From: a virus
Reading direction: 5' to 3' (one strand)
DNA length: 64,000 bases
Virus record (IMG/VR): IMGVR_UViG_3300027747_004779
Span: 64,001-128,000 of that record
A program made the translations under genes and the position numbers. Below the pieces are notes generated by a model that saw only the letters and a program-made list of their open reading frames with translations, ran no database searches and was not told the origin of the DNA. How positions within the stretch are numbered: position 1 is the stretch's first letter; the number at the start of each line of letters is the position of its first letter. Positions 1 through 64,000 of the stretch are shown here, in pieces.

Positions 1-79
1 GATACTGCTTAAATGTGAGTTCTTTGACTCTTAAGTCTTTATCTAATGTTGGGGAATGAAAATTTAAATAAAATGACAT
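1..79 (-). CDS. Partial CDS (N-terminus MSFYLNFHSPTLDKDLRVKELTFKQY), possibly baseplate hub gp26-like
   Basis: Translated by hand; the ATG overlaps the stop of the upstream gene (TAATG); runs off the window edge. Confidence 0.45.
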   Translation of the reverse strand, partial: MSFYLNFHSPTLDKDLRVKELTFKQY

Positions 80-987
80 TATAAAAATCCGTACGGATTG
101 ATATAGCCAAGTCCGTTTTGAAAACTCGTGACTCGGGGTATCGATCCGTTAGATATTCTATTAACCAAATCACCAATAGGCAAGTAAAGATTGTTTTCTA
201 CTGCGTAATTCGAATATGTCCACCGTGTAGTGTATGTAGGCAATTTATCCTCTGCATAATCCATTGATTGCTCAGAAATTTGATAAGGAGTGCAGTTATA
301 GAATGTATAAACTTTTCTAGGTACCATCGATATACCTTGATACGTTTTAGTATATTGCAGTAAAGTCATATTAACTTTCATATTTTTAAGATCTTTTTGA
401 CCAGGGCGATCTCCCGGGCGTGCTGCCATACCAAAATGTGCTCCTAAGATTACCCAAGGTCTAATTACAAAGTCAACAAAAGAAGTATTAGTTTCGCGAA
501 AATCGACAACTAATGTATTATAATCGGGATTTCTTGGACCGCCTAAAATACCTGGTAAAAAGCCTGCATTGTTATTTACTGAAGCAGATCCCGGGGTATA
601 TTCTTCTGCAGGGACTGTAACTTCATGTGCGAATAAACAGCCTATTACTTTTTGCAAAGGGTAGCTTTTAAGTATATTAACGGCAGTACTGATGTCGTAC
701 CCCTTTTTACCACCGTCAGTTCTTTCTAGTCCTTGAATTATACTTGTACGCAATGCCGGAGGATATCTATCTATAACAACAATCCATTGTGTGGTATTAG
801 GAATCGCTGTAAACCATGATTCCATTTGTGTAAGAAAATAATCTCTTACGCTAATAATAGGAACACCGGGTATATTAAACCCAAAAAGATTAGTGACTTG
901 AGGGGCGAATAACGGGTTTGTACCGGTTACAAGGCCTTGAAAATTATTACCTAGACCATTGAGCGCGTCTGTTAATGGATTGTCCAC
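79..987 (-). CDS. Tail-tube-fold protein (gp19/gp54-like tube initiator)
   Basis: Tube-like pattern (VDFRET, YTFYNCTP, TTRWTY); adjacent to tube and sheath; TAAATA 5 nt upstream. Confidence 0.6.
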   Translation of the reverse strand: MDNPLTDALNGLGNNFQGLVTGTNPLFAPQVTNLFGFNIPGVPIISVRDYFLTQMESWFTAIPNTTQWIVVIDRYPPALRTSIIQGLERTDGGKKGYDISTAVNILKSYPLQKVIGCLFAHEVTVPAEEYTPGSASVNNNAGFLPGILGGPRNPDYNTLVVDFRETNTSFVDFVIRPWVILGAHFGMAARPGDRPGQKDLKNMKVNMTLLQYTKTYQGISMVPRKVYTFYNCTPYQISEQSMDYAEDKLPTYTTRWTYSNYAVENNLYLPIGDLVNRISNGSIPRVTSFQNGLGYINPYGFL

Positions 988-1013
988 CTAATTATTTAGG
1001 ACAAATTTACCAA

Positions 1014-1562
1014 TTACGAGGTTTTTCTCCAGTAATGATAGGAGAGAGTAGCAGTAAATTCAACAGTATTTCCAACACCTTCAGCAATTAGATAATTTAA
1101 AGGACCGACATTGCGTACAGAAACACCAACAAGTTGATACTGTGCGGTCTTGTTCATTTGGTTATCAAGCTGTACAAGATCCATTACAGCGGTCTGCTTC
1201 GGGGCGAAATAATTACCAGTTGAGTTTGAATCATTAAAGATATCTGATGACCACTGTTCAAACTTTTGACGAATCTGTGAATTAGCATCAGTATAGAATG
1301 TTAATTCATAAGCTTCACTGTTAGGATACGTAACATTACCAGGTAGGTTAAAATTTAATCCCATATACGGCACAGCAACATTGGTAATTGAACGAGCAGG
1401 TAAGGAAGCCGTCTTAACATAGATAAGATCGTTATTATCAAATGTTACTGTGCTCGCTCCACCGGTATTAATATTCAATACACGGAAGTTAAAATCACGT
1501 GCGAACTCACGTGTAGTTGCTGCTGTGTAAAAGTCTGTAATGAGTTGATTAACGTCTGCCAT
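1014..1562 (-). CDS. Tail tube protein (T4 gp19-like)
   Basis: VKTASLP, VPYMG..PG, IRQKFEQW, EFTATLSYHYW motifs; directly downstream of sheath. Confidence 0.85.
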   Translation of the reverse strand: MADVNQLITDFYTAATTREFARDFNFRVLNINTGGASTVTFDNNDLIYVKTASLPARSITNVAVPYMGLNFNLPGNVTYPNSEAYELTFYTDANSQIRQKFEQWSSDIFNDSNSTGNYFAPKQTAVMDLVQLDNQMNKTAQYQLVGVSVRNVGPLNYLIAEGVGNTVEFTATLSYHYWRKTS

Positions 1563-1577
1563 AAAATTATTTATCTA

Positions 1578-3869
1578 TTACGATACAATCTCCTGGAAGT
1601 TTGTACCAGTTCTTGTCGCATAGAAATTACAGAGGATGTATTCTGCTGATCTTACAGGTTTAATATAGATATCTACAACAATTGTATTGTCGTCGATTAC
1701 AGAAGGTGGATTATTGCGCTCATCGCAAATGAGAAGATAATCGTATATCCCTTGCGTATTCTTAGCATTATCAAATATCGGTGTTAAGCTATTTAGAACC
1801 TGTGTTCTTGTAAAGAGTGTATTAGGCTCAAATACGAAATATTTTACGGTATCTCTTGTTGCTGTCTCGAGATTTAAGAACAGACGGCGAACGTTAATAC
1901 GGTCAAACGCACTTGGCTTCTTCTGTAGAGTCTTTTGACCGAAGATTACAAACCCTTCTGATGGAAAGAACGTTACCGGGTTTAAATTAATCTTATAGAG
2001 GTTATCGCGTTGCTTCTGTTTCGGATAAATTGCAATATCAACAAGACCTGTTATCACACCGCGTGTAAAGCCGGCTGGTGCATACCAAGGTTGGAATGAA
2101 GAATCTGTATTTGCCATTGCGCCTGCAGCAAATCCCGAGAAAGGAACCCATACTTGCTGATTTGAAGCAATATCAGCTACTTTGCCGCAGTTTGCAAACG
2201 TACAAGCATAACTAGTATCAATACCGGCAAACTGATTCTTTAACGGCCAGTATACATTATCTGAGAATGTGTTTGTTGGTATATCTAAAACTTTAATATT
2301 CGCACCTTGTACAAATATGTTTGTAAAAGGATCGGCGAGAAAGATATGATCTTTGCGTGTTTGCGCGAGATTTAAAAACGCGTTAGCAACTGCAGCGTAT
2401 TGTGCAGCTGGTGTTGATACGCTTGAAGAATTCTGAATAGAAAGTGCTTCAACAGCTGCGTCATACGGAACTGTATCATCAAAGTAACCATATGTTGCAA
2501 GATTGAATGAATTAATATAGATTGTACCGAGACCAGCTTCACAGGTAATATTAATCGGATAGAGATCTACGTTATTAAGCTTTTCTGCAGCGCGATTAAC
2601 TTTACCTGGAACATTGCCAATAATTTTTGTAGCGAGATCTTGGTTGTCATATACACCAATGGGGAAGAGTGAAGCGGTAGATCCAAGATCAAAAAGAGCG
2701 GATGAAACATCGAACTGCGGTGCACCAACACGAGCAGTGTATTCAGCATCAGATTCGCCAGCGAGTGGGGTTGCAAGCGCTTGTGTTAAGAAACGAACTT
2801 TCTTTGTCGGTACACCGGAAAGATTAAGCCATGTTGTCTTATTCTTGTTTGAAATATTAGGATTAATTATGGTTGTAATATTAAGCGATGGACGGTCAAC
2901 AATTTCCATAAAAAAGCTAATAGCGGGGCCACCGTTTATACTGTTAATTTGCCTATTAGCATCAAATGAAGCTGTATAACCATCTTGTAAGAGGTAATCG
3001 AGAGCGATTGTATCAGGCGAAAAGACCGACTGGCGAAGTTTAAAAACACCGATTGTGGCAGTATCATCAAATTGATTAGATGAAATATCAAATGTAGGTA
3101 TATTTTCAAGTACTTCAGAAACACTTCCCTGTAGCCCTGTTGCATCAGCTGAAAGTGTAAAATTTAATCTTACATCAGGAATTCTTACATAATCAGTTCC
3201 AAAAATTGATGTTGAATTATTGTTGATTGAATAAACACTGTTAACATCATTAAATGGTGTTGCAGGGTTGAGATTTGTATTATCAATAATTCCAATATAT
3301 GTACCTTCGAACTTGCTGTTTATTGTTGATTGTGCTTTGTTAAGAACAATTAAACCAGCAGCGCTTAATGAAGCAACATTATCAAAGGTCGTTGTGCCGT
3401 ATGTATCATCGGCCCAAGTAAATCCATCGCCCTTCAATATTGAAAGATATTCAGTCTGTGAAAGTTGAATGTGTGTCGGTTCACCAAAGAAATATGTACT
3501 ATCGTCACCGGTTAGATCTGTAGTTAGTGCACCATGGCTATAAGCTTGTACAGGATATACTAATGCACTATATTCATTACTTGTATCAACGCCGAGACCT
3601 TCACCATAAGGTAGTCTATAAACTATTACGCTAGCAGAAGATTGTAGAGCTGCTTTGACAGAATGGTAAAAATATCTCTCTGCTCCATTAGTAGGTATAC
3701 CAAAAATTTGTTCAAATTCAGAAAGCGATGTTACTGTGATAGGTTCAGAAGAAGGTCCTTTAGAAGCGAATCCAGGTATAAATACTGTGGTTGCTGGGGT
3801 TCCTGTACCTCTCAAGGATAAATCTACTTCATTAATCTCGACTCCGGGGCTTTGAATTGTACGTGCCAT
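1578..3869 (-). CDS. Tail sheath protein (T4 gp18-like)
   Basis: SPGVEINEVD N-terminus; PWYAPAGFTRG, GQKTLQ, FDRINVRRLF, FVFEPN motifs. Confidence 0.97.
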   Translation of the reverse strand: MARTIQSPGVEINEVDLSLRGTGTPATTVFIPGFASKGPSSEPITVTSLSEFEQIFGIPTNGAERYFYHSVKAALQSSASVIVYRLPYGEGLGVDTSNEYSALVYPVQAYSHGALTTDLTGDDSTYFFGEPTHIQLSQTEYLSILKGDGFTWADDTYGTTTFDNVASLSAAGLIVLNKAQSTINSKFEGTYIGIIDNTNLNPATPFNDVNSVYSINNNSTSIFGTDYVRIPDVRLNFTLSADATGLQGSVSEVLENIPTFDISSNQFDDTATIGVFKLRQSVFSPDTIALDYLLQDGYTASFDANRQINSINGGPAISFFMEIVDRPSLNITTIINPNISNKNKTTWLNLSGVPTKKVRFLTQALATPLAGESDAEYTARVGAPQFDVSSALFDLGSTASLFPIGVYDNQDLATKIIGNVPGKVNRAAEKLNNVDLYPINITCEAGLGTIYINSFNLATYGYFDDTVPYDAAVEALSIQNSSSVSTPAAQYAAVANAFLNLAQTRKDHIFLADPFTNIFVQGANIKVLDIPTNTFSDNVYWPLKNQFAGIDTSYACTFANCGKVADIASNQQVWVPFSGFAAGAMANTDSSFQPWYAPAGFTRGVITGLVDIAIYPKQKQRDNLYKINLNPVTFFPSEGFVIFGQKTLQKKPSAFDRINVRRLFLNLETATRDTVKYFVFEPNTLFTRTQVLNSLTPIFDNAKNTQGIYDYLLICDERNNPPSVIDDNTIVVDIYIKPVRSAEYILCNFYATRTGTNFQEIVS

Positions 3870-3919
3870 ATAAAGTATTTATGTTTTTTCGGATAAAACT
3901 TTTTGGTTTTTTTGTTTTT

Positions 3920-4528
3920 TTATAGTATATCTACATCTTCAACTAATGAGATTACTAATTGTGAATAGGAAAATGTTACAAAAGATTCAACTTCACCGGA
4001 ATCACGGTGATTAAAGTTAACACCGCCAAGGGTTGTAGGAAATGCATTTAAGTACTTAAACTCTACTGTTCTTTTGTCGTATTCATCTAGAGCAAATATA
4101 GAAAGGTTAGCAGCATATACAAAATTAGCGCTATTATTACTACCTGGAGGGGGCACTAAATTGTCGGCATTAAAGATGTTTAGTTTAACGTCGTTTAAAA
4201 TATTTAACCATTTATATATGACCCAGTAATTATTAAATCTGTTGTCAACATCAAAATTTACAGTTATAGGTGGATACGGTTTTCTTGATTGGCTTGAAGC
4301 GGCTAATGTTTGGCCACCGTATCGTACATCTAAATGCGAAACTTCCATATCTGGTACAACAACACCGTAAACAGAGAACTGTAAAGAGTCAGGAATAATA
4401 TTTCTATTAGCGCGATCGAGCTTAGAAAATATTTCTTTAAGACCGTCAGGAAAATTTAATACGAGTAAAAATTTATCTTTACGCGCTTTATTAAAAGGAC
4501 TCTGTAAAAAATTAGTAGGTGTGGCCAT
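3920..4528 (-). CDS. Tail completion / tube terminator (T4 gp3-like)
   Basis: ITVNFDVD..F.NY..IYKWL and NAFPTTLGG motifs; start moved to 4528, 5 nt after TAAATA. Confidence 0.7.
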   Translation of the reverse strand: MATPTNFLQSPFNKARKDKFLLVLNFPDGLKEIFSKLDRANRNIIPDSLQFSVYGVVVPDMEVSHLDVRYGGQTLAASSQSRKPYPPITVNFDVDNRFNNYWVIYKWLNILNDVKLNIFNADNLVPPPGSNNSANFVYAANLSIFALDEYDKRTVEFKYLNAFPTTLGGVNFNHRDSGEVESFVTFSYSQLVISLVEDVDIL

Positions 4529-4539
4529 ATAGTTATTTA

Positions 4540-6246
4540 TTAAAGCCTTGTCCAACCCTGTGACTCTAAATCGGTAATTTCGTTAAAATCATTACTATTA
4601 TCACCTTGCATAACAATGGGAAGAGGCGGTGTACCCATGCCTCCATCTTTTTCGTTACTGTAGATTGACGCAGGGTTTATAAAATATTTTATACCAAAGT
4701 CAAGTGATTTAATTCTTTGTGGCTTTTTATTTGCATCGTATTCTGCTATTTCAAAATACTTCTCAACGAGATCATTTTCTAAAATCATTAATGCCCACAT
4801 TAAGCTCATTACCCGGTCATCCCAATTATCTGCTCCAGGTTTAGCTGCCCAGGTGCCGTTAGGATAACGTACAAATCCTTTTAGCTCATTTAATGTCTTA
4901 AGATCTCTAATTTTTAAAACTTTTAATTCTCCCATCCAGTAGCGCATATTCATAACACCTTTATATTTTGTGTTAGTATGGGCTTGTACGCCAATTTTAT
5001 TAAAATTAACAGGGCCAGCTTTTATCCCGTAAGAAACAATATTTTCATAATTTAAAGTATTTTTAAGTTGGTCAACGACTTGCGCACCGCAATTATTTCT
5101 TTCAATCATAGCAAGAGGCGATCCCCAATGCTGTAATATTTCATGTAACTTGGTTGTAAAGTTGTATGGGCTAATTGTTCTATCGTGATAGATGGCAACT
5201 TGCTTAATTTCTCTTAGATCAGTGATATCTAGTATTTGTACAACGCTAGCAGCCTCACCAACACCTTCACTTATATCAACACCTGCAACATAAATTTTTT
5301 CTTTATTCGGTTCGTCCCACATCAGATATTTGCCTTCATTAAAAACAAATTTTGGTTCTGTGCATTCACCTTTCATCTCTTCAAACAGCTTTTCGTCTAG
5401 CGCACTTTCACCGGTCTGTAGGAAAACATTTCCAAACTCTTGATCAAAAACTTCTCTACTACCTAAAGTACGAATTGTTTTTTCTTTCCACGCTTCATCA
5501 CGACCAGGAAATTCCCACCAATCAACTTTTTCCGCTTTCCAATCATTCTTACCATCAATAGCACCGGAGTAAAGTTCGTGAAAAAGATTTCCTGTACCGT
5601 TTGGCGTTGACGCCACAAATATTTTGGACTTCTTAGAGGATGATATGATGGGGTACACAGAGCTCCAGAATTGCTCCACCAGATGATTGTCAATGAAAGC
5701 CAACTCGTCCAAAATGAGCACATTGCAGCTGTCACCTCGGCCGGCATCACTGCTGGTGGTGGATATGCCAATGCTGCTTCCATTGCCAAGTGACATGGCA
5801 GTTTTGCCATATTCTACTGCTCCTGGTTTGAGGTAGTTGGGCAGCTTCTCATAAGCCATGCGTATTCTCTTGAAAATGTTGATGGCTGTTTGTTCTTTGT
5901 TTGCCACAACCAAAATGCGTTGGTCCTCAAAGAAACATGCAATCCACAATGCATATATGGTCATCAATGTGGTTTTGCCCACTTGTCTTGATGCTAATAG
6001 GCAAACAAATCTACTATCTCTGAGACTTCTTAAAATACGCTTTTGATAACTGTGAAGCTTAATTTTCATCTTACCTTCATCAAGATTAGTAATAAAGAAA
6101 AAGTTCTCTGCAAAGTATAAGACATTCTTTCTCGATTTAGCTATATCCTCTACCCATTCAGGGTGTTCAGAATAATCAAAGACAGCCTCTGAGGTAGGTA
6201 AATTCTCATTCCCTAAATAAAACTTATTTTCTGGTTTTTTAGGCAT
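4540..6246 (-). CDS. terL: Terminase large subunit (T4 gp17-like)
   Basis: Walker A SRQVGKTT, Walker B LILDELAF, STPNG, nuclease GVDISEG and DDRVMS. Confidence 0.97.
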   Translation of the reverse strand: MPKKPENKFYLGNENLPTSEAVFDYSEHPEWVEDIAKSRKNVLYFAENFFFITNLDEGKMKIKLHSYQKRILRSLRDSRFVCLLASRQVGKTTLMTIYALWIACFFEDQRILVVANKEQTAINIFKRIRMAYEKLPNYLKPGAVEYGKTAMSLGNGSSIGISTTSSDAGRGDSCNVLILDELAFIDNHLVEQFWSSVYPIISSSKKSKIFVASTPNGTGNLFHELYSGAIDGKNDWKAEKVDWWEFPGRDEAWKEKTIRTLGSREVFDQEFGNVFLQTGESALDEKLFEEMKGECTEPKFVFNEGKYLMWDEPNKEKIYVAGVDISEGVGEAASVVQILDITDLREIKQVAIYHDRTISPYNFTTKLHEILQHWGSPLAMIERNNCGAQVVDQLKNTLNYENIVSYGIKAGPVNFNKIGVQAHTNTKYKGVMNMRYWMGELKVLKIRDLKTLNELKGFVRYPNGTWAAKPGADNWDDRVMSLMWALMILENDLVEKYFEIAEYDANKKPQRIKSLDFGIKYFINPASIYSNEKDGGMGTPPLPIVMQGDNSNDFNEITDLESQGWTRL

Positions 6247-6266
6247 ATATCTATTAAATACTTAAT

Positions 6267-7163
6267 ATGAACCAGACTAGAACGCTAGTAGAAATGGGTG
6301 ACTTCTATGAAAAGAGTGTCATCGAAGAAAAGAAATCAGTATTCCCCCCTAAGGGTACTTTTAAGAAGGCTGAAGATAAAAAGCCTGTTGAAGCTACTGC
6401 TGATAAAAAAGCGTTCGTCCAAAAAGATTCTGGCCCGGAAAACGCTGACGGCTTTAAGAAAGATCTTATTGATCCTAAGACAGAGAAAAAAGAAAATTTC
6501 TTTGAACCTAAGAAATTCTCACAAAACTATGAAAAAACAGAAGTACAAACAATAAATAATTGTATGAGCAAATCTATTTTTGACAAATTGTATGAGGATG
6601 TAATGTCCGATCAAGCCGTTGACACCGACACCACAGATGCCGCTGCCCTCGGTTTGCCTTCAGTTGACGCTGGAGAAGGTGAAACAAAGGAAGAAGTAAC
6701 ATTAACTCTTCCGCATGATTTAGCTGTTAAGCTTCATGAACTTCTCGCCACTGTAATCGGTGGTGAAGAAACATCCGGAGAAGAAACGGGTGAAGAAGCC
6801 GGTGCTGAAGATAGCGAAATGGCCGCTGCTGAAGGTGCTGATGAAGATAACGAAGAAAAAGAAGAGGATAAGGAAGAAGAAGAAGTAGCAAAAGAAGCTA
6901 CTGAACTTAAGGAAGTTCCTGCCTCAGCCGGTCAAGGCCTTCAGAAGAAGGATAATAAGGTCGGTGATGTAACAAAGAGTTTAGTATCACACGGTGCTGG
7001 TGATGGTAAAGTCACTGACAAATGTGGTAATGATGGTGAAAAAGGCCATGCTCTAGTAGGAAGCGGTGTAAAGGGTGGTGCCTCAACATCGCCTAAGGGC
7101 AAAGCTAACGTAGTTAGCAGCAAGACATCGAAGGTTGGTTCGTATCTCGCTGGTTTAAAATAA
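6267..7163 (+). CDS. Acidic late protein, putative prohead core/internal protein, with a nested second start at 6564
   Basis: Glu-rich centre and Lys/Gly-rich tail; TAAATA before both starts; strong terminator downstream. Confidence 0.55.
   Translation: MNQTRTLVEMGDFYEKSVIEEKKSVFPPKGTFKKAEDKKPVEATADKKAFVQKDSGPENADGFKKDLIDPKTEKKENFFEPKKFSQNYEKTEVQTINNCMSKSIFDKLYEDVMSDQAVDTDTTDAAALGLPSVDAGEGETKEEVTLTLPHDLAVKLHELLATVIGGEETSGEETGEEAGAEDSEMAAAEGADEDNEEKEEDKEEEEVAKEATELKEVPASAGQGLQKKDNKVGDVTKSLVSHGAGDGKVTDKCGNDGEKGHALVGSGVKGGASTSPKGKANVVSSKTSKVGSYLAGLK
6553..6558 (+). promoter_or_regulatory. Intragenic late promoter TAAATA
   Basis: 5 nt before the in-frame ATG at 6564, the same geometry as other late genes. 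Confidence 0.65.
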
Positions 7164-7190
7164 ACTAACTAATCAAAAATAGTAAAAATT

Positions 7191-7221
7191 AGGGCCTAAG
7201 TCAAATTAGGCCCTTTTTTTT
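7191..7221 (+). terminator. Intrinsic terminator
   Basis: AGGGCCTAA-gtcaaa-TTAGGCCCT 9 bp stem followed by a T run. Confidence 0.9.
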
Positions 7222-7235
7222 GCTTAAATATCTAT

Positions 7236-7562
7236 ATGACGTTTAAGAAATATTATATTGAAAACACTGACATAGGAATGAAGAAGCGTCATATGAATCC
7301 TATAGGTAGAGATGTAAGTTCGCATTCCAAGCATCCTGGTAGATTTGTACCACACATGCACAGAACAATAAAGAAAAATCAGAAAGTAGAAAGCCTATTA
7401 AACAAACCATCAGGTAGAATAGTTTTAAATGTACAGGATATTGCAGAGATTGAAAAGGAGTTTAATCTTAATTTTGATCAGCAAGCGCCTAAAAAGCTTG
7501 GTAATACAGGCATTACTATAAAGTTTGATCCAATACTATATAAGGCTATCTTAGAGAAATAA
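7236..7562 (+). CDS. Hypothetical late protein with capsid-targeting-like leader
   Basis: ORF; TAAATA 5 nt upstream; starts MTFKKYYIE. Confidence 0.7.
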   Translation: MTFKKYYIENTDIGMKKRHMNPIGRDVSSHSKHPGRFVPHMHRTIKKNQKVESLLNKPSGRIVLNVQDIAEIEKEFNLNFDQQAPKKLGNTGITIKFDPILYKAILEK

Positions 7563-7563
7563 T

Positions 7564-8283
7564 ATGGAAAGTAAAGATTATTATACAGGTAATCCAGAAC
7601 CTAAAATATATCCTTTCTTTTACGAGGAAAATTGCTTTAGATATACAGACAAGGAGAACAATGCATGTGAACGAAACACAATCTCTAACTATTGGAGAGA
7701 ACAGATAAATCTTTATGGTCAAAAAGTAGGGTATATTGTTAATAATACAACAACGTTAAGTGCAGATATGCTATACGGTGAGCATCCTACACAAGCATAT
7801 TCGCCACCTCAGTATATTGTCATCGCCATGAATTTAAACGAGAATGCCTTAATGCTAAGTAAGTTTGGATTAGTATCAGATGATGAAGTAACAGCGTTTA
7901 TTCATATAAGCGCGTTCTATGATACGTTTGGCTTTGGTGCAGAACCTAAATCAGGTGATCTATTTCAGTTAACGGAGTATGGTAGTGATAGACCAGGTGG
8001 TAGAAATGGTAATATATACGAAATTACACAACGATTAGATCAAGATATTGCACAGATTAATCCATTAGCCGGTCATTATGTTTGGTTGATTAAAGCAAAA
8101 CGTTTTGAATATTCTTTTGAACCGGGCGTTACACCGGAAGCTCAGAATCAACAAATATTCGATGACACTAAAAACCCTGCTGCTTCAGGTGCTGATAAGC
8201 CTTATACATATTCTGTTGATGTAGCATCAAAAGCTGTCTTCAACTCTGATACAGATTATTCAAATGTATATGGTGGGTATTAA
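7564..8283 (+). CDS. Neck / head closure protein (T4 gp14-like)
   Basis: EQINLYG, DMLYGE, LSKFGL, EPKSGDL and FEYS motifs. Confidence 0.85.
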   Translation: MESKDYYTGNPEPKIYPFFYEENCFRYTDKENNACERNTISNYWREQINLYGQKVGYIVNNTTTLSADMLYGEHPTQAYSPPQYIVIAMNLNENALMLSKFGLVSDDEVTAFIHISAFYDTFGFGAEPKSGDLFQLTEYGSDRPGGRNGNIYEITQRLDQDIAQINPLAGHYVWLIKAKRFEYSFEPGVTPEAQNQQIFDDTKNPAASGADKPYTYSVDVASKAVFNSDTDYSNVYGGY

Positions 8284-8558
8284 TCTAATCTAAAAAATTC
8301 GTCTAATTCAGCTTTTGAAGCAGGTAGCTTTTCGTTACGATATTTAGCAATAAATTGATCACCTTCGTTGCAGCTTAAAAACAAAACATCAATAACAACG
8401 CCGTTAGACCCTTTAAACTTATAATTATATTGCTCTTCTACTTTATTTATGTTTAGTAAAGCATATGTAACACCAGGTACAAATTGTTTGTCGCGAACGC
8501 CGCGAGCAAACTTAATACCAGGCGTTACTGCGAAACGAGTTCCGACGATGTAGTGCAT
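8280..8558 (-). CDS. Hypothetical protein
   Basis: ORF in a chain of overlapping genes. Confidence 0.65.
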   Translation of the reverse strand: MHYIVGTRFAVTPGIKFARGVRDKQFVPGVTYALLNINKVEEQYNYKFKGSNGVVIDVLFLSCNEGDQFIAKYRNEKLPASKAELDEFFRLD

Positions 8559-8845
8559 GTGTCAGGTTTTACTATTACGGGGATACGTACATTTTCATGA
8601 TTACCGACTTCATCAATCATTGATTCATATCGCTCTGTAATATATTTTTGAAATGCTAGCGGCTTAACCCAATCGACATCTTTACCCTGCAAATCAACTT
8701 TAAACTGCGAAGCTTTTTTCGTAATATAATCAAGTGCTTCAATTAAACAAAGCCAACGAGTATATTCTTCTACTTTTAGCTTATGTTTTTTTGTTTTTGT
8801 TTCAACAGTTATATATTTTTTTAATGGTTCCAATTGCATATCCAA
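8525..8845 (-). CDS. Hypothetical protein
   Basis: ORF in a chain of overlapping genes. Confidence 0.65.
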   Translation of the reverse strand: MDMQLEPLKKYITVETKTKKHKLKVEEYTRWLCLIEALDYITKKASQFKVDLQGKDVDWVKPLAFQKYITERYESMIDEVGNHENVRIPVIVKPDTCTTSSELVSQ

Positions 8846-9254
8846 GTATTATCAAGGAAATCTGTTTAGGGTCAAGAAGATTCTTTTGTTCATTTAAATT
8901 AATTATAACGCTATAGAGCGCGTCGAACCCTTGCTGCACTGCGTCAATAGTTTGCTTCAACCCTGTATTAATACCGTCTTTATATTCCTCATTAACGCTA
9001 CTTTCTTTAAGAGATTTTATATAGGCCTCACAAAGCATCTTTATATAATTTTTAATAATTTGTCTATCGGATTTAACGTCTGAATTAAAATACGCTAAAC
9101 CAAATTCAAAATCTGTAAGTTCTTTTGTGGTGAGTGCTCGTCTAACTAAAAGAACAAGATCATCTAGTACTAACGGTGGTGTCTGTATTTTAGGTGTTAA
9201 TGCGCTTGCAGATATATCTGTCGTTAATTTATCAATACTTTCAGGAAGCTGCAT
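8802..9254 (-). CDS. Hypothetical protein
   Basis: ORF; likely start MQLPES at 9254. Confidence 0.6.
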   Translation of the reverse strand: MQLPESIDKLTTDISASALTPKIQTPPLVLDDLVLLVRRALTTKELTDFEFGLAYFNSDVKSDRQIIKNYIKMLCEAYIKSLKESSVNEEYKDGINTGLKQTIDAVQQGFDALYSVIINLNEQKNLLDPKQISLIILGYAIGTIKKIYNC

Positions 9255-9669
9255 TTTTAATTTTCTCCAGTAAAGCGGGCTCAATGTTAGTTGCGATTAC
9301 GGGCTCAGTTACAACTGCTGTTTCTGTTGTGGTATGCACGCTTATAGTCTTGCTACATTCCCGGCATTTATAATAATTCGCAGTATTGAATCTAAAAGGT
9401 ACAATATCGGTAACTTGCTTAAAGCAGGGGCACATGACTTCAATACTCTGAAAAGACATTTCTCGCAATTTTTCAACCTCAAGCTTTTTAGCTTTTATTA
9501 TAATGTAAAGGTTGAGTAAGTTTGAATATAAATAAAACCCTAATATTTGTGCGCTAGCACCAATAAAAATACCAACGAAAAAATTTAAATGTATAGTATT
9601 AAAAATAAATCCGCAAAAAAGTGAAACGGATATTAAAGCTAATAGCTGTAGCGCTAACTTTTTAAACAT
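9241..9669 (-). CDS. Membrane protein with two TM helices and a Zn-ribbon-like domain
   Basis: Hydrophobic first ~55 aa; CPC and CREC motifs. Confidence 0.65.
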   Translation of the reverse strand: MFKKLALQLLALISVSLFCGFIFNTIHLNFFVGIFIGASAQILGFYLYSNLLNLYIIIKAKKLEVEKLREMSFQSIEVMCPCFKQVTDIVPFRFNTANYYKCRECSKTISVHTTTETAVVTEPVIATNIEPALLEKIKNAAS

Positions 9670-9689
9670 TATAATATTATAATGACTTC

Positions 9690-10067
9690 TTATTTTTTTG
9701 CAACCGGTTTCTCAGTAGCGTAAAATATTTTTTTTAACTCAACAATAATATTGGAAAGCTTTTCAATGACAGACATGACTTGCTCTTTTGCCGCATCATT
9801 TTCCTGGACAACAGGATTATTAAGTGACGCTTTGAAAAGCATGCGTGCGTTGCAGGCATTAATATATAGATCACCAAGCTGGCCGATAACGTTAGGCAAT
9901 GGATAAGGTAGGGGCTTATCTGCTTTAGCACTATTGGGATCTTGATCTACCGACTTATCAAATAAATCTTTTAAAGTAACTCTTTGAGTTGCAAGCTCTC
10001 TTGAAGCAATACCTGAAGTCCATTTATTGTAGTTTAAAACCTCTTCAAATAAAAGCTTTCGTTTCAC
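9690..10067 (-). CDS. Hypothetical late protein
   Basis: GTG start 5 nt after TAAATA. Confidence 0.7.
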   Translation of the reverse strand: MKRKLLFEEVLNYNKWTSGIASRELATQRVTLKDLFDKSVDQDPNSAKADKPLPYPLPNVIGQLGDLYINACNARMLFKASLNNPVVQENDAAKEQVMSVIEKLSNIIVELKKIFYATEKPVAKK

Positions 10068-10100
10068 TAAAATATTTAATCTATTTCAATAAATAATATT

Positions 10101-10514
10101 ATGAGTCTATTCGAACGTAAATTTGGCATAGTTTTAGAAGCTAATGATGATGTTGAACCGACGCCTGCTGCTTCTAATGCACCTCAAACTGATAAAGAAG
10201 CGATGGCACAGTCATTAAATACTGCAAAACCTGAAGATTTTGATGTTGAAGGAAAAAGACAAGAACTTGTAGATCATGTTAAAGGTGAACAGACAACAAA
10301 GCTTAAAGAATGGATTGGACAAATAGATCAATTTATTACATTTTTAAATGGTACTGATGCAAGTTCAATGCAAGTTCAATTACATGCTGCACCTTGTGAC
10401 TCTACGTTCGAGGATATTGCAAGAAGTGAAAAGAAAAAAATTGCACGTCTTGCTGCTGAATTAAGTTCGCTCAGCGAATCACTTAAAGGCTATTTAATTT
10501 CTGCTAACGAGTAA
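10101..10514 (+). CDS. Hypothetical late protein with capsid-targeting-like leader
   Basis: TAAATA 5 nt upstream; starts MSLFERKFGIVLEA. Confidence 0.7.
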   Translation: MSLFERKFGIVLEANDDVEPTPAASNAPQTDKEAMAQSLNTAKPEDFDVEGKRQELVDHVKGEQTTKLKEWIGQIDQFITFLNGTDASSMQVQLHAAPCDSTFEDIARSEKKKIARLAAELSSLSESLKGYLISANE

Positions 10515-11538
10515 TAGAAGACATTACTAGTCGGGCTTTTAAGCCTGTAAAAGCATTATCAACAAAAAACGAAGGCTCAATTTCGCTTAGATTTTTTGCT
10601 TCACACATTTCATTAATATCTTTGTAAGATTTAGAAAAAGTTTCAGGCCATATAAAAACTGTTTCACCGCTCTCAATAAGCTTTTGCGTTTTTTTTCTAC
10701 CTGCATCGTCAAGCCATTGATTATCTAACACCCAAATCTTTTTATGAAACTTAAATGATGCTAACTGTGCTTCTTGTAGCAATGTAAAGTTGGTATTACT
10801 GTTCTCCTGAATACCTGCAACAGCTGTACCATTCTTTACAAAAAACGCATCAATAGGGCCTTCAAAAATGAATATAAAATCTAAATCTGCAGATATTTTA
10901 TTAATATTATAAAGTGATTTTTCACCGTTTATTTTACTCAAATATTTCGGATAAAACTTCATATCTTCCTTATAAATTACCCGGGACTGATAGAATATAA
11001 CTTCGTTATCCTCGCTATAAAAAGGTATAATAATTCTATTCTTGTGCGTCTTGTCTTTTAATGAAACGTAGATAGCTTCTGGTCGATTAACAGCGGCATC
11101 TATTTTACGCTTTCTTATTAGTTCCAGTGCATCGTTAACAATCTTATTGTCTTTAAAGTATTCAATCTGATTCGCATCAAACAAATTAATTGAATCAGTG
11201 GGGAGAGGTTCAACCTGACGTTTAGGTTTTGGTATCTCGTCTGCACTAAGCACGTCTACTGGTATAACATCATAGTTTTGAGCCTCTTGAATGATTTCGT
11301 TGAATGTAAGGCCAGAAACCTCTTGTATCCATTTTGTTGCATCGCTATACCACCCACAGTTATGACAGCATATAGCGTTCTTATCAACTATATAAATACA
11401 TCTACGTTTTTTACCCCAAGACTTACCTTCATGACATATAGGACAGCCGGCGATATACGTGTTACTAAATCTTTTAAATTTTGGCGTACCAGCGTACTGA
11501 TAGAATTTTTGTATAGTATATTCTTGCGGTATTAGCAC
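10504..11538 (-). CDS. DNA primase (T4 gp61-like)
   Basis: Zn finger CPIC..CHNC, RIIIPF, TOPRIM EGPIDA, KDINE. Confidence 0.93.
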   Translation of the reverse strand: MLIPQEYTIQKFYQYAGTPKFKRFSNTYIAGCPICHEGKSWGKKRRCIYIVDKNAICCHNCGWYSDATKWIQEVSGLTFNEIIQEAQNYDVIPVDVLSADEIPKPKRQVEPLPTDSINLFDANQIEYFKDNKIVNDALELIRKRKIDAAVNRPEAIYVSLKDKTHKNRIIIPFYSEDNEVIFYQSRVIYKEDMKFYPKYLSKINGEKSLYNINKISADLDFIFIFEGPIDAFFVKNGTAVAGIQENSNTNFTLLQEAQLASFKFHKKIWVLDNQWLDDAGRKKTQKLIESGETVFIWPETFSKSYKDINEMCEAKNLSEIEPSFFVDNAFTGLKARLVMSSITR

Positions 11539-11574
11539 AGAATAATATTAAAGGAATTACCTGTAATTACAAGC

Positions 11575-11754
11575 TTATTTTTTTTCAATATCTCTAACAG
11601 AAACAACACCCTTGCGAATAAAAGCACCTGAAGCGGGGTCAATATACTCTGCTTCAACTATTTCTTTACCTTCGCGAATATATGTCTTTAATCTCGGCTT
11701 TACAGGTTGACCACTAATAGGCGAGACAATTATCTTCGGCTCAATAATATCCAT
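11575..11754 (-). CDS. Small 59 aa protein missing from the ORF track (MDIIEPKIIVSPISGQPV...DPASGAFIRKG...)
   Basis: Translated by hand; fills the gap between neighbours; starts 1 nt after the upstream stop. Confidence 0.75.
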   Translation of the reverse strand: MDIIEPKIIVSPISGQPVKPRLKTYIREGKEIVEAEYIDPASGAFIRKGVVSVRDIEKK

Positions 11755-11755
11755 A

Positions 11756-11953
11756 TTATTTATTTAATGTTTTAGCGAGCTTAGCTTTTAACTGTTCTGT
11801 ATATTTTGATACAAAGCCATCAATAGCGTTATTAGCTGCTGCAGGGCCTGATGCATTAGCAATCTTTACAATTTCAGCTGTTTCAATACCAACTGTAAAG
11901 GCATCGGTTTCCCTTGTATCGAGTCTTAGAACTGTTTCAATAGTTAATTTCAT
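11756..11953 (-). CDS. Hypothetical late protein
   Basis: TAAATA 5 nt upstream. Confidence 0.65.
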   Translation of the reverse strand: MKLTIETVLRLDTRETDAFTVGIETAEIVKIANASGPAAANNAIDGFVSKYTEQLKAKLAKTLNK

Positions 11954-11964
11954 ATAACTATTTA

Positions 11965-12249
11965 TTAAGGTGTCTGAGAAAGCAAACTTTTATTTTTTTT
12001 ATATTGCACACAACATGTTTCATAAACATCTTTAGGTAGTTTTTCGACAATATCAACAATACCTTCTTTTAACCCGTAGTCAAATTTGTCATGAGGAATT
12101 TCACGTATCTTCATATCAGGTAATGATAAAAAACTTAAGCTATCATTCTCTAATGTCATAAAGACGAGAAGTTCGCCTAAATAAGCCCCTTTTGTAACCG
12201 CGTAAATATATCTTTGTTGTGGGTGTTCTTTAGATACTTTAAAGATCAT
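11965..12249 (-). CDS. Hypothetical protein
   Basis: ATGA coupling to the upstream gene gives start MIFKVSK. Confidence 0.65.
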   Translation of the reverse strand: MIFKVSKEHPQQRYIYAVTKGAYLGELLVFMTLENDSLSFLSLPDMKIREIPHDKFDYGLKEGIVDIVEKLPKDVYETCCVQYKKNKSLLSQTP

Positions 12250-13118
12250 ACACTTAACTGCTTTATGCAGCTTTCCATTGATACACATGAATCGGGTAAT
12301 GCTAGACCTAAGCTCTTTATTTTATCAGTAGAAAGCACGCAATTAGAACGATTAGCTTTAAGAGAGAGCGACTCAATATCTACGAATTTCCAATTAGGGT
12401 TAATAATGTTATATTTCGAAAGAAGCTCTACAACATCCTTACCATCGAGTAAACCTTCATTGACGACGTTATAAATCCCCGGATAGTTTTTATAAAAGCG
12501 ATGCATTAAGAATTCTTTTGTAAAAGTACACAGATCATCAATTGACGTCATGCTATTTTTATAACAAACTAAATTATCATAATTAATAATTTTATTAATA
12601 TAGTTTCTTTCAGAATTATAAGCACAAAAAGGCATGCGTATACGAAATGTAGATGCAGCGTTTTTATTAATTAAAGCTTCTGCCAGGTGTTTTGTCTTTG
12701 AATAGAAGCTGCTTATAGGGTTAAACATTCCAAAATTTGGAATATCAAGCTCTGTGAAGTCTTTTTCATAACCTGTAAAAATACAGCCGCTAGAAATATT
12801 AATCAGCCAATAGTTGTATTTGTCGCAAAAATTGCTTAAAAAGACCGGAAGCTTGGTATTATAATCAAGACAAATTTCTTTATTTGATTCACATGCATCG
12901 ACGTTCGGACGACCCGTATAACCGGAGCAATTGATAATAACAATATCATTAACATTATCATGGTGCGATTCGCGTATATACCTCTTTAAAGCTATCTCAT
13001 CAAAATAATTTACTTCCTTAAGACTGACAATATTGAGATGAAAATTATTTTCATTCGAAAAACTATTGTATATATGAGTACCTACAAAACCTTTGCCGAG
13101 TATAAAGACATTAACCAC
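12246..13118 (-). CDS. NDP-sugar reductase/epimerase (RmlD-like SDR)
   Basis: GKGFVG Rossmann motif, GYTGRPNVDACE, SSGCIF, YSKTK. Confidence 0.85.
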   Translation of the reverse strand: MVNVFILGKGFVGTHIYNSFSNENNFHLNIVSLKEVNYFDEIALKRYIRESHHDNVNDIVIINCSGYTGRPNVDACESNKEICLDYNTKLPVFLSNFCDKYNYWLINISSGCIFTGYEKDFTELDIPNFGMFNPISSFYSKTKHLAEALINKNAASTFRIRMPFCAYNSERNYINKIINYDNLVCYKNSMTSIDDLCTFTKEFLMHRFYKNYPGIYNVVNEGLLDGKDVVELLSKYNIINPNWKFVDIESLSLKANRSNCVLSTDKIKSLGLALPDSCVSMESCIKQLSV

Positions 13119-13142
13119 GAAAATATTTTATATTAAAAATTA

Positions 13143-13466
13143 TTAATCTCCAGAGCTATTCTGGTTAAAAAGAAATTTATTAATTAAAGTTCCGAGTGAA
13201 TCGGCTTCTTGCTGGTTATGGGCAGAAATAATTGTTATAGGCTCACCGTCGAAATTATATCCGAGAAGAACAAAGCTGTTTAAAAATTCTAATACCTGAC
13301 TTGTTAAAACGTCTAAATCTTTTTTTGATTCATGCTTATTTTTAAGCTGATCGCGTAAAAAAGAGACAAGCGCTTTATGCGTTAGTTCTTTGACTTCCTT
13401 ATTTGCATTAGGATCAAAGCTACGATCTTTATCGCTTCCACTAGACTTGTTCTTGTCTTTCATCAT
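13143..13466 (-). CDS. Hypothetical protein
   Basis: ORF with TAAATA upstream. Confidence 0.65.
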   Translation of the reverse strand: MMKDKNKSSGSDKDRSFDPNANKEVKELTHKALVSFLRDQLKNKHESKKDLDVLTSQVLEFLNSFVLLGYNFDGEPITIISAHNQQEADSLGTLINKFLFNQNSSGD

Positions 13467-13815
13467 AAGTATTTAGTCTTTTTGACAGATATCTATCCCT
13501 ACCCGGGTAGTCAGTATTATTAGAAACACCGTGTCCGAGCAGATAATCTACAATTACTTCAATACTCGATGTTTTAATAAAGAAATTCTTAGGTACACGT
13601 TTGCCGCCATCATCTATTTCAAATAGAATTTCATCTATATTATTTTTATTAGCATAACACGTAATAAGAACAGAAGCTTCAGTTGGGTTGACCATTACGG
13701 TCCACTGCCTAGGATCAGATTTAGAATATATTGCAAATAACTTGACAACAATAAAGCCATTGTCACGTAGACGTTTAATAAAATAGCTTGGTGTTCTTAG
13801 TTTATTTTTACTCAT
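13441..13815 (-). CDS. Hypothetical protein
   Basis: ORF directly downstream of the sliding clamp. Confidence 0.7.
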   Translation of the reverse strand: MSKNKLRTPSYFIKRLRDNGFIVVKLFAIYSKSDPRQWTVMVNPTEASVLITCYANKNNIDEILFEIDDGGKRVPKNFFIKTSSIEVIVDYLLGHGVSNNTDYPGRDRYLSKRLNTYDERQEQV

Positions 13816-13816
13816 A

Positions 13817-14548
13817 TTAATTAGCTAATGCAGAGATTACAAATTTAAAAGATGTATTCTCTAGATTTAAATCAAATAGCATTACTCCCATTTTTGTTAC
13901 TAGCTTGGCTTGTATCTCTTTGAATCTCATAGAAGAAATTATTCTAAAGATTTCAAAATTCAACGGTATCGGTAGATTAAACTGTACTCCGCTATAATTG
14001 TCAGATATTCTGATTCCATACGAATCTATATTAGCCCGCATCTTATCTGTAAGTTCACCGGTAACAAAATTATCTTTTACAGAAATATATAGTTTATTTG
14101 ATTCTGTACTAATAGTACTACCTTTAATTAAACTGACTGTCGAACCGTGTGATAAAGTAAAGCTCCCATCATATTCTAAAGCTTTAAGCTTATCGATATT
14201 CACTTTAGGCGTTGTAATGATGTTATCATCATATAGGTGGTATTTAAAACGTACACTATCAGATTTAAATCCAATATAGTTAGCAGATATATCTAGTTCA
14301 AATAAATCGGTTTCAATACAGCTTAATACTCTGCATAGTTTTTTGAGATCAGGAACGTTTAATACTTTTTCAACATCTATTTTATCATCAGAATATTCTG
14401 CACTAACAATAATAGTATTATCGCAAGCAGATATTAATGAGGATATTTTTTGTTTGGTTACCTTTAAAACAGCGCTATCAGCAACTTTACTAAGAGGGGT
14501 TATAAAATTAGTTAGAAATTTATCTCTATCAGATATAACAAGAGTCAT
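13817..14548 (-). CDS. DNA polymerase sliding clamp (gp45-like)
   Basis: 243 aa, beta-rich; LNVPDLKKL; sits in the replication cluster. Confidence 0.7.
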   Translation of the reverse strand: MTLVISDRDKFLTNFITPLSKVADSAVLKVTKQKISSLISACDNTIIVSAEYSDDKIDVEKVLNVPDLKKLCRVLSCIETDLFELDISANYIGFKSDSVRFKYHLYDDNIITTPKVNIDKLKALEYDGSFTLSHGSTVSLIKGSTISTESNKLYISVKDNFVTGELTDKMRANIDSYGIRISDNYSGVQFNLPIPLNFEIFRIISSMRFKEIQAKLVTKMGVMLFDLNLENTSFKFVISALAN

Positions 14549-14579
14549 TACTTTAATAATAACCTCTTTATACTAGCAA

Positions 14580-15011
14580 TCAATCTATTTTTTCTACTAA
14601 AGGAGTTTTTTTTAAAATACTATTAAGTGTATCTAGCTTACGTTCTATTCTATCTAATTGCTCAAATATTTGCTTTGAATATGGTGAGCTATCAAAATCA
14701 AATTCTAATTGATTGGGATCACTCTTTACTGCTTCTATTGTTTGAACGTTAAGGTTATGCTGTGGTTGAATATTATTAATATGCGGTTGAGCAATATTAA
14801 TGCCTGCGTTTACCACATTTGCAACCGGGTTCTGTGAACCGGGTATAGTGTTAATAACCCGCAAAGGGTCGATAGTTAACCCTTGTAAGGATGTAGTTTT
14901 GTTAGTAATGTGCTGGTCTAATACTTTAAGATCACCAGTCAGGTGCTGACCCATAAACTGGATCGTAGCAAGCCTAATCTCTTCTGGTGTTAATTCCTTA
15001 AAACTATCCAT
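14580..15011 (-). CDS. Hypothetical protein
   Basis: ORF coupled to gp32; QLEFDF motif and C-terminal coiled coil. Confidence 0.65.
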   Translation of the reverse strand: MDSFKELTPEEIRLATIQFMGQHLTGDLKVLDQHITNKTTSLQGLTIDPLRVINTIPGSQNPVANVVNAGINIAQPHINNIQPQHNLNVQTIEAVKSDPNQLEFDFDSSPYSKQIFEQLDRIERKLDTLNSILKKTPLVEKID

Positions 15012-15859
15012 TACAGGTCCTTGAGCAGTTCCTTAATCGAAGCATCTTCGTCTTCGGTTGGCTTTGCAGCCTTCTTAGCAACTACTTGAACCGATGGTGT
15101 TGGAGCTGACGTTTTCGGCGTTACAGCTTCTACAGCTTCTTCAACATCCTTAGTACCATGATAATGCTCATCCAGGATATTCTTAAGCTCATCATAACTC
15201 TTAACACTTACATAAGATTCAAGATCAAATGCACTATTATAGATCTTATTATAGCCATCTTCATCAAGACCTTCAATTTCTTTAGGGGTAGAGAACTTCG
15301 ATGAAACGTATGTTGGATAATCGCCCTGTTTTTCAACCTTAATACGAAGGTTACAGCCTTTGGGCGAAAGATCAAAGATACGGGCGCCTAGCTCTGCAGC
15401 TTCTTCACCTTCGATTGCGTCCATAATAATCTTATGAAGCTGGCGACCAAAACGTACAATTTTTACTTTACCGTTATTTTCAGAGTTAACAGGATCATTT
15501 ACAACATATACATTCACCAACCAATTTTCACGACGCTTAATAGCGAGAGCTTTTTCTTTTTCTTTTTCTGTACCATTGCGAAGAACTCTGTAGCGCTCCT
15601 CGGCAATAGGATCACGCTGATTCCAAGTTGTCGGGCTAACAGCGGTAACTAACTGACCGGTCGTAAGACTATTCCAGCCATAAGAATAATAATGAAAGAA
15701 TGTCTTTGCAGCATCCTTAACATTAGGTAAAAGTCTAACAGTATAAGTATTGCCTGCCTCTGTGCGCAAGTAATCCTTAATTTTAGAAGAAGTAGACTCG
15801 TTATTTTTTGTCAAAGCACCCTTAATGCTTTCAAACATCGATGTAGTAAATGTATTCAT
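15011..15859 (-). CDS. Single-stranded DNA-binding protein (gp32-like)
   Basis: VRLLP, NVYVVNDP..ENNGKV, IFDL, Y..SKF motifs and acidic tail; start moved to MNTF. Confidence 0.9.
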   Translation of the reverse strand: MNTFTTSMFESIKGALTKNNESTSSKIKDYLRTEAGNTYTVRLLPNVKDAAKTFFHYYSYGWNSLTTGQLVTAVSPTTWNQRDPIAEERYRVLRNGTEKEKEKALAIKRRENWLVNVYVVNDPVNSENNGKVKIVRFGRQLHKIIMDAIEGEEAAELGARIFDLSPKGCNLRIKVEKQGDYPTYVSSKFSTPKEIEGLDEDGYNKIYNSAFDLESYVSVKSYDELKNILDEHYHGTKDVEEAVEAVTPKTSAPTPSVQVVAKKAAKPTEDEDASIKELLKDL

Positions 15860-15891
15860 ATTAAAGTATGATATATTCAAATAAAAATAAA

Positions 15892-16533
15892 TCAAGCATA
15901 TTTGCTAGAAATCTTTTTAAGGCCGAGGTCTACAAGTCTTAAAGCCTTTTTTGAATTATAAAGCTTTGTTCTATACGTAGATATGTTGTTGTAAAAATCG
16001 TCGCCAATAATAAACCGTATTATTTCAGGATCTCTGCTCTTGAGATTTTTCTCAAATACCTCAAACCCTAAAAGCGTATATATGTTAACTTTATGCTCTT
16101 TTAAATGAACCATAAATGAATATTCATTATTTGTTTTGTGATTAATATAATTTTGAGGGCTTACCTTAGCTTCATTGCAAAAATTTAGTATAAACACTAG
16201 TGATTGTTTAATATTGGATAATTGTTCTTCGCTATCAGGATCCATATTAACAATTTTTTTCTGAAATAGGGTATAGGATTTTGTAGCTTTAAGACTGGCA
16301 TAATAGTCAAGAGGAAAATAAGGCTCGTCAGGGTAGAGACTATAAGGGGCTTTAAAATAGTCCTCAATCTTAATATGAGGGAACTTTTTTAAAAATGTTG
16401 CAATGCGTTTAATTGCAATAAACTGCGCTTCGTCAATTTTTTCAAAATTTTTACGAAGCTTAAAGGGCTTGTTCTTACTCGATCTAGAAACAGCTAAGTA
16501 TGTGTTGTAAATGTGCTTTTCGAATGTCGTCAT
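15892..16533 (-). CDS. Hypothetical protein, possibly gp59-like helicase loader
   Basis: Basic, 213 aa, next to gp32 as gp59 is in T4. Confidence 0.4.
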   Translation of the reverse strand: MTTFEKHIYNTYLAVSRSSKNKPFKLRKNFEKIDEAQFIAIKRIATFLKKFPHIKIEDYFKAPYSLYPDEPYFPLDYYASLKATKSYTLFQKKIVNMDPDSEEQLSNIKQSLVFILNFCNEAKVSPQNYINHKTNNEYSFMVHLKEHKVNIYTLLGFEVFEKNLKSRDPEIIRFIIGDDFYNNISTYRTKLYNSKKALRLVDLGLKKISSKYA

Positions 16534-16748
16534 TAATTATAGAATTTCCACTTATTACGGGAAAGTTCTTTTTTGACGCGACGCATCTTACTTGGCTTGT
16601 AGTGACACCTTTTAAGTCTTAAAACGTCTAAAACGCCTGACTTTAAAAATTCTCTGCTAAACTTATTAAGGGCTTTTTCAAAATAAGCTTTATCAAGACT
16701 CTTCTTACCATTTAAAGATACTTCTGCATTAGGGTGTTTTTTACTCAT
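16533..16748 (-). CDS. rpsU: Ribosomal protein bS21 homologue
   Basis: FEKALNKF...SGVL..LR...HYKPS..RR pattern; 71 aa and basic. Confidence 0.85.
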   Translation of the reverse strand: MSKKHPNAEVSLNGKKSLDKAYFEKALNKFSREFLKSGVLDVLRLKRCHYKPSKMRRVKKELSRNKWKFYN

Positions 16749-17038
16749 AAAAATAGACTCTTTTTGGAACTGTTTAAAAACTTCATAACGTATTTACTTT
16801 TATACAATGTTGAATCAAAATGCAAGAAAAATTTAATTGCACTAAAATCATTTTTAATGTCACAATATGCTTTAAAAAGATCTCGAAGTGCTCTTTTTTT
16901 AAGTAATAAAATAAAAACATTAGCTAAATTAAGCTTCTTAGTATTGGTAAGTGTCACAAATGAACAAAAAGATAAGAACAAATGTGTCTGCTCATACTCT
17001 GTCATTTGCTTAGATGGATCAAATGTATTCACTGTCAA
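16745..17038 (-). CDS. Hypothetical protein translationally coupled to bS21
   Basis: ATGA overlap with rpsU; start uncertain (TTG 17038, GTG 17032 or ATG 17005). Confidence 0.65.
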   Translation of the reverse strand: MTVNTFDPSKQMTEYEQTHLFLSFCSFVTLTNTKKLNLANVFILLLKKRALRDLFKAYCDIKNDFSAIKFFLHFDSTLYKSKYVMKFLNSSKKSLFL

Positions 17039-17058
17039 TACTAATTATTGACTATTTA
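17034..17058 (-). promoter_or_regulatory. Late promoter overlapping a 7 bp hairpin upstream of the bS21 operon
   Basis: TAAATA followed by GTCAATA-attag-TATTGAC. Confidence 0.55.
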
Positions 17059-17070
17059 TTGTAAATCCAT

Positions 17071-18396
17071 CTATCCCAACGCTAATTTTGTCAATGTATT
17101 AATCGATGATGCACTCCCTTCTGTATCGTTTATATGTTCGTCCTCTGTAATAGTAAGTGTAGTATAATCAATTCTCATAGGGCAGAATCCGAAATTGGGT
17201 CCAAATCGATTTTTCATAAAGCCCATCTTGATAACACCTAGCTCTTTATCAGTATCTTCCTGCCATACACTTAATATCACGTCACCGGTCATTGCTAACC
17301 CAATACTTTCTGAGATAGTTTTAAGACCGGGCTCAGATATTTCATAACCATCTCTATTGAGCTGTGTAGCTGAAATAATAGGGCAATTAAAGTCATACGT
17401 TAATGCGCGTAGTTGTTCAGTGCAGATTTTAATTCTTTCATAACTGCTATCGCCCATTGTTGAGTTGAGCAAATTAACGTAATCGAGAACAATAGCATCA
17501 ATTTTTATTCCTTTTTGTGTAAGTTTTCTTACAAAAGCTTTTAAATGATTGCAAGTTATTGTAGCAGGTGGAAACTCTTTAATAATAATTTTAGAGCTTG
17601 GATTCTCGATACAATACTCGGAAATTTGACTCTTAAGATTCTGAGATTCAACTTTAAGCTGGCCAAGGGGTATCTTAGATACACTTGAACAGAGTCGCTT
17701 TGCATATACAAGCTCAGGCATTTCAAGAGAGACTAAGAGTACTGTCTTGCCTTGTTTAGCAATATTAATTGCAACGTTACCAAGAAAAATACTTTTTCCA
17801 ATATTAGTTTCACCAGCAAACAGGTATAATGCACGACCGGATTCTAAAAAACCTCCACCGATTTTATCATCAAGCCATTTCCACTTTGAGGGAATATATC
17901 TGTCTGTAGAGTTTAAATCATCAATAACACGATCCACATCAGTAAATAAATCTAAACCTATTTCAGTTGCGAGGGTAATACTGCATGCCTTTTCAAACTT
18001 ATCCAAAATTTTAGATGTATCGACTTCGTTTTTATTAATATCATCTACTACATCCATCATAGTATGATATACTGCCTTCTCTTTTAAAAATATTTCTGTA
18101 TTCGTCGAGAGCTCATCATTATTAAGATTTTTATCTATGCCAGTAAACAGATTAACAACATTTTTAAGAGATGTCTTTAGTTCGTCTGTTGTTAAATAGG
18201 ATTTAATTTCAGTAATAGTCGGTTTAGTATTTCTTTTTTCGTAAAAATCGCGAATAATGGTAAAAATAGCTTTTATATCTTTGTTTTTAAAATAAAGTGG
18301 TTTAACGTAATCAACAATAGAAGCAAGGTACGTATCGTCAGTAAGGCTTTTGTAGGCGATTACTGTTTCAAAATAGTCTAAATCTAACTTCGCCAT
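17071..18396 (-). CDS. Replicative helicase (T4 gp41-like)
   Basis: GETNIGKS, SLEM, IKEFPP, LDYVNL, SATQLNR and KNRFG motifs. Confidence 0.96.
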   Translation of the reverse strand: MAKLDLDYFETVIAYKSLTDDTYLASIVDYVKPLYFKNKDIKAIFTIIRDFYEKRNTKPTITEIKSYLTTDELKTSLKNVVNLFTGIDKNLNNDELSTNTEIFLKEKAVYHTMMDVVDDINKNEVDTSKILDKFEKACSITLATEIGLDLFTDVDRVIDDLNSTDRYIPSKWKWLDDKIGGGFLESGRALYLFAGETNIGKSIFLGNVAINIAKQGKTVLLVSLEMPELVYAKRLCSSVSKIPLGQLKVESQNLKSQISEYCIENPSSKIIIKEFPPATITCNHLKAFVRKLTQKGIKIDAIVLDYVNLLNSTMGDSSYERIKICTEQLRALTYDFNCPIISATQLNRDGYEISEPGLKTISESIGLAMTGDVILSVWQEDTDKELGVIKMGFMKNRFGPNFGFCPMRIDYTTLTITEDEHINDTEGSASSINTLTKLALG

Positions 18397-18426
18397 TAAT
18401 CTATAATATAGTATTTTTTCTTGTTA

Positions 18427-19095
18427 TCAATGTGTGCTATATTCTTTTAGAAATTTCTCTTGGCTAGCATTAAAGTTTTTATCTTCAAAGCTTAATAGCC
18501 CGGGCGAATTATGCATAACCCAGATAGGGGCAACTCCAAGCTTTAGTTTCTTTTTATTTGCATCAATACAGCTAGCAATATCGTAATGATGAAACTTGTA
18601 GTTTTCATTAAACTTCCAGCCGGTCTCTTTGACACTTTTTGTTTTTATAGAAAGAAATAACCCATCTAATATGGCAACGCGTGCGGGTGTCGGTCCAAAA
18701 TTGGTAACCATAATTTGGTCCTTGCTACATGGGTGTGAAACTGCGCCATGTAAATTGTTACTTTGAAATCCTCCGCACATTAAATGCCATAAAGCTGGTG
18801 CTTTAATTGTAGGGTTAACGCCGCCTGCAAGGCCAACAATATCAAATTGAGTATGTGCTTTGATTAATTTTTCACAAACACCGAGATCGTCAACATATAC
18901 GTCATCATGGAGAAAAACAATATAATCAAAATCATTTAAATGTTCTTTTAAAATAGAATTATACATTACGCTCAGGCCTTCTTTGTTGTTAGCGTCATAA
19001 TACACATCGATATCATTCAACCGTGATAATGATTTGTAAGCTAATGTCTCTTCAGCATTATCTCCTTTTGTTGTAAAATAAAAAGCGATCTTCAT
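18427..19095 (-). CDS. GT-A fold glycosyltransferase-like protein
   Basis: YIVFLHDDV, DIVGLAG, LDGLF, FHHYD and HNSPG motifs. Confidence 0.8.
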   Translation of the reverse strand: MKIAFYFTTKGDNAEETLAYKSLSRLNDIDVYYDANNKEGLSVMYNSILKEHLNDFDYIVFLHDDVYVDDLGVCEKLIKAHTQFDIVGLAGGVNPTIKAPALWHLMCGGFQSNNLHGAVSHPCSKDQIMVTNFGPTPARVAILDGLFLSIKTKSVKETGWKFNENYKFHHYDIASCIDANKKKLKLGVAPIWVMHNSPGLLSFEDKNFNASQEKFLKEYSTH

Positions 19096-19775
19096 GGTGT
19101 AAAAAATGGTGAGTTAGGGGTAAATTTACCAACAGAAGTAATGCCTTCTTGTGTTAAAAGATATAATAACCCCTCTTCTAATGCAACATATCCGGGTTCG
19201 GGTAGAGATGAAAACTCATTATTAATAAAGTCAGCATATAGTGTACTACCGGAGCGAGCAATATATATGTTCCCGCTCTTTTGATTGTACATCCAGAGCC
19301 CGAACGTGCCTTTGAGTTGTGAAAGCGTTCGAACAATGCCTGCTACCTCGTCCTTAATACTCTTCTCGTTTATATGCAACAGTACAGGTATTACAGATGA
19401 ATCAACAACGTTAAAAGCTTTCTTATCCGGTATCAAGGCTTTAAGCTGCTTATCGTTAGTTAAGACGCCGTTATGAGCTATTAGCCAATCTTTATACTGA
19501 AATGGATGTGAAGTTGCTGGAGTAAACTTTCGTTGCGATGAAGTAGGGGCTTGCGTATGGCCTAAGTAATAATTAAAGTCATTAATATACTTCTTCTTTT
19601 TACCGTATTCAATAATTAGCTTATTGTTTAATTGTGTAACGCCTGGAGTCTTCAAAATAGCGTGCAATCTCTTGCCAATCAATAAGCCTCCATAAGAAAA
19701 GTTACCTCTTTTCTTGTTATTATTATAAAGCTTTACGTATTTCGTAAACTCTTTAGCTCCAAATATGCCGCAAAT
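19092..19775 (-). CDS. Class II (Ntn) glutamine amidotransferase with inferred ATT start
   Basis: The frame extends upstream of the called TTG to ATT-TGC-GGC-ATA-TTT-GGA (CGIFG); also RG, GHTQAPT, HPF, AHNGVL and VDS motifs. Confidence 0.85.
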   Translation of the reverse strand: MCGIFGAKEFTKYVKLYNNNKKRGNFSYGGLLIGKRLHAILKTPGVTQLNNKLIIEYGKKKKYINDFNYYLGHTQAPTSSQRKFTPATSHPFQYKDWLIAHNGVLTNDKQLKALIPDKKAFNVVDSSVIPVLLHINEKSIKDEVAGIVRTLSQLKGTFGLWMYNQKSGNIYIARSGSTLYADFINNEFSSLPEPGYVALEEGLLYLLTQEGITSVGKFTPNSPFFTP

Positions 19776-19783
19776 AACATTAT

Positions 19784-19822
19784 CCTCCTGATTTATTATA
19801 ATAAAAAGAATAAATAATTCAA
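19784..19822 (-). promoter_or_regulatory. Sigma70-like promoter plus AGGAGG Shine-Dalgarno for the amidotransferase
   Basis: TTGAAT-N16-TATAAT, then AGGAGG 8 nt before the ATT. Confidence 0.7.
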
Positions 19823-19823
19823 G

Positions 19824-20732
19824 ATGAATAAGGATAGTAAACTCATATTCGAGGCATATTTAACAAAGAAACCTGTATTAAGTGAAGCTCCAATATATGG
19901 GCCGGGAGATTTAGACTATACCGGCGATATTGAAAGCGCCCCGGGAGGTGGTTACGGTGTTGGAACAGCTGCGGCAAAAGAGGGTAAAACAAAGACTGAG
20001 ATTGCCAACCGTATTCTTAATGCTGTCAAAACAAAGCTTTTTAAACCTGCAGCACATACAATCGATGGCAAAGAATATCAACTTTATTATCCTGGTAGTA
20101 AAATGAAGTTTAGAACAGAACTAGAAAATTTAATTAAAAACGAACTTAAGATAGGTGGTACAGCAGCCAAGTATACGGCGCGAGTAATTGATAATTTACT
20201 TAACGTTTTACGTGTAGATGTTGAAGGTGGTGCAGCTGCGTCGCCCGTACAGGTTAAGAAAGCTATTGACACCGGTGTACAGGGTAAGCCGGTATCTGGT
20301 GAGGGATCAACACAACCTGCTGCTCCTCAAGCTGCAGCAAACGTTTTCGTAAAAAATCCTCTTGTTCGTTTTATTAAAGAGTTTATGCCGATTTTTGTTG
20401 AACTACCTGATGAAATTACAACTTCAGGTAAGAAAGACTTTTACGAGTCGGATGAACTTCAGAACGAAGTCAAAGAAGCTATTACAAGAGCTTACGACGA
20501 AGCAAAAGCTAAGGATAAAGAGCTTATAAATGATTTCATCGATTCACTCAAACACAAAAACAGTTATATGCCTCAAGCTGAGGCACAAGCTAAAGAAGGT
20601 GAAGGTACCGGTGAAACCCCAACGGTTGATGAATATCCGGAAGATGATGATGTTACCGGTACATTAAGAGATATTGGCGCGTTACCGGGTAAAGTCGGTC
20701 GTGACCCGGGTAGCTTTAGCTACGGCGATTAA
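19824..20732 (+). CDS. Hypothetical late protein with capsid-targeting-like leader
   Basis: TAAATA 7 nt upstream; starts MNKDSKLIFEAY; lies antisense between queC and the amidotransferase. Confidence 0.75.
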   Translation: MNKDSKLIFEAYLTKKPVLSEAPIYGPGDLDYTGDIESAPGGGYGVGTAAAKEGKTKTEIANRILNAVKTKLFKPAAHTIDGKEYQLYYPGSKMKFRTELENLIKNELKIGGTAAKYTARVIDNLLNVLRVDVEGGAAASPVQVKKAIDTGVQGKPVSGEGSTQPAAPQAAANVFVKNPLVRFIKEFMPIFVELPDEITTSGKKDFYESDELQNEVKEAITRAYDEAKAKDKELINDFIDSLKHKNSYMPQAEAQAKEGEGTGETPTVDEYPEDDDVTGTLRDIGALPGKVGRDPGSFSYGD

Positions 20733-21465
20733 TTGTTTTACAATTATACTTTTTCCAGGGTATCGTTATTTTATAAGAAATAGGGTCTATATACCCCGCA
20801 TCTATAAAGCCTTTTATTCTCAAAGAGCACGCAGTACATTCACCGCAAGCCTGTTCTTCACCCTCATAACAAGTCCAAGTCTGGCTAAAATCCACTCCAA
20901 GCTTTATACCCAGTTTAATGATTTCTTCTTTGGATTTATCAATTAACGGTGCTTGAACAGTAATTCTATTTCTGCGGTTCAAAGCTGATACATTATTAAT
21001 TTGCTCCAAAAATTCTTCGCTACCATCCCAGAACCCTGCAACACTGTCAGCCTGTGCAGCACCATGAAAAACAGTGCTGGCCCCATAGTTTTCTGCTATT
21101 GCAAGTGAAATGCTAAGCAGCATTAAGTTTCTATAGGGAACATAGTTTACCGTCTGCGGGTCGCCCATTACATCCTTGGCTTTAGCTACTGCAACCTTGT
21201 TGTTAAGAAGTGAAGAAACTTGACATATATCTTTAAAAAACGGTAATTTTATATGTTGACTATCAACTGGCATGTCAACTGATTCAATCTGAAATGACGC
21301 GCAGTTTATTTCTTTATCACGATGCTTCTGCCCGTAGTCATAGTTGACCGTAATTACTTTATCATACTCGCTTGCAGCTAAATGTAACAGTACAGAACTA
21401 TCCATTCCCCCGGAAATAGGGACTACTGCTTTACGCGATAGGTGCTTCTTCGCTTGGCGCTTCAT
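20716..21465 (-). CDS. queC: 7-cyano-7-deazaguanine synthase QueC
   Basis: SGGMDS, YGQKH, YVPYRN, TWTCY...CGECTAC. Confidence 0.93.
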   Translation of the reverse strand: MKRQAKKHLSRKAVVPISGGMDSSVLLHLAASEYDKVITVNYDYGQKHRDKEINCASFQIESVDMPVDSQHIKLPFFKDICQVSSLLNNKVAVAKAKDVMGDPQTVNYVPYRNLMLLSISLAIAENYGASTVFHGAAQADSVAGFWDGSEEFLEQINNVSALNRRNRITVQAPLIDKSKEEIIKLGIKLGVDFSQTWTCYEGEEQACGECTACSLRIKGFIDAGYIDPISYKITIPWKKYNCKTINRRS

Positions 21466-22549
21466 TTAAGTTATATTTGTATTCCTCTGTTAAGCGCTTG
21501 TCGAGTTCTGGAATAATAAATTCCTCGTAGAAAGCGGGGTCTTTAGCAAAAGTCTTTGCATAACCCAGTTTATCACCCTTCTTATACTTACCACTAGTAA
21601 CTCCTATGGTATATGTTGCACCATTTTGTTCAACGATACCTCTTGCTGCTGCCATTCCAAGCAACCCACTATACTTGTTAAGTCCTGTCTTAAAAGAAAG
21701 ATACATTTCTGTCTCTAAGAACGGCGGTAAAAAGCGATTCTTTACAGTTAATGCACGAAGTGTTGTACCGCTGTATTTGTTAGCTTCTGCGAGCTTCTTA
21801 TCTTCTGCATCCATGGAGTCCCCCTCGCCTTCCTTCTCGTGGCGCTTGGCTAGCTGTACAAGAATACTAGCCATATATACAGGCCCTGAACCGCCAGCTT
21901 GATTCTTTACAAGACTTGGAAACATTGCAGCTGGATCATCGTATGTATGGTTCGTAAAGAGAATTGTCACGCCAGCTTTTGCAGCTTTAAATGTTAATGT
22001 ACGGAACATGCTCTTTAAAGACTTTGCACGAAGACCCATATCTGATGCGGATTTATCCTTAGCAACGTCATCGAGTTCTTTCTGTGATGCAAGATTACCA
22101 AGACTATCAATACTAATAATAAACTTACCTCTCGCATTATTTTCGATTACGCTATCAAGAAAAGCACTAATCTGATTACGACATTGATCGATGGTATCTA
22201 CTGGTACATATTTTGTATTTTCTGGATCCAATCCAACACCTTTTGTACTATTCTCATCAATAGCGATTTCAGTATCAAATATAACGGGAGTGAGGCCTCT
22301 CTTCTGAGCAGTAGCAAGAATCTTATTTACGATAAAAGTCTTACCCGTTTGACTAGGTCCAGAAAACCCTGTTATTCTTCCCTTAGGCACGCCGCCACCA
22401 CGACAACTGCCACCAAGAATAGCATTAAGAGCGTAGCATCCAGTATCAAACCACTCATCAACTTTACTAAGTGCATTTTCATTTAACATCGAAGCCTCGC
22501 TGTTAAGTTTATCTAGCGACGCGAATATTTTATTAAGATCTTTACTCAT
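21431..22549 (-). CDS. uvsX: RecA/UvsX recombinase
   Basis: GPSQTGKT, FDTE, IDSLGNL, NHTY and GGSG motifs. Confidence 0.95.
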   Translation of the reverse strand: MSKDLNKIFASLDKLNSEASMLNENALSKVDEWFDTGCYALNAILGGSCRGGGVPKGRITGFSGPSQTGKTFIVNKILATAQKRGLTPVIFDTEIAIDENSTKGVGLDPENTKYVPVDTIDQCRNQISAFLDSVIENNARGKFIISIDSLGNLASQKELDDVAKDKSASDMGLRAKSLKSMFRTLTFKAAKAGVTILFTNHTYDDPAAMFPSLVKNQAGGSGPVYMASILVQLAKRHEKEGEGDSMDAEDKKLAEANKYSGTTLRALTVKNRFLPPFLETEMYLSFKTGLNKYSGLLGMAAARGIVEQNGATYTIGVTSGKYKKGDKLGYAKTFAKDPAFYEEFIIPELDKRLTEEYKYNLNEAPSEEAPIA

Positions 22550-22591
22550 AGATCTAGTATATATGAAGTAAATTTAAAAACAAGTAAAAAA

Positions 22592-22951
22592 TTACTCGTC
22601 AAACAACTTAATTACTTTTTCGTCGCCGGAATTGCCTGCAGTAGGAGCTACTGTGGCAGCAAACAACTTGTTGTATTGATCAACAAGCCTAGGATCGTTG
22701 TCAATATCTTGACCAAGAACGATCGTCGCGAGGTTAAACTTCCAAACAGTTTCATTCTTTGATTTATCGCCAATAAACTCACGGAAATAAAGTGGAATAG
22801 TCTGCACATTAAGTTGACCCTGTTGTGTGGGCTGTACATGAATAATGGCAGGGTTCTTTACTGTAAGAGATGTCTTGTCAGAATCTACTTGTTCAGCAAG
22901 GATTGTTCTTCCGATGTGATCAATAAAAGTAACTAAATTTTGTTTGCTCAT
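22592..22951 (-). CDS. Hypothetical protein (possible Sm-like fold)
   Basis: ORF between gp43 and uvsX with its own TTGATT promoter. Confidence 0.7.
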   Translation of the reverse strand: MSKQNLVTFIDHIGRTILAEQVDSDKTSLTVKNPAIIHVQPTQQGQLNVQTIPLYFREFIGDKSKNETVWKFNLATIVLGQDIDNDPRLVDQYNKLFAATVAPTAGNSGDEKVIKLFDE

Positions 22952-22988
22952 ACAACTAATTTAAAATAAGAAAAAAGAAAATCAACTG

Positions 22989-25577
22989 TTAAACTGCAAG
23001 GAGATCAAATAAATCTGTTTGTACTTGTGTTCCTGGTGTTTGTAGTTTCCAATTAACAGCTTCATAAAATCTTTCAATAACAGAAAAGATAATTTTCTCA
23101 AACATTAGTTCGTAGTTCAATGCAAAAACGCTCTCAAACTCTTTAGGAAAATCATATTTGTATCCGATAACAGAAATACCAAATTTATTAGGCTGCTGTG
23201 CATAAAAGTATCTTACCTTATCACCAGATGATATTTTTTCGTATTTTTTACCGGTATTAAATCTATCCAATAATATATTGTGATAATAAGCAGCTTTTAC
23301 ATGAATAGGCATATGTTTGGCAGTATTAAACCCATCACACTGCGCAGCATACTTTTCATAGCCTTTGATACCCATTACAAAAGCTACGTCTTGAATTGGA
23401 AGCTTCTTAAAAATATCATACGTTTCATTAAAAATTTTGTTTGTGGTTGCAAGGTCTTTTGATAGGAGCATTGTTTCAATAATCTTTTTAACATACGGTT
23501 TAATAGGTGCTGGCATAGTTGTACGCACTACTTCTACGCCGGTATATTTGAACTTATCGCACGGAATGCCTTCATCATCTAGAACATGTAATACGTATCT
23601 CTTTTTTTGTAAAAATAACCCTACATTAGCAATAGCCTCGCGCTTAAAAACTAAACGGCAGTCAATCGATCCAAGCGCTTGTTGACCCCAAGTAACTATA
23701 TGTTTATTAAGATAGTCTTCGATATCTTGAACTTGTTTGTAGTATTCAGGTGTTATTTTTCCTTTCTTATCTAACATACTAATATCTAGATATTTGACAA
23801 TATGCTTAATAGAAATATATGAGCTGTCAGTATCATTATAAATAATTGGTGTATCTTTAGCTAATGTTTCATCAGTTAGTCCCGCTTTTTCCTTTACATA
23901 CTCTACTAGTAATCTGTTTGATTCTTTAATGACTGCTTGGCCGGTTAGTGTAATCGATTCAGCGAGTTCATCATCGCCAAGAGGGCTATGCTTATTACCA
24001 AAGTAGCCATAGATTGTATTAATTAGAATCTTTATTGTATGTTGGGTTATATTTAGATTATCTATCTCGTGCTTAAGTTTAGCATACTCTTCGGTTCCTT
24101 TCTCTATATGTAATATTTTTCTCTTTAGTGAAGCTAGAGCGCGTTTAATTTCTACGCGTTTTTTATAAAAATGATCTACTGTAACAGGTATGATGCCTTT
24201 TTCTTTTTGCGTAAAGAGTACTTTTGCTTTCGAAATTGCAATTTTCTCCTTTTTGATAAAGTTAACAAAGTTTTCATTAGTTAAGGTAAATGACTGGCCA
24301 TTTACATGCTGAATAGTTACGCCTTTATCATCCTTATCAACAATCGTACCTACCTTAGTTTCGGGTGATAGGTTCAAAGTAATCATAACGTTAGGATATA
24401 GACTATTAGCGTCAAATGAAATTACATTTTCCTGAAACCCTTTTTGCGGTTCGCCCACATATGCACCGGCGTTCTGTTCATTGTTTTGCTGATCTTTTTT
24501 ATTAAAGGTAGGTATACGTTGTCCTCTTGTACGTGCTCTAATTGCACATAGACCGGTAATAACAGAAAGGGAACCAAGCGCGCCCTCAAATGTGGTAAGA
24601 CCGGCATATGCAATCATACGAAGTAGCTCTAGATACTGTAATTTCTCTTCTAGTCTTACCAGCAAATTAACGTCCTGAATATTATACTCAACAAACAGCT
24701 CCCAATTATCATCAGCTAGACTTGCTAAATTTGTATCACCGTAATCTACTTTATTCTGACTAAGCTCTGTTTCACCAATTGCATCGAGTTTATACGATTC
24801 TCGCAATACGGGGCAAAACCGTTTATAAATATCGAGATAATCTACGCACGATACGCCTTCAATATGCCAATGAACTTGCTCTCTACCGAACTTACCCGTA
24901 AAGGTAATGGGTCTAATATAACCGACAGGCGATAATCTTTTTACTTCATCTTCTCCTAGAATACGCGTAATACGATTTACGATATAGGGCATATCGAAAA
25001 ATTCACTATTCCATCCAGATAAAATATCGGGATAATCAGAGCAAATATAATTAACAAATCTAGATAAAAGATCTTTTTCTGTTTTACAGTATATGTAGGT
25101 AAGCTGCTCGGTTTTTTTGTTATATGGCTTTAACCCCCAGGTTATAAAATGCTTTCTGATAGAGTCATAAACAGTTATAATATTAATAGGATGCTGAGGA
25201 TCGTCCGGTTTTGGAAACTCATCTGGGCTATACGTCTCGATATCAATAAAAAGCGTACGAATAGGGTGCTGGGTAAATTCAGGCTTCTCGTTCTGCTCCC
25301 AAAATGTATCGATAAGAAATTGTTGCTGTACATTAATATTTTCAAAAATACGCGTTACTTTATTATCTTTTAAATACCGCGAGCGTTCAGCCTGATTACG
25401 AAATCTCTTTTTCTTTAGCTTTGTATTAAAAATACTGGTACAATCTGGGTGATTATTTGTCTCTAAGTAAATATATGGCTCAAATGTCGTATCATAGGAT
25501 ATACGTTTGCCGTCTTTATCCCAAGTAAAAAGACGCATTAATTGATCTTTAGGAAGATAGGCTACTCCTCTATACAT
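22989..25577 (-). CDS. Family B DNA polymerase (gp43-like)
   Basis: Exonuclease DIET and YNIQD; polymerase SFDANSLYP, KILINTIYG, YNDTDS. Confidence 0.98.
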   Translation of the reverse strand: MYRGVAYLPKDQLMRLFTWDKDGKRISYDTTFEPYIYLETNNHPDCTSIFNTKLKKKRFRNQAERSRYLKDNKVTRIFENINVQQQFLIDTFWEQNEKPEFTQHPIRTLFIDIETYSPDEFPKPDDPQHPINIITVYDSIRKHFITWGLKPYNKKTEQLTYIYCKTEKDLLSRFVNYICSDYPDILSGWNSEFFDMPYIVNRITRILGEDEVKRLSPVGYIRPITFTGKFGREQVHWHIEGVSCVDYLDIYKRFCPVLRESYKLDAIGETELSQNKVDYGDTNLASLADDNWELFVEYNIQDVNLLVRLEEKLQYLELLRMIAYAGLTTFEGALGSLSVITGLCAIRARTRGQRIPTFNKKDQQNNEQNAGAYVGEPQKGFQENVISFDANSLYPNVMITLNLSPETKVGTIVDKDDKGVTIQHVNGQSFTLTNENFVNFIKKEKIAISKAKVLFTQKEKGIIPVTVDHFYKKRVEIKRALASLKRKILHIEKGTEEYAKLKHEIDNLNITQHTIKILINTIYGYFGNKHSPLGDDELAESITLTGQAVIKESNRLLVEYVKEKAGLTDETLAKDTPIIYNDTDSSYISIKHIVKYLDISMLDKKGKITPEYYKQVQDIEDYLNKHIVTWGQQALGSIDCRLVFKREAIANVGLFLQKKRYVLHVLDDEGIPCDKFKYTGVEVVRTTMPAPIKPYVKKIIETMLLSKDLATTNKIFNETYDIFKKLPIQDVAFVMGIKGYEKYAAQCDGFNTAKHMPIHVKAAYYHNILLDRFNTGKKYEKISSGDKVRYFYAQQPNKFGISVIGYKYDFPKEFESVFALNYELMFEKIIFSVIERFYEAVNWKLQTPGTQVQTDLFDLLAV

Positions 25578-25626
25578 TTAACATGTATTATATAACAAGC
25601 TATATATTATACAACTTAATTATTGA

Positions 25627-26841
25627 TTATATGCCGTTTACAGCGTTAATAAGCTTACGCTCTTTAGAGCCAAATGGATGTGTATATAACTCAGCATATT
25701 TGTTTAGATTGTCGTCGTTTTCTAACCATCTCTCTTCGGCTACTTTTCTATACTTAGCAGATAGGTTCATATACCTACCTTTCTTAGCTAAAGTATCTTC
25801 GATACAACCAATCATTTCATCACCGGTCTTGAACTTAATTGGCGCCTCAGAGTAAGTAACAAGATCTTGACATGCAATTGGAAGGCCATAACAACATGCT
25901 TCAATATACTTTAAATCGCTTTTAGCTTTGTTAAAGGTATTGTTTTGCAGCGGAGCAACCAACATATTAACACGTAGATTATAAATTTTTTCCGGGTAAG
26001 AATAAAGTTGTTGCCAGGTATGAAACTCTAGATCGCCGTTAGAAACATAAGGATGAAGCGGGAGCGGAAATGCACCTAAAAACACCCATCTATATTTGTG
26101 CCTTGTTTTGATAATAGCATCACATACATGAGCAAAGTCATCATTCTGACCAACACGATTGTCTACATCAAAATGTGCACCGGAACCAGCATATAAAATA
26201 CGAGGGCGCTTATCATTGGCATCATAATTTTCAGAAATACGTCTTTCGTTATAAAAATTACCCATCCAAAACTTTGGTGGGTAGTTAGGAATAACAGTAA
26301 CATTTTTATTGCTTGTTTTATCAATATAATACTGTTTCATGAAATCACAAGTTACAGTAATTTCATCGCACATCTCCATGATTGTTTGCGCTGTTCGACG
26401 AATCTCTGGATCAGTAAATGCAGGTTTAAACTTATTATATTCAGGTATATCTTCACTAAAAACTAAGTCGTCAATTTCATAAATTAACTTAAATCCAACT
26501 TTACTGCTCATTTCTTTAAGGAACTTAATAAACTGCAATTGAGAGGTTGTAGCTTGGCGTTGAATACGAACAGCCTTAACGCCGCGATAATAATTAGGAT
26601 CAAAACACATGACTGTACTTCCATGTACAATGAGCTTTTGATGTGCATTAAGCATATGCTCTGGCCATATCATTCTCCAGAACCCACAGCCGCTATAATC
26701 AGCGTAGTAATTTAAGCAACGCGATAAATCAAGCTCCGGGGGTCTTGGTAAACTTTGCTGTGGCGATGCAGGTGCTATCTGCGATGGAAATGGTGAGGGA
26801 AAGGGAGAAGCAAAAGGCGAAGCAAAAGGACTTGGATGCAT
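25627..26841 (-). CDS. GT-B-like glycosyltransferase
   Basis: SGCGFWR, YEIDD, APL..N.FN.AKSDLKYIEA; N-terminal SPF(A/P) tetrapeptide repeats. Confidence 0.8.
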   Translation of the reverse strand: MHPSPFASPFASPFPSPFPSQIAPASPQQSLPRPPELDLSRCLNYYADYSGCGFWRMIWPEHMLNAHQKLIVHGSTVMCFDPNYYRGVKAVRIQRQATTSQLQFIKFLKEMSSKVGFKLIYEIDDLVFSEDIPEYNKFKPAFTDPEIRRTAQTIMEMCDEITVTCDFMKQYYIDKTSNKNVTVIPNYPPKFWMGNFYNERRISENYDANDKRPRILYAGSGAHFDVDNRVGQNDDFAHVCDAIIKTRHKYRWVFLGAFPLPLHPYVSNGDLEFHTWQQLYSYPEKIYNLRVNMLVAPLQNNTFNKAKSDLKYIEACCYGLPIACQDLVTYSEAPIKFKTGDEMIGCIEDTLAKKGRYMNLSAKYRKVAEERWLENDDNLNKYAELYTHPFGSKERKLINAVNGI

Positions 26842-26850
26842 ATTATAATA

Positions 26851-28662
26851 TTAACTACTATATTCAATATAATCAACTCGACGAGTAATACCGTTATTTT
26901 TTTCTAGAAAAATAATATCGCCTGTAGCAGCCTTAATACTCTCTTTTCTATGACTAATTACCATAATACATTCATTATATTTTTCAACTCGCTCTTTTAA
27001 TATGCTAATTACAAGCTCTACGCCTCTTTCATCAAGGCTCGAATCAAAGAGCTCATCATATATGCTAAAGTTAAAAGATACATCACCTTGAAGCCTTCTA
27101 ATATCCATAAACGTAAAGAGACATGCAAGATCAACATTCTTACGCTCTGCGCCGCTAAAGTTAAAATAGGAGCAAGGTTTGCCTTTGTTATCAACAATCT
27201 CCTCTTCAAAATATTCGTTAAATGTACAAATACAGTTAGCATCCATCTTTTTAAGATAATAAGCAAGCTTACTATTAAAGAGTTGTAGGATCTTTTTAAC
27301 AATATAGGATTTTACACCTTCTTCTGAAACTATAAACTTTACAACGTCCAGAGTATTAAGCTTTTCTTTTAATTTCTCTATTTCTGCTTTAACACCATCC
27401 AATCGATTGGTTTGGTCAGTAATAAGCGCGTCGTGTGTATTAGTATCTGTTTCTAAATCTTTTAAGTCTTGCTCAAGCTCTATCTGCCATTGATTAAGCT
27501 GTTTAAGACGGTCGTCGAGGTTTTGCTTTTCTGTAATTTTATGTTTAATAGAATTAATACTGTCTTTTAAATGCTGTATTTTTGTTTCGACTTTAGTCTG
27601 CAACCCAAGTAACTGCTTCTCTTCTTTCTTTAATTCAACAATTTTTCCTTCATGTACTTCTATCTCATCGTTAATTTTCTTTTTTTCGTTTTTAATATGA
27701 TTACGATCCGTGTCTTCAATCGATCTTAAGCATGTAGGGCAAACATCTTTTTCTGTACCAACAGATGTAAGTTTTTTATTATTTTGATTTATAAGTGTCT
27801 GATTCTCACTAATAGAATGCCTTGCGTCTTGTATTTTTTTATCTAATTTTAGATTACTTGTATTATATTCCTCTATCTCTTTTTTTAATTCGTTAGCGTC
27901 AGGTATTTCAAATTTTTCGAGTTTTTTAGTAATTTCCTTTATTTCTTTTGTATTACTTTCTTGCCGACCGAGATATTTCTCTTTTTTTCTAGCCCTCTCT
28001 TGCGAAAGAGTTTCTTGTTGCTTTTTATGTGTAAGTATGTTTTTTTCTATTTCATCATGCTTGATAGCTTCCATGTCAAACTGCTTTTTATGATCGCTTA
28101 TGTCAGTTTTGAGTAAATTTAACATATCGCTAAAAATACTAAGATTAAAAATATCTTCAATAAATTTTCTCTTCTCTTGTTTTTTCTTAGCCATAAACGG
28201 AATTGTATTGTTTATGGTCATAATAACACAGTTTTGAAATATCTCTGGCGTACAATTAAACTTCGACATAATAAACGAGTTAGTATTTGAAATGCTATCT
28301 CGTGTCTTATCTTCCTTATCAACGTATATAAAGCACTTTGAGGGTTCAAGAGTACGAATAATTTGTATTTCTTCTGTTTTATCAAACTGCTGTATTGTTA
28401 CATCTAAAATAACTTCACAGTTCTTTTTATTAACATTATTAATAACATGCTCTTTTTTTAGATCTCTTAACGTCTCTCCAAAAACAGCGAAATATACAGC
28501 ATCGGCAATAGTAGATTTTCCGACGCCATTTCTTCTGTCTTCTTTGTCCTTATTAATACCCGTAATAATATGAAGGCCTTTCTTAAAGTCGACAGTAACC
28601 GGTTGATTACCAACAGATAAAAAGTTTTTAATACTAATTTTATTAAAAGTAATATTCTTCAT
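26851..28662 (-). CDS. Rad50/SbcC-like recombination ATPase (gp46)
   Basis: NGVGKST, CPTC hook, FSGAE signature, DELFD. Confidence 0.96.
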   Translation of the reverse strand: MKNITFNKISIKNFLSVGNQPVTVDFKKGLHIITGINKDKEDRRNGVGKSTIADAVYFAVFGETLRDLKKEHVINNVNKKNCEVILDVTIQQFDKTEEIQIIRTLEPSKCFIYVDKEDKTRDSISNTNSFIMSKFNCTPEIFQNCVIMTINNTIPFMAKKKQEKRKFIEDIFNLSIFSDMLNLLKTDISDHKKQFDMEAIKHDEIEKNILTHKKQQETLSQERARKKEKYLGRQESNTKEIKEITKKLEKFEIPDANELKKEIEEYNTSNLKLDKKIQDARHSISENQTLINQNNKKLTSVGTEKDVCPTCLRSIEDTDRNHIKNEKKKINDEIEVHEGKIVELKKEEKQLLGLQTKVETKIQHLKDSINSIKHKITEKQNLDDRLKQLNQWQIELEQDLKDLETDTNTHDALITDQTNRLDGVKAEIEKLKEKLNTLDVVKFIVSEEGVKSYIVKKILQLFNSKLAYYLKKMDANCICTFNEYFEEEIVDNKGKPCSYFNFSGAERKNVDLACLFTFMDIRRLQGDVSFNFSIYDELFDSSLDERGVELVISILKERVEKYNECIMVISHRKESIKAATGDIIFLEKNNGITRRVDYIEYSS

Positions 28663-29732
28663 GTACTGTTAGCCCTCTTATAAAGATCTGTACAATAACG
28701 AGAAACGTCATCTTTTTTCTCTATGTCTAGCAAGGTAACGAACTCTTCAATTGCTTTGCTCATATCAACACCAGATAAGTCATAAGCTTGCTCTTCATTA
28801 ACAGTGATTGCATCGTTATATAACGAATAATCAACCGATAAATTAAAAGGCTTATGTGCAGATATTTTCTGTAAAAGCAGATCAATACTATCACTTGTAA
28901 TTTTCTTATCAACTACAAGTTTAATAATATTATTACCTACTGCTGCTCTCACTTCAGCTGCTGTAAGAGTTTTAAATGTAGTAAGATCTGTTAACGATAA
29001 TTTCTTATGTTTAGGTGAAAGTTCATTTTCAAAAAATGAATAGCTAAGATCGTTAAAATCTAAGATGTAATATCCTTTAACAGAGCCGGTATCACCAAAA
29101 TCCATTTCAAAGGGATTACCGACATACAAAATAGTTTTTTTATCATATTTTCTTTCATCCCTTAGATGAAAATGACCGGTCATAATTAGATCTGCCTTTG
29201 CAAGAAGATCAGAGGTTTTCATACCATGATCACAGTGCTTATGGCTATTCATCTTAAAGCTCTCAATCTCTAAATGCCCAAAAATTACATCGGACTTCTC
29301 AACATCTCTTACATCTGCACCCCAAGGTAAAAATGTGCATTGCTTACCGTAAATTGTATATGTCGCAGGCTCACTTATAATTTGTATATTTTTCCATCCA
29401 TTAAGAATAGAAAGTGAGTTAATATCAGATCTATCCTTATAAAAAGCATCGTGATTACCAACAAGAATAACTATATTAAACTCATCCCATAAATTAAGAA
29501 TTTGATTTACGACGTGAATCGTATTGACAGCAATTTCATCACGATAGTGATATAGATCTCCGAGTATAAAAATGTCTTTTATTTTCTTTTTATTGAGATC
29601 GTCACGAAGCCATTCGGCCCATTTAATAGCTGTTTCATGCCAAAAAATACTGTTCTGATGTACGCCAATATGAAGATCAGCAATACAACAAACTTTATTA
29701 CTTTTTGTTATAAGTTCTTTTTTATTTTTCAC
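28659..29732 (-). CDS. Mre11/SbcD-like nuclease (gp47)
   Basis: DLH, GD, GNHD, GHLE and GHFH metallophosphoesterase motifs. Confidence 0.95.
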   Translation of the reverse strand: MKNKKELITKSNKVCCIADLHIGVHQNSIFWHETAIKWAEWLRDDLNKKKIKDIFILGDLYHYRDEIAVNTIHVVNQILNLWDEFNIVILVGNHDAFYKDRSDINSLSILNGWKNIQIISEPATYTIYGKQCTFLPWGADVRDVEKSDVIFGHLEIESFKMNSHKHCDHGMKTSDLLAKADLIMTGHFHLRDERKYDKKTILYVGNPFEMDFGDTGSVKGYYILDFNDLSYSFFENELSPKHKKLSLTDLTTFKTLTAAEVRAAVGNNIIKLVVDKKITSDSIDLLLQKISAHKPFNLSVDYSLYNDAITVNEEQAYDLSGVDMSKAIEEFVTLLDIEKKDDVSRYCTDLYKRANST

Positions 29733-30301
29733 TCTGTAGTGTTGTAATTATCATCTGCAGGTTCAACGTATATATGCGCGCCGGATGCAATATCCGGGTC
29801 AAGCATAAGATCGGTATATACTTTATCGCGATATTCATTTAATACTTCATGATGCTTATTTTCTTTTTTAATACGGTTAATGAAAGCATGAAATGCAATA
29901 GTAGTAAAATATGAAAAGGGACTAAACCCGGTATCAAGTTTAAATTTTTGATTACGCAATGCTGAGAACATCTTAACGATTGCATCTCCGATCATATCGT
30001 CTTTGTAGGAATAATTAATGAAGTTTGGTGCATAGGATAACCCGTTAGCAATTTTAGTTAAGCTCTCTCCAAGTTTTTGTGTTACAACCCCTGACTTATA
30101 ATATGCGCGTATCTCCTCTTCAAACTCCTTACCATTTACGTAATGAACTTTTTCTTTCGGTTTAAGCTTTCTTCCTGTAGGTGTTACTGTTGGTGGTAAA
30201 ACAATACCTTTAGAAATAATTTTCTTGAGATCAGGATCGCTCTCAATTATTTCTTCTTTTGAAGGCTTAGCCTTCGAAGGCTTAACCTTTTTAGATTTCA
30301 T
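29729..30301 (-). CDS. Late sigma factor (gp55-like)
   Basis: HYVN, PNFINYSYKDDMIGDA, PFSYFTTIAFHAFINRIKKE; start at 30301 or 30340. Confidence 0.93.
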   Translation of the reverse strand: MKSKKVKPSKAKPSKEEIIESDPDLKKIISKGIVLPPTVTPTGRKLKPKEKVHYVNGKEFEEEIRAYYKSGVVTQKLGESLTKIANGLSYAPNFINYSYKDDMIGDAIVKMFSALRNQKFKLDTGFSPFSYFTTIAFHAFINRIKKENKHHEVLNEYRDKVYTDLMLDPDIASGAHIYVEPADDNYNTTE

Positions 30302-31748
30302 TAATTCTTTTGATGGAGTATTTAATTTTTTCTTTTTCATAAAGTGCGCGACGTTTTTCCATATGAGCTAGGCTATATTTGAAATTATCTGCGATGTCGA
30401 ATATTATAAGCTTATCTTTATCCTTATGCAAGCGAAGACCTCTTCCAATCGATTGAACTATCTTTATTTTTGCTTTTCCGCCGCATGCAAAAACAATATA
30501 ATGTAGGTTTTTAATATTAATACCGGTAGAAAATATTTTTGAAATGGCGACAACAACAATATCAGTTCTTTTCTCCATAAGCTGTCTAATTTCATCTCTC
30601 TCTGCTACTTCGACTTCACCGCGTATAAAATAGCACTGTTTCTCCGGACATTGTTCTTTTATTGTCTTGTATAATAATTCTCCATGCTCAATATAATCAA
30701 CCAGAATTAAGGAATTGTTTGTAAGCTTACAAACAATTTTGCTTATAACATTATTTCTAAACCCGCTTCTCATTAAAAATCTTTGCTCTTCACGATAAAG
30801 ATTTGACGAAGATATTACGACGTCTTTAAACGGGTCTTCATTATAATTTAGTTCTATGATTTGCACCTGCACGCTACTTACATAACTTTCTAATCGAAGT
30901 TCGTAGCTGTTCTTCTCGTATATTACAGGGCCGATTTTACCTATAATATTCCACTGATCCATTAAGCTCTCAGGCATTGTACCGGTAAAACCAAATCTAA
31001 AAGGTGTTTTTATTTTTTTAAGAATTTTGTTTACTTCATTACCTTTACGTATTTTATGTACTTCGTCAACTATTAAGACATCAATTGTTTCAAGCCAAGA
31101 TAAATCTGTATTTTTACTTTGTAAGATACCTAGATTTGCTATAGTAACGTTGGCTTCATTTTTTAATTCATAACTCCCTGTCCATTTTCTAACAGAAAAT
31201 GGAACGTTATAAGAGAAAAAATCTGAAGATGTCTGTTCTACTAGCCCTAAATCAGGCACTATATATAAGCAATTAAATTTTGATCCGTACAATAAAAATA
31301 ATTTTGTAAGTAAAGAGGCAGCAGTAAGTGTCTTTCCGCCTGCTGTAGCAAGTATGATTGTACCGCGGCCAATTGATAAAGCTTTTTTAACAATTTCTTC
31401 TTGATAATCTCTCAATGGTAGTTTAAGAGGTATCGGATCGTATGAAAATCTTGTATCGGATTGAAGATTTTTAACAGGCATAATAACCTCAAGAAGAGAT
31501 TCGTCTGTCTTTACTTCACCGACATATTGATTGTTATTAAGATATTTTCTTATTTCAAAATAAAGACCCGGGTCAAATCTACCTGTTGGCGTTATTGCAT
31601 AAGTTCTTTGCGGTAAAAATCTCCCGTATCTTTTTCTCATAAAAAAAGCAGCTTCATTTTTAACAGAAAATGCTTCTCTTATTTCTTCAAATTTATCACC
31701 AGAAATAATACCGACCCCTTTATTAGAGTCAAAAGAAAAATTAATCAT
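30291..31748 (-). CDS. uvsW: UvsW helicase
   Basis: LRDYQ, ATAGGKT, DEVH, GFTGT and QSIGRGLR motifs. Confidence 0.95.
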   Translation of the reverse strand: MINFSFDSNKGVGIISGDKFEEIREAFSVKNEAAFFMRKRYGRFLPQRTYAITPTGRFDPGLYFEIRKYLNNNQYVGEVKTDESLLEVIMPVKNLQSDTRFSYDPIPLKLPLRDYQEEIVKKALSIGRGTIILATAGGKTLTAASLLTKLFLLYGSKFNCLYIVPDLGLVEQTSSDFFSYNVPFSVRKWTGSYELKNEANVTIANLGILQSKNTDLSWLETIDVLIVDEVHKIRKGNEVNKILKKIKTPFRFGFTGTMPESLMDQWNIIGKIGPVIYEKNSYELRLESYVSSVQVQIIELNYNEDPFKDVVISSSNLYREEQRFLMRSGFRNNVISKIVCKLTNNSLILVDYIEHGELLYKTIKEQCPEKQCYFIRGEVEVAERDEIRQLMEKRTDIVVVAISKIFSTGINIKNLHYIVFACGGKAKIKIVQSIGRGLRLHKDKDKLIIFDIADNFKYSLAHMEKRRALYEKEKIKYSIKRINEI

Positions 31749-32137
31749 GTTGTCTCAAGCTTAATAATATCAACAAGATTTTTTATATCATAAGATGTCG
31801 AGCTCAACGTCTTTTCTGACTTTTCTAGTAGCTCAATAATAAGCTCTAATTCTTTTATTTGCGTATCGATCACAATTACTTCGCTATGCTTTTCTGCAGT
31901 ACGCTCAACAACCGGTGTAGCTAATTTTACCGGGCTTTGTTCTTGTATCTTATCAACTAATGTACGTTTTAATAGCTCGCGCTTCTTACGTAACTCATTG
32001 ATTTGTAATTTGTGTCTAATGCATCTGCCGGCCCATTTATGCTTAATACCAGGCAGTTTTAACTGATAATCTTTGAGAATAAGCTCGTCTATTTTTAAGT
32101 CGTTCTCAAGTTCTTTTATGTAATCTTCTAGTAGCAT
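31745..32137 (-). CDS. uvsY: UvsY recombination mediator
   Basis: DLKIDE and helical pattern ending DIKNLVD; coupled to uvsW. Confidence 0.75.
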   Translation of the reverse strand: MLLEDYIKELENDLKIDELILKDYQLKLPGIKHKWAGRCIRHKLQINELRKKRELLKRTLVDKIQEQSPVKLATPVVERTAEKHSEVIVIDTQIKELELIIELLEKSEKTLSSTSYDIKNLVDIIKLETT

Positions 32138-32163
32138 TAACTTAAATAATAGTATACATCTAT

Positions 32164-32424
32164 ATGAAATCAATAGGTTTATTCGAATCAAAGTTTTGCA
32201 AACTTCTTGAAGAAGATAATGTTGCAGGTGGTACGGGCAGCGCTTTTGGTTCCGGTACTTTAGCTCCTATAGGTAATTTTGGAAATCAATTTCCATCACA
32301 AAATGATGATGCTTACGCGCCAAATGATGCTAGAGTACCAAAGATATTAGGCACTAAAAAGAAAAAAAAGAAAAAAGATAAATTCTTAGTTCAGCGCCGT
32401 CCGCTTCCTGGTCTTAGCCTTTAA
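32164..32424 (+). CDS. Hypothetical late protein with capsid-targeting-like leader and a Lys run
   Basis: FESKFCKLLEE; KKKKKKK; TAAATA upstream. Confidence 0.7.
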   Translation: MKSIGLFESKFCKLLEEDNVAGGTGSAFGSGTLAPIGNFGNQFPSQNDDAYAPNDARVPKILGTKKKKKKKDKFLVQRRPLPGLSL

Positions 32425-32446
32425 TAGGTAATTAGCTAAATATAGT

Positions 32447-32860
32447 ATGGATCTTGGACATTGGTTACTTTCAGAAGGTATTTTTCTAAATGAAGATACA
32501 TTCGGCTTCATTTATGAAATAACAAATACAGTTACAAGTAAGAAGTATATTGGTAAAAAGCAGTGTAAATCAAAATTAAAAAGAAAACCATTGAAAGGTA
32601 AGAAAAACAAACGTATAGAAATAAAAGAGTCGGATTGGAAAGAATATACTAGCTCATCTAATGAATTAAATGAAGATATAAAGAAATACGGTAAAGATAG
32701 ATTTATATTTAAAATCTTGCGTGCATGCGGATCAAAATGGGAATTGGCATATTTTGAAATAAAAGAACAATTAGAAAAAAACGTTCTCTTAAGAGATGAC
32801 TATTATAATGGTATTATTAATGTTCGTATTGGCCGTCCTCCAAAAAGTTTTCTTGATTAG
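32447..32860 (+). CDS. GIY-YIG endonuclease (DenA / endonuclease II-like)
   Basis: FGFIYEITN...KKYIGKK, W.EYTSS and YYNGII motifs. Confidence 0.85.
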   Translation: MDLGHWLLSEGIFLNEDTFGFIYEITNTVTSKKYIGKKQCKSKLKRKPLKGKKNKRIEIKESDWKEYTSSSNELNEDIKKYGKDRFIFKILRACGSKWELAYFEIKEQLEKNVLLRDDYYNGIINVRIGRPPKSFLD

Positions 32861-32886
32861 TTTGTATGTTTCATACATAATGTAGC

Positions 32887-33450
32887 ATGCTCAAAAAACT
32901 TGAGTTTAAGCAATATAACTTTCGTATAGTCGACTTTAATTCTATTTTTATTAAAAAAATTGAAGTTGATCTGATCAACGATCTGCATCGGTTTGAGCTA
33001 TTTAAAAATAGAATAACATCGCATACAAAAAAGTTTTTTTATCACCATATAATTTTCGGTTTATGTGAGTTCTTATTACATGAAAAAGCTAAAGAAAAAA
33101 CAATTATATATTTTAATAATACACAAATGTCTGATTTAGAGCTTTTTAAGTATTTTAAAGAGGATGAAGTGCGAGATGTAGTAGAACAAATAGTAAGAAG
33201 AATAAAGATACTACTACCCATTAGAGTCTTTATTACAAATATTTCTTATGATTTCCTTCAGCATCTTATAGACAGAAAAGATGGTAGAGGCGTGGAAGCT
33301 ATAAACAGTCTTAGAACATATATCGATAGTGTTAATTATGAAAAATATACATTTAGTAGGGTTTTAACATTTACAAAGCGCAATGATCTTATTTTTTTAA
33401 GTAAAGAATATTTTGATAAGCTTAAAGCAAAGCAACTTATAATAGTTTAA
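32887..33450 (+). CDS. Hypothetical protein
   Basis: ORF with TTGATT-N17-CATAAT promoter. Confidence 0.7.
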   Translation: MLKKLEFKQYNFRIVDFNSIFIKKIEVDLINDLHRFELFKNRITSHTKKFFYHHIIFGLCEFLLHEKAKEKTIIYFNNTQMSDLELFKYFKEDEVRDVVEQIVRRIKILLPIRVFITNISYDFLQHLIDRKDGRGVEAINSLRTYIDSVNYEKYTFSRVLTFTKRNDLIFLSKEYFDKLKAKQLIIV

Positions 33451-33455
33451 AACAA

Positions 33456-33461
33456 TAAATA
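33456..33461 (+). promoter_or_regulatory. Late promoter TAAATA for the four-gene operon 33467-36885
   Basis: gp55-type motif 5 nt before the ATG. Confidence 0.75.
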
Positions 33462-33466
33462 ATATT

Positions 33467-33907
33467 ATGACCTTTAATGAACGTATGGCAAAATACAAAT
33501 CTCTTCTAAATGAACAAGAGCCAGTTCCGCAAGATGCAGCTGCCCCTGCACCGCAAGCAGAGCAACCTTCAGCACTACCTGCAAAAGCTGCACCAATGGC
33601 TGTTCCACCCGAGGGATATGTAGATATGGTGAGATTACTTGCTAAGGCTTTAGTGATGAATGTACCTGCAGGGTCGGTTGATACATTGTTTACAAAGCCT
33701 ATAACAAAAGAGAACGCAATAGAAATGAGAGAGCAAATTGAAAATGCTATTTCAACAAGCGAGAGTGTAGGTGATAATGAAATGCGAATAACAAATCCTA
33801 ACGTTGAGAAATTTGTTAATTCAATTAATGAAAATAATTTTATGGCGAAATATAAGCAAATTCTTGCTATGATGAGAAATTATAGTAACGACCCGAAGTT
33901 AAAATGA
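33467..33907 (+). CDS. Hypothetical late protein with capsid-targeting-like leader
   Basis: TAAATA 5 nt upstream; MTFNERMAKYKSLLNE followed by an Ala/Pro linker. Confidence 0.75.
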   Translation: MTFNERMAKYKSLLNEQEPVPQDAAAPAPQAEQPSALPAKAAPMAVPPEGYVDMVRLLAKALVMNVPAGSVDTLFTKPITKENAIEMREQIENAISTSESVGDNEMRITNPNVEKFVNSINENNFMAKYKQILAMMRNYSNDPKLK

Positions 33908-33908
33908 T

Positions 33909-35015
33909 ATGGAAAAATATCGAAGCTTACAGGATATTTATTTAAAAGAAAGCTTTGCAAAGTCACTACCCCCTTTGCCTAGACAGACAATTAATTGGTT
34001 AATGGAAGCTATAGCTGATGCCCCGCCTCCTGCTCCCAATTCAGCTTATGTACAGCTTTACGTAAAAGATCCTTCAAAAAATGAACAACAATTTGTAGGT
34101 AATATCGATATAGATTATTTTAATAAAGTTGTTAAGCCTGTTTTAAATAGAGGATCAGAGGGTGCAATTAATGTTAATAAGTTAATAGAAAAAAGACTTA
34201 AAGATGCAAATATAACAACTGAGAATTTAAATATAATTTTTGATTATATACAGAACACAGGAATAAAAATTTCTTCTGAAAATTTTGCTAAATGTCAGAG
34301 TATACTTAAAACTGCGATTGCTTCAGAAACACCTTTTAACATAACTACTGTTTTATCAGAGAGTTTTGATACACCTGTAGAGAGCATTTCAAATAAATCA
34401 AATGAGCTTCTAGGCCTTATGCGCTTAAAAGCACAAAGTGGTTCTGCAACATTTGAAGATCGTAGTCAGGTTGCGGGTCCTGGTGAAGTTGTTTTGAGCT
34501 TCTTTGGTAACGGTAGAAAGCTTATAACATCGAAAAAGAAAACAGAAGCCGCTACAGCAGAAAAAGGAGATATATCTTTAGGTGAATTGAGAATAGAGCT
34601 TAAAGGAACGCAGGGAAGAATATACCCAGCAACAAAAATTACTTATAGTCAGCACGGTACTCCGGGTGATTTTGCAAAGAAAAACTTACAGAATAATCCA
34701 TTAGATGTAGTAAAGTATTATACGTTCGGTGAAGAGGGGCTATCAATTGATAGATTCGATAATGAAATTAATGCTGGCCTGAAGCAAAATATAGATGTAA
34801 GACTTTTAGCAACAGGGCTAGCATTAAGAGAGTATCAAGTAAAAAGTGGATTTCATTATTATGGTTTTGTAGATTCAAAAACATTTAATTGTGTAGCTTT
34901 AACAAGCGCAGATAAAGATATTATCGCTATAGGTAAATTTTATACTTCTTATATTGGTAATTATTTAAGCTTTGATAGAGGCGGTCATAAATTACCGCCC
35001 GCTTTTAAAATATAA
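33909..35015 (+). CDS. Putative PD-(D/E)XK nuclease-like protein
   Basis: GPGE...GDI...IELKG motif arrangement. Confidence 0.55.
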   Translation: MEKYRSLQDIYLKESFAKSLPPLPRQTINWLMEAIADAPPPAPNSAYVQLYVKDPSKNEQQFVGNIDIDYFNKVVKPVLNRGSEGAINVNKLIEKRLKDANITTENLNIIFDYIQNTGIKISSENFAKCQSILKTAIASETPFNITTVLSESFDTPVESISNKSNELLGLMRLKAQSGSATFEDRSQVAGPGEVVLSFFGNGRKLITSKKKTEAATAEKGDISLGELRIELKGTQGRIYPATKITYSQHGTPGDFAKKNLQNNPLDVVKYYTFGEEGLSIDRFDNEINAGLKQNIDVRLLATGLALREYQVKSGFHYYGFVDSKTFNCVALTSADKDIIAIGKFYTSYIGNYLSFDRGGHKLPPAFKI

Positions 35016-36235
35016 TGATGACGTTTAAACAGTTTCTGCTTGAAGGCGGAGTTGCTGGTCATATGGCACATCCTTACGATCTGCCTAATGTTAATACAGG
35101 AAGAGATCTTATTAACGTCTTTAATAAAATAGCTACTAGCTTAGTTAAAAAGCCTTCTGTAGTAAAAATAGATGGTGTTAATGCCTCTATTAAGCTTATT
35201 ACAAATAAAGAGGGTAATAAAGAGTTTGCTATGGATAGAGGCTCAAATAAGCCAGAAGATGTAGAGGGTGTTACTATCGATAAGCTCAGCTCACGCTTTC
35301 CAGAGGGTCATGGTATGAGAGAAACGGGTAAAGTTGTATTAGAAATTTTTAATCAAGCTTTACCTTCAATAGAAAAGGAGCTCAAACAATTAAAGATGTG
35401 GGATAATAATCGCATTCTCTTTAATATGGAATTTGTTAAAGGTGCGACAAACGTAATTGGATATGCAAATAACTTTCTTGCTATTCACGGGTTAAATGAA
35501 ATAGTTGAGGTTAAAAGCCCTGTTCGAGGAAGTGTAAGTCGTGCATCGCGTGAAATACCTTATGATAAAAAAGCTTTACAATCGCTAATAGAAAAAGTCA
35601 AACCAATTGCTGAAAAATATAATTTTGACGTGGTAAATGAGTTTGTTGTTACACTAGCGAATAGGATTGATTTTAATCCAGAATTAAATTCAAAATTTTC
35701 TGTTAGTTATGATTCACGTAACATTCAAACAAAACCTTTAAAAGATTGGCTTAGTGAGGCAAAAAATCCTCGTGCTGATAAGATTAAGCTTGCATCAGGT
35801 AAATCTATTAGTGCGGTGAGTTTAGAAAATTATAAGAACATGTCTGCAGGGGTGCCTTTAGATCATTATCTTGGTAAGAATACAAAGGATTATCAAAAAG
35901 CAATTGATGGTGCGGTATTAATACACGCAACAATTTTAATGGGTCAAAAGATAAAAGATACTGCAACTTCAGAATTAGGTAATGTAGGTACACAAGAGGG
36001 TATTGTTATAAGAGATTCAAGTATATCTGTTAATCCGTTAAAAATAACAGGTAATTTTTTTACCGGCAAGGAAACAGGTCGTATTAAGCAGCTTAAAACA
36101 CAAGAGGAAGAAGAGGGTATTAAGGGTCAGCTCTCAAATACTAATAAAGTATTAAATTATAAAAACTATCAAACTAACCCCCCTTACGGAAAAGAAGGTG
36201 CGCGGTTAACATTAACACCAGGAATGAGTCTATGA
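35015..36235 (+). CDS. RNA-ligase-like covalent nucleotidyltransferase (DUF6267-like)
   Basis: Motif I KIDG, III NMEF, IV EGIVI, V LKI; N-terminus MMTFKQFLLEGGVAGHMAHP. Confidence 0.65.
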   Translation: MMTFKQFLLEGGVAGHMAHPYDLPNVNTGRDLINVFNKIATSLVKKPSVVKIDGVNASIKLITNKEGNKEFAMDRGSNKPEDVEGVTIDKLSSRFPEGHGMRETGKVVLEIFNQALPSIEKELKQLKMWDNNRILFNMEFVKGATNVIGYANNFLAIHGLNEIVEVKSPVRGSVSRASREIPYDKKALQSLIEKVKPIAEKYNFDVVNEFVVTLANRIDFNPELNSKFSVSYDSRNIQTKPLKDWLSEAKNPRADKIKLASGKSISAVSLENYKNMSAGVPLDHYLGKNTKDYQKAIDGAVLIHATILMGQKIKDTATSELGNVGTQEGIVIRDSSISVNPLKITGNFFTGKETGRIKQLKTQEEEEGIKGQLSNTNKVLNYKNYQTNPPYGKEGARLTLTPGMSL

Positions 36236-36885
36236 AGTTTGATACATTAGTAGAGCAGATATTACAGCCACAGAAAAATAATCTTATTGTTATTTTTCCC
36301 GGGCGGTTTCAACCTTTTCATGTTGGTCATAAAAAGCTTTATGATGCTGCAAAACAGAAATTTCCTGGTGCCGATTTTTATATAGCCACAGCAGATACAA
36401 CAGAAAATAGCGCTAAAGAGCCTGATCGTTATCCTTTTAATTTTGCAGAAAAAAAAGAAATTATTAAAGCGACGGGTATACCGGAAAAAGAAATTGTACT
36501 TACAAAACAACCTTACAAGCCTATTGAAATTTTAAAAAACTATGATCAAAATGTTGCAAAAGTAATTTATATTGTAGGTGAAAAGGATATGAGAGAGGAT
36601 CCGCGATTTTCCTTTAAGCCTAAAAAAGATGGCTCTGCTCCTTACTTTCAGCCATTCAAGAGCTTAAATGAGCTCGAACCGTTTAAAGAACAAGGTGGTC
36701 ATGGCTACATCTATGCACCGGGTACAATACAGTTTAATCTCGGTGGTAAAAATATTACTAGTGCAACAGAGCTGAGAAATATGTATAAAGCAGCTGACGA
36801 GGCTACAAAAAAGCAGTATATAAAAGACGTTTTAGGTAAATTTGATCCAAAAGTCTATAATCTGTTTAACACAAAATTGCGTTAA
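36232..36885 (+). CDS. HIGH-motif nucleotidyltransferase (NMNAT/cytidylyltransferase-like)
   Basis: PGRFQPFHVGH, YPF, VGEKD and SATELR motifs. Confidence 0.85.
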   Translation: MKFDTLVEQILQPQKNNLIVIFPGRFQPFHVGHKKLYDAAKQKFPGADFYIATADTTENSAKEPDRYPFNFAEKKEIIKATGIPEKEIVLTKQPYKPIEILKNYDQNVAKVIYIVGEKDMREDPRFSFKPKKDGSAPYFQPFKSLNELEPFKEQGGHGYIYAPGTIQFNLGGKNITSATELRNMYKAADEATKKQYIKDVLGKFDPKVYNLFNTKLR

Positions 36886-37535
36886 TTTTTATTTTCAAGT
36901 AAAACAATGGTTTCTAGTAATACCTTTTCGAGTGTTTCTCTCGATTCTTTTCTCAATACCGTCCTAAGCTGGCTTACTAAAGAATCACCGCCATTTGCAA
37001 TTGCTTTATAAAGATCTTCTTCGTTATTTTCTTCAACGCCCATCATCTCCATCTGACTACGAGCGGCTTCGTAATCCTTATAATCAAATACGGATTCAAG
37101 GTCATCATGAGCATTAGTAAGCTTGCTTAATACCCATGCTTCAACATTACCGCCCTTGCGTATAATATCGTGAAGCATTGCTGAAAGTTTAAAAATTCTA
37201 AATAATAACTGTTTGGACATGTATTCATTCTTTTCAGTTTCCTCAAGACCGTCTTGAAGGTTCATTCCGCCGTCACATCCCTCGCATTCTTCATTTTTTT
37301 GATTTGCTTGACATTCCTCACATTCACTACAATCACATCCTTTAGCAGCATAAGGACAATGAGCGTCTTCTTCGTTTTCGCAGCCGCATTCTTTTTCTGG
37401 AACCTTAAAGCTCTGTATCTTCGAAGGTGTAGGTGTTACACTCTGATTATCAGCTTCTGGTCCAAGACCGAGATTCTCCTTAACGATCTTTTGATTATAG
37501 ATCTCATTTAAGAGGTGAAAGTCCTTATGGAACAT
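36882..37535 (-). CDS. Late protein with an acidic Cys-rich segment
   Basis: TAAATA 5 nt upstream; 9 Cys in about 40 aa; EAWVLSKLT.A.D.L.SVFDY helix. Confidence 0.7.
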   Translation of the reverse strand: MFHKDFHLLNEIYNQKIVKENLGLGPEADNQSVTPTPSKIQSFKVPEKECGCENEEDAHCPYAAKGCDCSECEECQANQKNEECEGCDGGMNLQDGLEETEKNEYMSKQLLFRIFKLSAMLHDIIRKGGNVEAWVLSKLTNAHDDLESVFDYKDYEAARSQMEMMGVEENNEEDLYKAIANGGDSLVSQLRTVLRKESRETLEKVLLETIVLLENKN

Positions 37536-37543
37536 GTAATTAT

Positions 37544-37951
37544 TTATTCTAATTCGATAAAATTATTACTGTTAGTTGAGTAAAATATCTTCTTAAAGTT
37601 CAACTGTTTAACGAGGTTTAAACAGCTTTTGCAAGGTTTTGACAAGTCTAATTGATTATTTCTATTAATACGAGTGTTTACTAGTGTATATTTACTGCAA
37701 TCTTCTTCGCCTAATCTTAATATTGCTGACAACTCAGAATGAACTCCTACGGTATGTGATATGTCGTCACCAGTACGGCTAAAAAAACCTATTTCCAAAT
37801 TCTTTGGGTGTGTTTTAGTAGGGTTATTAATACCTATAGAAAGAAGTCTATTTTTATGAAATATAAAAGAGAAGTGTTTACATCTGTAGTTTCCATGCTT
37901 CTTTAATAAAGCATAAGATATTTCTGTTGTCTTTCTAAACAGGTTTTCCAT
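37544..37951 (-). CDS. Cytidine/dCMP deaminase-fold protein
   Basis: HSE and SKPCKSC Zn motifs. Confidence 0.8.
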   Translation of the reverse strand: MENLFRKTTEISYALLKKHGNYRCKHFSFIFHKNRLLSIGINNPTKTHPKNLEIGFFSRTGDDISHTVGVHSELSAILRLGEEDCSKYTLVNTRINRNNQLDLSKPCKSCLNLVKQLNFKKIFYSTNSNNFIELE

Positions 37952-37996
37952 ACTTAATGTTAAATGAAAAGTGTTTAAAAATCAATAAATATTACT

Positions 37997-38398
37997 ATGG
38001 AAGCGTTTAAAGATTTTTACAATAAACCAGTACTAGGTGTTGATGAAGTTATTGACGTTGAGGGATTAGGTGAGGTAAAGGCAAAAGTCGATAGCGGTAA
38101 TGAGGCGTATAATGTTATTCACGGTATAGATATCTCGCAAGAAGGGGATAACATATCTTTTACAACAGTAGGTGGAAAAAGAATGACAGCACCAAGAGAT
38201 GGTGAAATAAAAATACATATAGGAAGTGGTGTTAAGGAAGATAGGCCTACGGTAAAGCTTAATATTAAAATCGGCGATAAAGCTTATAAGGGTGTAACGT
38301 TTAGTGTTGCAGATCGATCTGAGAATCAAGATCCTATCTTAATAGGTGAACCGTTTCTTAAGCAATTAAACGCTGTTATCGACGTAAATAAAAAATAA
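37997..38398 (+). CDS. Retropepsin-like aspartic protease (RimK-associated / RimB-like)
   Basis: AKVDSG catalytic motif; ERP-like DRPTV, DRS and ILIG. Confidence 0.8.
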   Translation: MEAFKDFYNKPVLGVDEVIDVEGLGEVKAKVDSGNEAYNVIHGIDISQEGDNISFTTVGGKRMTAPRDGEIKIHIGSGVKEDRPTVKLNIKIGDKAYKGVTFSVADRSENQDPILIGEPFLKQLNAVIDVNKK

Positions 38399-38400
38399 AA

Positions 38401-39042
38401 TTAATTCTGCGCAAACTCGACAAACTTGTAAAACTCAGCTCGTGAATTATCATTATTATCTAGAAACGCACCAGACATTCTGGCTGTACGCATCGTTGAA
38501 TCATGTCTAATACCACGATTAGAACAGCAGGTATGATTGGCTTCAATCATTACAGCTACCCCATTATTTTTTTCACATACTAGATCAATATGAGCATGAA
38601 TTTGCATGGTAAGGTTTTCCTGTACCTGCGGACGGCGGGCAAACCAATCAACAATACGATTGAGCTTGCTTAAACCAATAACCTTACCTTCCTTAGATGG
38701 TATATAAGCTACATGAGCTACACCAGTAAAAGGTGCATGATGATGTGAGCAAAGCGAAGTCAATTTAATATTATTTTGACAGACCATGCCATCATATTGA
38801 TCGATATTATCAAAGGCTGTAATTTTCGGTGGTTTACTATAACAGCCCCATGCAAAGTCTTCTACAAAGGCCTTAGCCACGCGATGTGGGGTATTATCGC
38901 TGTTAGGATCATTTCTCCAATCATAACCTAATGCATCCATGTATGCTTCATAAGCTTTAGATGCTCTTTCAATTATTTGTTCTCTTTCTTCTTGAGTATG
39001 AGGATGATTATGATTAGCGAAAGCGAGTTTTACTTTAGACAT
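38401..39042 (-). CDS. folE: GTP cyclohydrolase I FolE
   Basis: TPHRVAK, SLCSHH, GLSKLNR, RRPQVQE and H.C...RG motifs. Confidence 0.95.
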   Translation of the reverse strand: MSKVKLAFANHNHPHTQEEREQIIERASKAYEAYMDALGYDWRNDPNSDNTPHRVAKAFVEDFAWGCYSKPPKITAFDNIDQYDGMVCQNNIKLTSLCSHHHAPFTGVAHVAYIPSKEGKVIGLSKLNRIVDWFARRPQVQENLTMQIHAHIDLVCEKNNGVAVMIEANHTCCSNRGIRHDSTMRTARMSGAFLDNNDNSRAEFYKFVEFAQN

Positions 39043-39090
39043 ATCTACGATTATATGATAAGATGTAACGAGATCAACATAAATAATTAT

Positions 39091-39528
39091 GTGAAGTATA
39101 ATGACGTAATATTAGAAAGTCTAAAGAAAACAGCTTTAAAGCGTATTCGAATTAAAGTAGATCCTGCGCAAGTAAGTGCTGAAGCTGACTTTTCTAAAGT
39201 AGATGGTTATGAGGGATATGTATTAGAAGAAGGCAAAGGTCATTTAAAGATATTAGTTCTTTCACCAGAAATGTGTATACAAGATATACCGGAAGAGTTT
39301 ATTGAAGCGCTAGCAGCAGAAGCAGATTATGATTCATTTTGCTGTTTTAAAGAATATCTAATTAAGCATTTACTTAAGGATGGTAAAGTAATGAACGATC
39401 CGATAATCATACAAATAAATAATACAAGCTGCTTAAGTGATATTGAAGTTATTATTCGTCAATGTGGGTATACCGGAGATAAACTAGCAGACTTATATAG
39501 AGGATTTTTAACAGATGAAGAAGCTTGA
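39091..39528 (+). CDS. Hypothetical late protein
   Basis: GTG start 5 nt after TAAATA; starts MKYNDVILES. Confidence 0.7.
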   Translation: MKYNDVILESLKKTALKRIRIKVDPAQVSAEADFSKVDGYEGYVLEEGKGHLKILVLSPEMCIQDIPEEFIEALAAEADYDSFCCFKEYLIKHLLKDGKVMNDPIIIQINNTSCLSDIEVIIRQCGYTGDKLADLYRGFLTDEEA

Positions 39529-40138
39529 ATTTAACGATCTTGTAAATGCTGTCCTTAATGAAGATAATTTTCTTCAAAAAATAGGTAAAGGTGCAGCAAA
39601 TTGGGCCTCAAAACCATCTAATTGGGTTGGAGCAGCTGCAGCAGCTGTAAATGCACCAAAAGCTATACACACTGCTGTAACGGGTAGAGGTCAAATAGGG
39701 AGAGGTTTGAACGCATTACAGGGTGCGTTGGCTAAAAGAGAGCAAAAAAAGGAAGAAGAGCGTAAAAAGCAAGAAAAAGATGCAAAGGGACAGAGGCCAA
39801 CGAGAACAGCAACTGATACAAAGATAGAAGATTTTGATAAAGATGTTATAAAGACACTTCTTGCAAAGTCAAAAACAGGAACGTCTGCAGCACAGCAAAC
39901 AACAACGGGTACTGTACAAGCACCCGGGCAAGTAGCAGGGGGCACTGCAACACCGACTTCTGCTAGCGGGACAAGTTCCGGAGCAGTATCGGCTCCGATA
40001 ACGCAATCACCTTCCGCGACTCAAAGAGATCCTAAAGAAGGCGATGTATTTGCTTTAGTTGGAAAATACGGTCGTGTAAAAAGATATCAGGTTAAAAAAA
40101 TAGATGGAAACATTGTAAGTGCAGCACCCATGATATAA
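39515..40138 (+). CDS. Hypothetical late protein with leader and Thr/Ala-rich linker
   Basis: Starts MKKLEFNDLVNAVLNED; overlaps the upstream gene. Confidence 0.7.
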   Translation: MKKLEFNDLVNAVLNEDNFLQKIGKGAANWASKPSNWVGAAAAAVNAPKAIHTAVTGRGQIGRGLNALQGALAKREQKKEEERKKQEKDAKGQRPTRTATDTKIEDFDKDVIKTLLAKSKTGTSAAQQTTTGTVQAPGQVAGGTATPTSASGTSSGAVSAPITQSPSATQRDPKEGDVFALVGKYGRVKRYQVKKIDGNIVSAAPMI

Positions 40139-40146
40139 ATACTAGT

Positions 40147-40341
40147 ATGCCATCAAAATCTGAAAAACAAAGAAAATTCTTTGGTGCCGTAATGAGTGCT
40201 AAAAAAGGTGCTAAAGGTGTAACTGGCGCGGCAAAAAAAGCTGCTAAAGAAATGCCAGAAAAAAAAATTAAAAAATTCCTTAAAAAAGAATCATTTGACA
40301 GCACGGTTAATAATATATTAAAAGGTCTTTATAATGTCTGA
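40147..40341 (+). CDS. Small basic late protein
   Basis: TATAAATA 5 nt upstream; starts MPSKSEKQRKFFGAV. Confidence 0.75.
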   Translation: MPSKSEKQRKFFGAVMSAKKGAKGVTGAAKKAAKEMPEKKIKKFLKKESFDSTVNNILKGLYNV

Positions 40342-40495
40342 AATACCAGCATATCTCCAGAAAAGAGGCTTTTTAATTATTGACTCGAATAATAAAGTTT
40401 TACTCGACGAAAAGCTTTATCCTCTTATCTTTAACAGTAAAGAGGCGGCCGATTCGTATATAAAAGAAAATAATATTATTGGAACTGTAAAATAA
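40334..40495 (+). CDS. Small 53 aa protein missing from the ORF track (MSEIPAYLQKRGFLIIDS...)
   Basis: Translated by hand; overlaps the upstream stop. Confidence 0.65.
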   Translation: MSEIPAYLQKRGFLIIDSNNKVLLDEKLYPLIFNSKEAADSYIKENNIIGTVK

Positions 40496-40573
40496 CAGTT
40501 GATTTTTAAAAAAATATCCTTATAATAATACAGGATATAGAAAAGACAGTTACTACACATTCTTTGTTGTTAG

Positions 40574-40602
40574 TTGATATAGTAGTTAACTAGGTATATA
40601 AT
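40574..40602 (+). promoter_or_regulatory. Sigma70-like promoter of queD (leaderless)
   Basis: TTGATA-N17-TATAAT with ATG 6 nt later; a second promoter lies at 40499-40526. Confidence 0.75.
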
Positions 40603-40608
40603 AAAAAT

Positions 40609-41274
40609 ATGAAATACGAGAGTACAAAGATAATTGAATTAGGTAGCTGTGCATTTAGACAATGGAAAGCTGATAGTCATTGCAAATTTATACATGGATA
40701 TAGATTAGTAGCTAAATTTTGGTTTGCATGCAATTATTTAGATGAAAAAAATTGGGTAGTAGATTTTGGTGGGTTAAAAGGTCTTAAGCAAGTTTTGGAG
40801 AAACAGTTTGATCATACATTATGTATTGCAGCAGATGACCCTTTACTTGAAGTGTTTAAACAGCTACATTCAACAGGAGGATGTGATTTGAGAGTTATGT
40901 CTAAAGGTGTTGGAATTGAAAGAACTGCGGAATGGTGTTTTGATGTAGCTGATGGGCATGTAAGAGGTATTACAAATAATAGATGTTGGGTCGAAAAGGT
41001 AGAAGTATGGGAACATGATAAAAATTCTGCTATTGTTTCTTTTAGTACTACGGCTGAAGTTCACCAATCGATTGGTGAGACGGTTGCAACAACAATACAA
41101 GCACCAATAAATCAAGTTAGAGACTTTTTAGAGGATGTAGCAGAAGAGACAGGTGTTAATGTTTCTAATGTACTCAAGAATGCACCTCCAACAGAGTCTC
41201 AGGCTGCGCGTGTAGGCAATAAGATAACAACAGGTTATGCAAACTTATTTGGCGGTACAAGCTGGGGTCAGTAA
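40609..41274 (+). CDS. queD: QueD (6-carboxytetrahydropterin synthase) with C-terminal extension
   Basis: HCKFIHGY, WVVDFG, FDH and VEVWEH motifs. Confidence 0.9.
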   Translation: MKYESTKIIELGSCAFRQWKADSHCKFIHGYRLVAKFWFACNYLDEKNWVVDFGGLKGLKQVLEKQFDHTLCIAADDPLLEVFKQLHSTGGCDLRVMSKGVGIERTAEWCFDVADGHVRGITNNRCWVEKVEVWEHDKNSAIVSFSTTAEVHQSIGETVATTIQAPINQVRDFLEDVAEETGVNVSNVLKNAPPTESQAARVGNKITTGYANLFGGTSWGQ

Positions 41275-41450
41275 TGGATGCTGAAACAAAGCAGCAACTT
41301 TATGGCGGTGAAATAACCGATTTTTTACCAAAACCTCAAGAGAAGGAATTAAAAGACGATTATAAAGCAATTGAGAATATATATCTTAATTTAAAGAAAA
41401 AATCATTTGGTCTTGATACCGGCGATAACTTTAACAATAAACTTAAGTAA
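41274..41450 (+). CDS. Small 58 aa protein missing from the ORF track (MDAETKQQLYGG...)
   Basis: TAATG coupling to queD; overlaps the 3' end of phoH. Confidence 0.55.
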   Translation: MDAETKQQLYGGEITDFLPKPQEKELKDDYKAIENIYLNLKKKSFGLDTGDNFNNKLK

Positions 41451-42143
41451 CTTACTTCTCGTTATATCTTCTTCTGTAAAGTGAAAAGTCTGAATACCGT
41501 TTTCCCTGCTTACATCTGTATCAAATGCTTTCATAATATTTGCAAAACCTGATTTTTGAATATCAGATTGCAAGGAATCACCTATAACAAATAATTTACA
41601 ATTTTTACCAAATCGCGTAAGAATAGTAACTAATTCGCTATGCTCGAGATTTTGAGCTTCATCTACTATTACCACATTATTCATAAACGTTGCACCGCGT
41701 AGAAAATTTACCGGTATACTTTTTAAATAATCGCTTTGAAATAACATTTCTGTAATTTGTTTTCCAACCAGTTCATCGCATTTCTCAATTAACGGAATAC
41801 TCCATGGTTTAAATTTTTCATCTACTTCTCCGGGTAGACTGCCTAGTTTACGCGTTGCAGATTCAACAATACTTCTAATGTATACAATCTCGTCTATTTT
41901 TTTATCTCTAAGCATACTAAGAGCAACAAATACAGCCAGATAGGTTTTTGATGAGCCTGCAGGTCCATCACAAAAGATAATTTGTGAAGCATCATCTATA
42001 GCTTTTTCAACAAAGGCTTTATGATGTTCGTTTAAATGAAATTTCTGGTCAATTTTAAAGTTAAGAAAGATATCATTCTTAATAATACCGTTCTCATCTT
42101 TAGCTTTGGCAGCTTTTTTAAGCTGTCTGTCTTTTTTTGACAT
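41403..42143 (-). CDS. phoH: PhoH-like ATPase
   Basis: GPAGSSKT, LGSLPG, FLRG, DEAQN and GD..QSD motifs. Confidence 0.93.
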   Translation of the reverse strand: MSKKDRQLKKAAKAKDENGIIKNDIFLNFKIDQKFHLNEHHKAFVEKAIDDASQIIFCDGPAGSSKTYLAVFVALSMLRDKKIDEIVYIRSIVESATRKLGSLPGEVDEKFKPWSIPLIEKCDELVGKQITEMLFQSDYLKSIPVNFLRGATFMNNVVIVDEAQNLEHSELVTILTRFGKNCKLFVIGDSLQSDIQKSGFANIMKAFDTDVSRENGIQTFHFTEEDITRSKLLKFIVKVIAGIKTK

Positions 42144-42195
42144 CTATATATATTTATTCTGGATAATCTTCTTTTGTAACATATAATAATAATAA

Positions 42196-43149
42196 ATGAA
42201 CATTGTTGTTACTGGTGGCTTGGGGTTTATTGGCTCGCATTTAATTGAGGTTCTTTTAGAAAAAACAGATGCAGATATACATTGTTTAGATAATGAAACA
42301 TATGCAGCAGATCTTGTTTTTAAGGGTAAAACGAGTCATAATAATAGAGTATTTTTTCACAGGGTAGATGTAGCTAAGAGCGATCAAATTAAATTTGTTT
42401 CACCTTATTTAAATGATATTGATTATGTGATTCACTTAGCAGCTGAATCGCATGTGGATAATAGTATAAATGGACCTGAGATATTTGTTTTAACTAATGT
42501 CCTCGGTACCTTTAATATGCTAGAGTTCGCTAAGAGAAAGAATGTCCGGAGATTTGTACACGTCAGTACAGATGAAGTTTATGGCTCTATTAATACTCTA
42601 GAGCAACAAGCTTTTTTAGAATCTACAATACTTGATCCAAGCTCTGTTTATTCCTCTACTAAAGCATCCTCTGATCTTATTGTAAAAAGCTATAATAGGA
42701 CATATAATTTAGATGTTTGTATTACAAGATGCTGTAATAATTATGGACCGAGACAGAACAAAGAGAAACTACTACCAAAATTAATAACCAATGCTTTAAC
42801 CGATCAGCAAATACCTGTTTATGGTAATGGTCAAAATGTAAGAGAATGGATATATGTTGTAGATCATTGTAACGCGATTTTATCTATATTGAATAAGGGT
42901 AAAACAGGCGAAATATACAATATAGGAACAGGGTGTACAATTTCAAATATAGATCTAGTAAAACGTGTACTTAACAAATTAGACAAAAAAGATGATCTCA
43001 TAACATATGTTGAGGATAGAAAGGGCCACGATTTAAAATATGAGATTAACTCTAATAAACTAAGAACAGAGCTTAATTGGCAGCCTGAGGTTGATTTTTT
43101 TGACAGTGGATTAGATTTAACTATTGATTATTATAAAAATACGCTATAA
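42196..43149 (+). CDS. rmlB: dTDP-glucose 4,6-dehydratase
   Basis: GGLGFIG, AAESHVDNSI, STDEVYG, YSSTK and NNYGP motifs. Confidence 0.93.
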   Translation: MNIVVTGGLGFIGSHLIEVLLEKTDADIHCLDNETYAADLVFKGKTSHNNRVFFHRVDVAKSDQIKFVSPYLNDIDYVIHLAAESHVDNSINGPEIFVLTNVLGTFNMLEFAKRKNVRRFVHVSTDEVYGSINTLEQQAFLESTILDPSSVYSSTKASSDLIVKSYNRTYNLDVCITRCCNNYGPRQNKEKLLPKLITNALTDQQIPVYGNGQNVREWIYVVDHCNAILSILNKGKTGEIYNIGTGCTISNIDLVKRVLNKLDKKDDLITYVEDRKGHDLKYEINSNKLRTELNWQPEVDFFDSGLDLTIDYYKNTL

Positions 43150-43158
43150 TAAAGGCTA

Positions 43159-43896
43159 ATGAACGATAAGACTATTTTTTTGAGTGACGATAAACTCTTT
43201 TATACCCTCGAGGGTGAAGGTGAATATGTAGGATATCCTTCTGTGTTTATGCGTCTCTCTATGTGTAACTTGACATGTAAAGGCTTTGCATCTGCAGATT
43301 CGCCTAATGGTTGTGATAGCTTTATTAGCTGGTCGGTGAAAAATAGAATGACTTTTGATCAAGTATTTGACTATATGACACAACGCGGTTATCAATGTCA
43401 TTTAAAGGACGGTGCTATTTGGAAGATTACTGGCGGCGAGCCGCTTATTCAGCAGAAAGCTCTTCTTGAACTTGTGGATCAATATATTTTTAGATTTGGA
43501 TATATACCTAAGATTGACTTTGAAACTAATGCAACAATATTACCTGATCAACAATGGAAAGACTGGGGTGCTACTTTTACTACATCACCTAAGCTTAGCA
43601 ATAACGGCGACCCTGTTGAAAGGAGATATAAGCCCGAAGTTTTAAAATGGCATGCTCAAAACCGATCCGGATTTAAATTTGTAGTCAGTAGTGAGGATGA
43701 AGTAAAAGAAATTTTAGAAAAATATGTATATGAATGTAAAGTGCCAACAGATCGCATTTGGCTTATGCCATGCTGTGGCAGTAGAGATGAACATACCGAA
43801 AAATGCCCGGGTGTCGCCGACTTATGTAAAAAACATAATCTTAAATTTAGTCCGAGATTGCAGCTTGTAATTTGGAATAAAGCTCTTAAAGTATAA
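43159..43896 (+). CDS. queE: 7-carboxy-7-deazaguanine synthase QueE (radical SAM)
   Basis: TLEGEG, CX3CX11C, TGGEP, ETN, SPKL and PRLQ motifs. Confidence 0.9.
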   Translation: MNDKTIFLSDDKLFYTLEGEGEYVGYPSVFMRLSMCNLTCKGFASADSPNGCDSFISWSVKNRMTFDQVFDYMTQRGYQCHLKDGAIWKITGGEPLIQQKALLELVDQYIFRFGYIPKIDFETNATILPDQQWKDWGATFTTSPKLSNNGDPVERRYKPEVLKWHAQNRSGFKFVVSSEDEVKEILEKYVYECKVPTDRIWLMPCCGSRDEHTEKCPGVADLCKKHNLKFSPRLQLVIWNKALKV

Positions 43897-43897
43897 C

Positions 43898-44638
43898 ATG
43901 AGAATTGCAATATCAGGCACAGCATGTCAGGGCAAGTCGACATTTATTAATGATTTTATCAAATATTGGCCTGCATATAGTCGATCGCAGGAATCATACA
44001 GGAAAGTTCTTAAAGACGAAAAACTTAATATTAATAAAAAAGTTGATAAAGAGGGGCAATGGAAAATTTTAAATTGTTTAATTGATGATATTCAAAAAAC
44101 AGAAAAAGGAGATAAGATTTTATTTGATAGATGTCCGCTAGATAACCTTGTATATTCATTATGGAGTGAAGAAAAACAAACTTCAGATATTGATAAAAAA
44201 TTTATTGATAAATGTATACCGCTTGTACAAGAGAGTATGCGTGCAATTGATATTATTCTTTTTATACCTATTACAAGAGCTGCACCGGTTAAGCTTGAAA
44301 TAAAAGAGAATAGAGAGCTTGATAAGGAATTTATTGAAGAGATAGATAATATTTTTAAAGCCATAGCACGTAATTTAATGTCTAAAGGGGTCTGTCCATT
44401 TATGAAAGAAGATGATAGACCTCCTATGATAGAAGTCTTTGGTAACCCTGAACAACGCGTTGAAATGTGTAAACTTTATATTGATAATCAAGGAGATCTC
44501 ATTGATGAAGGTAAAAGTATTCTTGATGCAGATAACTTAAGTAAGATGGAGCAACTTTTAAATATGCAGAAAGGCATTTTAAAAGATGAAAAATTAGAAG
44601 CAGCTATTGCAAATAGAATCATTACTGGCCATAAATAA
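43898..44638 (+). CDS. P-loop nucleotide kinase-like protein (AAA_28 / NadR-Ttd14 type)
   Basis: GTACQGKST and FDRCPLDNLVY motifs. Confidence 0.75.
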   Translation: MRIAISGTACQGKSTFINDFIKYWPAYSRSQESYRKVLKDEKLNINKKVDKEGQWKILNCLIDDIQKTEKGDKILFDRCPLDNLVYSLWSEEKQTSDIDKKFIDKCIPLVQESMRAIDIILFIPITRAAPVKLEIKENRELDKEFIEEIDNIFKAIARNLMSKGVCPFMKEDDRPPMIEVFGNPEQRVEMCKLYIDNQGDLIDEGKSILDADNLSKMEQLLNMQKGILKDEKLEAAIANRIITGHK

Positions 44639-44642
44639 TAAC

Positions 44643-44855
44643 ATGGCACAGTTTAATGATAAGTATGAAGAGCTTTTAGAAAGCTTTAAATACATTAAAA
44701 CAGTTAAAAGAGAGTTTTATCCTAAAAACTTTAGGCTATCAGAAACGTTTGTTAAAGCTTTTAGAGCAGAATATAAGCGCTTACTTGATGAAGGTATTCA
44801 TCCTCGCAAAGCTTTAATTAAGCTTAATAAAGCGCTCTTGTTTCACTCAAATTGA
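44643..44855 (+). CDS. Small late protein with capsid-targeting-like leader
   Basis: TAAATA 5 nt upstream; starts MAQFNDKYEELLES. Confidence 0.7.
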   Translation: MAQFNDKYEELLESFKYIKTVKREFYPKNFRLSETFVKAFRAEYKRLLDEGIHPRKALIKLNKALLFHSN

Positions 44856-45557
44856 TTCTGAGTAAAAGATGCGCCAGAGTAGCGGAGTATCATAACGCAC
44901 TCTATAGCCAGTATTGACAGTAAAAACTAAATTATCAAAATTAGCTCCTCTAACATCGCGACTAATATCAAAAGCGTATGGGGCACCAGAAAGAGCATTT
45001 TGTGGCATGAAACGAAAATGGTATGATTTTAAATCCGCAACATTAACTCTTGGATATTTGATAAAAAAGCCTGATACAATACATTTTCTAGAATCTGTGT
45101 TTTGTAAAATAGTAAAAGGGTCCGGATTACTAATAAGACCGCCCGAAGCTATTGGTGTGTTATTTGATACATCAACAATATATTTGTATAAGCTATTTTG
45201 ATATGCCGTAAGTGCAGGTAAAATTGTACCTGTTAATGTTTTAAACTCTAATGACCCTATAGCACTAAATGCGCTTGTAATTAACCCACCGTTAACGGTA
45301 AGTTTATTATATGATCCTGGTCCCGACCAGACACCTGAAAGGCCATTAAGACTGTAATTTTTACTCGATATAAGTGTTGTGGCAGAAACTTTTGAAAAAA
45401 AACTATCGCTACCTGTTAAATTACCAAACACTGTAGCGTTTTTATTTGCATCCGTCTTTACAACGTTAAAATTTTCGAAATCTATTGTTTTAGTATAATT
45501 ACTTGATTGAATGACAAGTAAATCGCCATTATTCACAATCGAAATTTGCGTACGCAT
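44847..45557 (-). CDS. Putative virion structural protein, paralogue B
   Basis: Shares GDLL.IQ, TIDF.NFNVVKTDA and GYRV...PL.WR with its neighbour. Confidence 0.65.
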   Translation of the reverse strand: MRTQISIVNNGDLLVIQSSNYTKTIDFENFNVVKTDANKNATVFGNLTGSDSFFSKVSATTLISSKNYSLNGLSGVWSGPGSYNKLTVNGGLITSAFSAIGSLEFKTLTGTILPALTAYQNSLYKYIVDVSNNTPIASGGLISNPDPFTILQNTDSRKCIVSGFFIKYPRVNVADLKSYHFRFMPQNALSGAPYAFDISRDVRGANFDNLVFTVNTGYRVRYDTPLLWRIFYSESI

Positions 45558-45561
45558 TTAA

Positions 45562-46281
45562 TTATGTTGTTGTATATGTATACAACAATCTCCAATACAG
45601 AGGCGATTCTTCTTTAACTCGGTAGCCCGCATTTGCAGTAAATGTTAAACCATTTAACCCATCGTTAAGAACATTAGTTACATATGGGCAGGTTGAAAGC
45701 GGTACTGTAGATGTGAGTAGAATATGTTGTGGTTGTATTGAGCCTGGCGATATATCAGGATGACGATTAAAGAACCCTGCAATGTTATATGCTTGTGAGA
45801 CATTATTTGCATTAATTGTTACATAGCTTTGACCCGGATCGTTGCTTGATTCATCAACAACAATTCTATATATAGTATTTTGAAAAGTAGTTAATGCTGG
45901 TAGAACAGTATTATTTATATATTGATATTCTGGAGACCCAAGCACATAAGATGCACTAGTAACCAGACCACCGGTAATTGTAAAGACGTTGTAATAACCA
46001 GCAGGCGCAAAAACACCCGCTTTATCATTAGCAGTAAAATTTAAGCTCGATACTGTTTCACTGCTCTTAATATTAGTAAAGTTACAACTACCACCAGAAA
46101 GACCACCCTCAACAGTAGCATTACCAGCAGCATCTGTCTTTACTACATTAAAATTTTGAAAATCTATTGTTTGAATACCGCTATCTGTTTGAATAAGCAA
46201 CAGATCACCGTTAACTGCTTCTTGTGTTTGCGGTAAATCAGCTATATTAATACTATTACTATTTGAAGAGGTAATTGCCAT
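45562..46281 (-). CDS. Putative virion structural protein, paralogue A
   Basis: TATAAATA upstream; I.DLP...GDLL N-terminus resembling fibre proteins. Confidence 0.65.
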   Translation of the reverse strand: MAITSSNSNSINIADLPQTQEAVNGDLLLIQTDSGIQTIDFQNFNVVKTDAAGNATVEGGLSGGSCNFTNIKSSETVSSLNFTANDKAGVFAPAGYYNVFTITGGLVTSASYVLGSPEYQYINNTVLPALTTFQNTIYRIVVDESSNDPGQSYVTINANNVSQAYNIAGFFNRHPDISPGSIQPQHILLTSTVPLSTCPYVTNVLNDGLNGLTFTANAGYRVKEESPLYWRLLYTYTTT

Positions 46282-46310
46282 TTCTTTTATTTATACTAAT
46301 ATATCTGAAT

Positions 46311-47111
46311 ATGCAAAAGATTGGAGTAGGTATAGTCACTTGTAATCGACCCAAATTTTTCTTAAAATGCTTTAAATCTATACCACAAAACGTTGAACTT
46401 GTAGTTGTTAACGATGGCGCTGATTTTGAAGACATTATAAAACTGCACAACATACGTAAATTTGAATACATGCATAACAAGGAAAACCTTGGTGTTGGTA
46501 AAACGAAGAATAAAGCTTTAAAATATCTTCTCGAACAGAATTGCGATCACATTTTTCTTATTGAAGATGATATTATTATTAAAGACTCCACTGTTTTTGA
46601 CAAATATATAGAAGCACGAAATATAACAGGAATACAGCATTTTAATTTTGGTTATCACGGACCAGCTAATAAAAACAATATATCCGGTGGTAAGCCATGT
46701 CCGCGGTTTATTGTTGACTATGGTAGTATAAAGATAGCTATTAACTCTGCCAGTGTTGGCGCTTTTTGCTATTACACACGCGAGGTACTTGAAGAAGTTG
46801 GCCTGATTGATGATGATTTTCTTAACGCGTTTGATCATGTAGATCATGATTATAGAATACATAAAGCCGGCTATACGACACCTTATTGGAATTGGCCAGA
46901 TCTTGCTAATAGTATGGACTATCTAGACGAAATTGAATGTTCAGAAAAGAGTAGCGCAATAAGACCAAGAAAAGATTGGCAAGAAAATTTTACAAAAGGA
47001 GCTGAATGTTTTAGGAAAAAACACGGGTATATGCCTGCATGGCAAGGTTGTGTACCAGATACATCAAAAGAAGACGTTATTAAGTTTCTTAAATCAATAA
47101 AACCAAAATGA
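46311..47111 (+). CDS. GT2 glycosyltransferase
   Basis: IVTCNR, VVNDG, NLGVGKTKN and LIEDD motifs. Confidence 0.88.
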   Translation: MQKIGVGIVTCNRPKFFLKCFKSIPQNVELVVVNDGADFEDIIKLHNIRKFEYMHNKENLGVGKTKNKALKYLLEQNCDHIFLIEDDIIIKDSTVFDKYIEARNITGIQHFNFGYHGPANKNNISGGKPCPRFIVDYGSIKIAINSASVGAFCYYTREVLEEVGLIDDDFLNAFDHVDHDYRIHKAGYTTPYWNWPDLANSMDYLDEIECSEKSSAIRPRKDWQENFTKGAECFRKKHGYMPAWQGCVPDTSKEDVIKFLKSIKPK

Positions 47112-47857
47112 AAATAAGTTTATTAGTACCGAGTAGAGAGAGACTAAATCTGAAGCTAACACTTATAAGCTCAATTATTACTACCGTAAGCGATATTAAT
47201 AATGTTGAGTTAGTTTTTGGTGTCGATGAAGATGATCCTAAGAGAGACATTGTTTATAAAATTGCTCAAGCAATACCGTTCGTACGTATTGTTGATATTA
47301 AGAATAATGGAAAGTTTATAGGTATAAATCGTATTTGGAATATTTTAGCAGCTAATACAAATAATGAGCTTTTTGGCTACATAGGTGATGATATGATTTT
47401 TATGACACCTGATTGGGATAAAAAAATTCTTTTAGAATTTAACAAAACGCTTTGTCCTGCAGATAACATAAAACTTTTACATTGTTATGATGGACATCGT
47501 AATTTTGATGAAATTTGTGTTAATGCTTTTGTACATAGAAAATATTATGAAGTGCTTGGTTACTTTTGTAAAGAGGACTTTTTAATTAATTGGTCTGATC
47601 AATGGATGTATCAAACATTTAATGCATTTGGCAGGATAACTTACCGACGAGATATACATATACAGCATAATCATTGGATTTACGGGGGTAGAAAGAAAGA
47701 TAATACTGCTGACAGAATGCTTTCAGATAATCATGATACAATAAGCGATCAACTTTGGCATGACTTAGCACCGGAGCGAGTTGAAGCAGTAAAAACTCTT
47801 AGTAAGTATCTTAATATATCTCCCGATTGGTCAAAAGTCGATTGCGGAAAAAAATAA
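47108..47857 (+). CDS. GT2-like glycosyltransferase
   Basis: SLLVPSRER, DEDD and GDD motifs. Confidence 0.82.
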   Translation: MKISLLVPSRERLNLKLTLISSIITTVSDINNVELVFGVDEDDPKRDIVYKIAQAIPFVRIVDIKNNGKFIGINRIWNILAANTNNELFGYIGDDMIFMTPDWDKKILLEFNKTLCPADNIKLLHCYDGHRNFDEICVNAFVHRKYYEVLGYFCKEDFLINWSDQWMYQTFNAFGRITYRRDIHIQHNHWIYGGRKKDNTADRMLSDNHDTISDQLWHDLAPERVEAVKTLSKYLNISPDWSKVDCGKK

Positions 47858-47860
47858 TCT

Positions 47861-48463
47861 ATGAGCAAACATTCACCGAAACCAAAATTATCAATTTTAA
47901 TTCCGAGTACACCCAACCGTGTAGCTAATAAAATGCTTAAATTATTTACTAATCTTGAAGCGCAGGTTGCTAAGCTTGCTAACCCGGATGATGTCGAGCT
48001 GCTTGTATTTTTGGATAATAAGAGACGTTCAATTGGATTTAAACGCGAATCACTTCTTTATATAGCTCGTGGGGATTTTGTGGCATTTATGGATGATGAC
48101 GACGTGGTGCATGATTTTTATATTGAAGAAGCTATTAAAGCTATTAATAGTAATCCTGATGTTGATGTGATAACGTTTAAAGAGTACGTTTATATAAACG
48201 ATTCACCACGCTATGAACTTACATTTGAACTTGGATATCCAAAAAACGATTCTGTGCAAATACCGAATGCAAAGCGCCCGCCATGGCATTGCTGTTTTTG
48301 GAAGCGTAAACTAGCACAGAAATATCATTTTCCCGATCTTATGTATGGTGAAGATTGGGCTTGGGCCTCAGAAATTAATAAAGAAGCAAAAACAAGCTAT
48401 CATATTGATAAGTTTATGCGCACATACATATATAATGATAAAGTTACAGAAGCTATTGAATGA
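47861..48463 (+). CDS. GT2 glycosyltransferase
   Basis: LSILIP, ARGDFVAFMDDDD and GED motifs. Confidence 0.87.
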   Translation: MSKHSPKPKLSILIPSTPNRVANKMLKLFTNLEAQVAKLANPDDVELLVFLDNKRRSIGFKRESLLYIARGDFVAFMDDDDVVHDFYIEEAIKAINSNPDVDVITFKEYVYINDSPRYELTFELGYPKNDSVQIPNAKRPPWHCCFWKRKLAQKYHFPDLMYGEDWAWASEINKEAKTSYHIDKFMRTYIYNDKVTEAIE

Positions 48464-48474
48464 GGTAACATAAG

Positions 48475-49122
48475 TTGCGCCTACAAGATTTAAATCAATA
48501 TTTAAAAAATAAGTGTTGTCTTGAAATAGGCGGTCCAAGTCGACTACTTTTTTCACTCTATAGTGATGTTAATGCAATTTCATTTTTTAATTATAAAGTA
48601 GCTATGGATCGACATGCATCTGCTGAATGTCCCTCTAATACAACAAATACGTTTTTTGGCGATGCAACAGAAACAAAAGATTTTGTACAATTAAACAATC
48701 AGCAATTTGATACAATAATTTCCTCACATACCTTAGAACATATTGCAAATCCTGTTAAAGCTCTAAAGCTTTGGTATACGCATGGTAGCAATTGCGGTAC
48801 CATAATTACAATAGTTCCAGAAAAACAGTGTTGCTGGGATCGCTCAAGAGATTATACAACTAAAGAACATTTAATGGAAGATTATAATAATGATATAACA
48901 GAACAAGACATGACACATCTACATGAAGCTTCATGTATGCAAGAGTCAAGACCTACCTATTATAGTGATGTCGGTGATACCAATAATGCTAGAATTATAC
49001 ACCATCATACATTTTGTAGAGAGACCTTAATCGCAATTCATAAAGCTGCAGGATTTGAGGAAATATTCTGTAATAATCTGGAAGATGATAAATTACAATT
49101 AATTTATATAGGTAAAAAATGA
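48475..49122 (+). CDS. Class I SAM-dependent methyltransferase
   Basis: LEIGG, GDAT and FD...SSHTLEHIANP; TTG start with GAGGT upstream. Confidence 0.8.
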   Translation: MRLQDLNQYLKNKCCLEIGGPSRLLFSLYSDVNAISFFNYKVAMDRHASAECPSNTTNTFFGDATETKDFVQLNNQQFDTIISSHTLEHIANPVKALKLWYTHGSNCGTIITIVPEKQCCWDRSRDYTTKEHLMEDYNNDITEQDMTHLHEASCMQESRPTYYSDVGDTNNARIIHHHTFCRETLIAIHKAAGFEEIFCNNLEDDKLQLIYIGKK

Positions 49123-49760
49123 AGAACGTTTGCTTTCTACATGTCGCTACTGTCGGTAAATATCAAGCTGTAGTTAATGATATTTTTACAAAACTTAAGA
49201 CAAGCGGGCTACTCGATGAGCTTCATCGTATATATGTAAACATCGCCGGGGATGAGATGGTAGTTATACCGCCTGAAGATAAAATAAAAATATTTCCTGA
49301 TAAATGTGATTTAGGGATGTATGAGTTAAGCACCCTTAACTTACTCAAGCAATATTCTGATATTAAGAATGCAAATATTCTCTATGTACATACAAAGGGT
49401 GTGACATCTTTTAATAATCCCTGTATAGAAGAATGGAGAGAGTATATGCTATATTTTAATATTTTAAAATATAAAAACGCTATTAAACAGCTCGAGACAA
49501 ATGATGCGGTAGGAGTAGATTTAGTTGACACACCGACCAAGCATTTTTCAGGCAACATTTGGTGGTCAAAGACGTCACATATTAAAACTCTTCCTCCGGT
49601 ATCTTGCTTACCGGTAATATTGAGTGAACGACATAAATGTGAATTTTGGGTTTGTAGTAAAACAACAGGAACGTATAAATCATTGCACAATAGTAACATT
49701 GATGTATATAGTAGACACTTAACTCGCTATCCTAAGGAAAAATATGAAAATATCAATTAA
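49119..49760 (+). CDS. Glycosyltransferase-like protein
   Basis: YE..TL, LYVHTKG and HFSGNIWW motifs; inside the glycan island. Confidence 0.6.
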   Translation: MKNVCFLHVATVGKYQAVVNDIFTKLKTSGLLDELHRIYVNIAGDEMVVIPPEDKIKIFPDKCDLGMYELSTLNLLKQYSDIKNANILYVHTKGVTSFNNPCIEEWREYMLYFNILKYKNAIKQLETNDAVGVDLVDTPTKHFSGNIWWSKTSHIKTLPPVSCLPVILSERHKCEFWVCSKTTGTYKSLHNSNIDVYSRHLTRYPKEKYENIN

Positions 49761-50691
49761 TTATATCCCACATGATAGATATTTATATGTCGATAGTTTC
49801 TTAAAAGAAATTACTAAAATCTCTAGCAGCCTAAAAAAAGATATTGTTGTTAATTTCTTAATATCATCAACTAAAAGGGACTGGAGAGCAGATAAAGATT
49901 TTCTCGCTTCTAAAGATGTTTACTCTAACGTCTTTTTGATTAATAACGGCGACTACATGACGAAGATTAAAACAGCACTAGAAAACAGCGATCAATATGC
50001 TATTAAGCTTGATGAAGATATTTTTGTACCAGCTAATGTCTGGGAATATATGCTTAGTAATTTAAATGTTCTAGAGGATAAAAATAATCTATTTATTTCA
50101 CCAATACTGTCTACCGGAATCCCTACGGTAGATAAATTTGCTAATCAATTTCTTGCACAAGAAGAGCGTGAAACATTATATAATATTTTTCTTAAAACAG
50201 CATTACCGAGCATATGGGGCGCAAATTATGAACCTCTTATTGAACACACATTCAATGCAAAAGAATGGAATTCAGATAATTTTTATAACGAGGTAGGCAG
50301 AATTCAACATTATTATAAAGGTGTTCACCCTGTACGGTTTTCATCTGCTGCACAGACATTTCTTCTTAATTGTGTATTGAAGAATCTAGATAAAATATTA
50401 AACGAAACAAATTTTTCTCTCTATACAGATCAAAAGCCATATTTTTGTAATAGTGTTTTTGGAATTAAAAAAGACGTCTGGACAAAAATTTTAAATGATA
50501 CAAGCCTATTTAAAGACGGGTTTGATGAAGTACCTCTTAATCTATATCGAGAAGATAATAAGTTGAATATGGTATTTATTAATAACGGCTTTAGTGTACA
50601 TCCATCCTATAATACAATAAACGTTTTTGGCGATAATTATAAAGTTCTTTCTGATAGGTTCTTTAATCATGAATACTTCAAGCAACAGTAA
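49744..50691 (+). CDS. Glycosyltransferase-like protein
   Basis: IKLDED and FDE motifs; inside the glycan island. Confidence 0.55.
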   Translation: MKISINYIPHDRYLYVDSFLKEITKISSSLKKDIVVNFLISSTKRDWRADKDFLASKDVYSNVFLINNGDYMTKIKTALENSDQYAIKLDEDIFVPANVWEYMLSNLNVLEDKNNLFISPILSTGIPTVDKFANQFLAQEERETLYNIFLKTALPSIWGANYEPLIEHTFNAKEWNSDNFYNEVGRIQHYYKGVHPVRFSSAAQTFLLNCVLKNLDKILNETNFSLYTDQKPYFCNSVFGIKKDVWTKILNDTSLFKDGFDEVPLNLYREDNKLNMVFINNGFSVHPSYNTINVFGDNYKVLSDRFFNHEYFKQQ

Positions 50692-51382
50692 TTGGACTTT
50701 TGGCATTATTACTGAAAATATTACGCTTACAGAGAGCGGTGATATTTGTAAAGAGCAAAACCAGATTTTATATAGTGCTATTCAAAGTATCTTAGATCTC
50801 AATATATCTTTAAACAAATATGAGCTTATTATTATTGGTGGTAATAACCTAAAGAAAGATATTCAAAAAGATAATATTACTATCTTATATTTTGACGAAA
50901 ATATTAAAAAAGCCTGGATAACAAAAAAGAAAAATATTATTTTTAATAGAGCGCAATTTGAAAATACTATTATTATTCATGACTATGTTTCGTTCGATAA
51001 AAACTGGTATAGCGGGTTTCTTTCTTTTGAGACAGATTGGGATGTTTGTATGTGTCAAATAAGAAATAAGGATAATATTAGATGGCGGGATTGGCTTCTT
51101 TGGTGGTGTGGTACAGCTCCCTATAGATTAGAGCATAACGGAAAGCGGCTTCCTGCTAACAGATTATTATACGACGACTATCAGTTTGTTAATAATGATA
51201 TGTATATAAACGGTACCGTTATTATTGGAAAAACAAACTACTTAAAAAATAATAAATTTGATGAAAATCGCTGCTGGGGACAAGGTGAAGACTGTGAGTG
51301 GTCCGCGCGTTGCAGACCTACATGGAAATATAAGATGAATGTTAATTCGACCTTAAGATTATTAAAACAAAAAGAGGATTAA
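50669..51382 (+). CDS. GT-A glycosyltransferase-like protein
   Basis: WTFGIIT, WITKKKN, HDY and GED motifs. Confidence 0.7.
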   Translation: MNTSSNSNWTFGIITENITLTESGDICKEQNQILYSAIQSILDLNISLNKYELIIIGGNNLKKDIQKDNITILYFDENIKKAWITKKKNIIFNRAQFENTIIIHDYVSFDKNWYSGFLSFETDWDVCMCQIRNKDNIRWRDWLLWWCGTAPYRLEHNGKRLPANRLLYDDYQFVNNDMYINGTVIIGKTNYLKNNKFDENRCWGQGEDCEWSARCRPTWKYKMNVNSTLRLLKQKED

Positions 51383-52102
51383 GTGAACGTTGCTCTTTGT
51401 TTTTACGGACAACCTAGATATCTTGAAAACTTAAACTCTGTACAGTCACATAAAGAGCATATATATTCACAAGCTACTGTCGATGTGTATACTCATTTCT
51501 GGTTTAGTGAATCACAAAAATCATATCCTGTTTCCGATTGGTGTAGAGCAAGTGATCTTAAAGTTCATAAGAATACAGTAGAAGCGATTAAGGCATTTTA
51601 TAAACCTATTGCTTTAGCATATGAACAACAAAAAGAATTTACCCCTAGTAACGAAATTAAAGAAATATTAAAAATAAAACCATATTATACAGAAAATAAT
51701 GTTTTTAATTTATTATCTCACCTCTACTCACTACAAAAATGTATTGAATTATTCGAAGAGCGAAAAAATAAAAGTTATGACTTTGTTATTGTCTCTAGAT
51801 TCGACAACAAAATACATAAATTTCCTAACTTAACGCAACTATTAAAAAATAAATTCTATTTAACGGATTTTTACGGCAAAGGGTTTAATGACTATATATA
51901 CATAACGGATGAAAAATACCTTAGTGGGCTAAAAGTATATGAAAATTTTGATAGTATTTCTAAATTAACAATTGGTTGCGTACCGGAAGAATATAAGCAA
52001 ATCAATTTTCATCGAACTCATGGAAAAGATATCATCGAGTATATACCAAATTTGCAAGCTGGCATATTAAGATCTAGTCACGATACTATTGGACAGATAT
52101 GA
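51383..52102 (+). CDS. Glycosyltransferase-like protein
   Basis: VALCFYGQPR, DVYTHFW and YDFVIVSRFD motifs. Confidence 0.6.
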   Translation: MNVALCFYGQPRYLENLNSVQSHKEHIYSQATVDVYTHFWFSESQKSYPVSDWCRASDLKVHKNTVEAIKAFYKPIALAYEQQKEFTPSNEIKEILKIKPYYTENNVFNLLSHLYSLQKCIELFEERKNKSYDFVIVSRFDNKIHKFPNLTQLLKNKFYLTDFYGKGFNDYIYITDEKYLSGLKVYENFDSISKLTIGCVPEEYKQINFHRTHGKDIIEYIPNLQAGILRSSHDTIGQI

Positions 52103-53472
52103 TAAAACATATTATTTTTGATTTAGACGGTGTCTTAGTCGATGCACGTGAATTACATTACTATTCGCTTAACAAGGCCTTAGAGTCATTTGATAAAAAA
52201 TATATTATTACCAAGGAAGAGCATTTCTCTATATATGACGGCCTACCTACTAGTAAAAAATTAGAAATGTTGACGCAGCTTAAAGGCCTACCGGTAGAAT
52301 TTTATAAAGATATTTGGTCAAAAAAACAAGAATATACTGCGGAATTTATACTTTCTAATATTGATCCTGATGAAAGATTAATAACTGTTTTGGATAGATT
52401 AAAGCGAGAAGGTTATTCAATTAGTGTTGCATCAAATTCTATTCGTGAAACAGTAAAAAATATATTATTTAAAAAAGGATTTTTACCTTATATAAATTTT
52501 TTCCTATCTAATGAAGATGTCAAAAGAGCAAAACCGAATACAGAGATTTTTTTGCGTAGTATGATTCAGGCAGAAGTTGATCCAAAAGAGTGTCTTATTA
52601 TAGAAGACTCTAATATAGGTAAAAAAGCAGCACAAAATTCTGGAGCTTACCTCTGCCCTGTATTATGTACTAATGATGTTACGTATGAAAAAATACGTAC
52701 AGCTATTGATATGGCAAACAATACAGCACAAACTCATAAATGGGTAGGGGGTAATATTAATGTTTTAATTCCTATGGCGGGCGCTGGAACGCGATTTGAA
52801 AAAGCTGGATATACGTTTCCAAAGCCTCTTATTGAAGTAAGAGGTAAGCCTATGATTCAGGTTGTCGTTAATAATATAAATATTGAGGGACAGCATATTT
52901 TTATAGCGCAGCGCGCTCATAGCGAAAAATATAATTTAAAAGATACCTTAAATTTAATTTCACCTGGATGCAAATTAACAATTTCTGATAGCTTAACTGA
53001 AGGTGCTGCATGCACTACATTGCTAGCAAAAGAATATATTAATAACGATACGCCATTAATTATGGCAAATTCAGATCAATATATTGACTGGGATAGTAGT
53101 GAATTTATGTGGTCAATGATGGCTGATCACGTCGATGGTGGTATCCTGGTATTTGAATCAACTCATCCTAAATGGAGCTTTGCAAAACTTAATAATGAGG
53201 GGTATGTATGCGAAGTTGCGGAGAAGCGGCCTATAAGCAATCTTGCTACTGTAGGTATATACTTTTGGCGCAAAGGATCAGACTACGTAAAATATGCAGA
53301 ACAGATGATAAAGAAGAACATTCGTGTTAATAATGAATTTTATGTTTGCCCGGTTTTTAACGAAGCAATTCAAGACGGTAAAAAAATAAAAGTATTTAAA
53401 ATTGCTAATGATAAGATGTGGGGTATCGGTACGCCGGAAGATTTAAGTTATTTTCTTGAAAATCATCCATGA
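52099..53472 (+). CDS. Fusion of HAD phosphatase and sugar-phosphate nucleotidyltransferase
   Basis: FDLDGVL, KP and EDS (HAD); IPMAGAGTRF..PKPLI and GTPEDL (transferase). Confidence 0.9.
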   Translation: MIKHIIFDLDGVLVDARELHYYSLNKALESFDKKYIITKEEHFSIYDGLPTSKKLEMLTQLKGLPVEFYKDIWSKKQEYTAEFILSNIDPDERLITVLDRLKREGYSISVASNSIRETVKNILFKKGFLPYINFFLSNEDVKRAKPNTEIFLRSMIQAEVDPKECLIIEDSNIGKKAAQNSGAYLCPVLCTNDVTYEKIRTAIDMANNTAQTHKWVGGNINVLIPMAGAGTRFEKAGYTFPKPLIEVRGKPMIQVVVNNINIEGQHIFIAQRAHSEKYNLKDTLNLISPGCKLTISDSLTEGAACTTLLAKEYINNDTPLIMANSDQYIDWDSSEFMWSMMADHVDGGILVFESTHPKWSFAKLNNEGYVCEVAEKRPISNLATVGIYFWRKGSDYVKYAEQMIKKNIRVNNEFYVCPVFNEAIQDGKKIKVFKIANDKMWGIGTPEDLSYFLENHP

Positions 53473-53900
53473 AGATTATATCACACCGCGGTAATATTTT
53501 TGGTCTCGATCCAAAAAGAGAGAATGTGCCTGAAATAGTAGAGGAATGTATTGATATGGGGTTTGATGTCGAAGTAGATGTATGGCTCAAGGATAACGTG
53601 TACTATCTTGGTCACGATGCGCCCAAGATACCAATAGCAAAAGAATTTTTATTGAGAGAACAGCTCTGGTGTCATGCGAAAAACCTTGAAGCACTTCATC
53701 ACATGCTTAATGATAATATACATTGCTTCTGGCATCAGGAAGACGATTTTACACTAACATCGAGAGGCGTTATATGGACATACCCGGGTAAGGAGATTAC
53801 CGATAAATCTATTCTGGTAACAAACGTTTTTCCAAAAGAAAAATGTTATGGTATATGCACCGATTTTCCCTTTAAAATGCACAATGAAAAGAATAGCTAA
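53469..53900 (+). CDS. Minimal glycerophosphodiester phosphodiesterase-like protein
   Basis: SHRG, EN, EVD, GHD and GICTD motifs. Confidence 0.75.
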   Translation: MKIISHRGNIFGLDPKRENVPEIVEECIDMGFDVEVDVWLKDNVYYLGHDAPKIPIAKEFLLREQLWCHAKNLEALHHMLNDNIHCFWHQEDDFTLTSRGVIWTYPGKEITDKSILVTNVFPKEKCYGICTDFPFKMHNEKNS

Positions 53901-54699
53901 TTTTACTCAAACATATAAGGGTACGCTACGTTGGTCTCCAGGCAGTGATGGTAAGAATAGAGATTTTTTAATTGATGCACTTTGCCATAATGAAGGAAAG
54001 ATTGAGAGCTACAAATTGCTCGATTTACAGACGTTTAATTTTCATAATATAGATGTTGAACATAGCAAACAATTAGCTAATAAAATTAAAACTGTCTTAC
54101 CATCTTGTGAGTTTTTTGTTTATCAAGATATGAGTCTTGGCAGTACTATATATAAACATCTTAACTTTTTAAAAGAGCGTGGTATGACAGATTTCATCTG
54201 GATACAGGACGATGAATTTTTTACATATAATAATTTTAATGATTTTAGGGATGTTATTAATTTTTACAGAGCACACAATGATATTAAACATATAAACCTA
54301 TTACATAGATTAAATGAGGGTGTACAGAGCGATGCATATTCAAATCATCCTGGAGTTAGACAAGCAGACAATATAAAAATATCTAATAATATAAATTTAA
54401 CTAAAACGCGCGCAAAAGATATTGAGCCTGCGAATAATTATGTAATGGACTTTTCAGCATTTATTTGTGACATTGATTATTTTCTTAATAATATGTTTCA
54501 CGAAACGTTTGCCGAACATCTTGATGCATATAGGCTAGAGGGTGCAGTAAATGAATTATGTCTTAAGAATAATATTCAAAGATGTTTTGTAAATGTTAAT
54601 TTTTTTGAATCATTTAATATTGTCGGCATGCCGCCTTCGCTTGGCAAGAGCGATGTCGCTTTGCAAAAACTTAAAAATTTAGTTAAAAAACCTTCTTGA
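53884..54699 (+). CDS. Glycosyltransferase-like protein
   Basis: WIQDD motif; last gene of the glycan island. Confidence 0.5.
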   Translation: MKRIANFTQTYKGTLRWSPGSDGKNRDFLIDALCHNEGKIESYKLLDLQTFNFHNIDVEHSKQLANKIKTVLPSCEFFVYQDMSLGSTIYKHLNFLKERGMTDFIWIQDDEFFTYNNFNDFRDVINFYRAHNDIKHINLLHRLNEGVQSDAYSNHPGVRQADNIKISNNINLTKTRAKDIEPANNYVMDFSAFICDIDYFLNNMFHETFAEHLDAYRLEGAVNELCLKNNIQRCFVNVNFFESFNIVGMPPSLGKSDVALQKLKNLVKKPS

Positions 54700-54729
54700 A
54701 CTTTAAAGAATTGACGTTATTATATTAAT

Positions 54730-55317
54730 ATGATTTTAAACGATGTTAAATGCTACGACGGTAAACTTCTTCATTCTAGATTCGCTTACAAATATTTCCG
54801 TGAAAGGACACTCCCCATTGGTAATATAATTGCATTTCGCGCGCCAATGAAAGTAGAGGCTGAAGGGATGATTGATAGTGAAGATGTCCTTAACAACGAC
54901 TACATTTACAGCGATGATGCAATTAATTTTCTTTGGGAGATTCCTAACCTTGATCCCTTTGGCGCTGTCGCTTGGCAGCGTCTTTTTAATACTCAAATTG
55001 CACAAATTCTTAGTACGAGATATCTTGAAACGCCCATTGAAGTCGATGGAGACGATTTGATTGTACATAAAGAGCATATGCAAGCTGGTATTGCGCAACC
55101 TAAAGGTAAGTGTAGCGTGAGCATTACATATTCCTCAAATAATGTTGCTCTTGGTCATACAGGTATTAATATTACGGCTGGTAAAAAAGCGCCTGCGTTT
55201 GCTTATTCAACCAATCTTTCAAATGAGCAAGCAATTGCTTTCATGAAAGATATCGTAGAGTTGTTCTATAAAATGAATGATGATATTTTTATCGCGACGT
55301 CAAAAGTTATTTGTTAA
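54730..55317 (+). CDS. DUF366-family protein (biotin/lipoate ligase-like fold)
   Basis: YDG..LH..FAY, IIAFR.PM.V, D.ED, GDDL, K.SVSI and H.GINI motifs. Confidence 0.75.
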   Translation: MILNDVKCYDGKLLHSRFAYKYFRERTLPIGNIIAFRAPMKVEAEGMIDSEDVLNNDYIYSDDAINFLWEIPNLDPFGAVAWQRLFNTQIAQILSTRYLETPIEVDGDDLIVHKEHMQAGIAQPKGKCSVSITYSSNNVALGHTGINITAGKKAPAFAYSTNLSNEQAIAFMKDIVELFYKMNDDIFIATSKVIC

Positions 55318-55688
55318 TGACAATATTTGATTTTATTTCAAATATTGCTTATACAAAAAATAAAAACTGTCTTAATACTGTAGATGAAGAATCAGAGTTT
55401 CAGCCTTTTTTGGTTAATCGCTGGCTTAGTATGTATTCTCCGTCTATGGCTAAACTTTCGAACACTTTAAACAAATATATAGGTATATTTGAATCTAAGA
55501 AAGATCTCTTTTCATTATTTTGTGCAACCTTTCCTAAAGTACCGGCTAAAAAAATAACATATTTTAAGAAAAATAAAGAGCAAAAAAACGCTCAAGATGA
55601 AGAGATCGTAACACAAATATCAAAAAATATAGAGCTGTCTAAAAGAGAGATTCGTAATTATATCTTTGAACTAAATAAAAAAGATTGA
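55317..55688 (+). CDS. Clamp loader small subunit (gp62-like)
   Basis: IFDFI and FQPFLVNRWLSM motifs. Confidence 0.75.
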   Translation: MTIFDFISNIAYTKNKNCLNTVDEESEFQPFLVNRWLSMYSPSMAKLSNTLNKYIGIFESKKDLFSLFCATFPKVPAKKITYFKKNKEQKNAQDEEIVTQISKNIELSKREIRNYIFELNKKD

Positions 55689-55717
55689 TTAAATAGCCAG
55701 ATTAATTAAATTACTTT

Positions 55718-56179
55718 ATGCCTATAGATATAGATGTTTTGCCAACACAAAAAAGCTTGTTAGATTTATCAGAATTACCTAAAAATACATTCAATTCAGT
55801 GTTTTATGGTTATAACCTTAAAGCTCTTTTAGATGATATTCTCTTAGTACAATATATGGATGAAACCTCAGATGGTACATCTATTGTACGCAATGGTATT
55901 GTTATACCAATTAACGCAGATACAAAAGCGTGGAGAATTGGTGAAGTGGTTTTGTGTGGGCCCAATGCCAAATATGTTAAGAAAGGCGACTATGTTTGTT
56001 TTCCAAACAATTTAGGTGTGCCTGTTGCTAACTTAGATATTGATGGTTTTGGTACTCTAAAGAAAGGGCTGTTCTTAAACGAGCAGCGTATTTTTGGTAT
56101 TTGTTCTTTAAGAAAAGACGATGAAAGTGTCGCTTCCCACATTAAAAAATCTTCTTCTAAGCAACGTGGCGGAAATTAA
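55718..56179 (+). CDS. GroES-like co-chaperonin
   Basis: GIVIP, GEVVLCGP..VKKGD.V and LNEQRIFG motifs. Confidence 0.8.
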   Translation: MPIDIDVLPTQKSLLDLSELPKNTFNSVFYGYNLKALLDDILLVQYMDETSDGTSIVRNGIVIPINADTKAWRIGEVVLCGPNAKYVKKGDYVCFPNNLGVPVANLDIDGFGTLKKGLFLNEQRIFGICSLRKDDESVASHIKKSSSKQRGGN

Positions 56180-56498
56180 ATTTCTGCGCCGACGTCCTCG
56201 GGCAGGAGTTCCACCAGCAAGAAGAATGCTGTGTACTAATTCGCTTGCATTGCTAATGAGCCCAGAAGGCAGAATTGCATTAAATTATCGTCGGGCGATT
56301 AATTATCCGAAATTTGATCCTAACGTAAAAAATCTTTTAATTACTTGGGATATTTTTATGCAGGACTATAGATGTATTAACATGTCTGCTTGTGATTTAA
56401 TTAATGTAATTCCTGCAAATAAGCAGTTTTGGAAATTTTTTAACGAGCGTCTTTCTTTACTCGATGCGCAGCAAAAAATGAGGTTTATGAACTCATGA
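56121..56498 (+). CDS. WYL-like / DUF2693 SH3-fold protein
   Basis: V.EIKF.R...RRMLCT and WD....YR motifs. Confidence 0.55.
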   Translation: MKVSLPTLKNLLLSNVAEIKFLRRRPRAGVPPARRMLCTNSLALLMSPEGRIALNYRRAINYPKFDPNVKNLLITWDIFMQDYRCINMSACDLINVIPANKQFWKFFNERLSLLDAQQKMRFMNS

Positions 56499-56842
56499 CA
56501 TCAATTGAACAAATAGAGGTGGGTGTCAATAAGCTTCTGCAAAGTAATATAATTTTTGCACTAGAAAATAAAATTGTAAAAAAAGGTAAGCTTATTTTAT
56601 TTTGTGTAAAAGATTTCTTTTGCGTCTTTACGCTTATATGTGAAGAAAAGAACAACAAAAAAATTATTTATGAAATTCCGTACCCATTTGCATTGAATGT
56701 GCTTAATAATAAAGTTATTTTTGACTATACAGTTAATACCTTTTGCGAAAAAAATAAACAAGTGGCAGATATTATTCGAACTCTCGGGATAGAGAAGACG
56801 TCAAAGCTCTTTAATAAAAGATTATCGATAACTGCAGTTTAA
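56495..56842 (+). CDS. Hypothetical protein
   Basis: ATGA-coupled ORF. Confidence 0.65.
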   Translation: MTSIEQIEVGVNKLLQSNIIFALENKIVKKGKLILFCVKDFFCVFTLICEEKNNKKIIYEIPYPFALNVLNNKVIFDYTVNTFCEKNKQVADIIRTLGIEKTSKLFNKRLSITAV

Positions 56843-56871
56843 TTTTTGTTTTTATAGTATATAATTAACAC

Positions 56872-58503
56872 GTGTTTAGCAGATATCTTTCGCATTTTCC
56901 AAGAGAGTATGAACCGAGTAATCAGCAAGTCAAACTTATTCGTGGCGTTGAGCGCGCGTTCAATAACGGAAAAAAATTTGTAATTTGTTGCGCTCCAACT
57001 GGGACAGGCAAAAGTTTTCTTGCTAAGACATTATCCGGGTTAGGTTCAAAGCCAAATACAACATTTGTTAACAGTATTGAGAGCTATGCAGCTTATAAAC
57101 AAGACTTTGCCGGTAATTATATTAATGAAGTTGATTGTTTGTCACAGCCACCATTTGGGACATTTGCTCTGACAATTACCAAATCACTGCAAGATCAATA
57201 TTTAAAGCTCTTTCCAGATACAGACATCCTTAAAGGTAAATCGAATTATATTTGTGATGTTGATCAAAATTTTGATGTTGAAACCGCACCGTGTGTATTA
57301 GTTTCAAAAATACGTGATGAGTGTTGGGAAAAAAACCGATGTCCTTATTATAATGCGCGTAACACATCACTCCTTTCAAATTTTTCTGTTTTAAATTATA
57401 AGATGTTTCTTGCATTACCAAATCATGTAAAGCGCAAAAATTTTATTATTTGTGACGAAGCTTCAGAATTAGAAGACGAGCTGGTTAAACGGTTTTCAGC
57501 TGAAGTTACCTATGACCGCTTGAAGCAGTATGGTATTAGCTTTAGCTCGCTTATTACCGATAATAAAGATAAAACAAGAGCGTGGATTTATGATTTAGTT
57601 TTTAACGTTAGTGAACAAATTAATACTTTAATTAACCGGGTAAATAAAAAACAACGAACTCTTTCGCAGCCTGAAAAGATAAAATTACAGTATCTAAAAA
57701 ACTTACACAATTCATTGACAACCGTTGACGGCCTTTGGAAGGATTGCGAATTTATTATTGATAAAGACAGCAAAAGGGTAACTTTTACTCCGCTAAAAGC
57801 TGATAGACTTACAAAATTTATTTTTGATTATGCTGAAAATGTATTGTTAATGTCAGCTACAATTATTGATCATAAGAATTTCGCAAAAACACTAGGCATT
57901 AAAGATTATGAATATGTAGAGGTTGAGAGCGATTTTGACCCTGCTAAATCGCCTATATACGTGTCATCAAAGCATAAGTTAAATTATAAAAACCTAACAA
58001 ATGTTCTGCCCGATATTTGCGAACAAATAAAAACAATTATTGAGTATCATAAGAACGATAAAGGTATTATTCATACACATTCGCGAGATATAACAAATTT
58101 TCTTAAAACGAAACTATCTAATAATAAACGATTCTTGTTTAGGGACGATCTAGCAAATAATGAGGAGATTCTTAAACAGCATTATGAAGCTGACTTTCCA
58201 ACGATTCTAGTTTCCCCCTCTCTGTCTTTTGGTGTCGATTTAAAAGACGATCTAGCAAGATTTCAGATTATTATTAAACTTCCATTCCCTCCTTTATCAT
58301 CAAAGCGTATTAAAAAATTATTTGAAACAGATAAAGATTGGTATGAAAATAAGATGTTAAATTCATTAGTACAAGCATGTGGCCGAGCGACTCGTAGTAA
58401 AAATGACTTTTCAACTACTTATATACTTGATGGTAATATAGTTAATTCGCTTAAACGTACAAAAGATAAGTTACCCAAATCTTTTATAGAGCGCATTTGC
58501 TAA
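56872..58503 (+). CDS. DinG/XPD-family helicase
   Basis: APTGTGKS, four-Cys Fe-S region, DEAS, MSAT, KLPFP and QACGRATR motifs. Confidence 0.9.
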   Translation: MFSRYLSHFPREYEPSNQQVKLIRGVERAFNNGKKFVICCAPTGTGKSFLAKTLSGLGSKPNTTFVNSIESYAAYKQDFAGNYINEVDCLSQPPFGTFALTITKSLQDQYLKLFPDTDILKGKSNYICDVDQNFDVETAPCVLVSKIRDECWEKNRCPYYNARNTSLLSNFSVLNYKMFLALPNHVKRKNFIICDEASELEDELVKRFSAEVTYDRLKQYGISFSSLITDNKDKTRAWIYDLVFNVSEQINTLINRVNKKQRTLSQPEKIKLQYLKNLHNSLTTVDGLWKDCEFIIDKDSKRVTFTPLKADRLTKFIFDYAENVLLMSATIIDHKNFAKTLGIKDYEYVEVESDFDPAKSPIYVSSKHKLNYKNLTNVLPDICEQIKTIIEYHKNDKGIIHTHSRDITNFLKTKLSNNKRFLFRDDLANNEEILKQHYEADFPTILVSPSLSFGVDLKDDLARFQIIIKLPFPPLSSKRIKKLFETDKDWYENKMLNSLVQACGRATRSKNDFSTTYILDGNIVNSLKRTKDKLPKSFIERIC

Positions 58504-58514
58504 TAAATATTATA

Positions 58515-59330
58515 GTGAAACTCGAGACCTTTCATTTTGAGATTAAAGACCTTATAACACAGTTTGTAGCTGCGTTTGATGATATTATTATAAAAAGGTA
58601 TGATAAAAACCGTGTACCGCAAAATAAAGTACAAGTAAGATATGTTTATGCTCCCAAAGAGCGGGTTTTATATGATCTAGTTAACAAAGCACAAAATCTC
58701 ACAGTACCTGTAGTTGCTGTCAGTATAACAAATGTAGCTCGCGATGAAGATCGCGTTTTTAATAAAAATAGCGGGTTTTATCTAACAAGAGGACCTACAG
58801 ATAATTCAATAAGCTCTACATCACAATATTACAGAACACCAGTACCAGTTAATATAGGCGTCTCCATGTCTATTATAACAAAATTTCAATCAGATATGGA
58901 TCAAATTATTTCAAATTTTGTTCCATACAATAATCCTTATATTATTCTTTCTTGGCAGATTCCAAGTACAGTTGTACCAAGCGGGTTTGATCTTCCACAA
59001 GAAATACGAAGCGAAGTTTTATGGGATGGTGGAATCAATCTTTCTTATCCAATTGATATTCAGGCGAACGAAAAATATCGTCTTATTGGCGATACATCTT
59101 TTATAGTAAAAGGCTGGTTATTCCCATATATGCAACAGCCCGTTGGAAACATATATTTTATTAATAATAACTTTAATTCATCATCAATTATTACTGATTA
59201 TGACGCGCTTACTGGTAATACATATACATATCCAACTAGCACAAACCTTGTAAGCGATACAGAAACTGTATCAATTTCTGGAATTCCACAATTTACCAAT
59301 GTTGACTATACTACATCGCTCAATCAATAA
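58515..59330 (+). CDS. Tail terminator / sheath stabiliser (T4 gp15-like)
   Basis: F...FDDI, V.Y.YAPKE, PVP.NI, DMDQII and KGWLF; GTG start 5 nt after TAAATA. Confidence 0.88.
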   Translation: MKLETFHFEIKDLITQFVAAFDDIIIKRYDKNRVPQNKVQVRYVYAPKERVLYDLVNKAQNLTVPVVAVSITNVARDEDRVFNKNSGFYLTRGPTDNSISSTSQYYRTPVPVNIGVSMSIITKFQSDMDQIISNFVPYNNPYIILSWQIPSTVVPSGFDLPQEIRSEVLWDGGINLSYPIDIQANEKYRLIGDTSFIVKGWLFPYMQQPVGNIYFINNNFNSSSIITDYDALTGNTYTYPTSTNLVSDTETVSISGIPQFTNVDYTTSLNQ

Positions 59331-59385
59331 AGTTAATATTTATAGTTTAAGTTTAGAATAGAGCACATAAATATAATAAAACAAT

Positions 59386-61191
59386 ATGGCAAACCAGGAT
59401 TCAAATAGAGAAAGTACATTCGGCAGAGACTTAATGAAGTTTGTTTCTTCGAAATTACCCTATCAGTCTCTTAATATTGAAGATAAGATTAACTCGCTTA
59501 ATCCAAAGTACGAGGAATTCTTTGATAAAGGTACAAAACGCGAAGAAGCATTGTCCAGACAATCGATTTCTTCATCGCTAGCTTTCACAGATGATTTATA
59601 TGCCAATGTAATTCAGAATAAAGATTATCATAACTACATGTATGCAAACTTGCAGCCTGATAAAGGTCGCAGGTTAATGGATTATAGAGTAATGGCGGCT
59701 TTCTCTGAAGTTGCAGATGCATTAGATGAAATATGCGATGAATTTATTAACAAGGATGATAACGGTGAAATTGTTAAACTAAGACTAAAAACAGATGCGC
59801 TTTCTGAAGAGCAGAAAGAAAAGCTTAAAAAAGAATTTCAAAAGTATATTAGTTACTTTGACCTTGAAAATAAAGGTTGGGAGTACTTGAGACAGCTCTT
59901 AGTTGATTCTGAGTTATACTTTGAACATATTGTTCATAAGAAATATCCTCAAGAAGGTATTCTTGGTGTTGTTGCTATTCCACCCGACCTTATTGACCCA
60001 ATCTTTGAAAATGTACAAAACCAGATTGTAAGAGGTTATTTGTTGCGTAAAAATATTTACGATGCTAAGAACCCTGGCAAAGTATCAAAAGTCGAGCTCG
60101 TACCGATGGATGTTAATCAAGTTACATACATTAATTCAGGCATATGGAATGAGTCAAAGACAGTTAGACTTCCGTTCATAGAAAATGCTAGAAGAGCTTA
60201 CAGACAGCTATCACTTATTGAAGATGCGATCGTAATTTATCGTTTAGTCCGTGCACCAGAGCGTTTGGTTTTTAACGTAGATGTAGGTAATATGCCCCCA
60301 CCTAAGGCAGAAGCATATCTACGCAAATTAATGACAAATTACTGGTCAAAAAGAACTTATGATGCTGATCAAGGTGCATCAGTACAGAAATTTAATCCAC
60401 AATCAATGCTCGATAGCTTTTGGTTTGCAAAACGCGCTGGTAGTGAGGGTACAACAGTTACCCAGTTGCCTGGCGGTGCTAATCTTGGTGAACTTACCGA
60501 TCTAATGTATTTTGTACAAAAGCTCTACAAGTCGCTTAAAGTACCAGTAACACGTCTCAATGTTGAGGATGTATTTAAAGATGGAACAGACATTCTTCGC
60601 GAAGAGCTAAAATTTGCACGATTTATTATTCGACAACAGCAGCGCTTTGCTTCCGGACTTAAGAACGGTTTTGTTACACATCTCAAGCTAAAAAAGTTTT
60701 GGGAAGAATATAAACTTAAAGAAGCAGAAATTGATATTACGCTTAATGTACCAACAAACTTTTATGAGCTTAGAGAAAATCAGAAGTTCCAGCTTAAAGC
60801 AGAAAACTTTAATTCTATTACACAAAGCGATCTTGTTTCTAAAACATATGCACAGAAAAAATATCTTGGCTGGACAGATACCGATCTTATGGCTAATAGA
60901 GAGTTTTTAAGAAAAGACAGAGAACTACTTTGGGAGTTAGATCAAATTACAAATGGTGGACCAAATTGGAGAGAGCAAGGCGCTGTAGCGCCTGGTCAAG
61001 GGCCTGAAGCAGGAGCCGGAGGAGCAGGAGGCGGTACAGCAGGTGGTGGAGGATCAAGATTACCACCAGAATTTGGCCCTGGGCCTGGTGGTGCTGGTGG
61101 AGAAGCAGGCGCAGCTACGCCAGCAGCTGGTGGAGGTACGACTTCTAATAGTGCAGCTGCGGGAGGCGAAACCGCTACTCCCGCGGCATAA
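59386..61191 (+). CDS. Portal protein (T4 gp20-like)
   Basis: EDAIVIYRLVRAPER, DVGNMPPPKAE, LPGG.NLGE and REELKF motifs. Confidence 0.97.
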   Translation: MANQDSNRESTFGRDLMKFVSSKLPYQSLNIEDKINSLNPKYEEFFDKGTKREEALSRQSISSSLAFTDDLYANVIQNKDYHNYMYANLQPDKGRRLMDYRVMAAFSEVADALDEICDEFINKDDNGEIVKLRLKTDALSEEQKEKLKKEFQKYISYFDLENKGWEYLRQLLVDSELYFEHIVHKKYPQEGILGVVAIPPDLIDPIFENVQNQIVRGYLLRKNIYDAKNPGKVSKVELVPMDVNQVTYINSGIWNESKTVRLPFIENARRAYRQLSLIEDAIVIYRLVRAPERLVFNVDVGNMPPPKAEAYLRKLMTNYWSKRTYDADQGASVQKFNPQSMLDSFWFAKRAGSEGTTVTQLPGGANLGELTDLMYFVQKLYKSLKVPVTRLNVEDVFKDGTDILREELKFARFIIRQQQRFASGLKNGFVTHLKLKKFWEEYKLKEAEIDITLNVPTNFYELRENQKFQLKAENFNSITQSDLVSKTYAQKKYLGWTDTDLMANREFLRKDRELLWELDQITNGGPNWREQGAVAPGQGPEAGAGGAGGGTAGGGGSRLPPEFGPGPGGAGGEAGAATPAAGGGTTSNSAAAGGETATPAA

Positions 61192-61217
61192 CCCGCTAAA
61201 TTAATTAAATAATAGTT

Positions 61218-63302
61218 ATGGCTGTATATTATCCATCTTTTGATAATTACAGACGCGCACAAATTCGTCAAAAACAACTCTTACACACTGATTATAAAAC
61301 AGTTATACAAGAAGGTATTGGTGTAGGGGCTATTCCAGCAGTAAACACTTCGCCTACACCAACGCCTACCCAAACAATAACGCCTTCATTAACTCCTTCA
61401 TTAACTAACACACAAACACCGACATTAACACCCACTATTACGCAAACAATAACACCAACAACAACACAAACAGCTACACCTTCTGAGACGCCCACGAATA
61501 CACCAACACAAACACCTACGTTGACTCTTACACAAACACCCACTGTAACCAAGACATCTACTATAACACCGACACAAACGCCCACAGTAACACCAACAAT
61601 AACCCAAACACCAACCATTACACCAAATTTGGTAACGGTATATTATTATTCCGATTCTACAACATCTTTCAGCATGGATACTACATTAACAAGTACAAGT
61701 CGCGATACTAATAAAACTCTGATTGCAGTTAATATTGGGAGTGTAGTAACTAGTATTGGTACTGCTTTTGTTAATTGTACAGAGCTTACTGATATTATTA
61801 TTCCTAGCAATGTGACTATTATTGAGTATGGTGCATTCCAAGGCTGTACCGGTCTAACTAGTGTTACCATTCCTAGCAGTGTGACGGCCATTGGGTCTTA
61901 TATGTTTTTTTATTGCACTAACTTAGTTAGTGTATATTTCTTAGGCGATGCTCCTACTGGGGGATTTGGAGCGTTTGAAGGTACAACGTGCACAGTGTAT
62001 TATTGTTCAGATAAAGTTAACTTTACCAACCCATTCCTAGACCGGCCTGCGGTCGCTATTACATGTGGCATTAATACACGTACACCTACCCCAACACCTA
62101 CTTCAACACCAACACCTACACAGACTCTTACTCCCTCAATAGGGTCATCACCTACTCCTACAAATACACTTACACAGACACCAACACCGTCAGTTACACC
62201 CACTATTACTCAAACACCGACAAATACACCTACACAGACACAGACCTCCTCTGTAACACCAACACAAACACCTTCAGTCACACAAACCACCACAGTAACA
62301 CCTACCAATACCATATCGCCTACACCAACCAACACTTCGACATTAACCCCTACACCCACACAGACACCTACTCTAACAGTTACACCCTCTGTAACGCCTA
62401 CGAATACACAAACATCGACCAATACACCAACCAATACACCTACAGTAACACCTACTGTCACAGTAACCAACACGCCTACTATGACATTAACACCAACCAC
62501 TCCACCATATACTATTAGTTATCTCATAGTAGCGGGCGGAGGAGGAGGCTCAAACGGTGGAGGCGGTGGCGGGGCAGGCGGTGTATTAACATCATCCATA
62601 CAAGTCTATCCTAATGCAGCATATAGTTTTGTAGTTGGAGCTAGCGCTATAGGTAGAACCGATGGTTCAAATATTCTCGATAGTGTAGGAAAAAATAGTA
62701 TAGCATTTGGCTTAACAGCAATTGGTGGAGGCACATCATATGGTGTGTTAAACGCAGCAATTAGCGGCGGTAGCGGATCTGGATCTGAAATGTATAATAC
62801 CATCCAAGGTCAGGGAACATTAGGACAAGGAAACAGTGGCGGTGATGGTGGATATACTGGTGGCGGGGGTGGAGCAGGTGCACCAGGAGGATGGAGCATA
62901 GGGTTTTCACAACCAGGCGGTAATGGAGGTATAGGTATAATTAACCCTATAGCAGGTTCAACAGTGGGTCAGCTTTCTGCAGGTAATTATTGGATTGGTG
63001 GTGGTGGAGGTGGTGGGTGTAATAATAACAACATTGGAGGTAAAGGTGGCCTAGGTGGTGGCGGCGTAGGTAAAGCAGACAATACTAAGGGTGGCAATGG
63101 TCTTGCAAACACCGGTGGTGGTGGAGGTGGTACATCAGGTTATTCCGGAAGCCCGGGTGGCGGTAATGGTGGATCAGGTGCTATAGTTTTGTCTATACCT
63201 ACTTCACGCTATACAGGTATTTTTACAGGAGCACCACAAGTACTTACATATGGTTCAAATACAATTTTACAGTATTTGACATCCGGAAGCTACACAGCAT
63301 AA
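61218..63302 (+). CDS. Mucin-like Pro/Thr stalk protein with BspA-type LRR and Gly-rich terminal domain (virion surface protein)
   Basis: Two long TPT/TQT tracts; IP.SVT.I...AF..C..L repeats; YLIVAGGGGG...GGSG domain; late promoter. Confidence 0.85.
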   Translation: MAVYYPSFDNYRRAQIRQKQLLHTDYKTVIQEGIGVGAIPAVNTSPTPTPTQTITPSLTPSLTNTQTPTLTPTITQTITPTTTQTATPSETPTNTPTQTPTLTLTQTPTVTKTSTITPTQTPTVTPTITQTPTITPNLVTVYYYSDSTTSFSMDTTLTSTSRDTNKTLIAVNIGSVVTSIGTAFVNCTELTDIIIPSNVTIIEYGAFQGCTGLTSVTIPSSVTAIGSYMFFYCTNLVSVYFLGDAPTGGFGAFEGTTCTVYYCSDKVNFTNPFLDRPAVAITCGINTRTPTPTPTSTPTPTQTLTPSIGSSPTPTNTLTQTPTPSVTPTITQTPTNTPTQTQTSSVTPTQTPSVTQTTTVTPTNTISPTPTNTSTLTPTPTQTPTLTVTPSVTPTNTQTSTNTPTNTPTVTPTVTVTNTPTMTLTPTTPPYTISYLIVAGGGGGSNGGGGGGAGGVLTSSIQVYPNAAYSFVVGASAIGRTDGSNILDSVGKNSIAFGLTAIGGGTSYGVLNAAISGGSGSGSEMYNTIQGQGTLGQGNSGGDGGYTGGGGGAGAPGGWSIGFSQPGGNGGIGIINPIAGSTVGQLSAGNYWIGGGGGGGCNNNNIGGKGGLGGGGVGKADNTKGGNGLANTGGGGGGTSGYSGSPGGGNGGSGAIVLSIPTSRYTGIFTGAPQVLTYGSNTILQYLTSGSYTA
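61350..61626 (+). repeat. Degenerate Pro/Thr-coding repeat tract 1
   Basis: ACA/CCA-rich imperfect repeats. Confidence 0.85.
62081..62506 (+). repeat. Degenerate Pro/Thr-coding repeat tract 2
   Basis: ACA/CCA-rich imperfect repeats. Confidence 0.85.
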
Positions 63303-63352
63303 TATTATAACTCTAGTTGTATATTTTAACGATAATAAATTAAATAATATAT

Positions 63353-64000
63353 ATGGACTGTTCTGCAATTACACCTATAACAGCGTTTCAAAGCACTAAT
63401 CTTAATAGTAAGATAGATACATTTTCACGCCTTGGAGATAGAATTACACGTAGCCTTGGCGCGCCATTAATTAATCTGGAACTGCATCATGATCAATTAT
63501 TTGAAAATATTTCTATAGCTTGTGAGATGTTTGCAAGATATGCAGGATATACAGAAGAAATTTTAGTTTTTGATTCCAATTTATATGTAGACGGTAAGGG
63601 AATTAAGATGGATGAGTTGTTTAGTATTACCCCGTTTTTTAATAAAACGATTACACCATCTAAAACAGTTTACGCTGCAACATCATCAATTACTAGTAGT
63701 GTCTTTACCTCGTCAACTACACTATCAAGCATATATTCCGACGGCATCTTTAACAATCAAATCTTAACTACATCAAGCTATCTTAGCGTAATTAATTTTA
63801 ACGGTACATTAGCACAATATTTTAGTCCATCATCTAATAGTCAAGAGAAGTTCGTTAATAGTTTTGACTATGATATAATGGATTATAGAAAAGTAATCGA
63901 TGTTATTGACTTCGAAGAAGGAAGCTCTGACGGTGTTAATACCTTGTTTACTATTGAACAAACACTAGCACAGCAAACATATTTTAGCTATGCGATGGGT
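63353..64000 (+). CDS. Neck protein (T4 gp13-like), partial
   Basis: Translated by hand: MDCSAITP...RSLGAPLINLELHHDQL; open to the window end; TAAATA 6 nt upstream. Confidence 0.85.
   Translation, partial: MDCSAITPITAFQSTNLNSKIDTFSRLGDRITRSLGAPLINLELHHDQLFENISIACEMFARYAGYTEEILVFDSNLYVDGKGIKMDELFSITPFFNKTITPSKTVYAATSSITSSVFTSSTTLSSIYSDGIFNNQILTTSSYLSVINFNGTLAQYFSPSSNSQEKFVNSFDYDIMDYRKVIDVIDFEEGSSDGVNTLFTIEQTLAQQTYFSYAMG

Follow-up and report, generated by a model that had tools for sequence, protein, structure and literature searches.

The late promoters of phage T4 carry TATAAATA at −13 to −6 (PMC1524935), so that a gap of 5 nt between such an element and a start codon sets +1 on the A of ATG. 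The late motif of T4 and Syn9 stands 13–74 nt from starts, never at the 5–6 nt that are its most frequent distance in the phage described here. In the Thermus phages phiYS40 and Lalka27a, the first nucleotide of most transcripts is the A or G that opens the initiator codon (bioRxiv 10.64898/2026.04.20.719267), an experimental precedent for transcripts that start on the initiator codon.

We analysed a window of 64,000 nt (positions 64,001 to 128,000 of IMG/VR record IMGVR_UViG_3300027747_004779) from a 157.9-kb genome. Its promoters stand 5–8 bases before start codons, which is unusual among T4-like phages. We consider it probable that this phage, an uncultured and distant T4-like myovirus, is expressed from transcription units without 5′ leaders, with the positions at which transcripts begin and the way ribosomes are recruited both inferred.

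Results

An earlier sequence-only reading had placed TAAATA just before more than 20 start codons. All 21 sites that it listed are present on the named strand, each followed after 5–7 nt by an ATG or GTG in frame. Starts were then called blindly as the first ATG, GTG or TTG of the longest ORF. Among the 180 called ORFs of the genome, 26 have TAAATA at a gap of 5 nt from the start codon and 15 have it at 6 nt, and no other bin of the genome-wide histogram (0 to 47 nt) holds more than three genes. The same peaks were obtained when no gene calls were used: for the 270 TAAATA on both strands, an ATG followed at gap 5 in 30 cases and at gap 6 in 17, with 2–10 in the other bins. Positional enrichment, set beforehand as the test of the idea, is found at these two gaps although the hexamer is depleted overall (91 copies in the 64-kb window versus 158 ± 11 in shuffles). 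Of the 15 permutations of its letters, TAAATA occurs least often in the genome as a whole but most often at positions −40 to −1. The late-type consensus is (A/T)TAAATA(a)T, a −10-only element. The late-type units of the window are:

985–998, minus: TAAATA-N5-GTG, start 987, 302-aa gene
1560–1573, minus: TAAATA-N5-ATG, start 1562, tail tube
3867–3881, minus: TAAATA-N6-ATG, start 3869, tail sheath
4526–4539, minus: TAAATA-N5-ATG, start 4528, second tail-tube-like gene
6255–6269, plus: TAAATA-N6-ATG, start 6267; the divergent terminase start 6246 (TTAATA-N5-ATG) is 20 bp away
7225–7238, plus: TAAATA-N5-ATG, start 7236
11752–11766, minus: TAAATA-N6-ATG, start 11754
11951–11964, minus: TAAATA-N5-ATG, start 11953, kept in relatives
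13464–13475, minus: TAAATA-N3-ATG, start 13466, off-mode spacing, kept in relatives
19811–19826, plus: TAAATA-N7-ATG, start 19824
32437–32449, plus: TAAATA-N4-ATG, start 32447
33456–33469, plus: TAAATA-N5-ATG, start 33467, heads a four-gene coupled operon
37533–37546, minus: TAAATA-N5-ATG, start 37535
40136–40149, plus: TAAATA-N5-ATG, start 40147
44632–44645, plus: TAAATA-N5-ATG, start 44643
58504–58517, plus: TAAATA-N5-GTG, start 58515, tail sheath stabiliser
61206–61220, plus: TAAATA-N6-ATG, start 61218
63341–63355, plus: TAAATA-N6-ATG, start 63353

A second motif, TTGAW-N16/17-TAnnAT, had been reported before the genes for the clamp, gp32, gp41, folE, queD, DUF366 and the deaminase, and it was recovered at all seven. 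About 21 further starts have an element of the early class, TTGAT[T/A]-N16/17-TAnnnT, ending 5–8 nt before them, most often at 6 nt. Of 138 genome-wide matches to TTGANN-N16/17-TANNNT, 13 end 5–7 nt before a called start, where about 0.24 are expected by chance, and only two end 12–60 nt before one. A generic sigma-70 consensus scan gave no enrichment (80 sites versus 77 in shuffles). The early-class signal is position plus the specific TTGAT[T/A] box, not promoter-likeness as such. Since generic sites are as frequent in shuffled sequence, single weak calls of −10-only units (class T10) could have arisen by chance. Early-type units are followed here by those with a −10 element and by the portal gene:

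9667–9703, minus: TTGCAA-N16-TATAAT-N6-ATG, start 9669
11536–11572, minus: TTGTAA-N16-TAATAT-N6-GTG, start 11538, primase; GTG and both boxes kept in relatives
13817–14583 (gene 13817–14548), minus: TTGATT-N16-TATTAT-N7-ATG, sliding clamp (gp45 equivalent, 243 aa)
15011–15895, minus: TTGATT-N16-TATCAT-N8-ATG, gp32, true start ATG 15859
17071–18430, minus: TTGATA-N16-TATTAT-N6-ATG, gp41 helicase
22949–22985, minus: TTGATT-N16-TAAATT-N6-ATG, start 22951
26839–26876, minus: TTGATT-N17-TAATAT-N6-ATG, start 26841, glycosyltransferase-like
32135–32173, minus: TTGATT-N16-TATTAT-N8-ATG, start 32137
32853–32889, plus: TTGATT-N17-CATAAT-N5-ATG, start 32887
40574–40611, plus: TTGATA-N17-TATAAT-N6-ATG, start 40609, queD
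43145–43161, plus: TTGATT-N15-TATAAT-N8-ATG, start 43159, queE; spacer one short of the rule used
43865–43900, plus: TTGTAA-N16-TAAAGT-N5-ATG, start 43898, kinase-like
54696–54732, plus: TTGAAC-N16-TATTAT-N6-ATG, start 54730, DUF366
55685–55720, plus: TTGATT-N16-TAAATT-N5-ATG, start 55718
13116–13130, minus: −10-only TAAAAT-N6-GTG, start 13118, RmlD-like reductase
22547–22561, minus: −10-only TATACT-N6-ATG, start 22549, UvsX recombinase
56860–56874, plus: −10 unit TATAAT-N6-GTG, start 56872, UvsW-like helicase
59368–59388, plus: portal gene, start 59386, preceded at 12 nt by TAAATA and at 8 nt by a TATAAT that overlaps it

For gp32, the TTG at 15895 was rejected as the start, as it is the −35 box.

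Divergent start codons are separated by as little as 20–69 bp, and each has its own −10 element. The earlier reading's explanation of the scrambled gene order by gene-autonomous promoters goes further than the data; what the map shows is an alternation of late-type and early-type units from one gene to the next between 32 and 47 kb. The paired units are:

10065–10103, back-to-back late-type units, 33-bp spacer: minus TAAATA-N5-GTG, start 10067; plus TAAATA-N5-ATG, start 10101
37949–37999, 45-bp spacer: minus TTGATT-N17-TAACAT-N5-ATG, deaminase, start 37951; plus TAAATA-N5-ATG, start 37997
39040–39093, 48-bp spacer: minus TTGATC-N16-TATAAT-N7-ATG, folE, start 39042; plus TAAATA-N5-GTG, start 39091
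42141–42198, 52-bp spacer: minus TAAATA-N7-ATG, phoH, start 42143; plus −10-like AATAAT-N5-ATG or TATAAT-N8-ATG, epimerase, start 42196
46275–46313, 29-bp spacer: minus TAAATA-N6-ATG, start 46281; plus TTGCCA-N16-TAATAT-N8-ATG, start 46311

The two classes follow gene function, a split not expected of a translation signal. The late-type motif precedes virion genes (tail tube, sheath, sheath stabiliser), and the early type precedes those for the clamp, gp32, gp41, primase, UvsX, folE, queD, queE, DUF366 and the deaminase. The clamp has a PCNA-like fold in structure prediction (pLDDT 90, TM about 0.7); gp33 was looked for and not found. Two further genes bear on expression:

16533–16748, minus: phage ribosomal protein bS21 homologue, 71 aa (Pfam PF01165, 31.2 bits, cut-off 27)
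29729–30340, minus: gp55-family late sigma factor (E 3e-9 against T4 gp55; phrog_234 at 1.4e-26)

Shine-Dalgarno (SD) motifs had been described as almost absent, and a genome-wide pairing scan agrees: pairing of −5 kcal/mol or below occurs at 10% of starts versus 9% of random positions. With the same script the values were 45% versus 7% in T4, 45% versus 6% in HTVC008M, 42% versus 11% in phiYS40 and 31% versus 12% in Syn9. Such pairing was found at none of 47 late-type (L) starts, and a handful of genes carry real SD motifs; no SD enrichment was seen in relatives. Stop/start coupling of the ATGA/TAATG type was confirmed as well. It involves 80 of the 180 genes, and 60 of these 80 have no motif. 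An in-register promoter precedes 83 of 180 genes (46%), or about 74–80% of the genes uncoupled to an upstream gene. Calling the architecture near-universal was therefore an overstatement, the remaining genes being mostly internal cistrons under stop/start coupling.

Promoter-adjacent start codons are ATG in 75 genes, GTG in eight and TTG in none, and 34 of 50 late units have T at −1, in keeping with initiation at a purine and with the RTG rule described for leaderless mRNAs (PMC4633059). Against the leaderless reading, promoter-adjacent genes are no less strongly folded over their first 35 nt than other genes.

The spacing also holds in related phages. Across 34 related IMG/VR loci the gap was 5 nt in 79 genes and 6 nt in 34. 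Upstream of orthologues in dozens of IMG/VR relatives, spacers and flanking sequence have drifted apart, but the boxes and their spacing are kept. Twice, the aligned start has an earlier in-frame ATG ahead of it, and this first ATG is in promoter register. Before start 63353, TAAATA is at gap 5–7 in 51 of the 56 different upstream regions of orthologues, and before DUF366 a −10-like hexamer is at gap 5–7 in 34 of 38. The register before the UvsW-like helicase is kept in 49 of 50 regions (GTG in 44 of those), and the sheath stabiliser unit in nearly all of 28 listed relatives. Among relatives the portal gap ranges from 5 to 12. The pattern is present in part in HTVC008M.

Discussion

We propose that early and replication genes would be read from host sigma-70-type promoters (TTGAT[T/A]-N16/17-TAnnnT), and late and virion genes from the −10-only element by the phage gp55-family sigma, presumably with the sliding clamp of the phage as helper. 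Where a sigma-70 −10 hexamer ends 6 nt before the start codon, +1 likewise falls on the A of ATG. Since the −10 element ends 5–8 nt before the start (mode 5 late, 6 early), RNA polymerase should start at the A or G of ATG or GTG or 1–3 nt upstream. With promoters so placed and SD absent, most messages should begin at AUG. The first cistron would then use a leaderless route, with ribosome and initiator tRNA meeting on a 5′-terminal AUG or GUG, and downstream cistrons would be reached by termination-reinitiation at overlapping or abutting stop and start codons; SD pairing would have almost no role. The earlier claim that mRNAs start at or next to the AUG is supported in part, by geometry, class split, gp55, lack of SD, purine-only starts and conservation. 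It does not extend to every gene: some have SD motifs, and gaps of 7–8 nt, as well as those of the portal (8–12) and DNA polymerase (9 nt) genes, imply leaders of 1–7 nt rather than zero. The portal sites predict a leader of 2–7 nt, and one in this range is expected for the DNA polymerase gene too.

Among other explanations, genome compaction is unlikely but deserves the most weight. The promoters would be real and in register, with protein made mostly from long read-through polycistronic RNAs on which the AU-rich stretch, UAAAUA included, is an unstructured SD-independent landing site, and leaderless translation minor. Eleven late and six early or −10-only motifs are indeed no more than 10 nt from a gene upstream on the same strand, and the 11 late ones would be internal sequence if read-through RNA crosses them. 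Terminator-like sites are few and unenriched (13 versus 9.3), and the 80 coupled genes need internal SD-less initiation anyway. However, 39 of the 50 late units, and the majority of early ones, come after a strand switch or after a gap exceeding 10 nt, read-through cannot serve divergent pairs, and compaction alone does not lead one to expect the tight 5–6-nt spacing: T4 is as compact, yet has 13–30-nt leaders with SD. Somewhat less probable still is that TAAATA/TAnnnT acts in RNA as a non-SD translation signal, such as an enhancer rich in A and U to which ribosomal protein S1 or a phage factor would bind, with transcription starting further upstream. The A/U-rich motif sits where a ribosome-binding site would, another signal could be needed where SD is absent, and the bS21 homologue could alter mRNA selection. 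Such a signal would not be expected to form two sequence classes along the early/late divide. Moreover, in the early class a −35 box is conserved at 16–17 bp and the spacer diverges freely, a DNA-level signature, the late motif matches the promoter read by T4 gp55, a homologue of which this phage encodes, and most coupled internal genes do without the motif.

Mis-called starts, with true starts downstream behind ordinary leaders, are very improbable. The first-start rule did take several TTG codons that are −35 boxes. Against this, blind starts are the first candidate after an in-frame stop a median of 3–7 codons upstream, family profiles begin a few residues from the N-termini (queE 7 versus 12, queD 3 versus 6, epimerase 1, kinase 1 versus 4), and the clamp homologues found are almost all 243–244 aa in other pipelines' calls. 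Start codons are conserved or in promoter register across orthologues, and HTVC008M GenBank starts fall in the same register. Chance in AT-rich intergenic sequence, suggested by the 36% G+C content and by generic −10/−35 matches as frequent as in shuffles, is refuted by the gap-5/6 peaks, the permutation test, the positions of TTGANN matches and the gene-call-free test. A hexamer depleted genome-wide is packed into two adjacent bins, the other 14 permutations have no comparable peak save frame-shifted copies of TAAATA, and T4, Syn9 and phiYS40, with similar or lower G+C, do not show the pattern.

The leaderless reading carries a consequence for the host. E. coli translates leaderless mRNAs, 5′-GUG ones above all, poorly (PMC4633059); this phage would therefore require a host ribosome, or a phage-modified one, that copes well with leaderless mRNAs.

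TAAATA lies 5–6 nt upstream of start codons

Genes were called on the whole record as greedy longest ORFs (n = 180), in which the first ATG, GTG or TTG after an in-frame stop was taken as the start irrespective of any motif. A genome-wide histogram of the distance from TAAATA to these blind starts showed a sharp peak, with a gap of 5 nt in 26 genes and of 6 nt in 15, while all other bins between 0 and 47 nt held at most three genes. All 21 TAAATA sites listed in the sequence-only reading, which had proposed near-universal leaderless genes with two promoter classes, were found where it placed them with gaps of 5–7 nt, and the window contains additional sites at 11761, 13470 and 32437. TAAATA is depleted in the window as a whole (91 copies vs. 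158 ± 11 in dinucleotide shuffles) and yet peaks at gaps of 5–6 nt. Genome-wide it has 270 copies and is the rarest among its 15 letter permutations; at positions -40 to -1 it is the commonest of the 15, with 70 copies, and the other peaks there are only frame-shifted overlaps of TAAATA. The same register appeared when gene calls were left aside: downstream of the 270 copies an ATG follows at a gap of 5 nt in 30 cases and of 6 nt in 17, with 2–10 in the other bins.

We next aligned 47 late-type units on TAAATA. Their consensus is a/t-TAAATA-a-T, with A-rich positions -1 and -2 and a T at +2 in 38 units. Among the late-type units the gap to the start codon is 5 nt in 28 and 6 nt in 15. There was no conserved column further upstream in this alignment, which indicates that the late units have no -35 element. 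When starts were instead assigned by a "first ATG" rule, the 180 genes included 50 late-type units, 21 with both -35 and -10 boxes and 12 with a -10 box only.

A sigma-70-type motif close to start codons

The second proposed motif was verified for all seven genes named in the earlier reading, i.e. the clamp, gp32, gp41, folE, queD, DUF366 and a deaminase-like gene. The early promoters have the classic -35/-10 layout. TTGANN-N16/17-TANNNT is present in 138 copies on both strands, and 13 of them end 5–7 nt before a called start, where about 0.24 would be expected by chance (138 x 3 x 180 / 315,714); only two copies end 12–60 nt before a start. Its -35 box shows remarkably little variation (TTGAT[T/A]). 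Gaps of 6 nt were found in 11 early-type units, and gaps of 5, 7 and 8 nt in three to four units each. A scan with a generic sigma-70 consensus found 80 sites in 18 kb compared with 77 in shuffled sequence, and a terminator scan was likewise at background level. Promoter-likeness alone is thus uninformative, and the evidence lies in the position, the specific box and its conservation.

The clamp was recognised by its predicted fold.

13817–14548, minus strand: sliding clamp (gp45-type), 243 aa, PCNA-like two-domain predicted fold

This protein had no match to the Pfam gp45 models, the rest of Pfam, BLAST, PHROGs or PDB sequences. Its AlphaFold model, built from 24 homologues, has a pLDDT of 90 and aligns with PCNA chains at a TM score of about 0.7, and on this model we identify it as a predicted PCNA-like sliding clamp. 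Nearly all homologues are 243–244 aa long, and one is miscalled as 252 aa. For gp32, which was identified by the Pfam gp32 model, the true start is the ATG at 15859 (minus strand). The longest-ORF rule had chosen the TTG at 15895 (minus strand), which is actually part of the -35 box TTGATT of gp32's own promoter. Several further "TTG starts" in this genome represent the same -35-box artefact and are a trap for gene callers.

Shine-Dalgarno motifs are not enriched

We scored the Shine-Dalgarno (SD) potential of each start as the duplex energy with the anti-SD at positions -20 to -3, with a threshold of -5 kcal/mol. In this genome 10% of starts reached this level, and so did 9% of random positions, in agreement with the scarcity of SD motifs proposed from reading the sequence. 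By class, SD motifs of at least this strength precede 0 of 47 late-type, 1 of 17 early-type and 0 of 11 -10-only units, compared with 8% of random positions. Similarly, the value was 7.7% for starts and 7.9% for random positions in 34 related loci. The same script detected clear enrichment elsewhere (starts vs. random positions: T4, 45% vs. 7%; HTVC008M, 45% vs. 6%; phiYS40, 42% vs. 11%; Syn9, 31% vs. 12%). Strong SD motifs (GGAGG, GAGGT, AGAGGA, AGGAGGT) occur in only a few genes, located at 19092–19682 (minus strand), 48475 and 51383 of the window and at 157,261–157,443 of the genome; the last fall within the final 800 bp of the record and adjoin a tRNA-Met. Based on this handful of genes, the host ribosome is probably able to use SD motifs.

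Extent of the pattern and its exceptions

The description of the architecture as near-universal proved too strong, since it holds for most genes that are not coupled to an upstream gene on the same strand and not for most coupled ones. If late variants with a single mismatch (e.g. TAAGTA and TTAATA) are included, 73 of the 99 uncoupled genes genome-wide and 37 of 46 in the window have a promoter in register, and several of the uncoupled exceptions are artefacts of the ORF caller. On the other hand, 60 of the 80 coupled genes are without a promoter motif. Stop/start coupling, which had been proposed for the remaining genes, was borne out: under the first-start rule there are 68 motif-less coupled genes, in which the start lies at -4 (ATGA) from the upstream stop in 19, at -1 in 9 and at +1 to +3 in 20. 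Such spacing has the geometry of termination-reinitiation.

Two genes deviate from the register.

59386–61191, plus strand: portal; TAAATA 12 nt and TATAAT 8 nt upstream (5–12 nt in relatives)
22989–25577, minus strand: DNA polymerase; TATAAT 9 nt upstream

Both are exceptions, with predicted leaders of a few bases. A further TAAATA at 17053–17058 (minus strand) lies 14 nt before the TTG start of a 97-aa ORF (16745–17038), outside the leaderless register; this ORF overlaps the gene for a bS21 homologue by 4 nt.

The phage belongs to an uncultured clade

The IMG/VR virus record comprises 157,857 bp, is estimated to be about 74% complete and has a G+C content of 36%; it is tagged "provirus" in that database. 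Genes in the window include a T4-type portal (Pfam Portal_T4, 1e-104), a tail sheath, a large terminase and a DnaB-like helicase. The DNA polymerase is about 31% identical to its counterparts in T4-like cyano- and vibriophages, and by portal the nearest cultured phage is the Pelagibacter phage HTVC008M, with 32% identity. Megablast with 20 kb gave no nucleotide-level relative in the phage collection. In contrast to these distances, IMG/VR contains 368 portal relatives, the best 80 of which are 74–99% identical. Taken together, the protein distances and the number of portal relatives place the phage in what is, by sequence, a large uncultured clade of distant T4-like myoviruses. Neither the portal nor bS21 had a relative in scans of 185,579 GTDB genomes. 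Before the 180 starts there is no enrichment of TAnnTTTG, the -7 element of Bacteroidetes (0 in the last 10 nt and 4 in nt 10–19, with about 1.4 expected per bin). The genome carries two tRNA-Met(CAT) genes, both outside the window (14018–14094 and 157490–157564 of the genome); the former has a mismatched 1:72 pair, as in initiators, but is without the three G-C pairs in the anticodon stem. Genes for tRNA-Glu and tRNA-Thr are found at 6.7–7.5 kb of the genome, and an Rfam search of the window matched no family.

The motifs are probably promoters

A motif next to a start codon might act in the DNA or in the message. Three lines of sequence evidence, namely the split of the two classes by gene function, a gp55 gene and phylogenetic footprints, argue for DNA-level promoters. 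Late-type units precede the tail tube, the sheath, a second tube-like gene, the sheath stabiliser and many genes without known function. Sigma-70-type units precede the clamp, gp32, gp41, primase, UvsX, a UvsW-like helicase, folE, queD, queE, DUF366, an epimerase and a kinase-like gene. Between 32000 and 47000 of the window the two types alternate nearly gene by gene, often back to back with spacers of 26–52 bp, so that early and late genes are interleaved and not grouped. The window also encodes a candidate reader of the late motif.

29729–30340, minus strand: gp55-family late sigma; T4 gp55 E 3.2e-9, 41% identity; phrog_234 "late sigma transcription factor" 1.4e-26

Orthologous loci show which bases are retained. 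In gp32, gp41, clamp and primase orthologues (60–95% protein identity), the TTGAT[T/A] and TAnnnT boxes are kept while spacers and discriminators diverge, and the GTG start of the primase is retained in relatives. TAAATA is present at a gap of 5–7 nt in 51 of 56 distinct upstream regions of orthologues of the gene at 63353, and at 5–6 nt in 39 of 42 for the neighbouring gene, with unalignable flanking DNA in both cases. In two of the related loci (L005 and L021) the first ATG in frame is found upstream of the position that aligns with the start, and yet it follows TAAATA by 7 and 6 nt, respectively, which indicates that the register is kept. Blind ORF calls on 34 related loci gave a gap of 5 nt in 79 genes and of 6 nt in 34, and the modal gap of the early class in these loci is 6 nt. 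Most relatives (L007–L039) conserve a GCTTTAA-like box about 18 bp before the TATAAT of the gene for the UvsW-like helicase (56820–56874, plus strand). It resembles the T4 MotA box TGCTTtA, but no further copies precede other genes here and this assignment was dropped.

Probable leaderless transcripts and a phage bS21 homologue

The T4 late consensus TATAAATA spans -13 to -6, counted from the transcription start (PMC1524935). This leaves five bases between the motif and +1, and the modal 5-nt gap would therefore set +1 on the A of the ATG. Initiation at sigma-70 promoters usually falls about 7 nt (6–9 nt) beyond the -10 hexamer, and the modal 6-nt gap of the early class would likewise set +1 at the start codon. 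Promoter-adjacent start codons are ATG in 75 cases, GTG in 8 and TTG in none, and the base before the start codon is T in 34 of 50 late units, giving a pyrimidine-purine start site. Moreover, the spacers between divergent start codons measure only 20, 26, 29, 33, 35, 36, 38, 45, 48, 51 and 52 bp and usually hold a -10 element for each direction, so that conventional leaders have no room. The 5′-end folding energy of promoter-adjacent genes was indistinguishable from that of other genes. For first cistrons, leaderless transcription is the best-supported explanation of the promoter geometry and its conservation, and we consider it probable.

A different question is whether the phage merely follows a habit of its host or imposes this mode of translation. 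The latter would involve a ribosomal protein encoded in the window.

16533–16748, minus strand: bS21 homologue, 71 aa; Pfam PF01165, 31.2 bits vs. a cut-off of 27; weak PHROG match

The gene sits in the replication cluster between gp41 and gp32, and its product has an aromatic C-terminus (KWKFYN). A protein atlas places it among viral clusters only, the nearest being viral bS21, and close copies are found in eight related IMG/VR contigs. It has been reported that bS21 props the anti-SD region and that ribosomes without bS21 ease the passage of leaderless mRNA (PMC10491246), and phage bS21 has been proposed to bias initiation toward phage messages (PMC9723584). A putative link between the phage bS21 and SD-less phage messages is possibly relevant, and we offer it as an alternative case and not as the main explanation. 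In its full form, the phage protein, whose gene belongs to the early replication operon, would replace host bS21 and, at the anti-SD platform, would tip ribosomes to 5′-AUG/GUG and re-initiating phage messages over SD-led host ones; the clade would have rebuilt its genome around this switch, joining both promoter classes to start codons and eliminating SD motifs throughout a widespread lineage. We regard such imposed, SD-blind translation as rather unlikely. Leaderless first cistrons, as derived from the promoters, remain our preferred reading.

Comparison with known systems

As in T4, late transcription here would involve a gp55-family sigma, a -10-only A/T-TAAATA without a -35 element, virion genes and a sliding clamp. 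The T4 system also includes gp33 and gp45; here the 158-kb record (about 74% complete) gave no match to Syn9 gp33, a small and divergent protein, and the Pfam gp45 models fail to recognise the clamp because of its divergence. T4 differs in placing TATAAATA 13–30 nt before starts and in having SD motifs at 45% of them, compared with 5–6 nt and no SD enrichment here. With the same script, the late motif of T4 and Syn9 was found 13–74 nt from starts and never at 5–6 nt. Together with the SD usage of these phages, this indicates that the present architecture is a real departure from the T4/cyanophage norm. Our full-text literature search found no report of leaderless architecture for T4-like phages, cyanophage or gp55 promoters.

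HTVC008M shows the same 5-nt register in part. At its GenBank-annotated starts (NC_020484), ATAAATAG-N4-ATG precedes about 10–12 mostly virion genes, among them those for the tape measure, DNA end protector, head closure, tail tube cap and wedge; example sites are 6267–6282, 18914–18929 (minus strand) and 49747–49762. Judged by its position, the motif seems to represent a class of late promoters not described before, placed in leaderless register in a phage that is in culture. Unlike in the present genome, only a minority of HTVC008M genes fit, SD motifs are kept (45% vs. 6%) and the early-class register was not seen. Late-promoter prediction for HTVC008M and the pelagimyophages was reported to be unsuccessful (PMC7029224). 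HTVC008M also encodes bS21 (PMC9723584).

Leaderless expression of this kind is already known from Thermus phages and from Deinococcus-Thermus. The first base of most phiYS40 and Lalka27a transcripts is the initiator codon's A or G (bioRxiv 10.64898/2026.04.20.719267), and a -10 element adjoining the ORF is common natively in Deinococcus-Thermus (PMC12340547). The promoters of these phages are -10-dominated and class-specific, as here, and their leaderless middle and late transcripts were determined experimentally. However, they are unrelated phages with other promoter motifs, phiYS40 has no TAAATA register and is still SD-enriched (42% vs. 11%), and their hosts natively put the -10 beside ORFs.

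A 5′-terminal ATG or GTG is both required and enough for leaderless translation in mycobacteria, where TTG fails (PMC4633059). The start codons next to promoters in our phage follow the same preference. However, about one quarter of the transcripts in mycobacteria lack a leader, compared with a predicted fit for about three quarters of first cistrons here. To our knowledge, a strong conserved -35 box, as found here, is atypical of mycobacterial promoters. The lambda cI mRNA from PRM also belongs to a phage and begins at the AUG, as predicted here, and its translation responds to the ribosome's condition around uS2/bS21 (PMC10491246). In contrast to the present arrangement, which would be the default for both temporal classes, cI is a single regulatory gene in an SD-using phage. 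Leaderless expression is therefore known in kind, and what appears new is that, in a clade without SD enrichment, an early/late promoter programme of the T4 type is fused to start codons.

Implications

SD-based gene callers will misplace starts across this large clade, as exemplified by the 252-aa version of the 243-aa clamp and by TTG -35 boxes taken as starts. The prediction is open to laboratory tests, since the cultured HTVC008M displays the half of the pattern that concerns late genes, and the clade offers a specific case in which the disputed role of bS21 encoded by phages can be tested. If the leaderless reading is true, TAAATA-N5-ATG would be a complete 14-bp expression signal, and this would be the first T4-like lineage with both gp55-type late and host-type early promoters fused to start codons. 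It would also constrain the host, whose ribosomes, unlike those of E. coli, would have to translate 5′-AUG and 5′-GUG messages efficiently.

Follow-up and report, generated by a model that had tools for sequence, protein, structure and literature searches.

How does translation begin at a phage gene whose product must expose a cysteine at its N terminus when the codon ahead of that cysteine is ATT, and why would such a start be kept? The question is raised by the gene of an amidotransferase in the stretch of DNA analysed here, which we call the window: 64,000 nucleotides, corresponding to bases 64001–128000 of a 157,857-bp, 74%-complete IMG/VR virus record (G000). The replication genes of the window are of the T4-like type, with a UvsX that is only ~34% identical to cyanophage and Methylophilales-phage proteins, and four phage tRNAs are listed in the record. 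On the minus strand, the genes follow one another in the order UvsX, QueC, amidotransferase (GAT), a glycosyltransferase-like gene (GT2-like), DnaB, a 97-aa ORF, bS21, a 213-aa ORF and gp32, with a divergent late gene on the plus strand between QueC and the amidotransferase (Table 1). The synteny UvsX-QueC-...-GAT-GT2-DnaB is kept in every related locus that we examined. An earlier note on this DNA had described the ATT start, together with the strong Shine-Dalgarno sequence (SD) ahead of it, and had read the two as parts of a translational switch.

Table 1. Features of the window that bear on the start of the amidotransferase gene (window positions).
Feature	Position	Strand	Details
ATT initiation codon of the amidotransferase	19773..19775	minus	Cys codon directly after
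Shine-Dalgarno AGGAGG	19784..19789	minus	8-nt spacer ATAATGTT to ATT
Predicted sigma-70-type promoter	19795..19822	minus	TTGAAT 19822-19817, 16-nt spacer, TATAAT 19800-19795; 10/12 matches (consensus scan)
Out-of-frame ATG ORF, MLFAAYLELKSLRNT	19733..19780	minus	15 codons plus stop; ATG 19780-19778, 3 nt after the SD; stop 19735-19733
Out-of-frame TTG opening a 6-codon ORF	19771..19773	minus	overlaps ATT-TGY; read from sequence
Amidotransferase, stand-alone class II (Ntn)	19092..19775	minus	227 codons including ATT; TGA at 19094-19092
Glycosyltransferase-like gene (Glyco_tranf_2_5)	18427..19095	minus	Pfam E 3.4e-12; beside the amidotransferase in all related loci
Divergent late gene, 302 aa	19824..20732	plus	without family match; homologue adjoins the amidotransferase in most relatives
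TAAATA	19811..19816	plus	7 nt ahead of the ATG of the divergent late gene
QueC (7-cyano-7-deazaguanine synthase family)	20716..21465	minus	Pfam QueC E 4.5e-56; conserved neighbour upstream
Ribosomal protein bS21, phage-encoded	16533..16748	minus	PF01165 30.7 bits, above cut-off; phrog_21469; same minus-strand gene run
FolE (GTP cyclohydrolase I)	38422..38961	minus	
QueD (PTPS)	40648..41037	plus	

The start site of the amidotransferase gene

The product of the gene matches Pfam GATase_6 with 35.6 bits (cut-off 27), and the family profile aligns to residues 81–180 of the E. coli GlmS glutaminase domain (1xff), a span that includes HNG and D123. Within the family, the Cys, R23-G24, H101-N102-G103 and D125 are invariant. 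Based on the GATase_6 match, the GlmS alignment and the invariant Cys, Arg-Gly, His-Asn-Gly and Asp residues, we assign the protein to the class II (Ntn) glutamine amidotransferases; it is encoded by 227 codons in one intact frame and has no synthase domain. Class II amidotransferases need Cys as their first mature residue, and in the window the Cys codon stands directly after the sole possible start, just as homologues of the ATG type begin Met-Cys. In the ATT set, purifying selection acts on the first 31 codons: Arg23 is spelled by six different codons, Gly24 by four and Leu31 by five, with the residue always the same. A tblastn search with the protein (query P0001) returned no relatives from cultured phages at an E-value of 1e-5.

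Read from its 5' end, the minus strand runs TTGAAT, 16 nt, TATAAT, AAATC, AGGAGG, ATAATGTT, ATT and then TGC GGC ATA TTT GGA, which encodes C-G-I-F-G. The description in the earlier note is accurate here in all its coordinates: the ATT directly precedes CGIFG, the AGGAGG stands 8 nt before it, and no in-frame ATG, GTG or TTG occurs in the 28 codons back to the upstream stop. The placing of the transcript 5' end at the SD comes from promoter prediction, by which transcription would start at ~19789/19788, on the SD itself. The promoter is conserved in relatives, but its −35 element overlaps the promoter and 5' end of the divergent late gene, which offers an alternative cause of that conservation. 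The out-of-frame ATG that the note had seen 3 nt past the SD does open a 15-codon ORF. A second out-of-frame ORF, opened by a TTG, is an unavoidable by-product of an ATT followed by a Cys codon.

The SD is also as solitary as had been claimed. AGGAG or GGAGG is found at −22 to −4 in 0 of the 138 crude genes of the 157.9-kb record, and the only AGGAGG in the window ahead of the start of a long ORF is that of the amidotransferase. The prediction that gene callers would truncate the gene is borne out by its closest protein clusters, which start at internal codons (174–216 aa) except for one that is over-extended; more distant clusters begin with MC. Because gene callers disallow ATT, the predicted proteins of an entire clade of phage amidotransferases lack the catalytic Cys, with ~50 of the closest protein clusters truncated. 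The coupling of the amidotransferase to the downstream glycosyltransferase-like gene likewise stands, as the stop of the one and the start of the other overlap as ATGA (junction CC-ATGA-AG).

Two start architectures among relatives

The relatives of the window are uncultured freshwater T4-like phages, and their loci were drawn from the best 80 of 343 IMG/VR relatives. In all 19 close relatives (70–98% protein identity), an ATT-TGY is preceded at 7–9 nt by an AGGAGG-like SD. The alignment across related phages that the earlier note had proposed as a check thus shows the SD and the ATT-TGY kept throughout, and the ATG in close relatives that would have pointed to a sequencing error or a private mutation is found in none of them. 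A first wider set with a family alignment held 36 distinct ATT and 31 ATG sequences; codon 1 was ATT in 36 of the 36 ATT-type sequences, never ATA or ATC. The set later grew to a total of 75 distinct start regions, among which an ATT with an SD 7–10 nt upstream accounts for 44 and an ATG without an SD for 29. The remaining 2 have an ATG with a badly spaced SD-like run 11–13 nt away, and an ATT without an SD does not occur (0 of 75). In the ATG-type loci, the TATAAT ends 6–12 nt before the ATG, and the message is predicted to be leaderless or nearly so. An AUU behind an SD and an SD-less, leaderless or near-leaderless AUG therefore appear to be two mutually exclusive start architectures for the same amidotransferase gene.

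Several lines of comparison indicate that the ATT is itself under constraint. On the protein tree, the T of ATT undergoes 0 changes (38 ATT rows), compared with 3–11 at the third positions of codons 2–9. The tree requires at least 5 changes between ATT and ATG. Among 5 independent pairs, the SD changes in step with the start codon in 3–4 and against it in none, although the small number of events leaves the sign test short of significance (p 0.125–0.25). In the window's own clade, which comprises 28 distinct sequences with ~30% protein divergence, there is no ATT-to-ATG change, and the SD and ATT immediately follow the promoter that serves the leaderless start of ATG-type sisters. An IMG/VR-wide scan for the pattern GGAGG-N6-10-ATH-TGY-GSN-ATH-TTY-GG found 52 places, 50 of them family members, including relatives at 35–39% identity with the same synteny. 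All 50 have ATT, and the scan found no ATA or ATC start in the family. The same pattern with ATG, GTG or TTG occurs at 21 places in IMG/VR, of which 0 come from the amidotransferase family. Furthermore, several ATT-type relatives have an in-frame stop 1–6 codons ahead of the ATT, so no other start is possible at such loci. At the level of comparative sequence, we regard the ATT as confirmed as the true start of this Ntn amidotransferase.

Other candidates for the start were considered and rejected. An upstream in-frame start or a propeptide is at odds with the lack of any canonical codon upstream and with the in-frame stops in relatives, and an in-frame ATG located 12 codons upstream in two relatives (L096 and L097) is not conserved. 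A frameshift from the out-of-frame ATG was set aside because that ATG is not conserved either.

The phage as a whole appears to initiate translation in another way. Four-base SD cores occur at background frequency ahead of the 138 crude genes of the record, a TAAATA ends exactly 5–6 nt before the ATG in 32 of 159 genes, and for TATAAT the distance peaks at 6 nt. The pattern points to a phage that otherwise uses no SD and whose genes are largely leaderless. Where leaderless initiation has been studied, it needs AUG (PMC9031893), which would explain why the ATT is never found without an SD. The family amounts to a natural experiment, in which one gene alternates between a leaderless AUG and an AUU behind an SD in a phage that otherwise ignores SDs, and it provides comparative evidence on the trade-off between start-codon strength and SD strength.

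Some further elements of the record concern initiation. An initiator-like tRNA-Met with a 1-72 mismatch and a GCGGGG/CCCCGC acceptor stem is encoded outside the window (G000:C1:14018-14094). Bacterial initiators typically have three consecutive G-C pairs in the anticodon stem, which this tRNA lacks. Leaderless translation is reported to be favoured when initiator tRNA is more abundant (PMC9031893). Also outside the window (G000:C1:157443-157564), a CAT-anticodon tRNA resembling tRNA-Ile2 precedes a 60-codon ORF whose ATG stands 5 nt behind an AGGAGG; this ORF belongs to the very few others in the record with an SD-led start. The bS21 gene, located between DnaB and gp32, has no SD of its own, and its start overlaps the stop of the preceding ORF as ATGA.

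A homing endonuclease beside the start in other lineages

In several lineages (L091, L092, L096, L097, L068 and L128), the gene next to the amidotransferase start is not the late gene but a divergent GIY-YIG endonuclease of 234–244 aa, inserted between the two. The enzyme matches GIY-YIG, SegE and NUMOD domains and phrog_314 (E ~1e-34). All full-length relatives of the enzyme in IMG/VR and in metagenome contigs, which are 44–100% identical and have at least 5 different leaders, adjoin an amidotransferase of this family, and each of these amidotransferases starts with ATT behind an SD. No endonuclease was found at ATG-type loci. Where the allele is of the endonuclease type, ~30 nt of leader precede the SD, so that it is not 5'-terminal.

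The region of the start has a mosaic pattern of identity. At −60 to +30, L096 and L068 show 98% and 93% identity, as against only ~40–65% in the gene body, whereas L096 and its close relative L086, which has ATG and no endonuclease, are 80–90% identical in the body and only 57–67% at the start. From this mosaic it follows that the leader and the ATT have moved with the endonuclease. Two loci in which the enzyme is missing are also informative. At L058:3810-4000, the first 19 endonuclease codons are followed by a stop, both cassette ends can be aligned to L096, and the SD and ATT are kept; as judged from this alignment, the locus is a deletion remnant of the endonuclease. L098, by contrast, carries an endonuclease-free ATT allele among endonuclease-bearing sisters, one that seems to have arisen from an ATG-type allele by change in place and not by cassette replacement.

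Neither an endonuclease homologue (queries P0122 and P0123) nor a remnant was found in the window's genome or in its clade (28 sequences). The resemblance of the window's leader to the cassette leaders is weak and of an AT-rich kind only: they share GGAGG followed by TAA-like bases, with nothing like the L058 remnant. The window's own leader may have come from such a cassette, in a clade that itself has neither enzyme nor recognisable remnant.

The endonuclease-bearing loci have other features of their own. In L096 (3961-3996, plus strand) and also in L201, an upstream ORF of 11–12 codons starts 40 nt upstream and ends with a TAA 4 nt before the ATT, with the SD in its last codons. The placement of this short ORF in L096-type and L201 leaders suggests termination-reinitiation as a possible mode of translation. 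The conserved first codons of the endonuclease (L096:3223-3957, L128:4911-5615 and L068:2469-3203, all minus), M-Y-Y-Y-I-Y, spell TATAAT on the opposite strand, which might serve the adjoining amidotransferase as a −10 box. L128 has a further SegE-like GIY-YIG gene (3102-3767, plus strand) immediately past QueC, and the intergenic zone near QueC and the amidotransferase appears to be a hotspot for GIY-YIG elements.

Explanations for the ATT start

Taken as a whole, the reading that we favour, and to which we give reasonable though far from complete credence, is an SD-dependent AUU start whose output is held low and whose origin is probably linked to the endonuclease. A 30S subunit positioned by the AGGAGG would initiate 8 nt downstream at the AUU, on a short leader whose 5' end is probably the SD, and removal of the initiator Met would expose the catalytic Cys1. 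An AUU would be unusable on a leaderless message, and the SD would therefore always be needed. A strong, well-spaced SD together with an AUG would not be tolerated, so that the AUU would be kept and output would stay at a low level, close to what the leaderless form gives; the glycosyltransferase-like gene, coupled through the ATGA, would follow the output of the amidotransferase. The SD and the start codon would thus act as if they compensated each other to hold output low. We infer selection to hold output down from a single observation, namely that a well-spaced SD never occurs with ATG. As for the origin of the leader, a GIY-YIG cassette invading the divergent promoter region beside the start codon would bring in the SD and the ATT. 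The endonuclease-free leader of the window would most likely descend from such a cassette event, or be a convergent equivalent of one, and would have been kept by selection.

Dosage compensation with an endonuclease-linked origin fits these observations better than the purpose-built switch proposed in the earlier note, in which the AUU, the strong SD and the competing upstream ORF would report free IF3 or anti-SD availability to the amidotransferase and the glycosyltransferase. We think it quite improbable that the start was built for this purpose. The idea is not without appeal. AUU is a weak start that is repressed by IF3 in E. coli (PMC5499595), and excess IF3 in E. coli inhibits AUU starts, leaderless AUG starts and SD-less re-initiation (PMC2268962). 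Some IF3 sensitivity is thus to be expected of both architectures seen here (PMC2268962, PMC5499595), which makes them functionally similar but is not evidence of a designed switch. The phage also encodes bS21 and the initiator-like tRNA, and hence touches the initiation machinery; it was the phage bS21 gene that made the anti-SD idea inviting (PMC9976891, PMC9723584). In the window's half of the tree, however, phages of both start types carry bS21 near the amidotransferase, which led us to reject it as a specific partner. The competing upstream ORF does not survive as a designed part, since its ATG at −5 is confined to the window with its 98%-identical relatives (L027) and to L038. An ATG 3 nt from an SD is too close for efficient use, and this ORF is probably incidental. 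Nor was there any conserved RNA structure in the leader (z-score −0.83, 0 consensus pairs), and genes for IF3 and peptide deformylase were not found in the phage record. Moreover, an SD and ATT leader that moves with a selfish endonuclease needs no regulatory purpose. A search for a RegB-type nuclease, which acts on GGAG, gave no match in the phage; it matched no control genome either.

A second alternative takes the mobility of the leader as the whole story. The ATT and SD would be a footprint of the endonuclease that merely alters the GIY-YIG target or was co-converted with it, and the SD would rescue a crippled start, with no meaning for expression. We consider this unlikely, although it accounts for the presence of SD and ATT in all endonuclease-adjacent copies and for the absence of any ATG copy with an endonuclease, as well as for the mosaic identity around the start, the L058 remnant and the L098 allele amid its endonuclease-bearing sisters. 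What it leaves unexplained is that the window's clade keeps the SD and ATT over ~30% protein divergence without an endonuclease, and that the one-base reversion to ATG is absent wherever the SD is well spaced, which calls for selection. In addition, GIY-YIG enzymes tolerate many substitutions in their targets, and a single base is unlikely to confer immunity. There is also a slim chance that the SD at the 5' terminus is a ribosome-binding stabiliser of the early operon mRNA (DnaB, bS21 and gp32), with the weak AUU slowing the departure of the ribosome. A long minus-strand gene run does have the SD at its predicted 5' end, and SD-like 5' mRNA stabilisers are known in Bacillus subtilis, one of them from phage SP82. 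Yet the endonuclease-type alleles have their SD ~30 nt into the leader, and ATG-type relatives run the same operon without an SD. Finally, a sequencing error, a private mutation or a pseudogene, with an ATG as the true start or the gene dead, can be practically dismissed, given that 50 independent assemblies agree on the ATT, that purifying selection acts on the N-terminal codons and that the frame is intact over 227 codons.

A broader proposal, which we put forward only tentatively, is that free-standing homing endonucleases targeting the highly conserved first codons of class II amidotransferases may rewrite the start of their neighbour, turning a leaderless AUG into a portable leader with an SD and an AUU, sometimes with a short upstream ORF that ends 4 nt before the AUU. 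The AUU would persist because its position is among the few that can vary and still spare the essential Cys1, and because it keeps output low. If true, this would explain the recurrence of ATT starts in unrelated phage amidotransferases, in T4-like freshwater phages and phiEco32-like coliphages. The observations suggest that homing endonucleases can bring a replacement ribosome-binding site and a non-AUG start to an adjoining gene, which, if so, would be an under-appreciated route for odd start codons to arise and spread. In a limited literature search, we did not find such a replacement by a cassette described, nor the strict alternation with a leaderless AUG, the absence of SD with ATG or the GIY-YIG cassette that carries a leader.

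An ATT-start phage amidotransferase is not new as such. Gene 83 of phiEco32 (phi32_83, YP_001671828.1) encodes a GlmS-like class II amidotransferase, and its RefSeq CDS begins ATT-TGT-GGC (I-C-G). However, gp83 has 676 aa with a sugar-isomerase part and is unrelated to the window's protein at the BLAST level. The phage also differs in type and host, and its leader has a hairpin, whereas the leader in the window is unstructured. The E. coli genes infC (IF3) and pcnB likewise start with AUU behind an SD, and there the start is weak, is discriminated against by IF3 and limits or regulates output (PMC5499595). Comparative evidence indicates that AUU serves as initiation codon in the amidotransferase gene as well. 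Unlike IF3, the product of the window's gene is not an initiation factor, and there is no autoregulatory logic; in contrast to both E. coli genes, the AUU of the amidotransferase alternates in evolution with a leaderless AUG and in several lineages travels with a homing endonuclease. The ATG-type relatives resemble leaderless mRNAs such as lambda cI, with the ATG 6–12 nt after the TATAAT, and relative to these the window's gene is the exception, with a short leader, an SD and a non-AUG start. The enzyme in the relatives is reminiscent of the free-standing GIY-YIG enzymes of the T4 Seg type in that it is inserted between conserved genes and has flanks with a co-conversion-like mosaic, although the window itself has no such gene, and homing in the relatives is putative.

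The surroundings of the gene offer some hints as to its function. FolE, QueD and QueC indicate 7-deazaguanine synthesis in the phage. Hutinet et al. reportedly described, in 2019, Gat-QueC fusion proteins in phage 7-deazaguanine DNA modification. The likeness lies in a class II amidotransferase conserved near QueC, with FolE and QueD in the same phage. The window's amidotransferase differs in not being fused, as it and QueC are separate genes split by the divergent gene, and no TGT or DpdA match was found in the 74%-complete phage record. We also found no longer, fused Gat-QueC-like relatives, which is weak evidence. As a guess by analogy, the amidotransferase may feed ammonia to 7-deazaguanine synthesis in the style of Gat-QueC; synteny only suggests QueC or the GT2-like protein as its acceptor partner. 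At another related locus (L107:3079-5976), the match to the DnaB homologue is split into segments at 3079-4107 and 5710-5976 with ~1.6 kb between them, which suggests an intein or an inserted gene.

Follow-up and report, generated by a model that had tools for sequence, protein, structure and literature searches.

Four open reading frames follow one another almost without a break on the plus strand of the window, the 64,000-nucleotide stretch of DNA analysed here, which comes from an uncultured T4-related phage whose genome record is 157.9 kb long and 74% complete. They are P1 (33467..33907, 146 aa), P2 (33909..35015, 368 aa), P3 (35015..36235, 406 aa), which carries the domain here called L3, and P4 (36232..36885, 217 aa), which carries the domain N4. 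P1 and P2 are separated by one nucleotide, P2 and P3 overlap by one (TAATG), and P3 and P4 overlap by four (ATGA), so that the four tightly coupled genes of a preliminary description of this DNA are confirmed in the order given there.

The same description placed one late promoter before the operon. A late-promoter-like heptamer, ATAAATA, lies at 33455..33461 (+), 5 nt before the ATG of P1, in the arrangement ATAAATA-N5-ATG (ACAATAAATAATATTATG). Across the 157.9-kb record, 31 of the 94 copies of this heptamer are followed, at a distance of exactly 5-7 nt, by a predicted ATG, and the genes so marked include those for the tail sheath, the tail tube and the gp21-type prohead protease. The proposal is thus upheld for the heptamer, whereas the window shows no excess of exact matches to the T4 octamer TATAAATA (11 copies found vs 14.8 expected). 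The arrangement recurs ahead of the P1 orthologue at 18 of 34 related loci. Sharing the motif with the phage's structural genes supports late expression of P1-P4, and with the motif only 5 nt from the ATG, the late mRNA would have no leader or almost none.

P1 consists of a 16-residue leader ending in L-N-E, a Pro/Ala/Gln-rich stretch and a helical C-terminal part. It has no match in Pfam, PHROG or NCBIfam, and an orthologue with a conserved leader occupies the same position at all 34 of the related loci just mentioned. In P2, a long leader (MEKYRSLQDIYLKE...LPPLPRQ) is followed by a variable middle part and, towards the C-terminus, by a core of putative PD-(D/E)XK type (E193, D221, E230, K232). 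The GPGE..GD..ELK pattern that the preliminary description had likened to this nuclease motif is indeed there, as a putative catalytic stretch whose first codon is that of E193 and whose last is that of K232 (34485..34604, +). Across 22 sequences with 17-92% identity to P2, the catalytic pattern does not vary: G190, E193, G220-D221 and E230-x-K232 never change, and R237 hardly ever. P2 shares the invariant E, GD and ExK with the monomeric type II restriction endonucleases HinP1I, MspI and HhaI, which are PD-(D/E)XK enzymes and stand at the top of two fold searches with the P2 model (pLDDT 80.5) and of the Atlas feature search, all with weak scores (Z <4). The first fold search gave HinP1I (Z 3.9), HhaI (3.8) and MspI (3.8), Foldseek again placed HinP1I first (E 0.66), and the nearest named Atlas clusters are SmaI and R.HinP1I (0.82). 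Unlike these enzymes, P2 has an additional leader and a variable N-terminal half, and it lacks a methyltransferase partner.

P3 begins with a 10-residue leader, continues with a conserved GGxAGHMxHPFD N-terminus and a ligase/capping nucleotidyltransferase fold, and ends in a disordered tail (residues 353-406). The ligase/capping motifs listed in the preliminary description (KIDG, EF, EGIVI, K) are present and conserved. Motif I, K51-I-D-G (35165..35176, +), contains the lysine predicted to be nucleotidylated, and its K, D and G are invariant in alignments of 24, 59 and 40 sequences, in which E139, E328-G-I-V-I and K343, which I read as motifs III, IV and V in order after motif I, are invariant or nearly so. 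Motif IV is preceded by an insert of some 135 residues (roughly 185-320). With a model of pLDDT 79.5, a wide structural search by VIA returned ligases and capping enzymes only at ranks 1-26 (Z 5.1-7.8, 141-212 residues aligned), with T4 Rnl1 as the best match (Z 7.8) and the DNA ligase Pmar-Lig at Z 7.4. In the alignment to T4 Rnl1, K51 appears to fall opposite K99, and K343 opposite motif V, with the aligned ends in agreement. Foldseek against the PDB gave weak matches to the same ligase/capping families, and matches in BFVD are viral proteins bearing SET or cytidyltransferase domains. Z scores are middling for P3 (<8) and lower for P2 (<4).

The curated profiles that were tried do not recognise P3. 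The protein has no Pfam or PDB sequence match and no sequence-profile match to RNA ligases, and it does not pass the gathering cut-offs of PF09414 (RNA_ligase), PF01068 (DNA_ligase_A_M) or PF19782 (DUF6267). PF09414 matches 5 of 24 relatives weakly (E 0.04 or worse), below its gathering cut-off, and PF19782 has no match in the genome, though the Atlas gives it for 21-26% of cluster members. The modelled fold and the order of the motifs nevertheless indicate that P3 is a member of the lysine-nucleotidylating ligase/capping superfamily, of which, judging by its sequence, it founds a new, virus-only family. No OB domain or motif VI follows motif V; past K343 there is only the disordered tail (pLDDT <50), and an OB-like substitute may lie in the insert at 185-320. 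Since it lacks an OB domain, P3 is built like RNA ligases. It shares with T4 Rnl1 and Rnl2, Naegleria Rnl5 and the ligase domain of fungal Trl1, all of them without OB, the nucleotidyltransferase fold and motifs I, III, IV and V in order, and differs from them in its large insert, its invariant GGxAGHMxHPFD N-terminus and a motif V with a single lysine.

P4 comprises a leader, MKFDTLVE, and a nucleotidyltransferase of the HxGH (cytidylyltransferase-like) type, with H30-V-G-H33 encoded at 36319..36330 (+). GRFQPFHVGH and SATELR (S177-ATEL-R182) are both present, as first described, and conserved, with G24, R25, F26, P28, H33 and R182 invariant; in fusions of N4 with L3, the first His of HxGH is displaced (PFGRHH). 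P4 passes two superfamily profiles, PF01467 (32.9 bits, cut-off 21) and TIGR00125 (31.6 bits, cut-off 27.7). Its best PDB profile matches are the NadM NMNAT 2qjt (2e-6) and MJ0541 (2e-4), aligned over only the first ~65 residues, and its nearest matches in cultured phages are annotated as NadM-type NMNAT/Nudix. P4 is therefore best described, from its motifs and these matches, as a predicted HxGH nucleotidyltransferase nearest to the NadM and archaeal NMNATs, with which it shares the GRFQPFHxGH and SxTxxR motifs and which are its best solved relatives. It differs from them in failing the family cut-offs and in having invariant motifs of its own (KDM, DPRF, YFQ and HGY).

The narrower label of NadM-type NMNAT, also part of the preliminary description, was tried and set aside. 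Only superfamily models accept P4, which scores 20-25 bits where the NMNAT equivalog and subfamily models have cut-offs of 127-397 (NF003786, 25.5 vs 397 bits; NF002243, 23.9 vs 127; TIGR01527, 19.9 vs 181).

P3 and P4 travel together. Their linkage, which the preliminary description had singled out for a check by gene-pair co-occurrence, is strongly conserved: L3 and N4 are fused (41 loci) or adjacent (25) in 66 of 77 related loci, and the fusions occur in either domain order. Among 150 representatives, an HMM finds the N4 domain in at least 46, and its motif occurs in 65. This pattern indicates that P3 and P4 are one functional unit, as far as gene linkage can reveal it. A profile search for the family yielded 590 clusters (50% identity), and fused forms longer than 711 residues number 404. 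The family is confined to viruses, abundant in water metagenomes and almost absent from cultured phages; in the phage collection, the module was found only in Mel-JY01, as a fusion, and in one uncultured 484-kb phage record, and no paper on Mel-JY01 was found. In two other lineages the fused gene has no leader and sits beside a primase and an SbcCD-like gene, not beside head genes.

The fusions also bear on function. Tad3, a validated Thoeris inhibitor, lies between N4 and L3 in P0166, P0168 and P0196 (82-105 bits), and other L3/N4 fusions carry ART-PolyVal, SET, GNAT, DUF192 or Amidase_2 domains. The Tad3 and ART-PolyVal fusions lend support to the counter-defence setting that had been suggested for the operon. 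Such architectures resemble polyvalent proteins, which Iyer et al. (2017, PMC5512222) predict to be injected effectors: relatives of P3 and P4 are parts of long proteins (700-2000 residues) in which disparate domains follow one another. The window differs in having four separate genes, although many P3/P4 relatives do have several effector domains. A term search of that paper found no ligase-fold and no HxGH domain among those of polyvalent proteins. The constant pairing with an NMNAT-like enzyme, together with fusion to Tad3 and ART-PolyVal, offers a lead to a new counter-defence activity, one in which nucleotide-cofactor supply may be tied to nucleic-acid end chemistry.

In T4, the internal proteins IPI, IPII and IPIII and the ADP-ribosyltransferase Alt bear a capsid targeting sequence (CTS), are processed by the gp21 protease and are ejected with the DNA. 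The preliminary description saw a capsid-targeting-like leader on each of the four proteins studied here, and the claim holds for their endings and for P3. A [LIVMF]-x-E motif within residues 4-17 is found in all four, at LNE16 in P1, LKE14 in P2, LLE10 in P3 and LVE8 in P4, as against 27% of the genome's 180 ORFs, and the chance of four such proteins in a row is about 0.005. The P3 leader, MMTFKQFLLE (35015..35044, +), which is predicted to be a capsid-targeting propeptide removed by a cut behind L-L-E, closely resembles the leaders in the T4 genome sequence (NC_000866), MKTYQEFIAE (IPII, IPIII) and MKTFKEF... (IPI), but those of P1, P2 and P4 have no likeness to known CTS beyond their x-E ending (L/V-x-E). 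Leaders of P3 orthologues, such as MKTFKQYYSTILNE and MTTFKEFYQLISE, all end in [LI]-x-E directly before GG. Where leaders are missing, the proteins begin exactly at the predicted mature end: a P3 homologue (locus L056) with MGGAAGHM, and an N4 part (L044) with MIKTVIAIYPGRF.

The genome encodes a gp21-type protease (Peptidase_S77, PF03420, 117 bits). The cleavage site of gp21 lies behind L/I-X-E, and for head loading the N-terminal 10 residues of IPIII are enough (PMC9026906); the T-even internal proteins are diverse defence proteins with only the CTS in common (PMC3012670). The operon likewise combines late genes, a leader of some ten residues ending in L/I-x-E (that of P3) and a gp21-type protease encoded in the genome, with diverse cargo behind a shared leader. 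It differs in that three of its four leaders are unlike the T4 CTS, and in that its predicted cargo comprises large enzymes of three folds, whereas that of T4 comprises small inhibitors. Because the leaders are of the T4 head-loading style, P1-P4 are probably injected with the phage DNA. However, L3 domains in the interior of a protein keep [LIVMFY]-x-E directly before GGxxGHM just as well (41 of 44), so that this motif may be part of the L3 domain rather than a cleavage site.

The explanation I prefer, and to which I would give about an even chance, is that P1-P4 form a late head-cargo operon whose products are loaded by their leaders, trimmed and injected, and serve early counter-defence or host takeover. 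By analogy with T4 IPI-III and Alt, the four proteins would bind the scaffold core through their leaders, be trimmed by the protease, be kept in the head and enter the cell along with the DNA. There P3 would form a Lys51-AMP adduct and then seal or adenylylate 5'-phosphate ends of broken nucleic acid, RNA being likelier than DNA. P4 would supply the A(5')pp(5')X compound on which the unit depends, in the simplest case NAD+ from NMN and ATP, and this product would keep the unit working once host immunity had depleted NAD+, while P2 might cut host or rival DNA. This would differ from tRNA repair by T4 Pnkp and Rnl1, as the partner of P3 is an HxGH enzyme and no kinase-phosphatase partner was identified. 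If the explanation is right, the cargo of T4-type head loading is not limited to small inhibitors and a single ADP-ribosyltransferase but extends to several large enzymes, among them members of a ligase-fold family that none of the curated profiles tested recognises.

A broader proposal is possible, and I advance it only tentatively. L3 and its obligatory HxGH partner may constitute an undescribed two-enzyme nucleotidyl-transfer system that large aquatic phages deliver in the virion, either as CTS-tagged proteins or as protease-cut pieces of a polyprotein. Acting at the onset of infection, it would reseal or cap the ends of nucleic acids, or re-make an ADP-linked cofactor or signal, and so weaken immune systems that cut RNA or deplete NAD+. 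On this view, processing would take place at the conserved [LIVMF]-x-E-GG joint and release Gly-Gly-x-x-Gly-His-Met as an N-terminal element of the active site.

Could P3 and P4 instead be a cytoplasmic, unpackaged module for joining DNA? It would replace the T4 gp30 DNA ligase in sealing Okazaki fragments, recombination intermediates and nicks before packaging, and the N-terminal extensions would be ordinary helices. No PF01068 or PF09414 ligase was found in the 158-kb record, the fused gene adjoins the primase and SbcCD-like gene in the two other lineages, and DNA ligases score almost like RNA ligases in the P3 fold search, as Pmar-Lig illustrates. In jumbo phages, moreover, genes for NAD+ synthesis occur together with an NAD-dependent DNA ligase, a precedent for a nucleotide-cofactor maker coupled to a ligase as in P3-P4 (PMC11662467). 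Yet 26% of the genome is missing from the record, and a canonical ligase may be encoded there; P3, moreover, has neither OB domain nor motif VI, with a disordered tail alone past motif V. The late motif of structural genes and the CTS-like P3 leader also speak against such a module, and fusions with Tad3, ART-PolyVal, SET, GNAT and amidase domains are unexpected for a replication ligase. I consider such a module fairly unlikely.

I give a rather poor chance to a role in small-molecule nucleotide metabolism, in which P4 would make NAD+ or another ADP-linked cofactor and P3 would adenylylate a small phosphate compound, rebuilding NAD+ or supplying it to effectors that use it, such as ADP-ribosyltransferases, once NADase immunity is triggered late in infection. 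It would fit P4's nearest solved relatives and the annotation of its cultured-phage matches, as well as fusion with a Thoeris inhibitor and with the NAD+-using ART-PolyVal, and an AAA_28 kinase is encoded 7 kb downstream; AAA_28 is the Pfam family that holds the NadR ribosylnicotinamide kinase domain. NAD+ reconstitution pathways of phages are already known (NARP2, NadM-type NMNAT/Nudix), but neither a Nampt gene (PF04095 in the record) nor a Nudix partner was found for P4, which falls under every NMNAT equivalog cut-off and aligns only over its N-terminal ~65 residues. No NAD+ pathway is known to use a ligase-fold enzyme, and the domains of a polyvalent protein may belong to different pathways (PMC5512222).

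A role in the particle itself, with P3 capping or sealing ends or nicks of packaged phage DNA or taking a second, non-catalytic part in assembly, would suit late expression with structural genes and the best structural match, but is very improbable given the strictly conserved catalytic motifs of P3, and leaves the constant HxGH pairing and the fusion to host-directed effector domains unexplained. That match, T4 RNA ligase 1 (gp63), does have a second, non-catalytic role, in tail-fibre attachment.

Apart from the function of the operon, ATAAATA-N5-ATG is a useful annotation rule for late genes of this uncultured clade.

The four open reading frames of the preliminary description are all present at window 33467-36885. 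They encode P1 (33467-33907, +, 146 aa), P2 (33909-35015, +, 368 aa), P3 (35015-36235, +, 406 aa) and P4 (36232-36885, +, 217 aa), with a 1-nt gap between the first two genes, a TAATG overlap at P2/P3 and an ATGA overlap at P3/P4. The source record comprises 157.9 kb, estimated to be 74% of the genome, and the phage is a distant relative of T4: identity of the UvsW-like helicase to counterparts in cyanophage and Aeromonas T4-likes is about 30%, and a gp21-type prohead protease is encoded (Peptidase_S77, 117 bits). P1, P2 and P3 have no match in Pfam, PHROG or NCBIfam. Just upstream of the cassette lies a SegE-type GIY-YIG homing endonuclease gene (PF19835, 108 bits; 32447-32860, +), and in an unrelated lineage, too, a SegE-like gene (locus L078, 2062-2487) adjoins the gene for the ligase-like fusion.

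Sequence searches of the PDB with P3 alone and with the profile of its family (A1, 24 sequences) gave no match, nor did hhalign of A1 against T4 Rnl2 and T4 gp30. The AlphaFold model of P3 (24 sequences) has a pLDDT of 79.5 and is disordered at residues 1-15 and 353-406; in an exhaustive structural comparison the matches ranked 1-26 are all covalent nucleotidyltransferases. T4 Rnl1 (Z 7.8), Pmar-Lig (7.4) and Naegleria Rnl (7.3) lead this list, followed by Trl1, REL1 and Rnl2 and then by DNA ligases and capping enzymes; the Z scores are middling, but no other family intrudes. The ends of the Rnl1 alignment are compatible with K51 facing its motif I lysine and K343 facing motif V. All 123 aligned sequences have K-I-D-G, and E139, E328-G and K343 show little or no variation. 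The model has an insert of about 135 residues (roughly 185-320) upstream of motif IV and no OB domain past motif V. Weak RNA_ligase matches occur in 5 of 24 P3 relatives. The Atlas names DUF6267 on 21-26% of P3 cluster members; the Pfam model did not confirm it on P3 relatives or the genome, and I found no paper mentioning this family. A distant BFVD structural match of P3 (E 1.3e-5) is a ‘cytidyltransferase-like’ protein of the Synechococcus phage S-PM2 (NC_006820). In S-PM2 the ‘cytidyltransferase’ p142 and p143 (586 aa), whose genes overlap, are surrounded by replication genes (L097 3133-6062); hhalign of A1 against p142 and p143 was not significant.

P4 had been called NMNAT-like. Its closest solved relatives are indeed NadM and archaeal NMNATs, aligned over the first ~65 residues only, so the ‘-like’ stands; membership of the NMNAT family does not, since P4 passes the cut-offs of HxGH superfamily models only. 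Judged by these matches, ‘NMNAT-like’ is a fair label. The motifs KDM, DPRF, YFQ and HGY are invariant and specific to P4. An AAA_28 P-loop kinase (Pfam, 35 bits; no NCBIfam match) is encoded 7 kb downstream of P4 (43898-44638, +); AAA_28 is the Pfam family holding the NadR ribosylnicotinamide kinase domain. No gene for Nampt (PF04095), an NAD+ pathway enzyme, was found in the 74% complete record.

The P3 family has 1207 near-length relatives, 590 clusters at 50% identity and 404 long forms of 712-2030 residues, and its Atlas clusters are 100% viral. Across 50,697 phage records it appears only in the Microcystis phage Mel-JY01, the one cultured carrier, and in a 484-kb uncultured record; the Mel-JY01 protein is a fusion of a P4-like N-terminal part (33% identity) and a P3-like C-terminal part (27%). 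Literature searches turned up no description of the P3 family, and nothing on Mel-JY01 or a heterodimeric phage ligase. The nucleotidyltransferase domain of P4 (N4) accompanies the ligase-like domain of P3 (L3), on either side of it, in at least 46 of 150 P3 representatives when scored by HMM and in 65 when scored by motif. The two are fused in 41 of 77 related loci, and in a further 25 an HxGH gene lies no more than two ORFs away; 4 of the remaining 11 are interrupted by contig ends. In the T4-like clade the order 187-aa gene-P1-P2-P3-P4 is maintained, and in other lineages the fused gene adjoins either a primase and an SbcCD-like gene or SegE and a primase. Three fusions (P0166, P0168 and P0196) carry Tad3 between N4 and L3 (82-105 bits), a validated ThsB-binding Thoeris inhibitor (PMC13728456). 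Others carry DUF192, SET, DUF5661, GNAT, Amidase_2 or ART-PolyVal domains, whereas HD, CCA-adding and Pol X domains were absent from the 99 fusions scanned and from the 120 longer forms listed. The P3/P4 fusions belong to the polyvalent-type proteins, a class of predicted injected effectors (PMC5512222).

The exact T4 late octamer TATAAATA is not enriched, and scans for sigma-70-like sites and terminators gave chance levels. ATAAATA occurs 94 times in the record, and after 31 of these copies a predicted ATG follows at a distance of exactly 5-7 nt; the genes so preceded include tail sheath, tail tube, prohead protease and fibre-like genes as well as P1. Examples in the window are 1014-1562 (-), 1578-3869 (-), 10101, 19824, 36882-37535 (-), 37997, 40147 and 45562-46281 (-). 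Of 34 related loci, 18 retain this arrangement ahead of their P1 orthologue. The placement of ATAAATA suggests a late promoter shared by the clade; the mRNAs would be leaderless or nearly so, and on this view the cassette would be a late operon. The 187-aa gene (32887-33450, +) ends 4 nt upstream of the motif, and almost every related locus of the T4-like clade has a gene of 185-187 aa in this place.

The P3 leader, MMTFKQFLLE, resembles the capsid targeting sequences (CTS) of the T4 internal proteins (NC_000866), MKTYQEFIAE in IPII and IPIII and MKTFKEF... in IPI; P3 orthologues begin MKTFKQYYSTILNE, MKSFKQFIINE and MTTFKEFYQLISE. The first ten residues of IPIII are enough for head loading, and gp21 cleaves after L/I-X-E (PMC9026906). 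Among the P3 orthologues the leader varies in length and has a constant [LI]-x-E end abutting an invariant GGxAGHMxHPFD, and a homologue on a 235-kb contig begins MGGAAGHM, exactly at the predicted cut position. An L/I-x-E-type tripeptide falls by chance at residues 4-17 in 27% of the genome's ORFs. Counted over representatives P0132-P0279 and loci L024-L081, [LIVMFY]-x-E directly precedes GGxxGHM in 41 of 44 internal and 41 of 42 N-terminal domains (82/86 in total). This joint, as frequent inside proteins as at their N-terminus, is either a site of polyprotein processing by a protease or part of the L3 fold. P4 has the leader MKFDTLVE; in N4-L3 fusions N4 begins at its first strand, MIKTVIAIYPGRF, and in L3-N4 fusions of the T4-like clade the linker retains a P4-leader-like peptide with an x-E end. 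The leaders of P1 (…SLLNE) and P2 (…IYLKE) are conserved too, and some P3 orthologues have exchanged the short leader for a long P2-type one (KYKSL..VY..E......LPRQ).

Similar leaders occur elsewhere in the genome. A 133-aa late gene (37997-38398, +) has the CTS-like start MEAFKDFYNKP, its counterpart in L033 MKTFKQYIQE, and its product matches the retropepsin-like PF05618 Zn_protease at 23.9 bits, below the cut-off of 27. Further P3-type or P4-type leaders are MTFKKYYIEN, MISFKEFYLEE and MKFDVLVDNILE, the last in a 283-aa protein whose gene follows a late motif (genes at window 7236-7562, +, and record 2664-2930, +, and 1816-2667, +). A second type, M..D..LI[FY]EAY, recurs at the start of several late genes (MFHKDFHLLNEIY, MNKDSKLIFEAY, MHKDCHLIYEAY and MTNDNSLIFEAY; window 36882-37535, -, and 19824-20732, +; record 150332-150670, -, which is 86332-86670 on the window scale, and 134462-135454, +) and beside the operon in related loci. 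Going by such leaders, candidates for head cargo seem to be numerous in this phage.

The reading I favour is that the cassette products would be loaded into the head and ejected with the DNA, and that P3 and P4 would act as one nucleotidyl-transfer unit. Both folds form A(5')pp(5')X bonds, via Lys-AMP in one case and directly in the other. In the simplest coupling, P4 would make or regenerate the adenylyl donor (NAD+ from NMN and ATP), which would feed a ligase-type reaction of P3 on broken nucleic-acid ends. The main rival, a cytoplasmic DNA-joining module made of P3 and P4, draws support from the primase neighbourhoods of the fused gene and from the lack of another ligase (the 74% complete record yielded neither a canonical DNA ligase nor an RNA ligase), but the late motif before the cassette, the CTS-like leader, the effector fusions of P3/P4 relatives and a P3 without an OB domain all argue against it. 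A cellular origin of the P3 family is rejected because a search of 185,579 species genomes gave just 5 MAG contigs with the family, and chance ORFs because homologues number in the hundreds.

P2 is probably a restriction-endonuclease-like nuclease, as predicted from its conserved core and model. E193, G220-D221 and E230-x-K232 are invariant in 22 sequences 17-92% identical to P2, and the model (pLDDT 80.5) best matches HinP1I, HhaI and MspI, at Z scores of only 3.8-3.9; Foldseek and the Atlas point in the same direction, also weakly. By eye, genes at 38401-39042 (-), 40609-41274 (+), 43159-43896 (+) and 20716-21465 (-) resemble FolE, QueD, QueE and QueC, which would make up a 7-deazaguanine pathway. 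Should this be right, the phage DNA may carry a modification that could shield it from the predicted nuclease P2.
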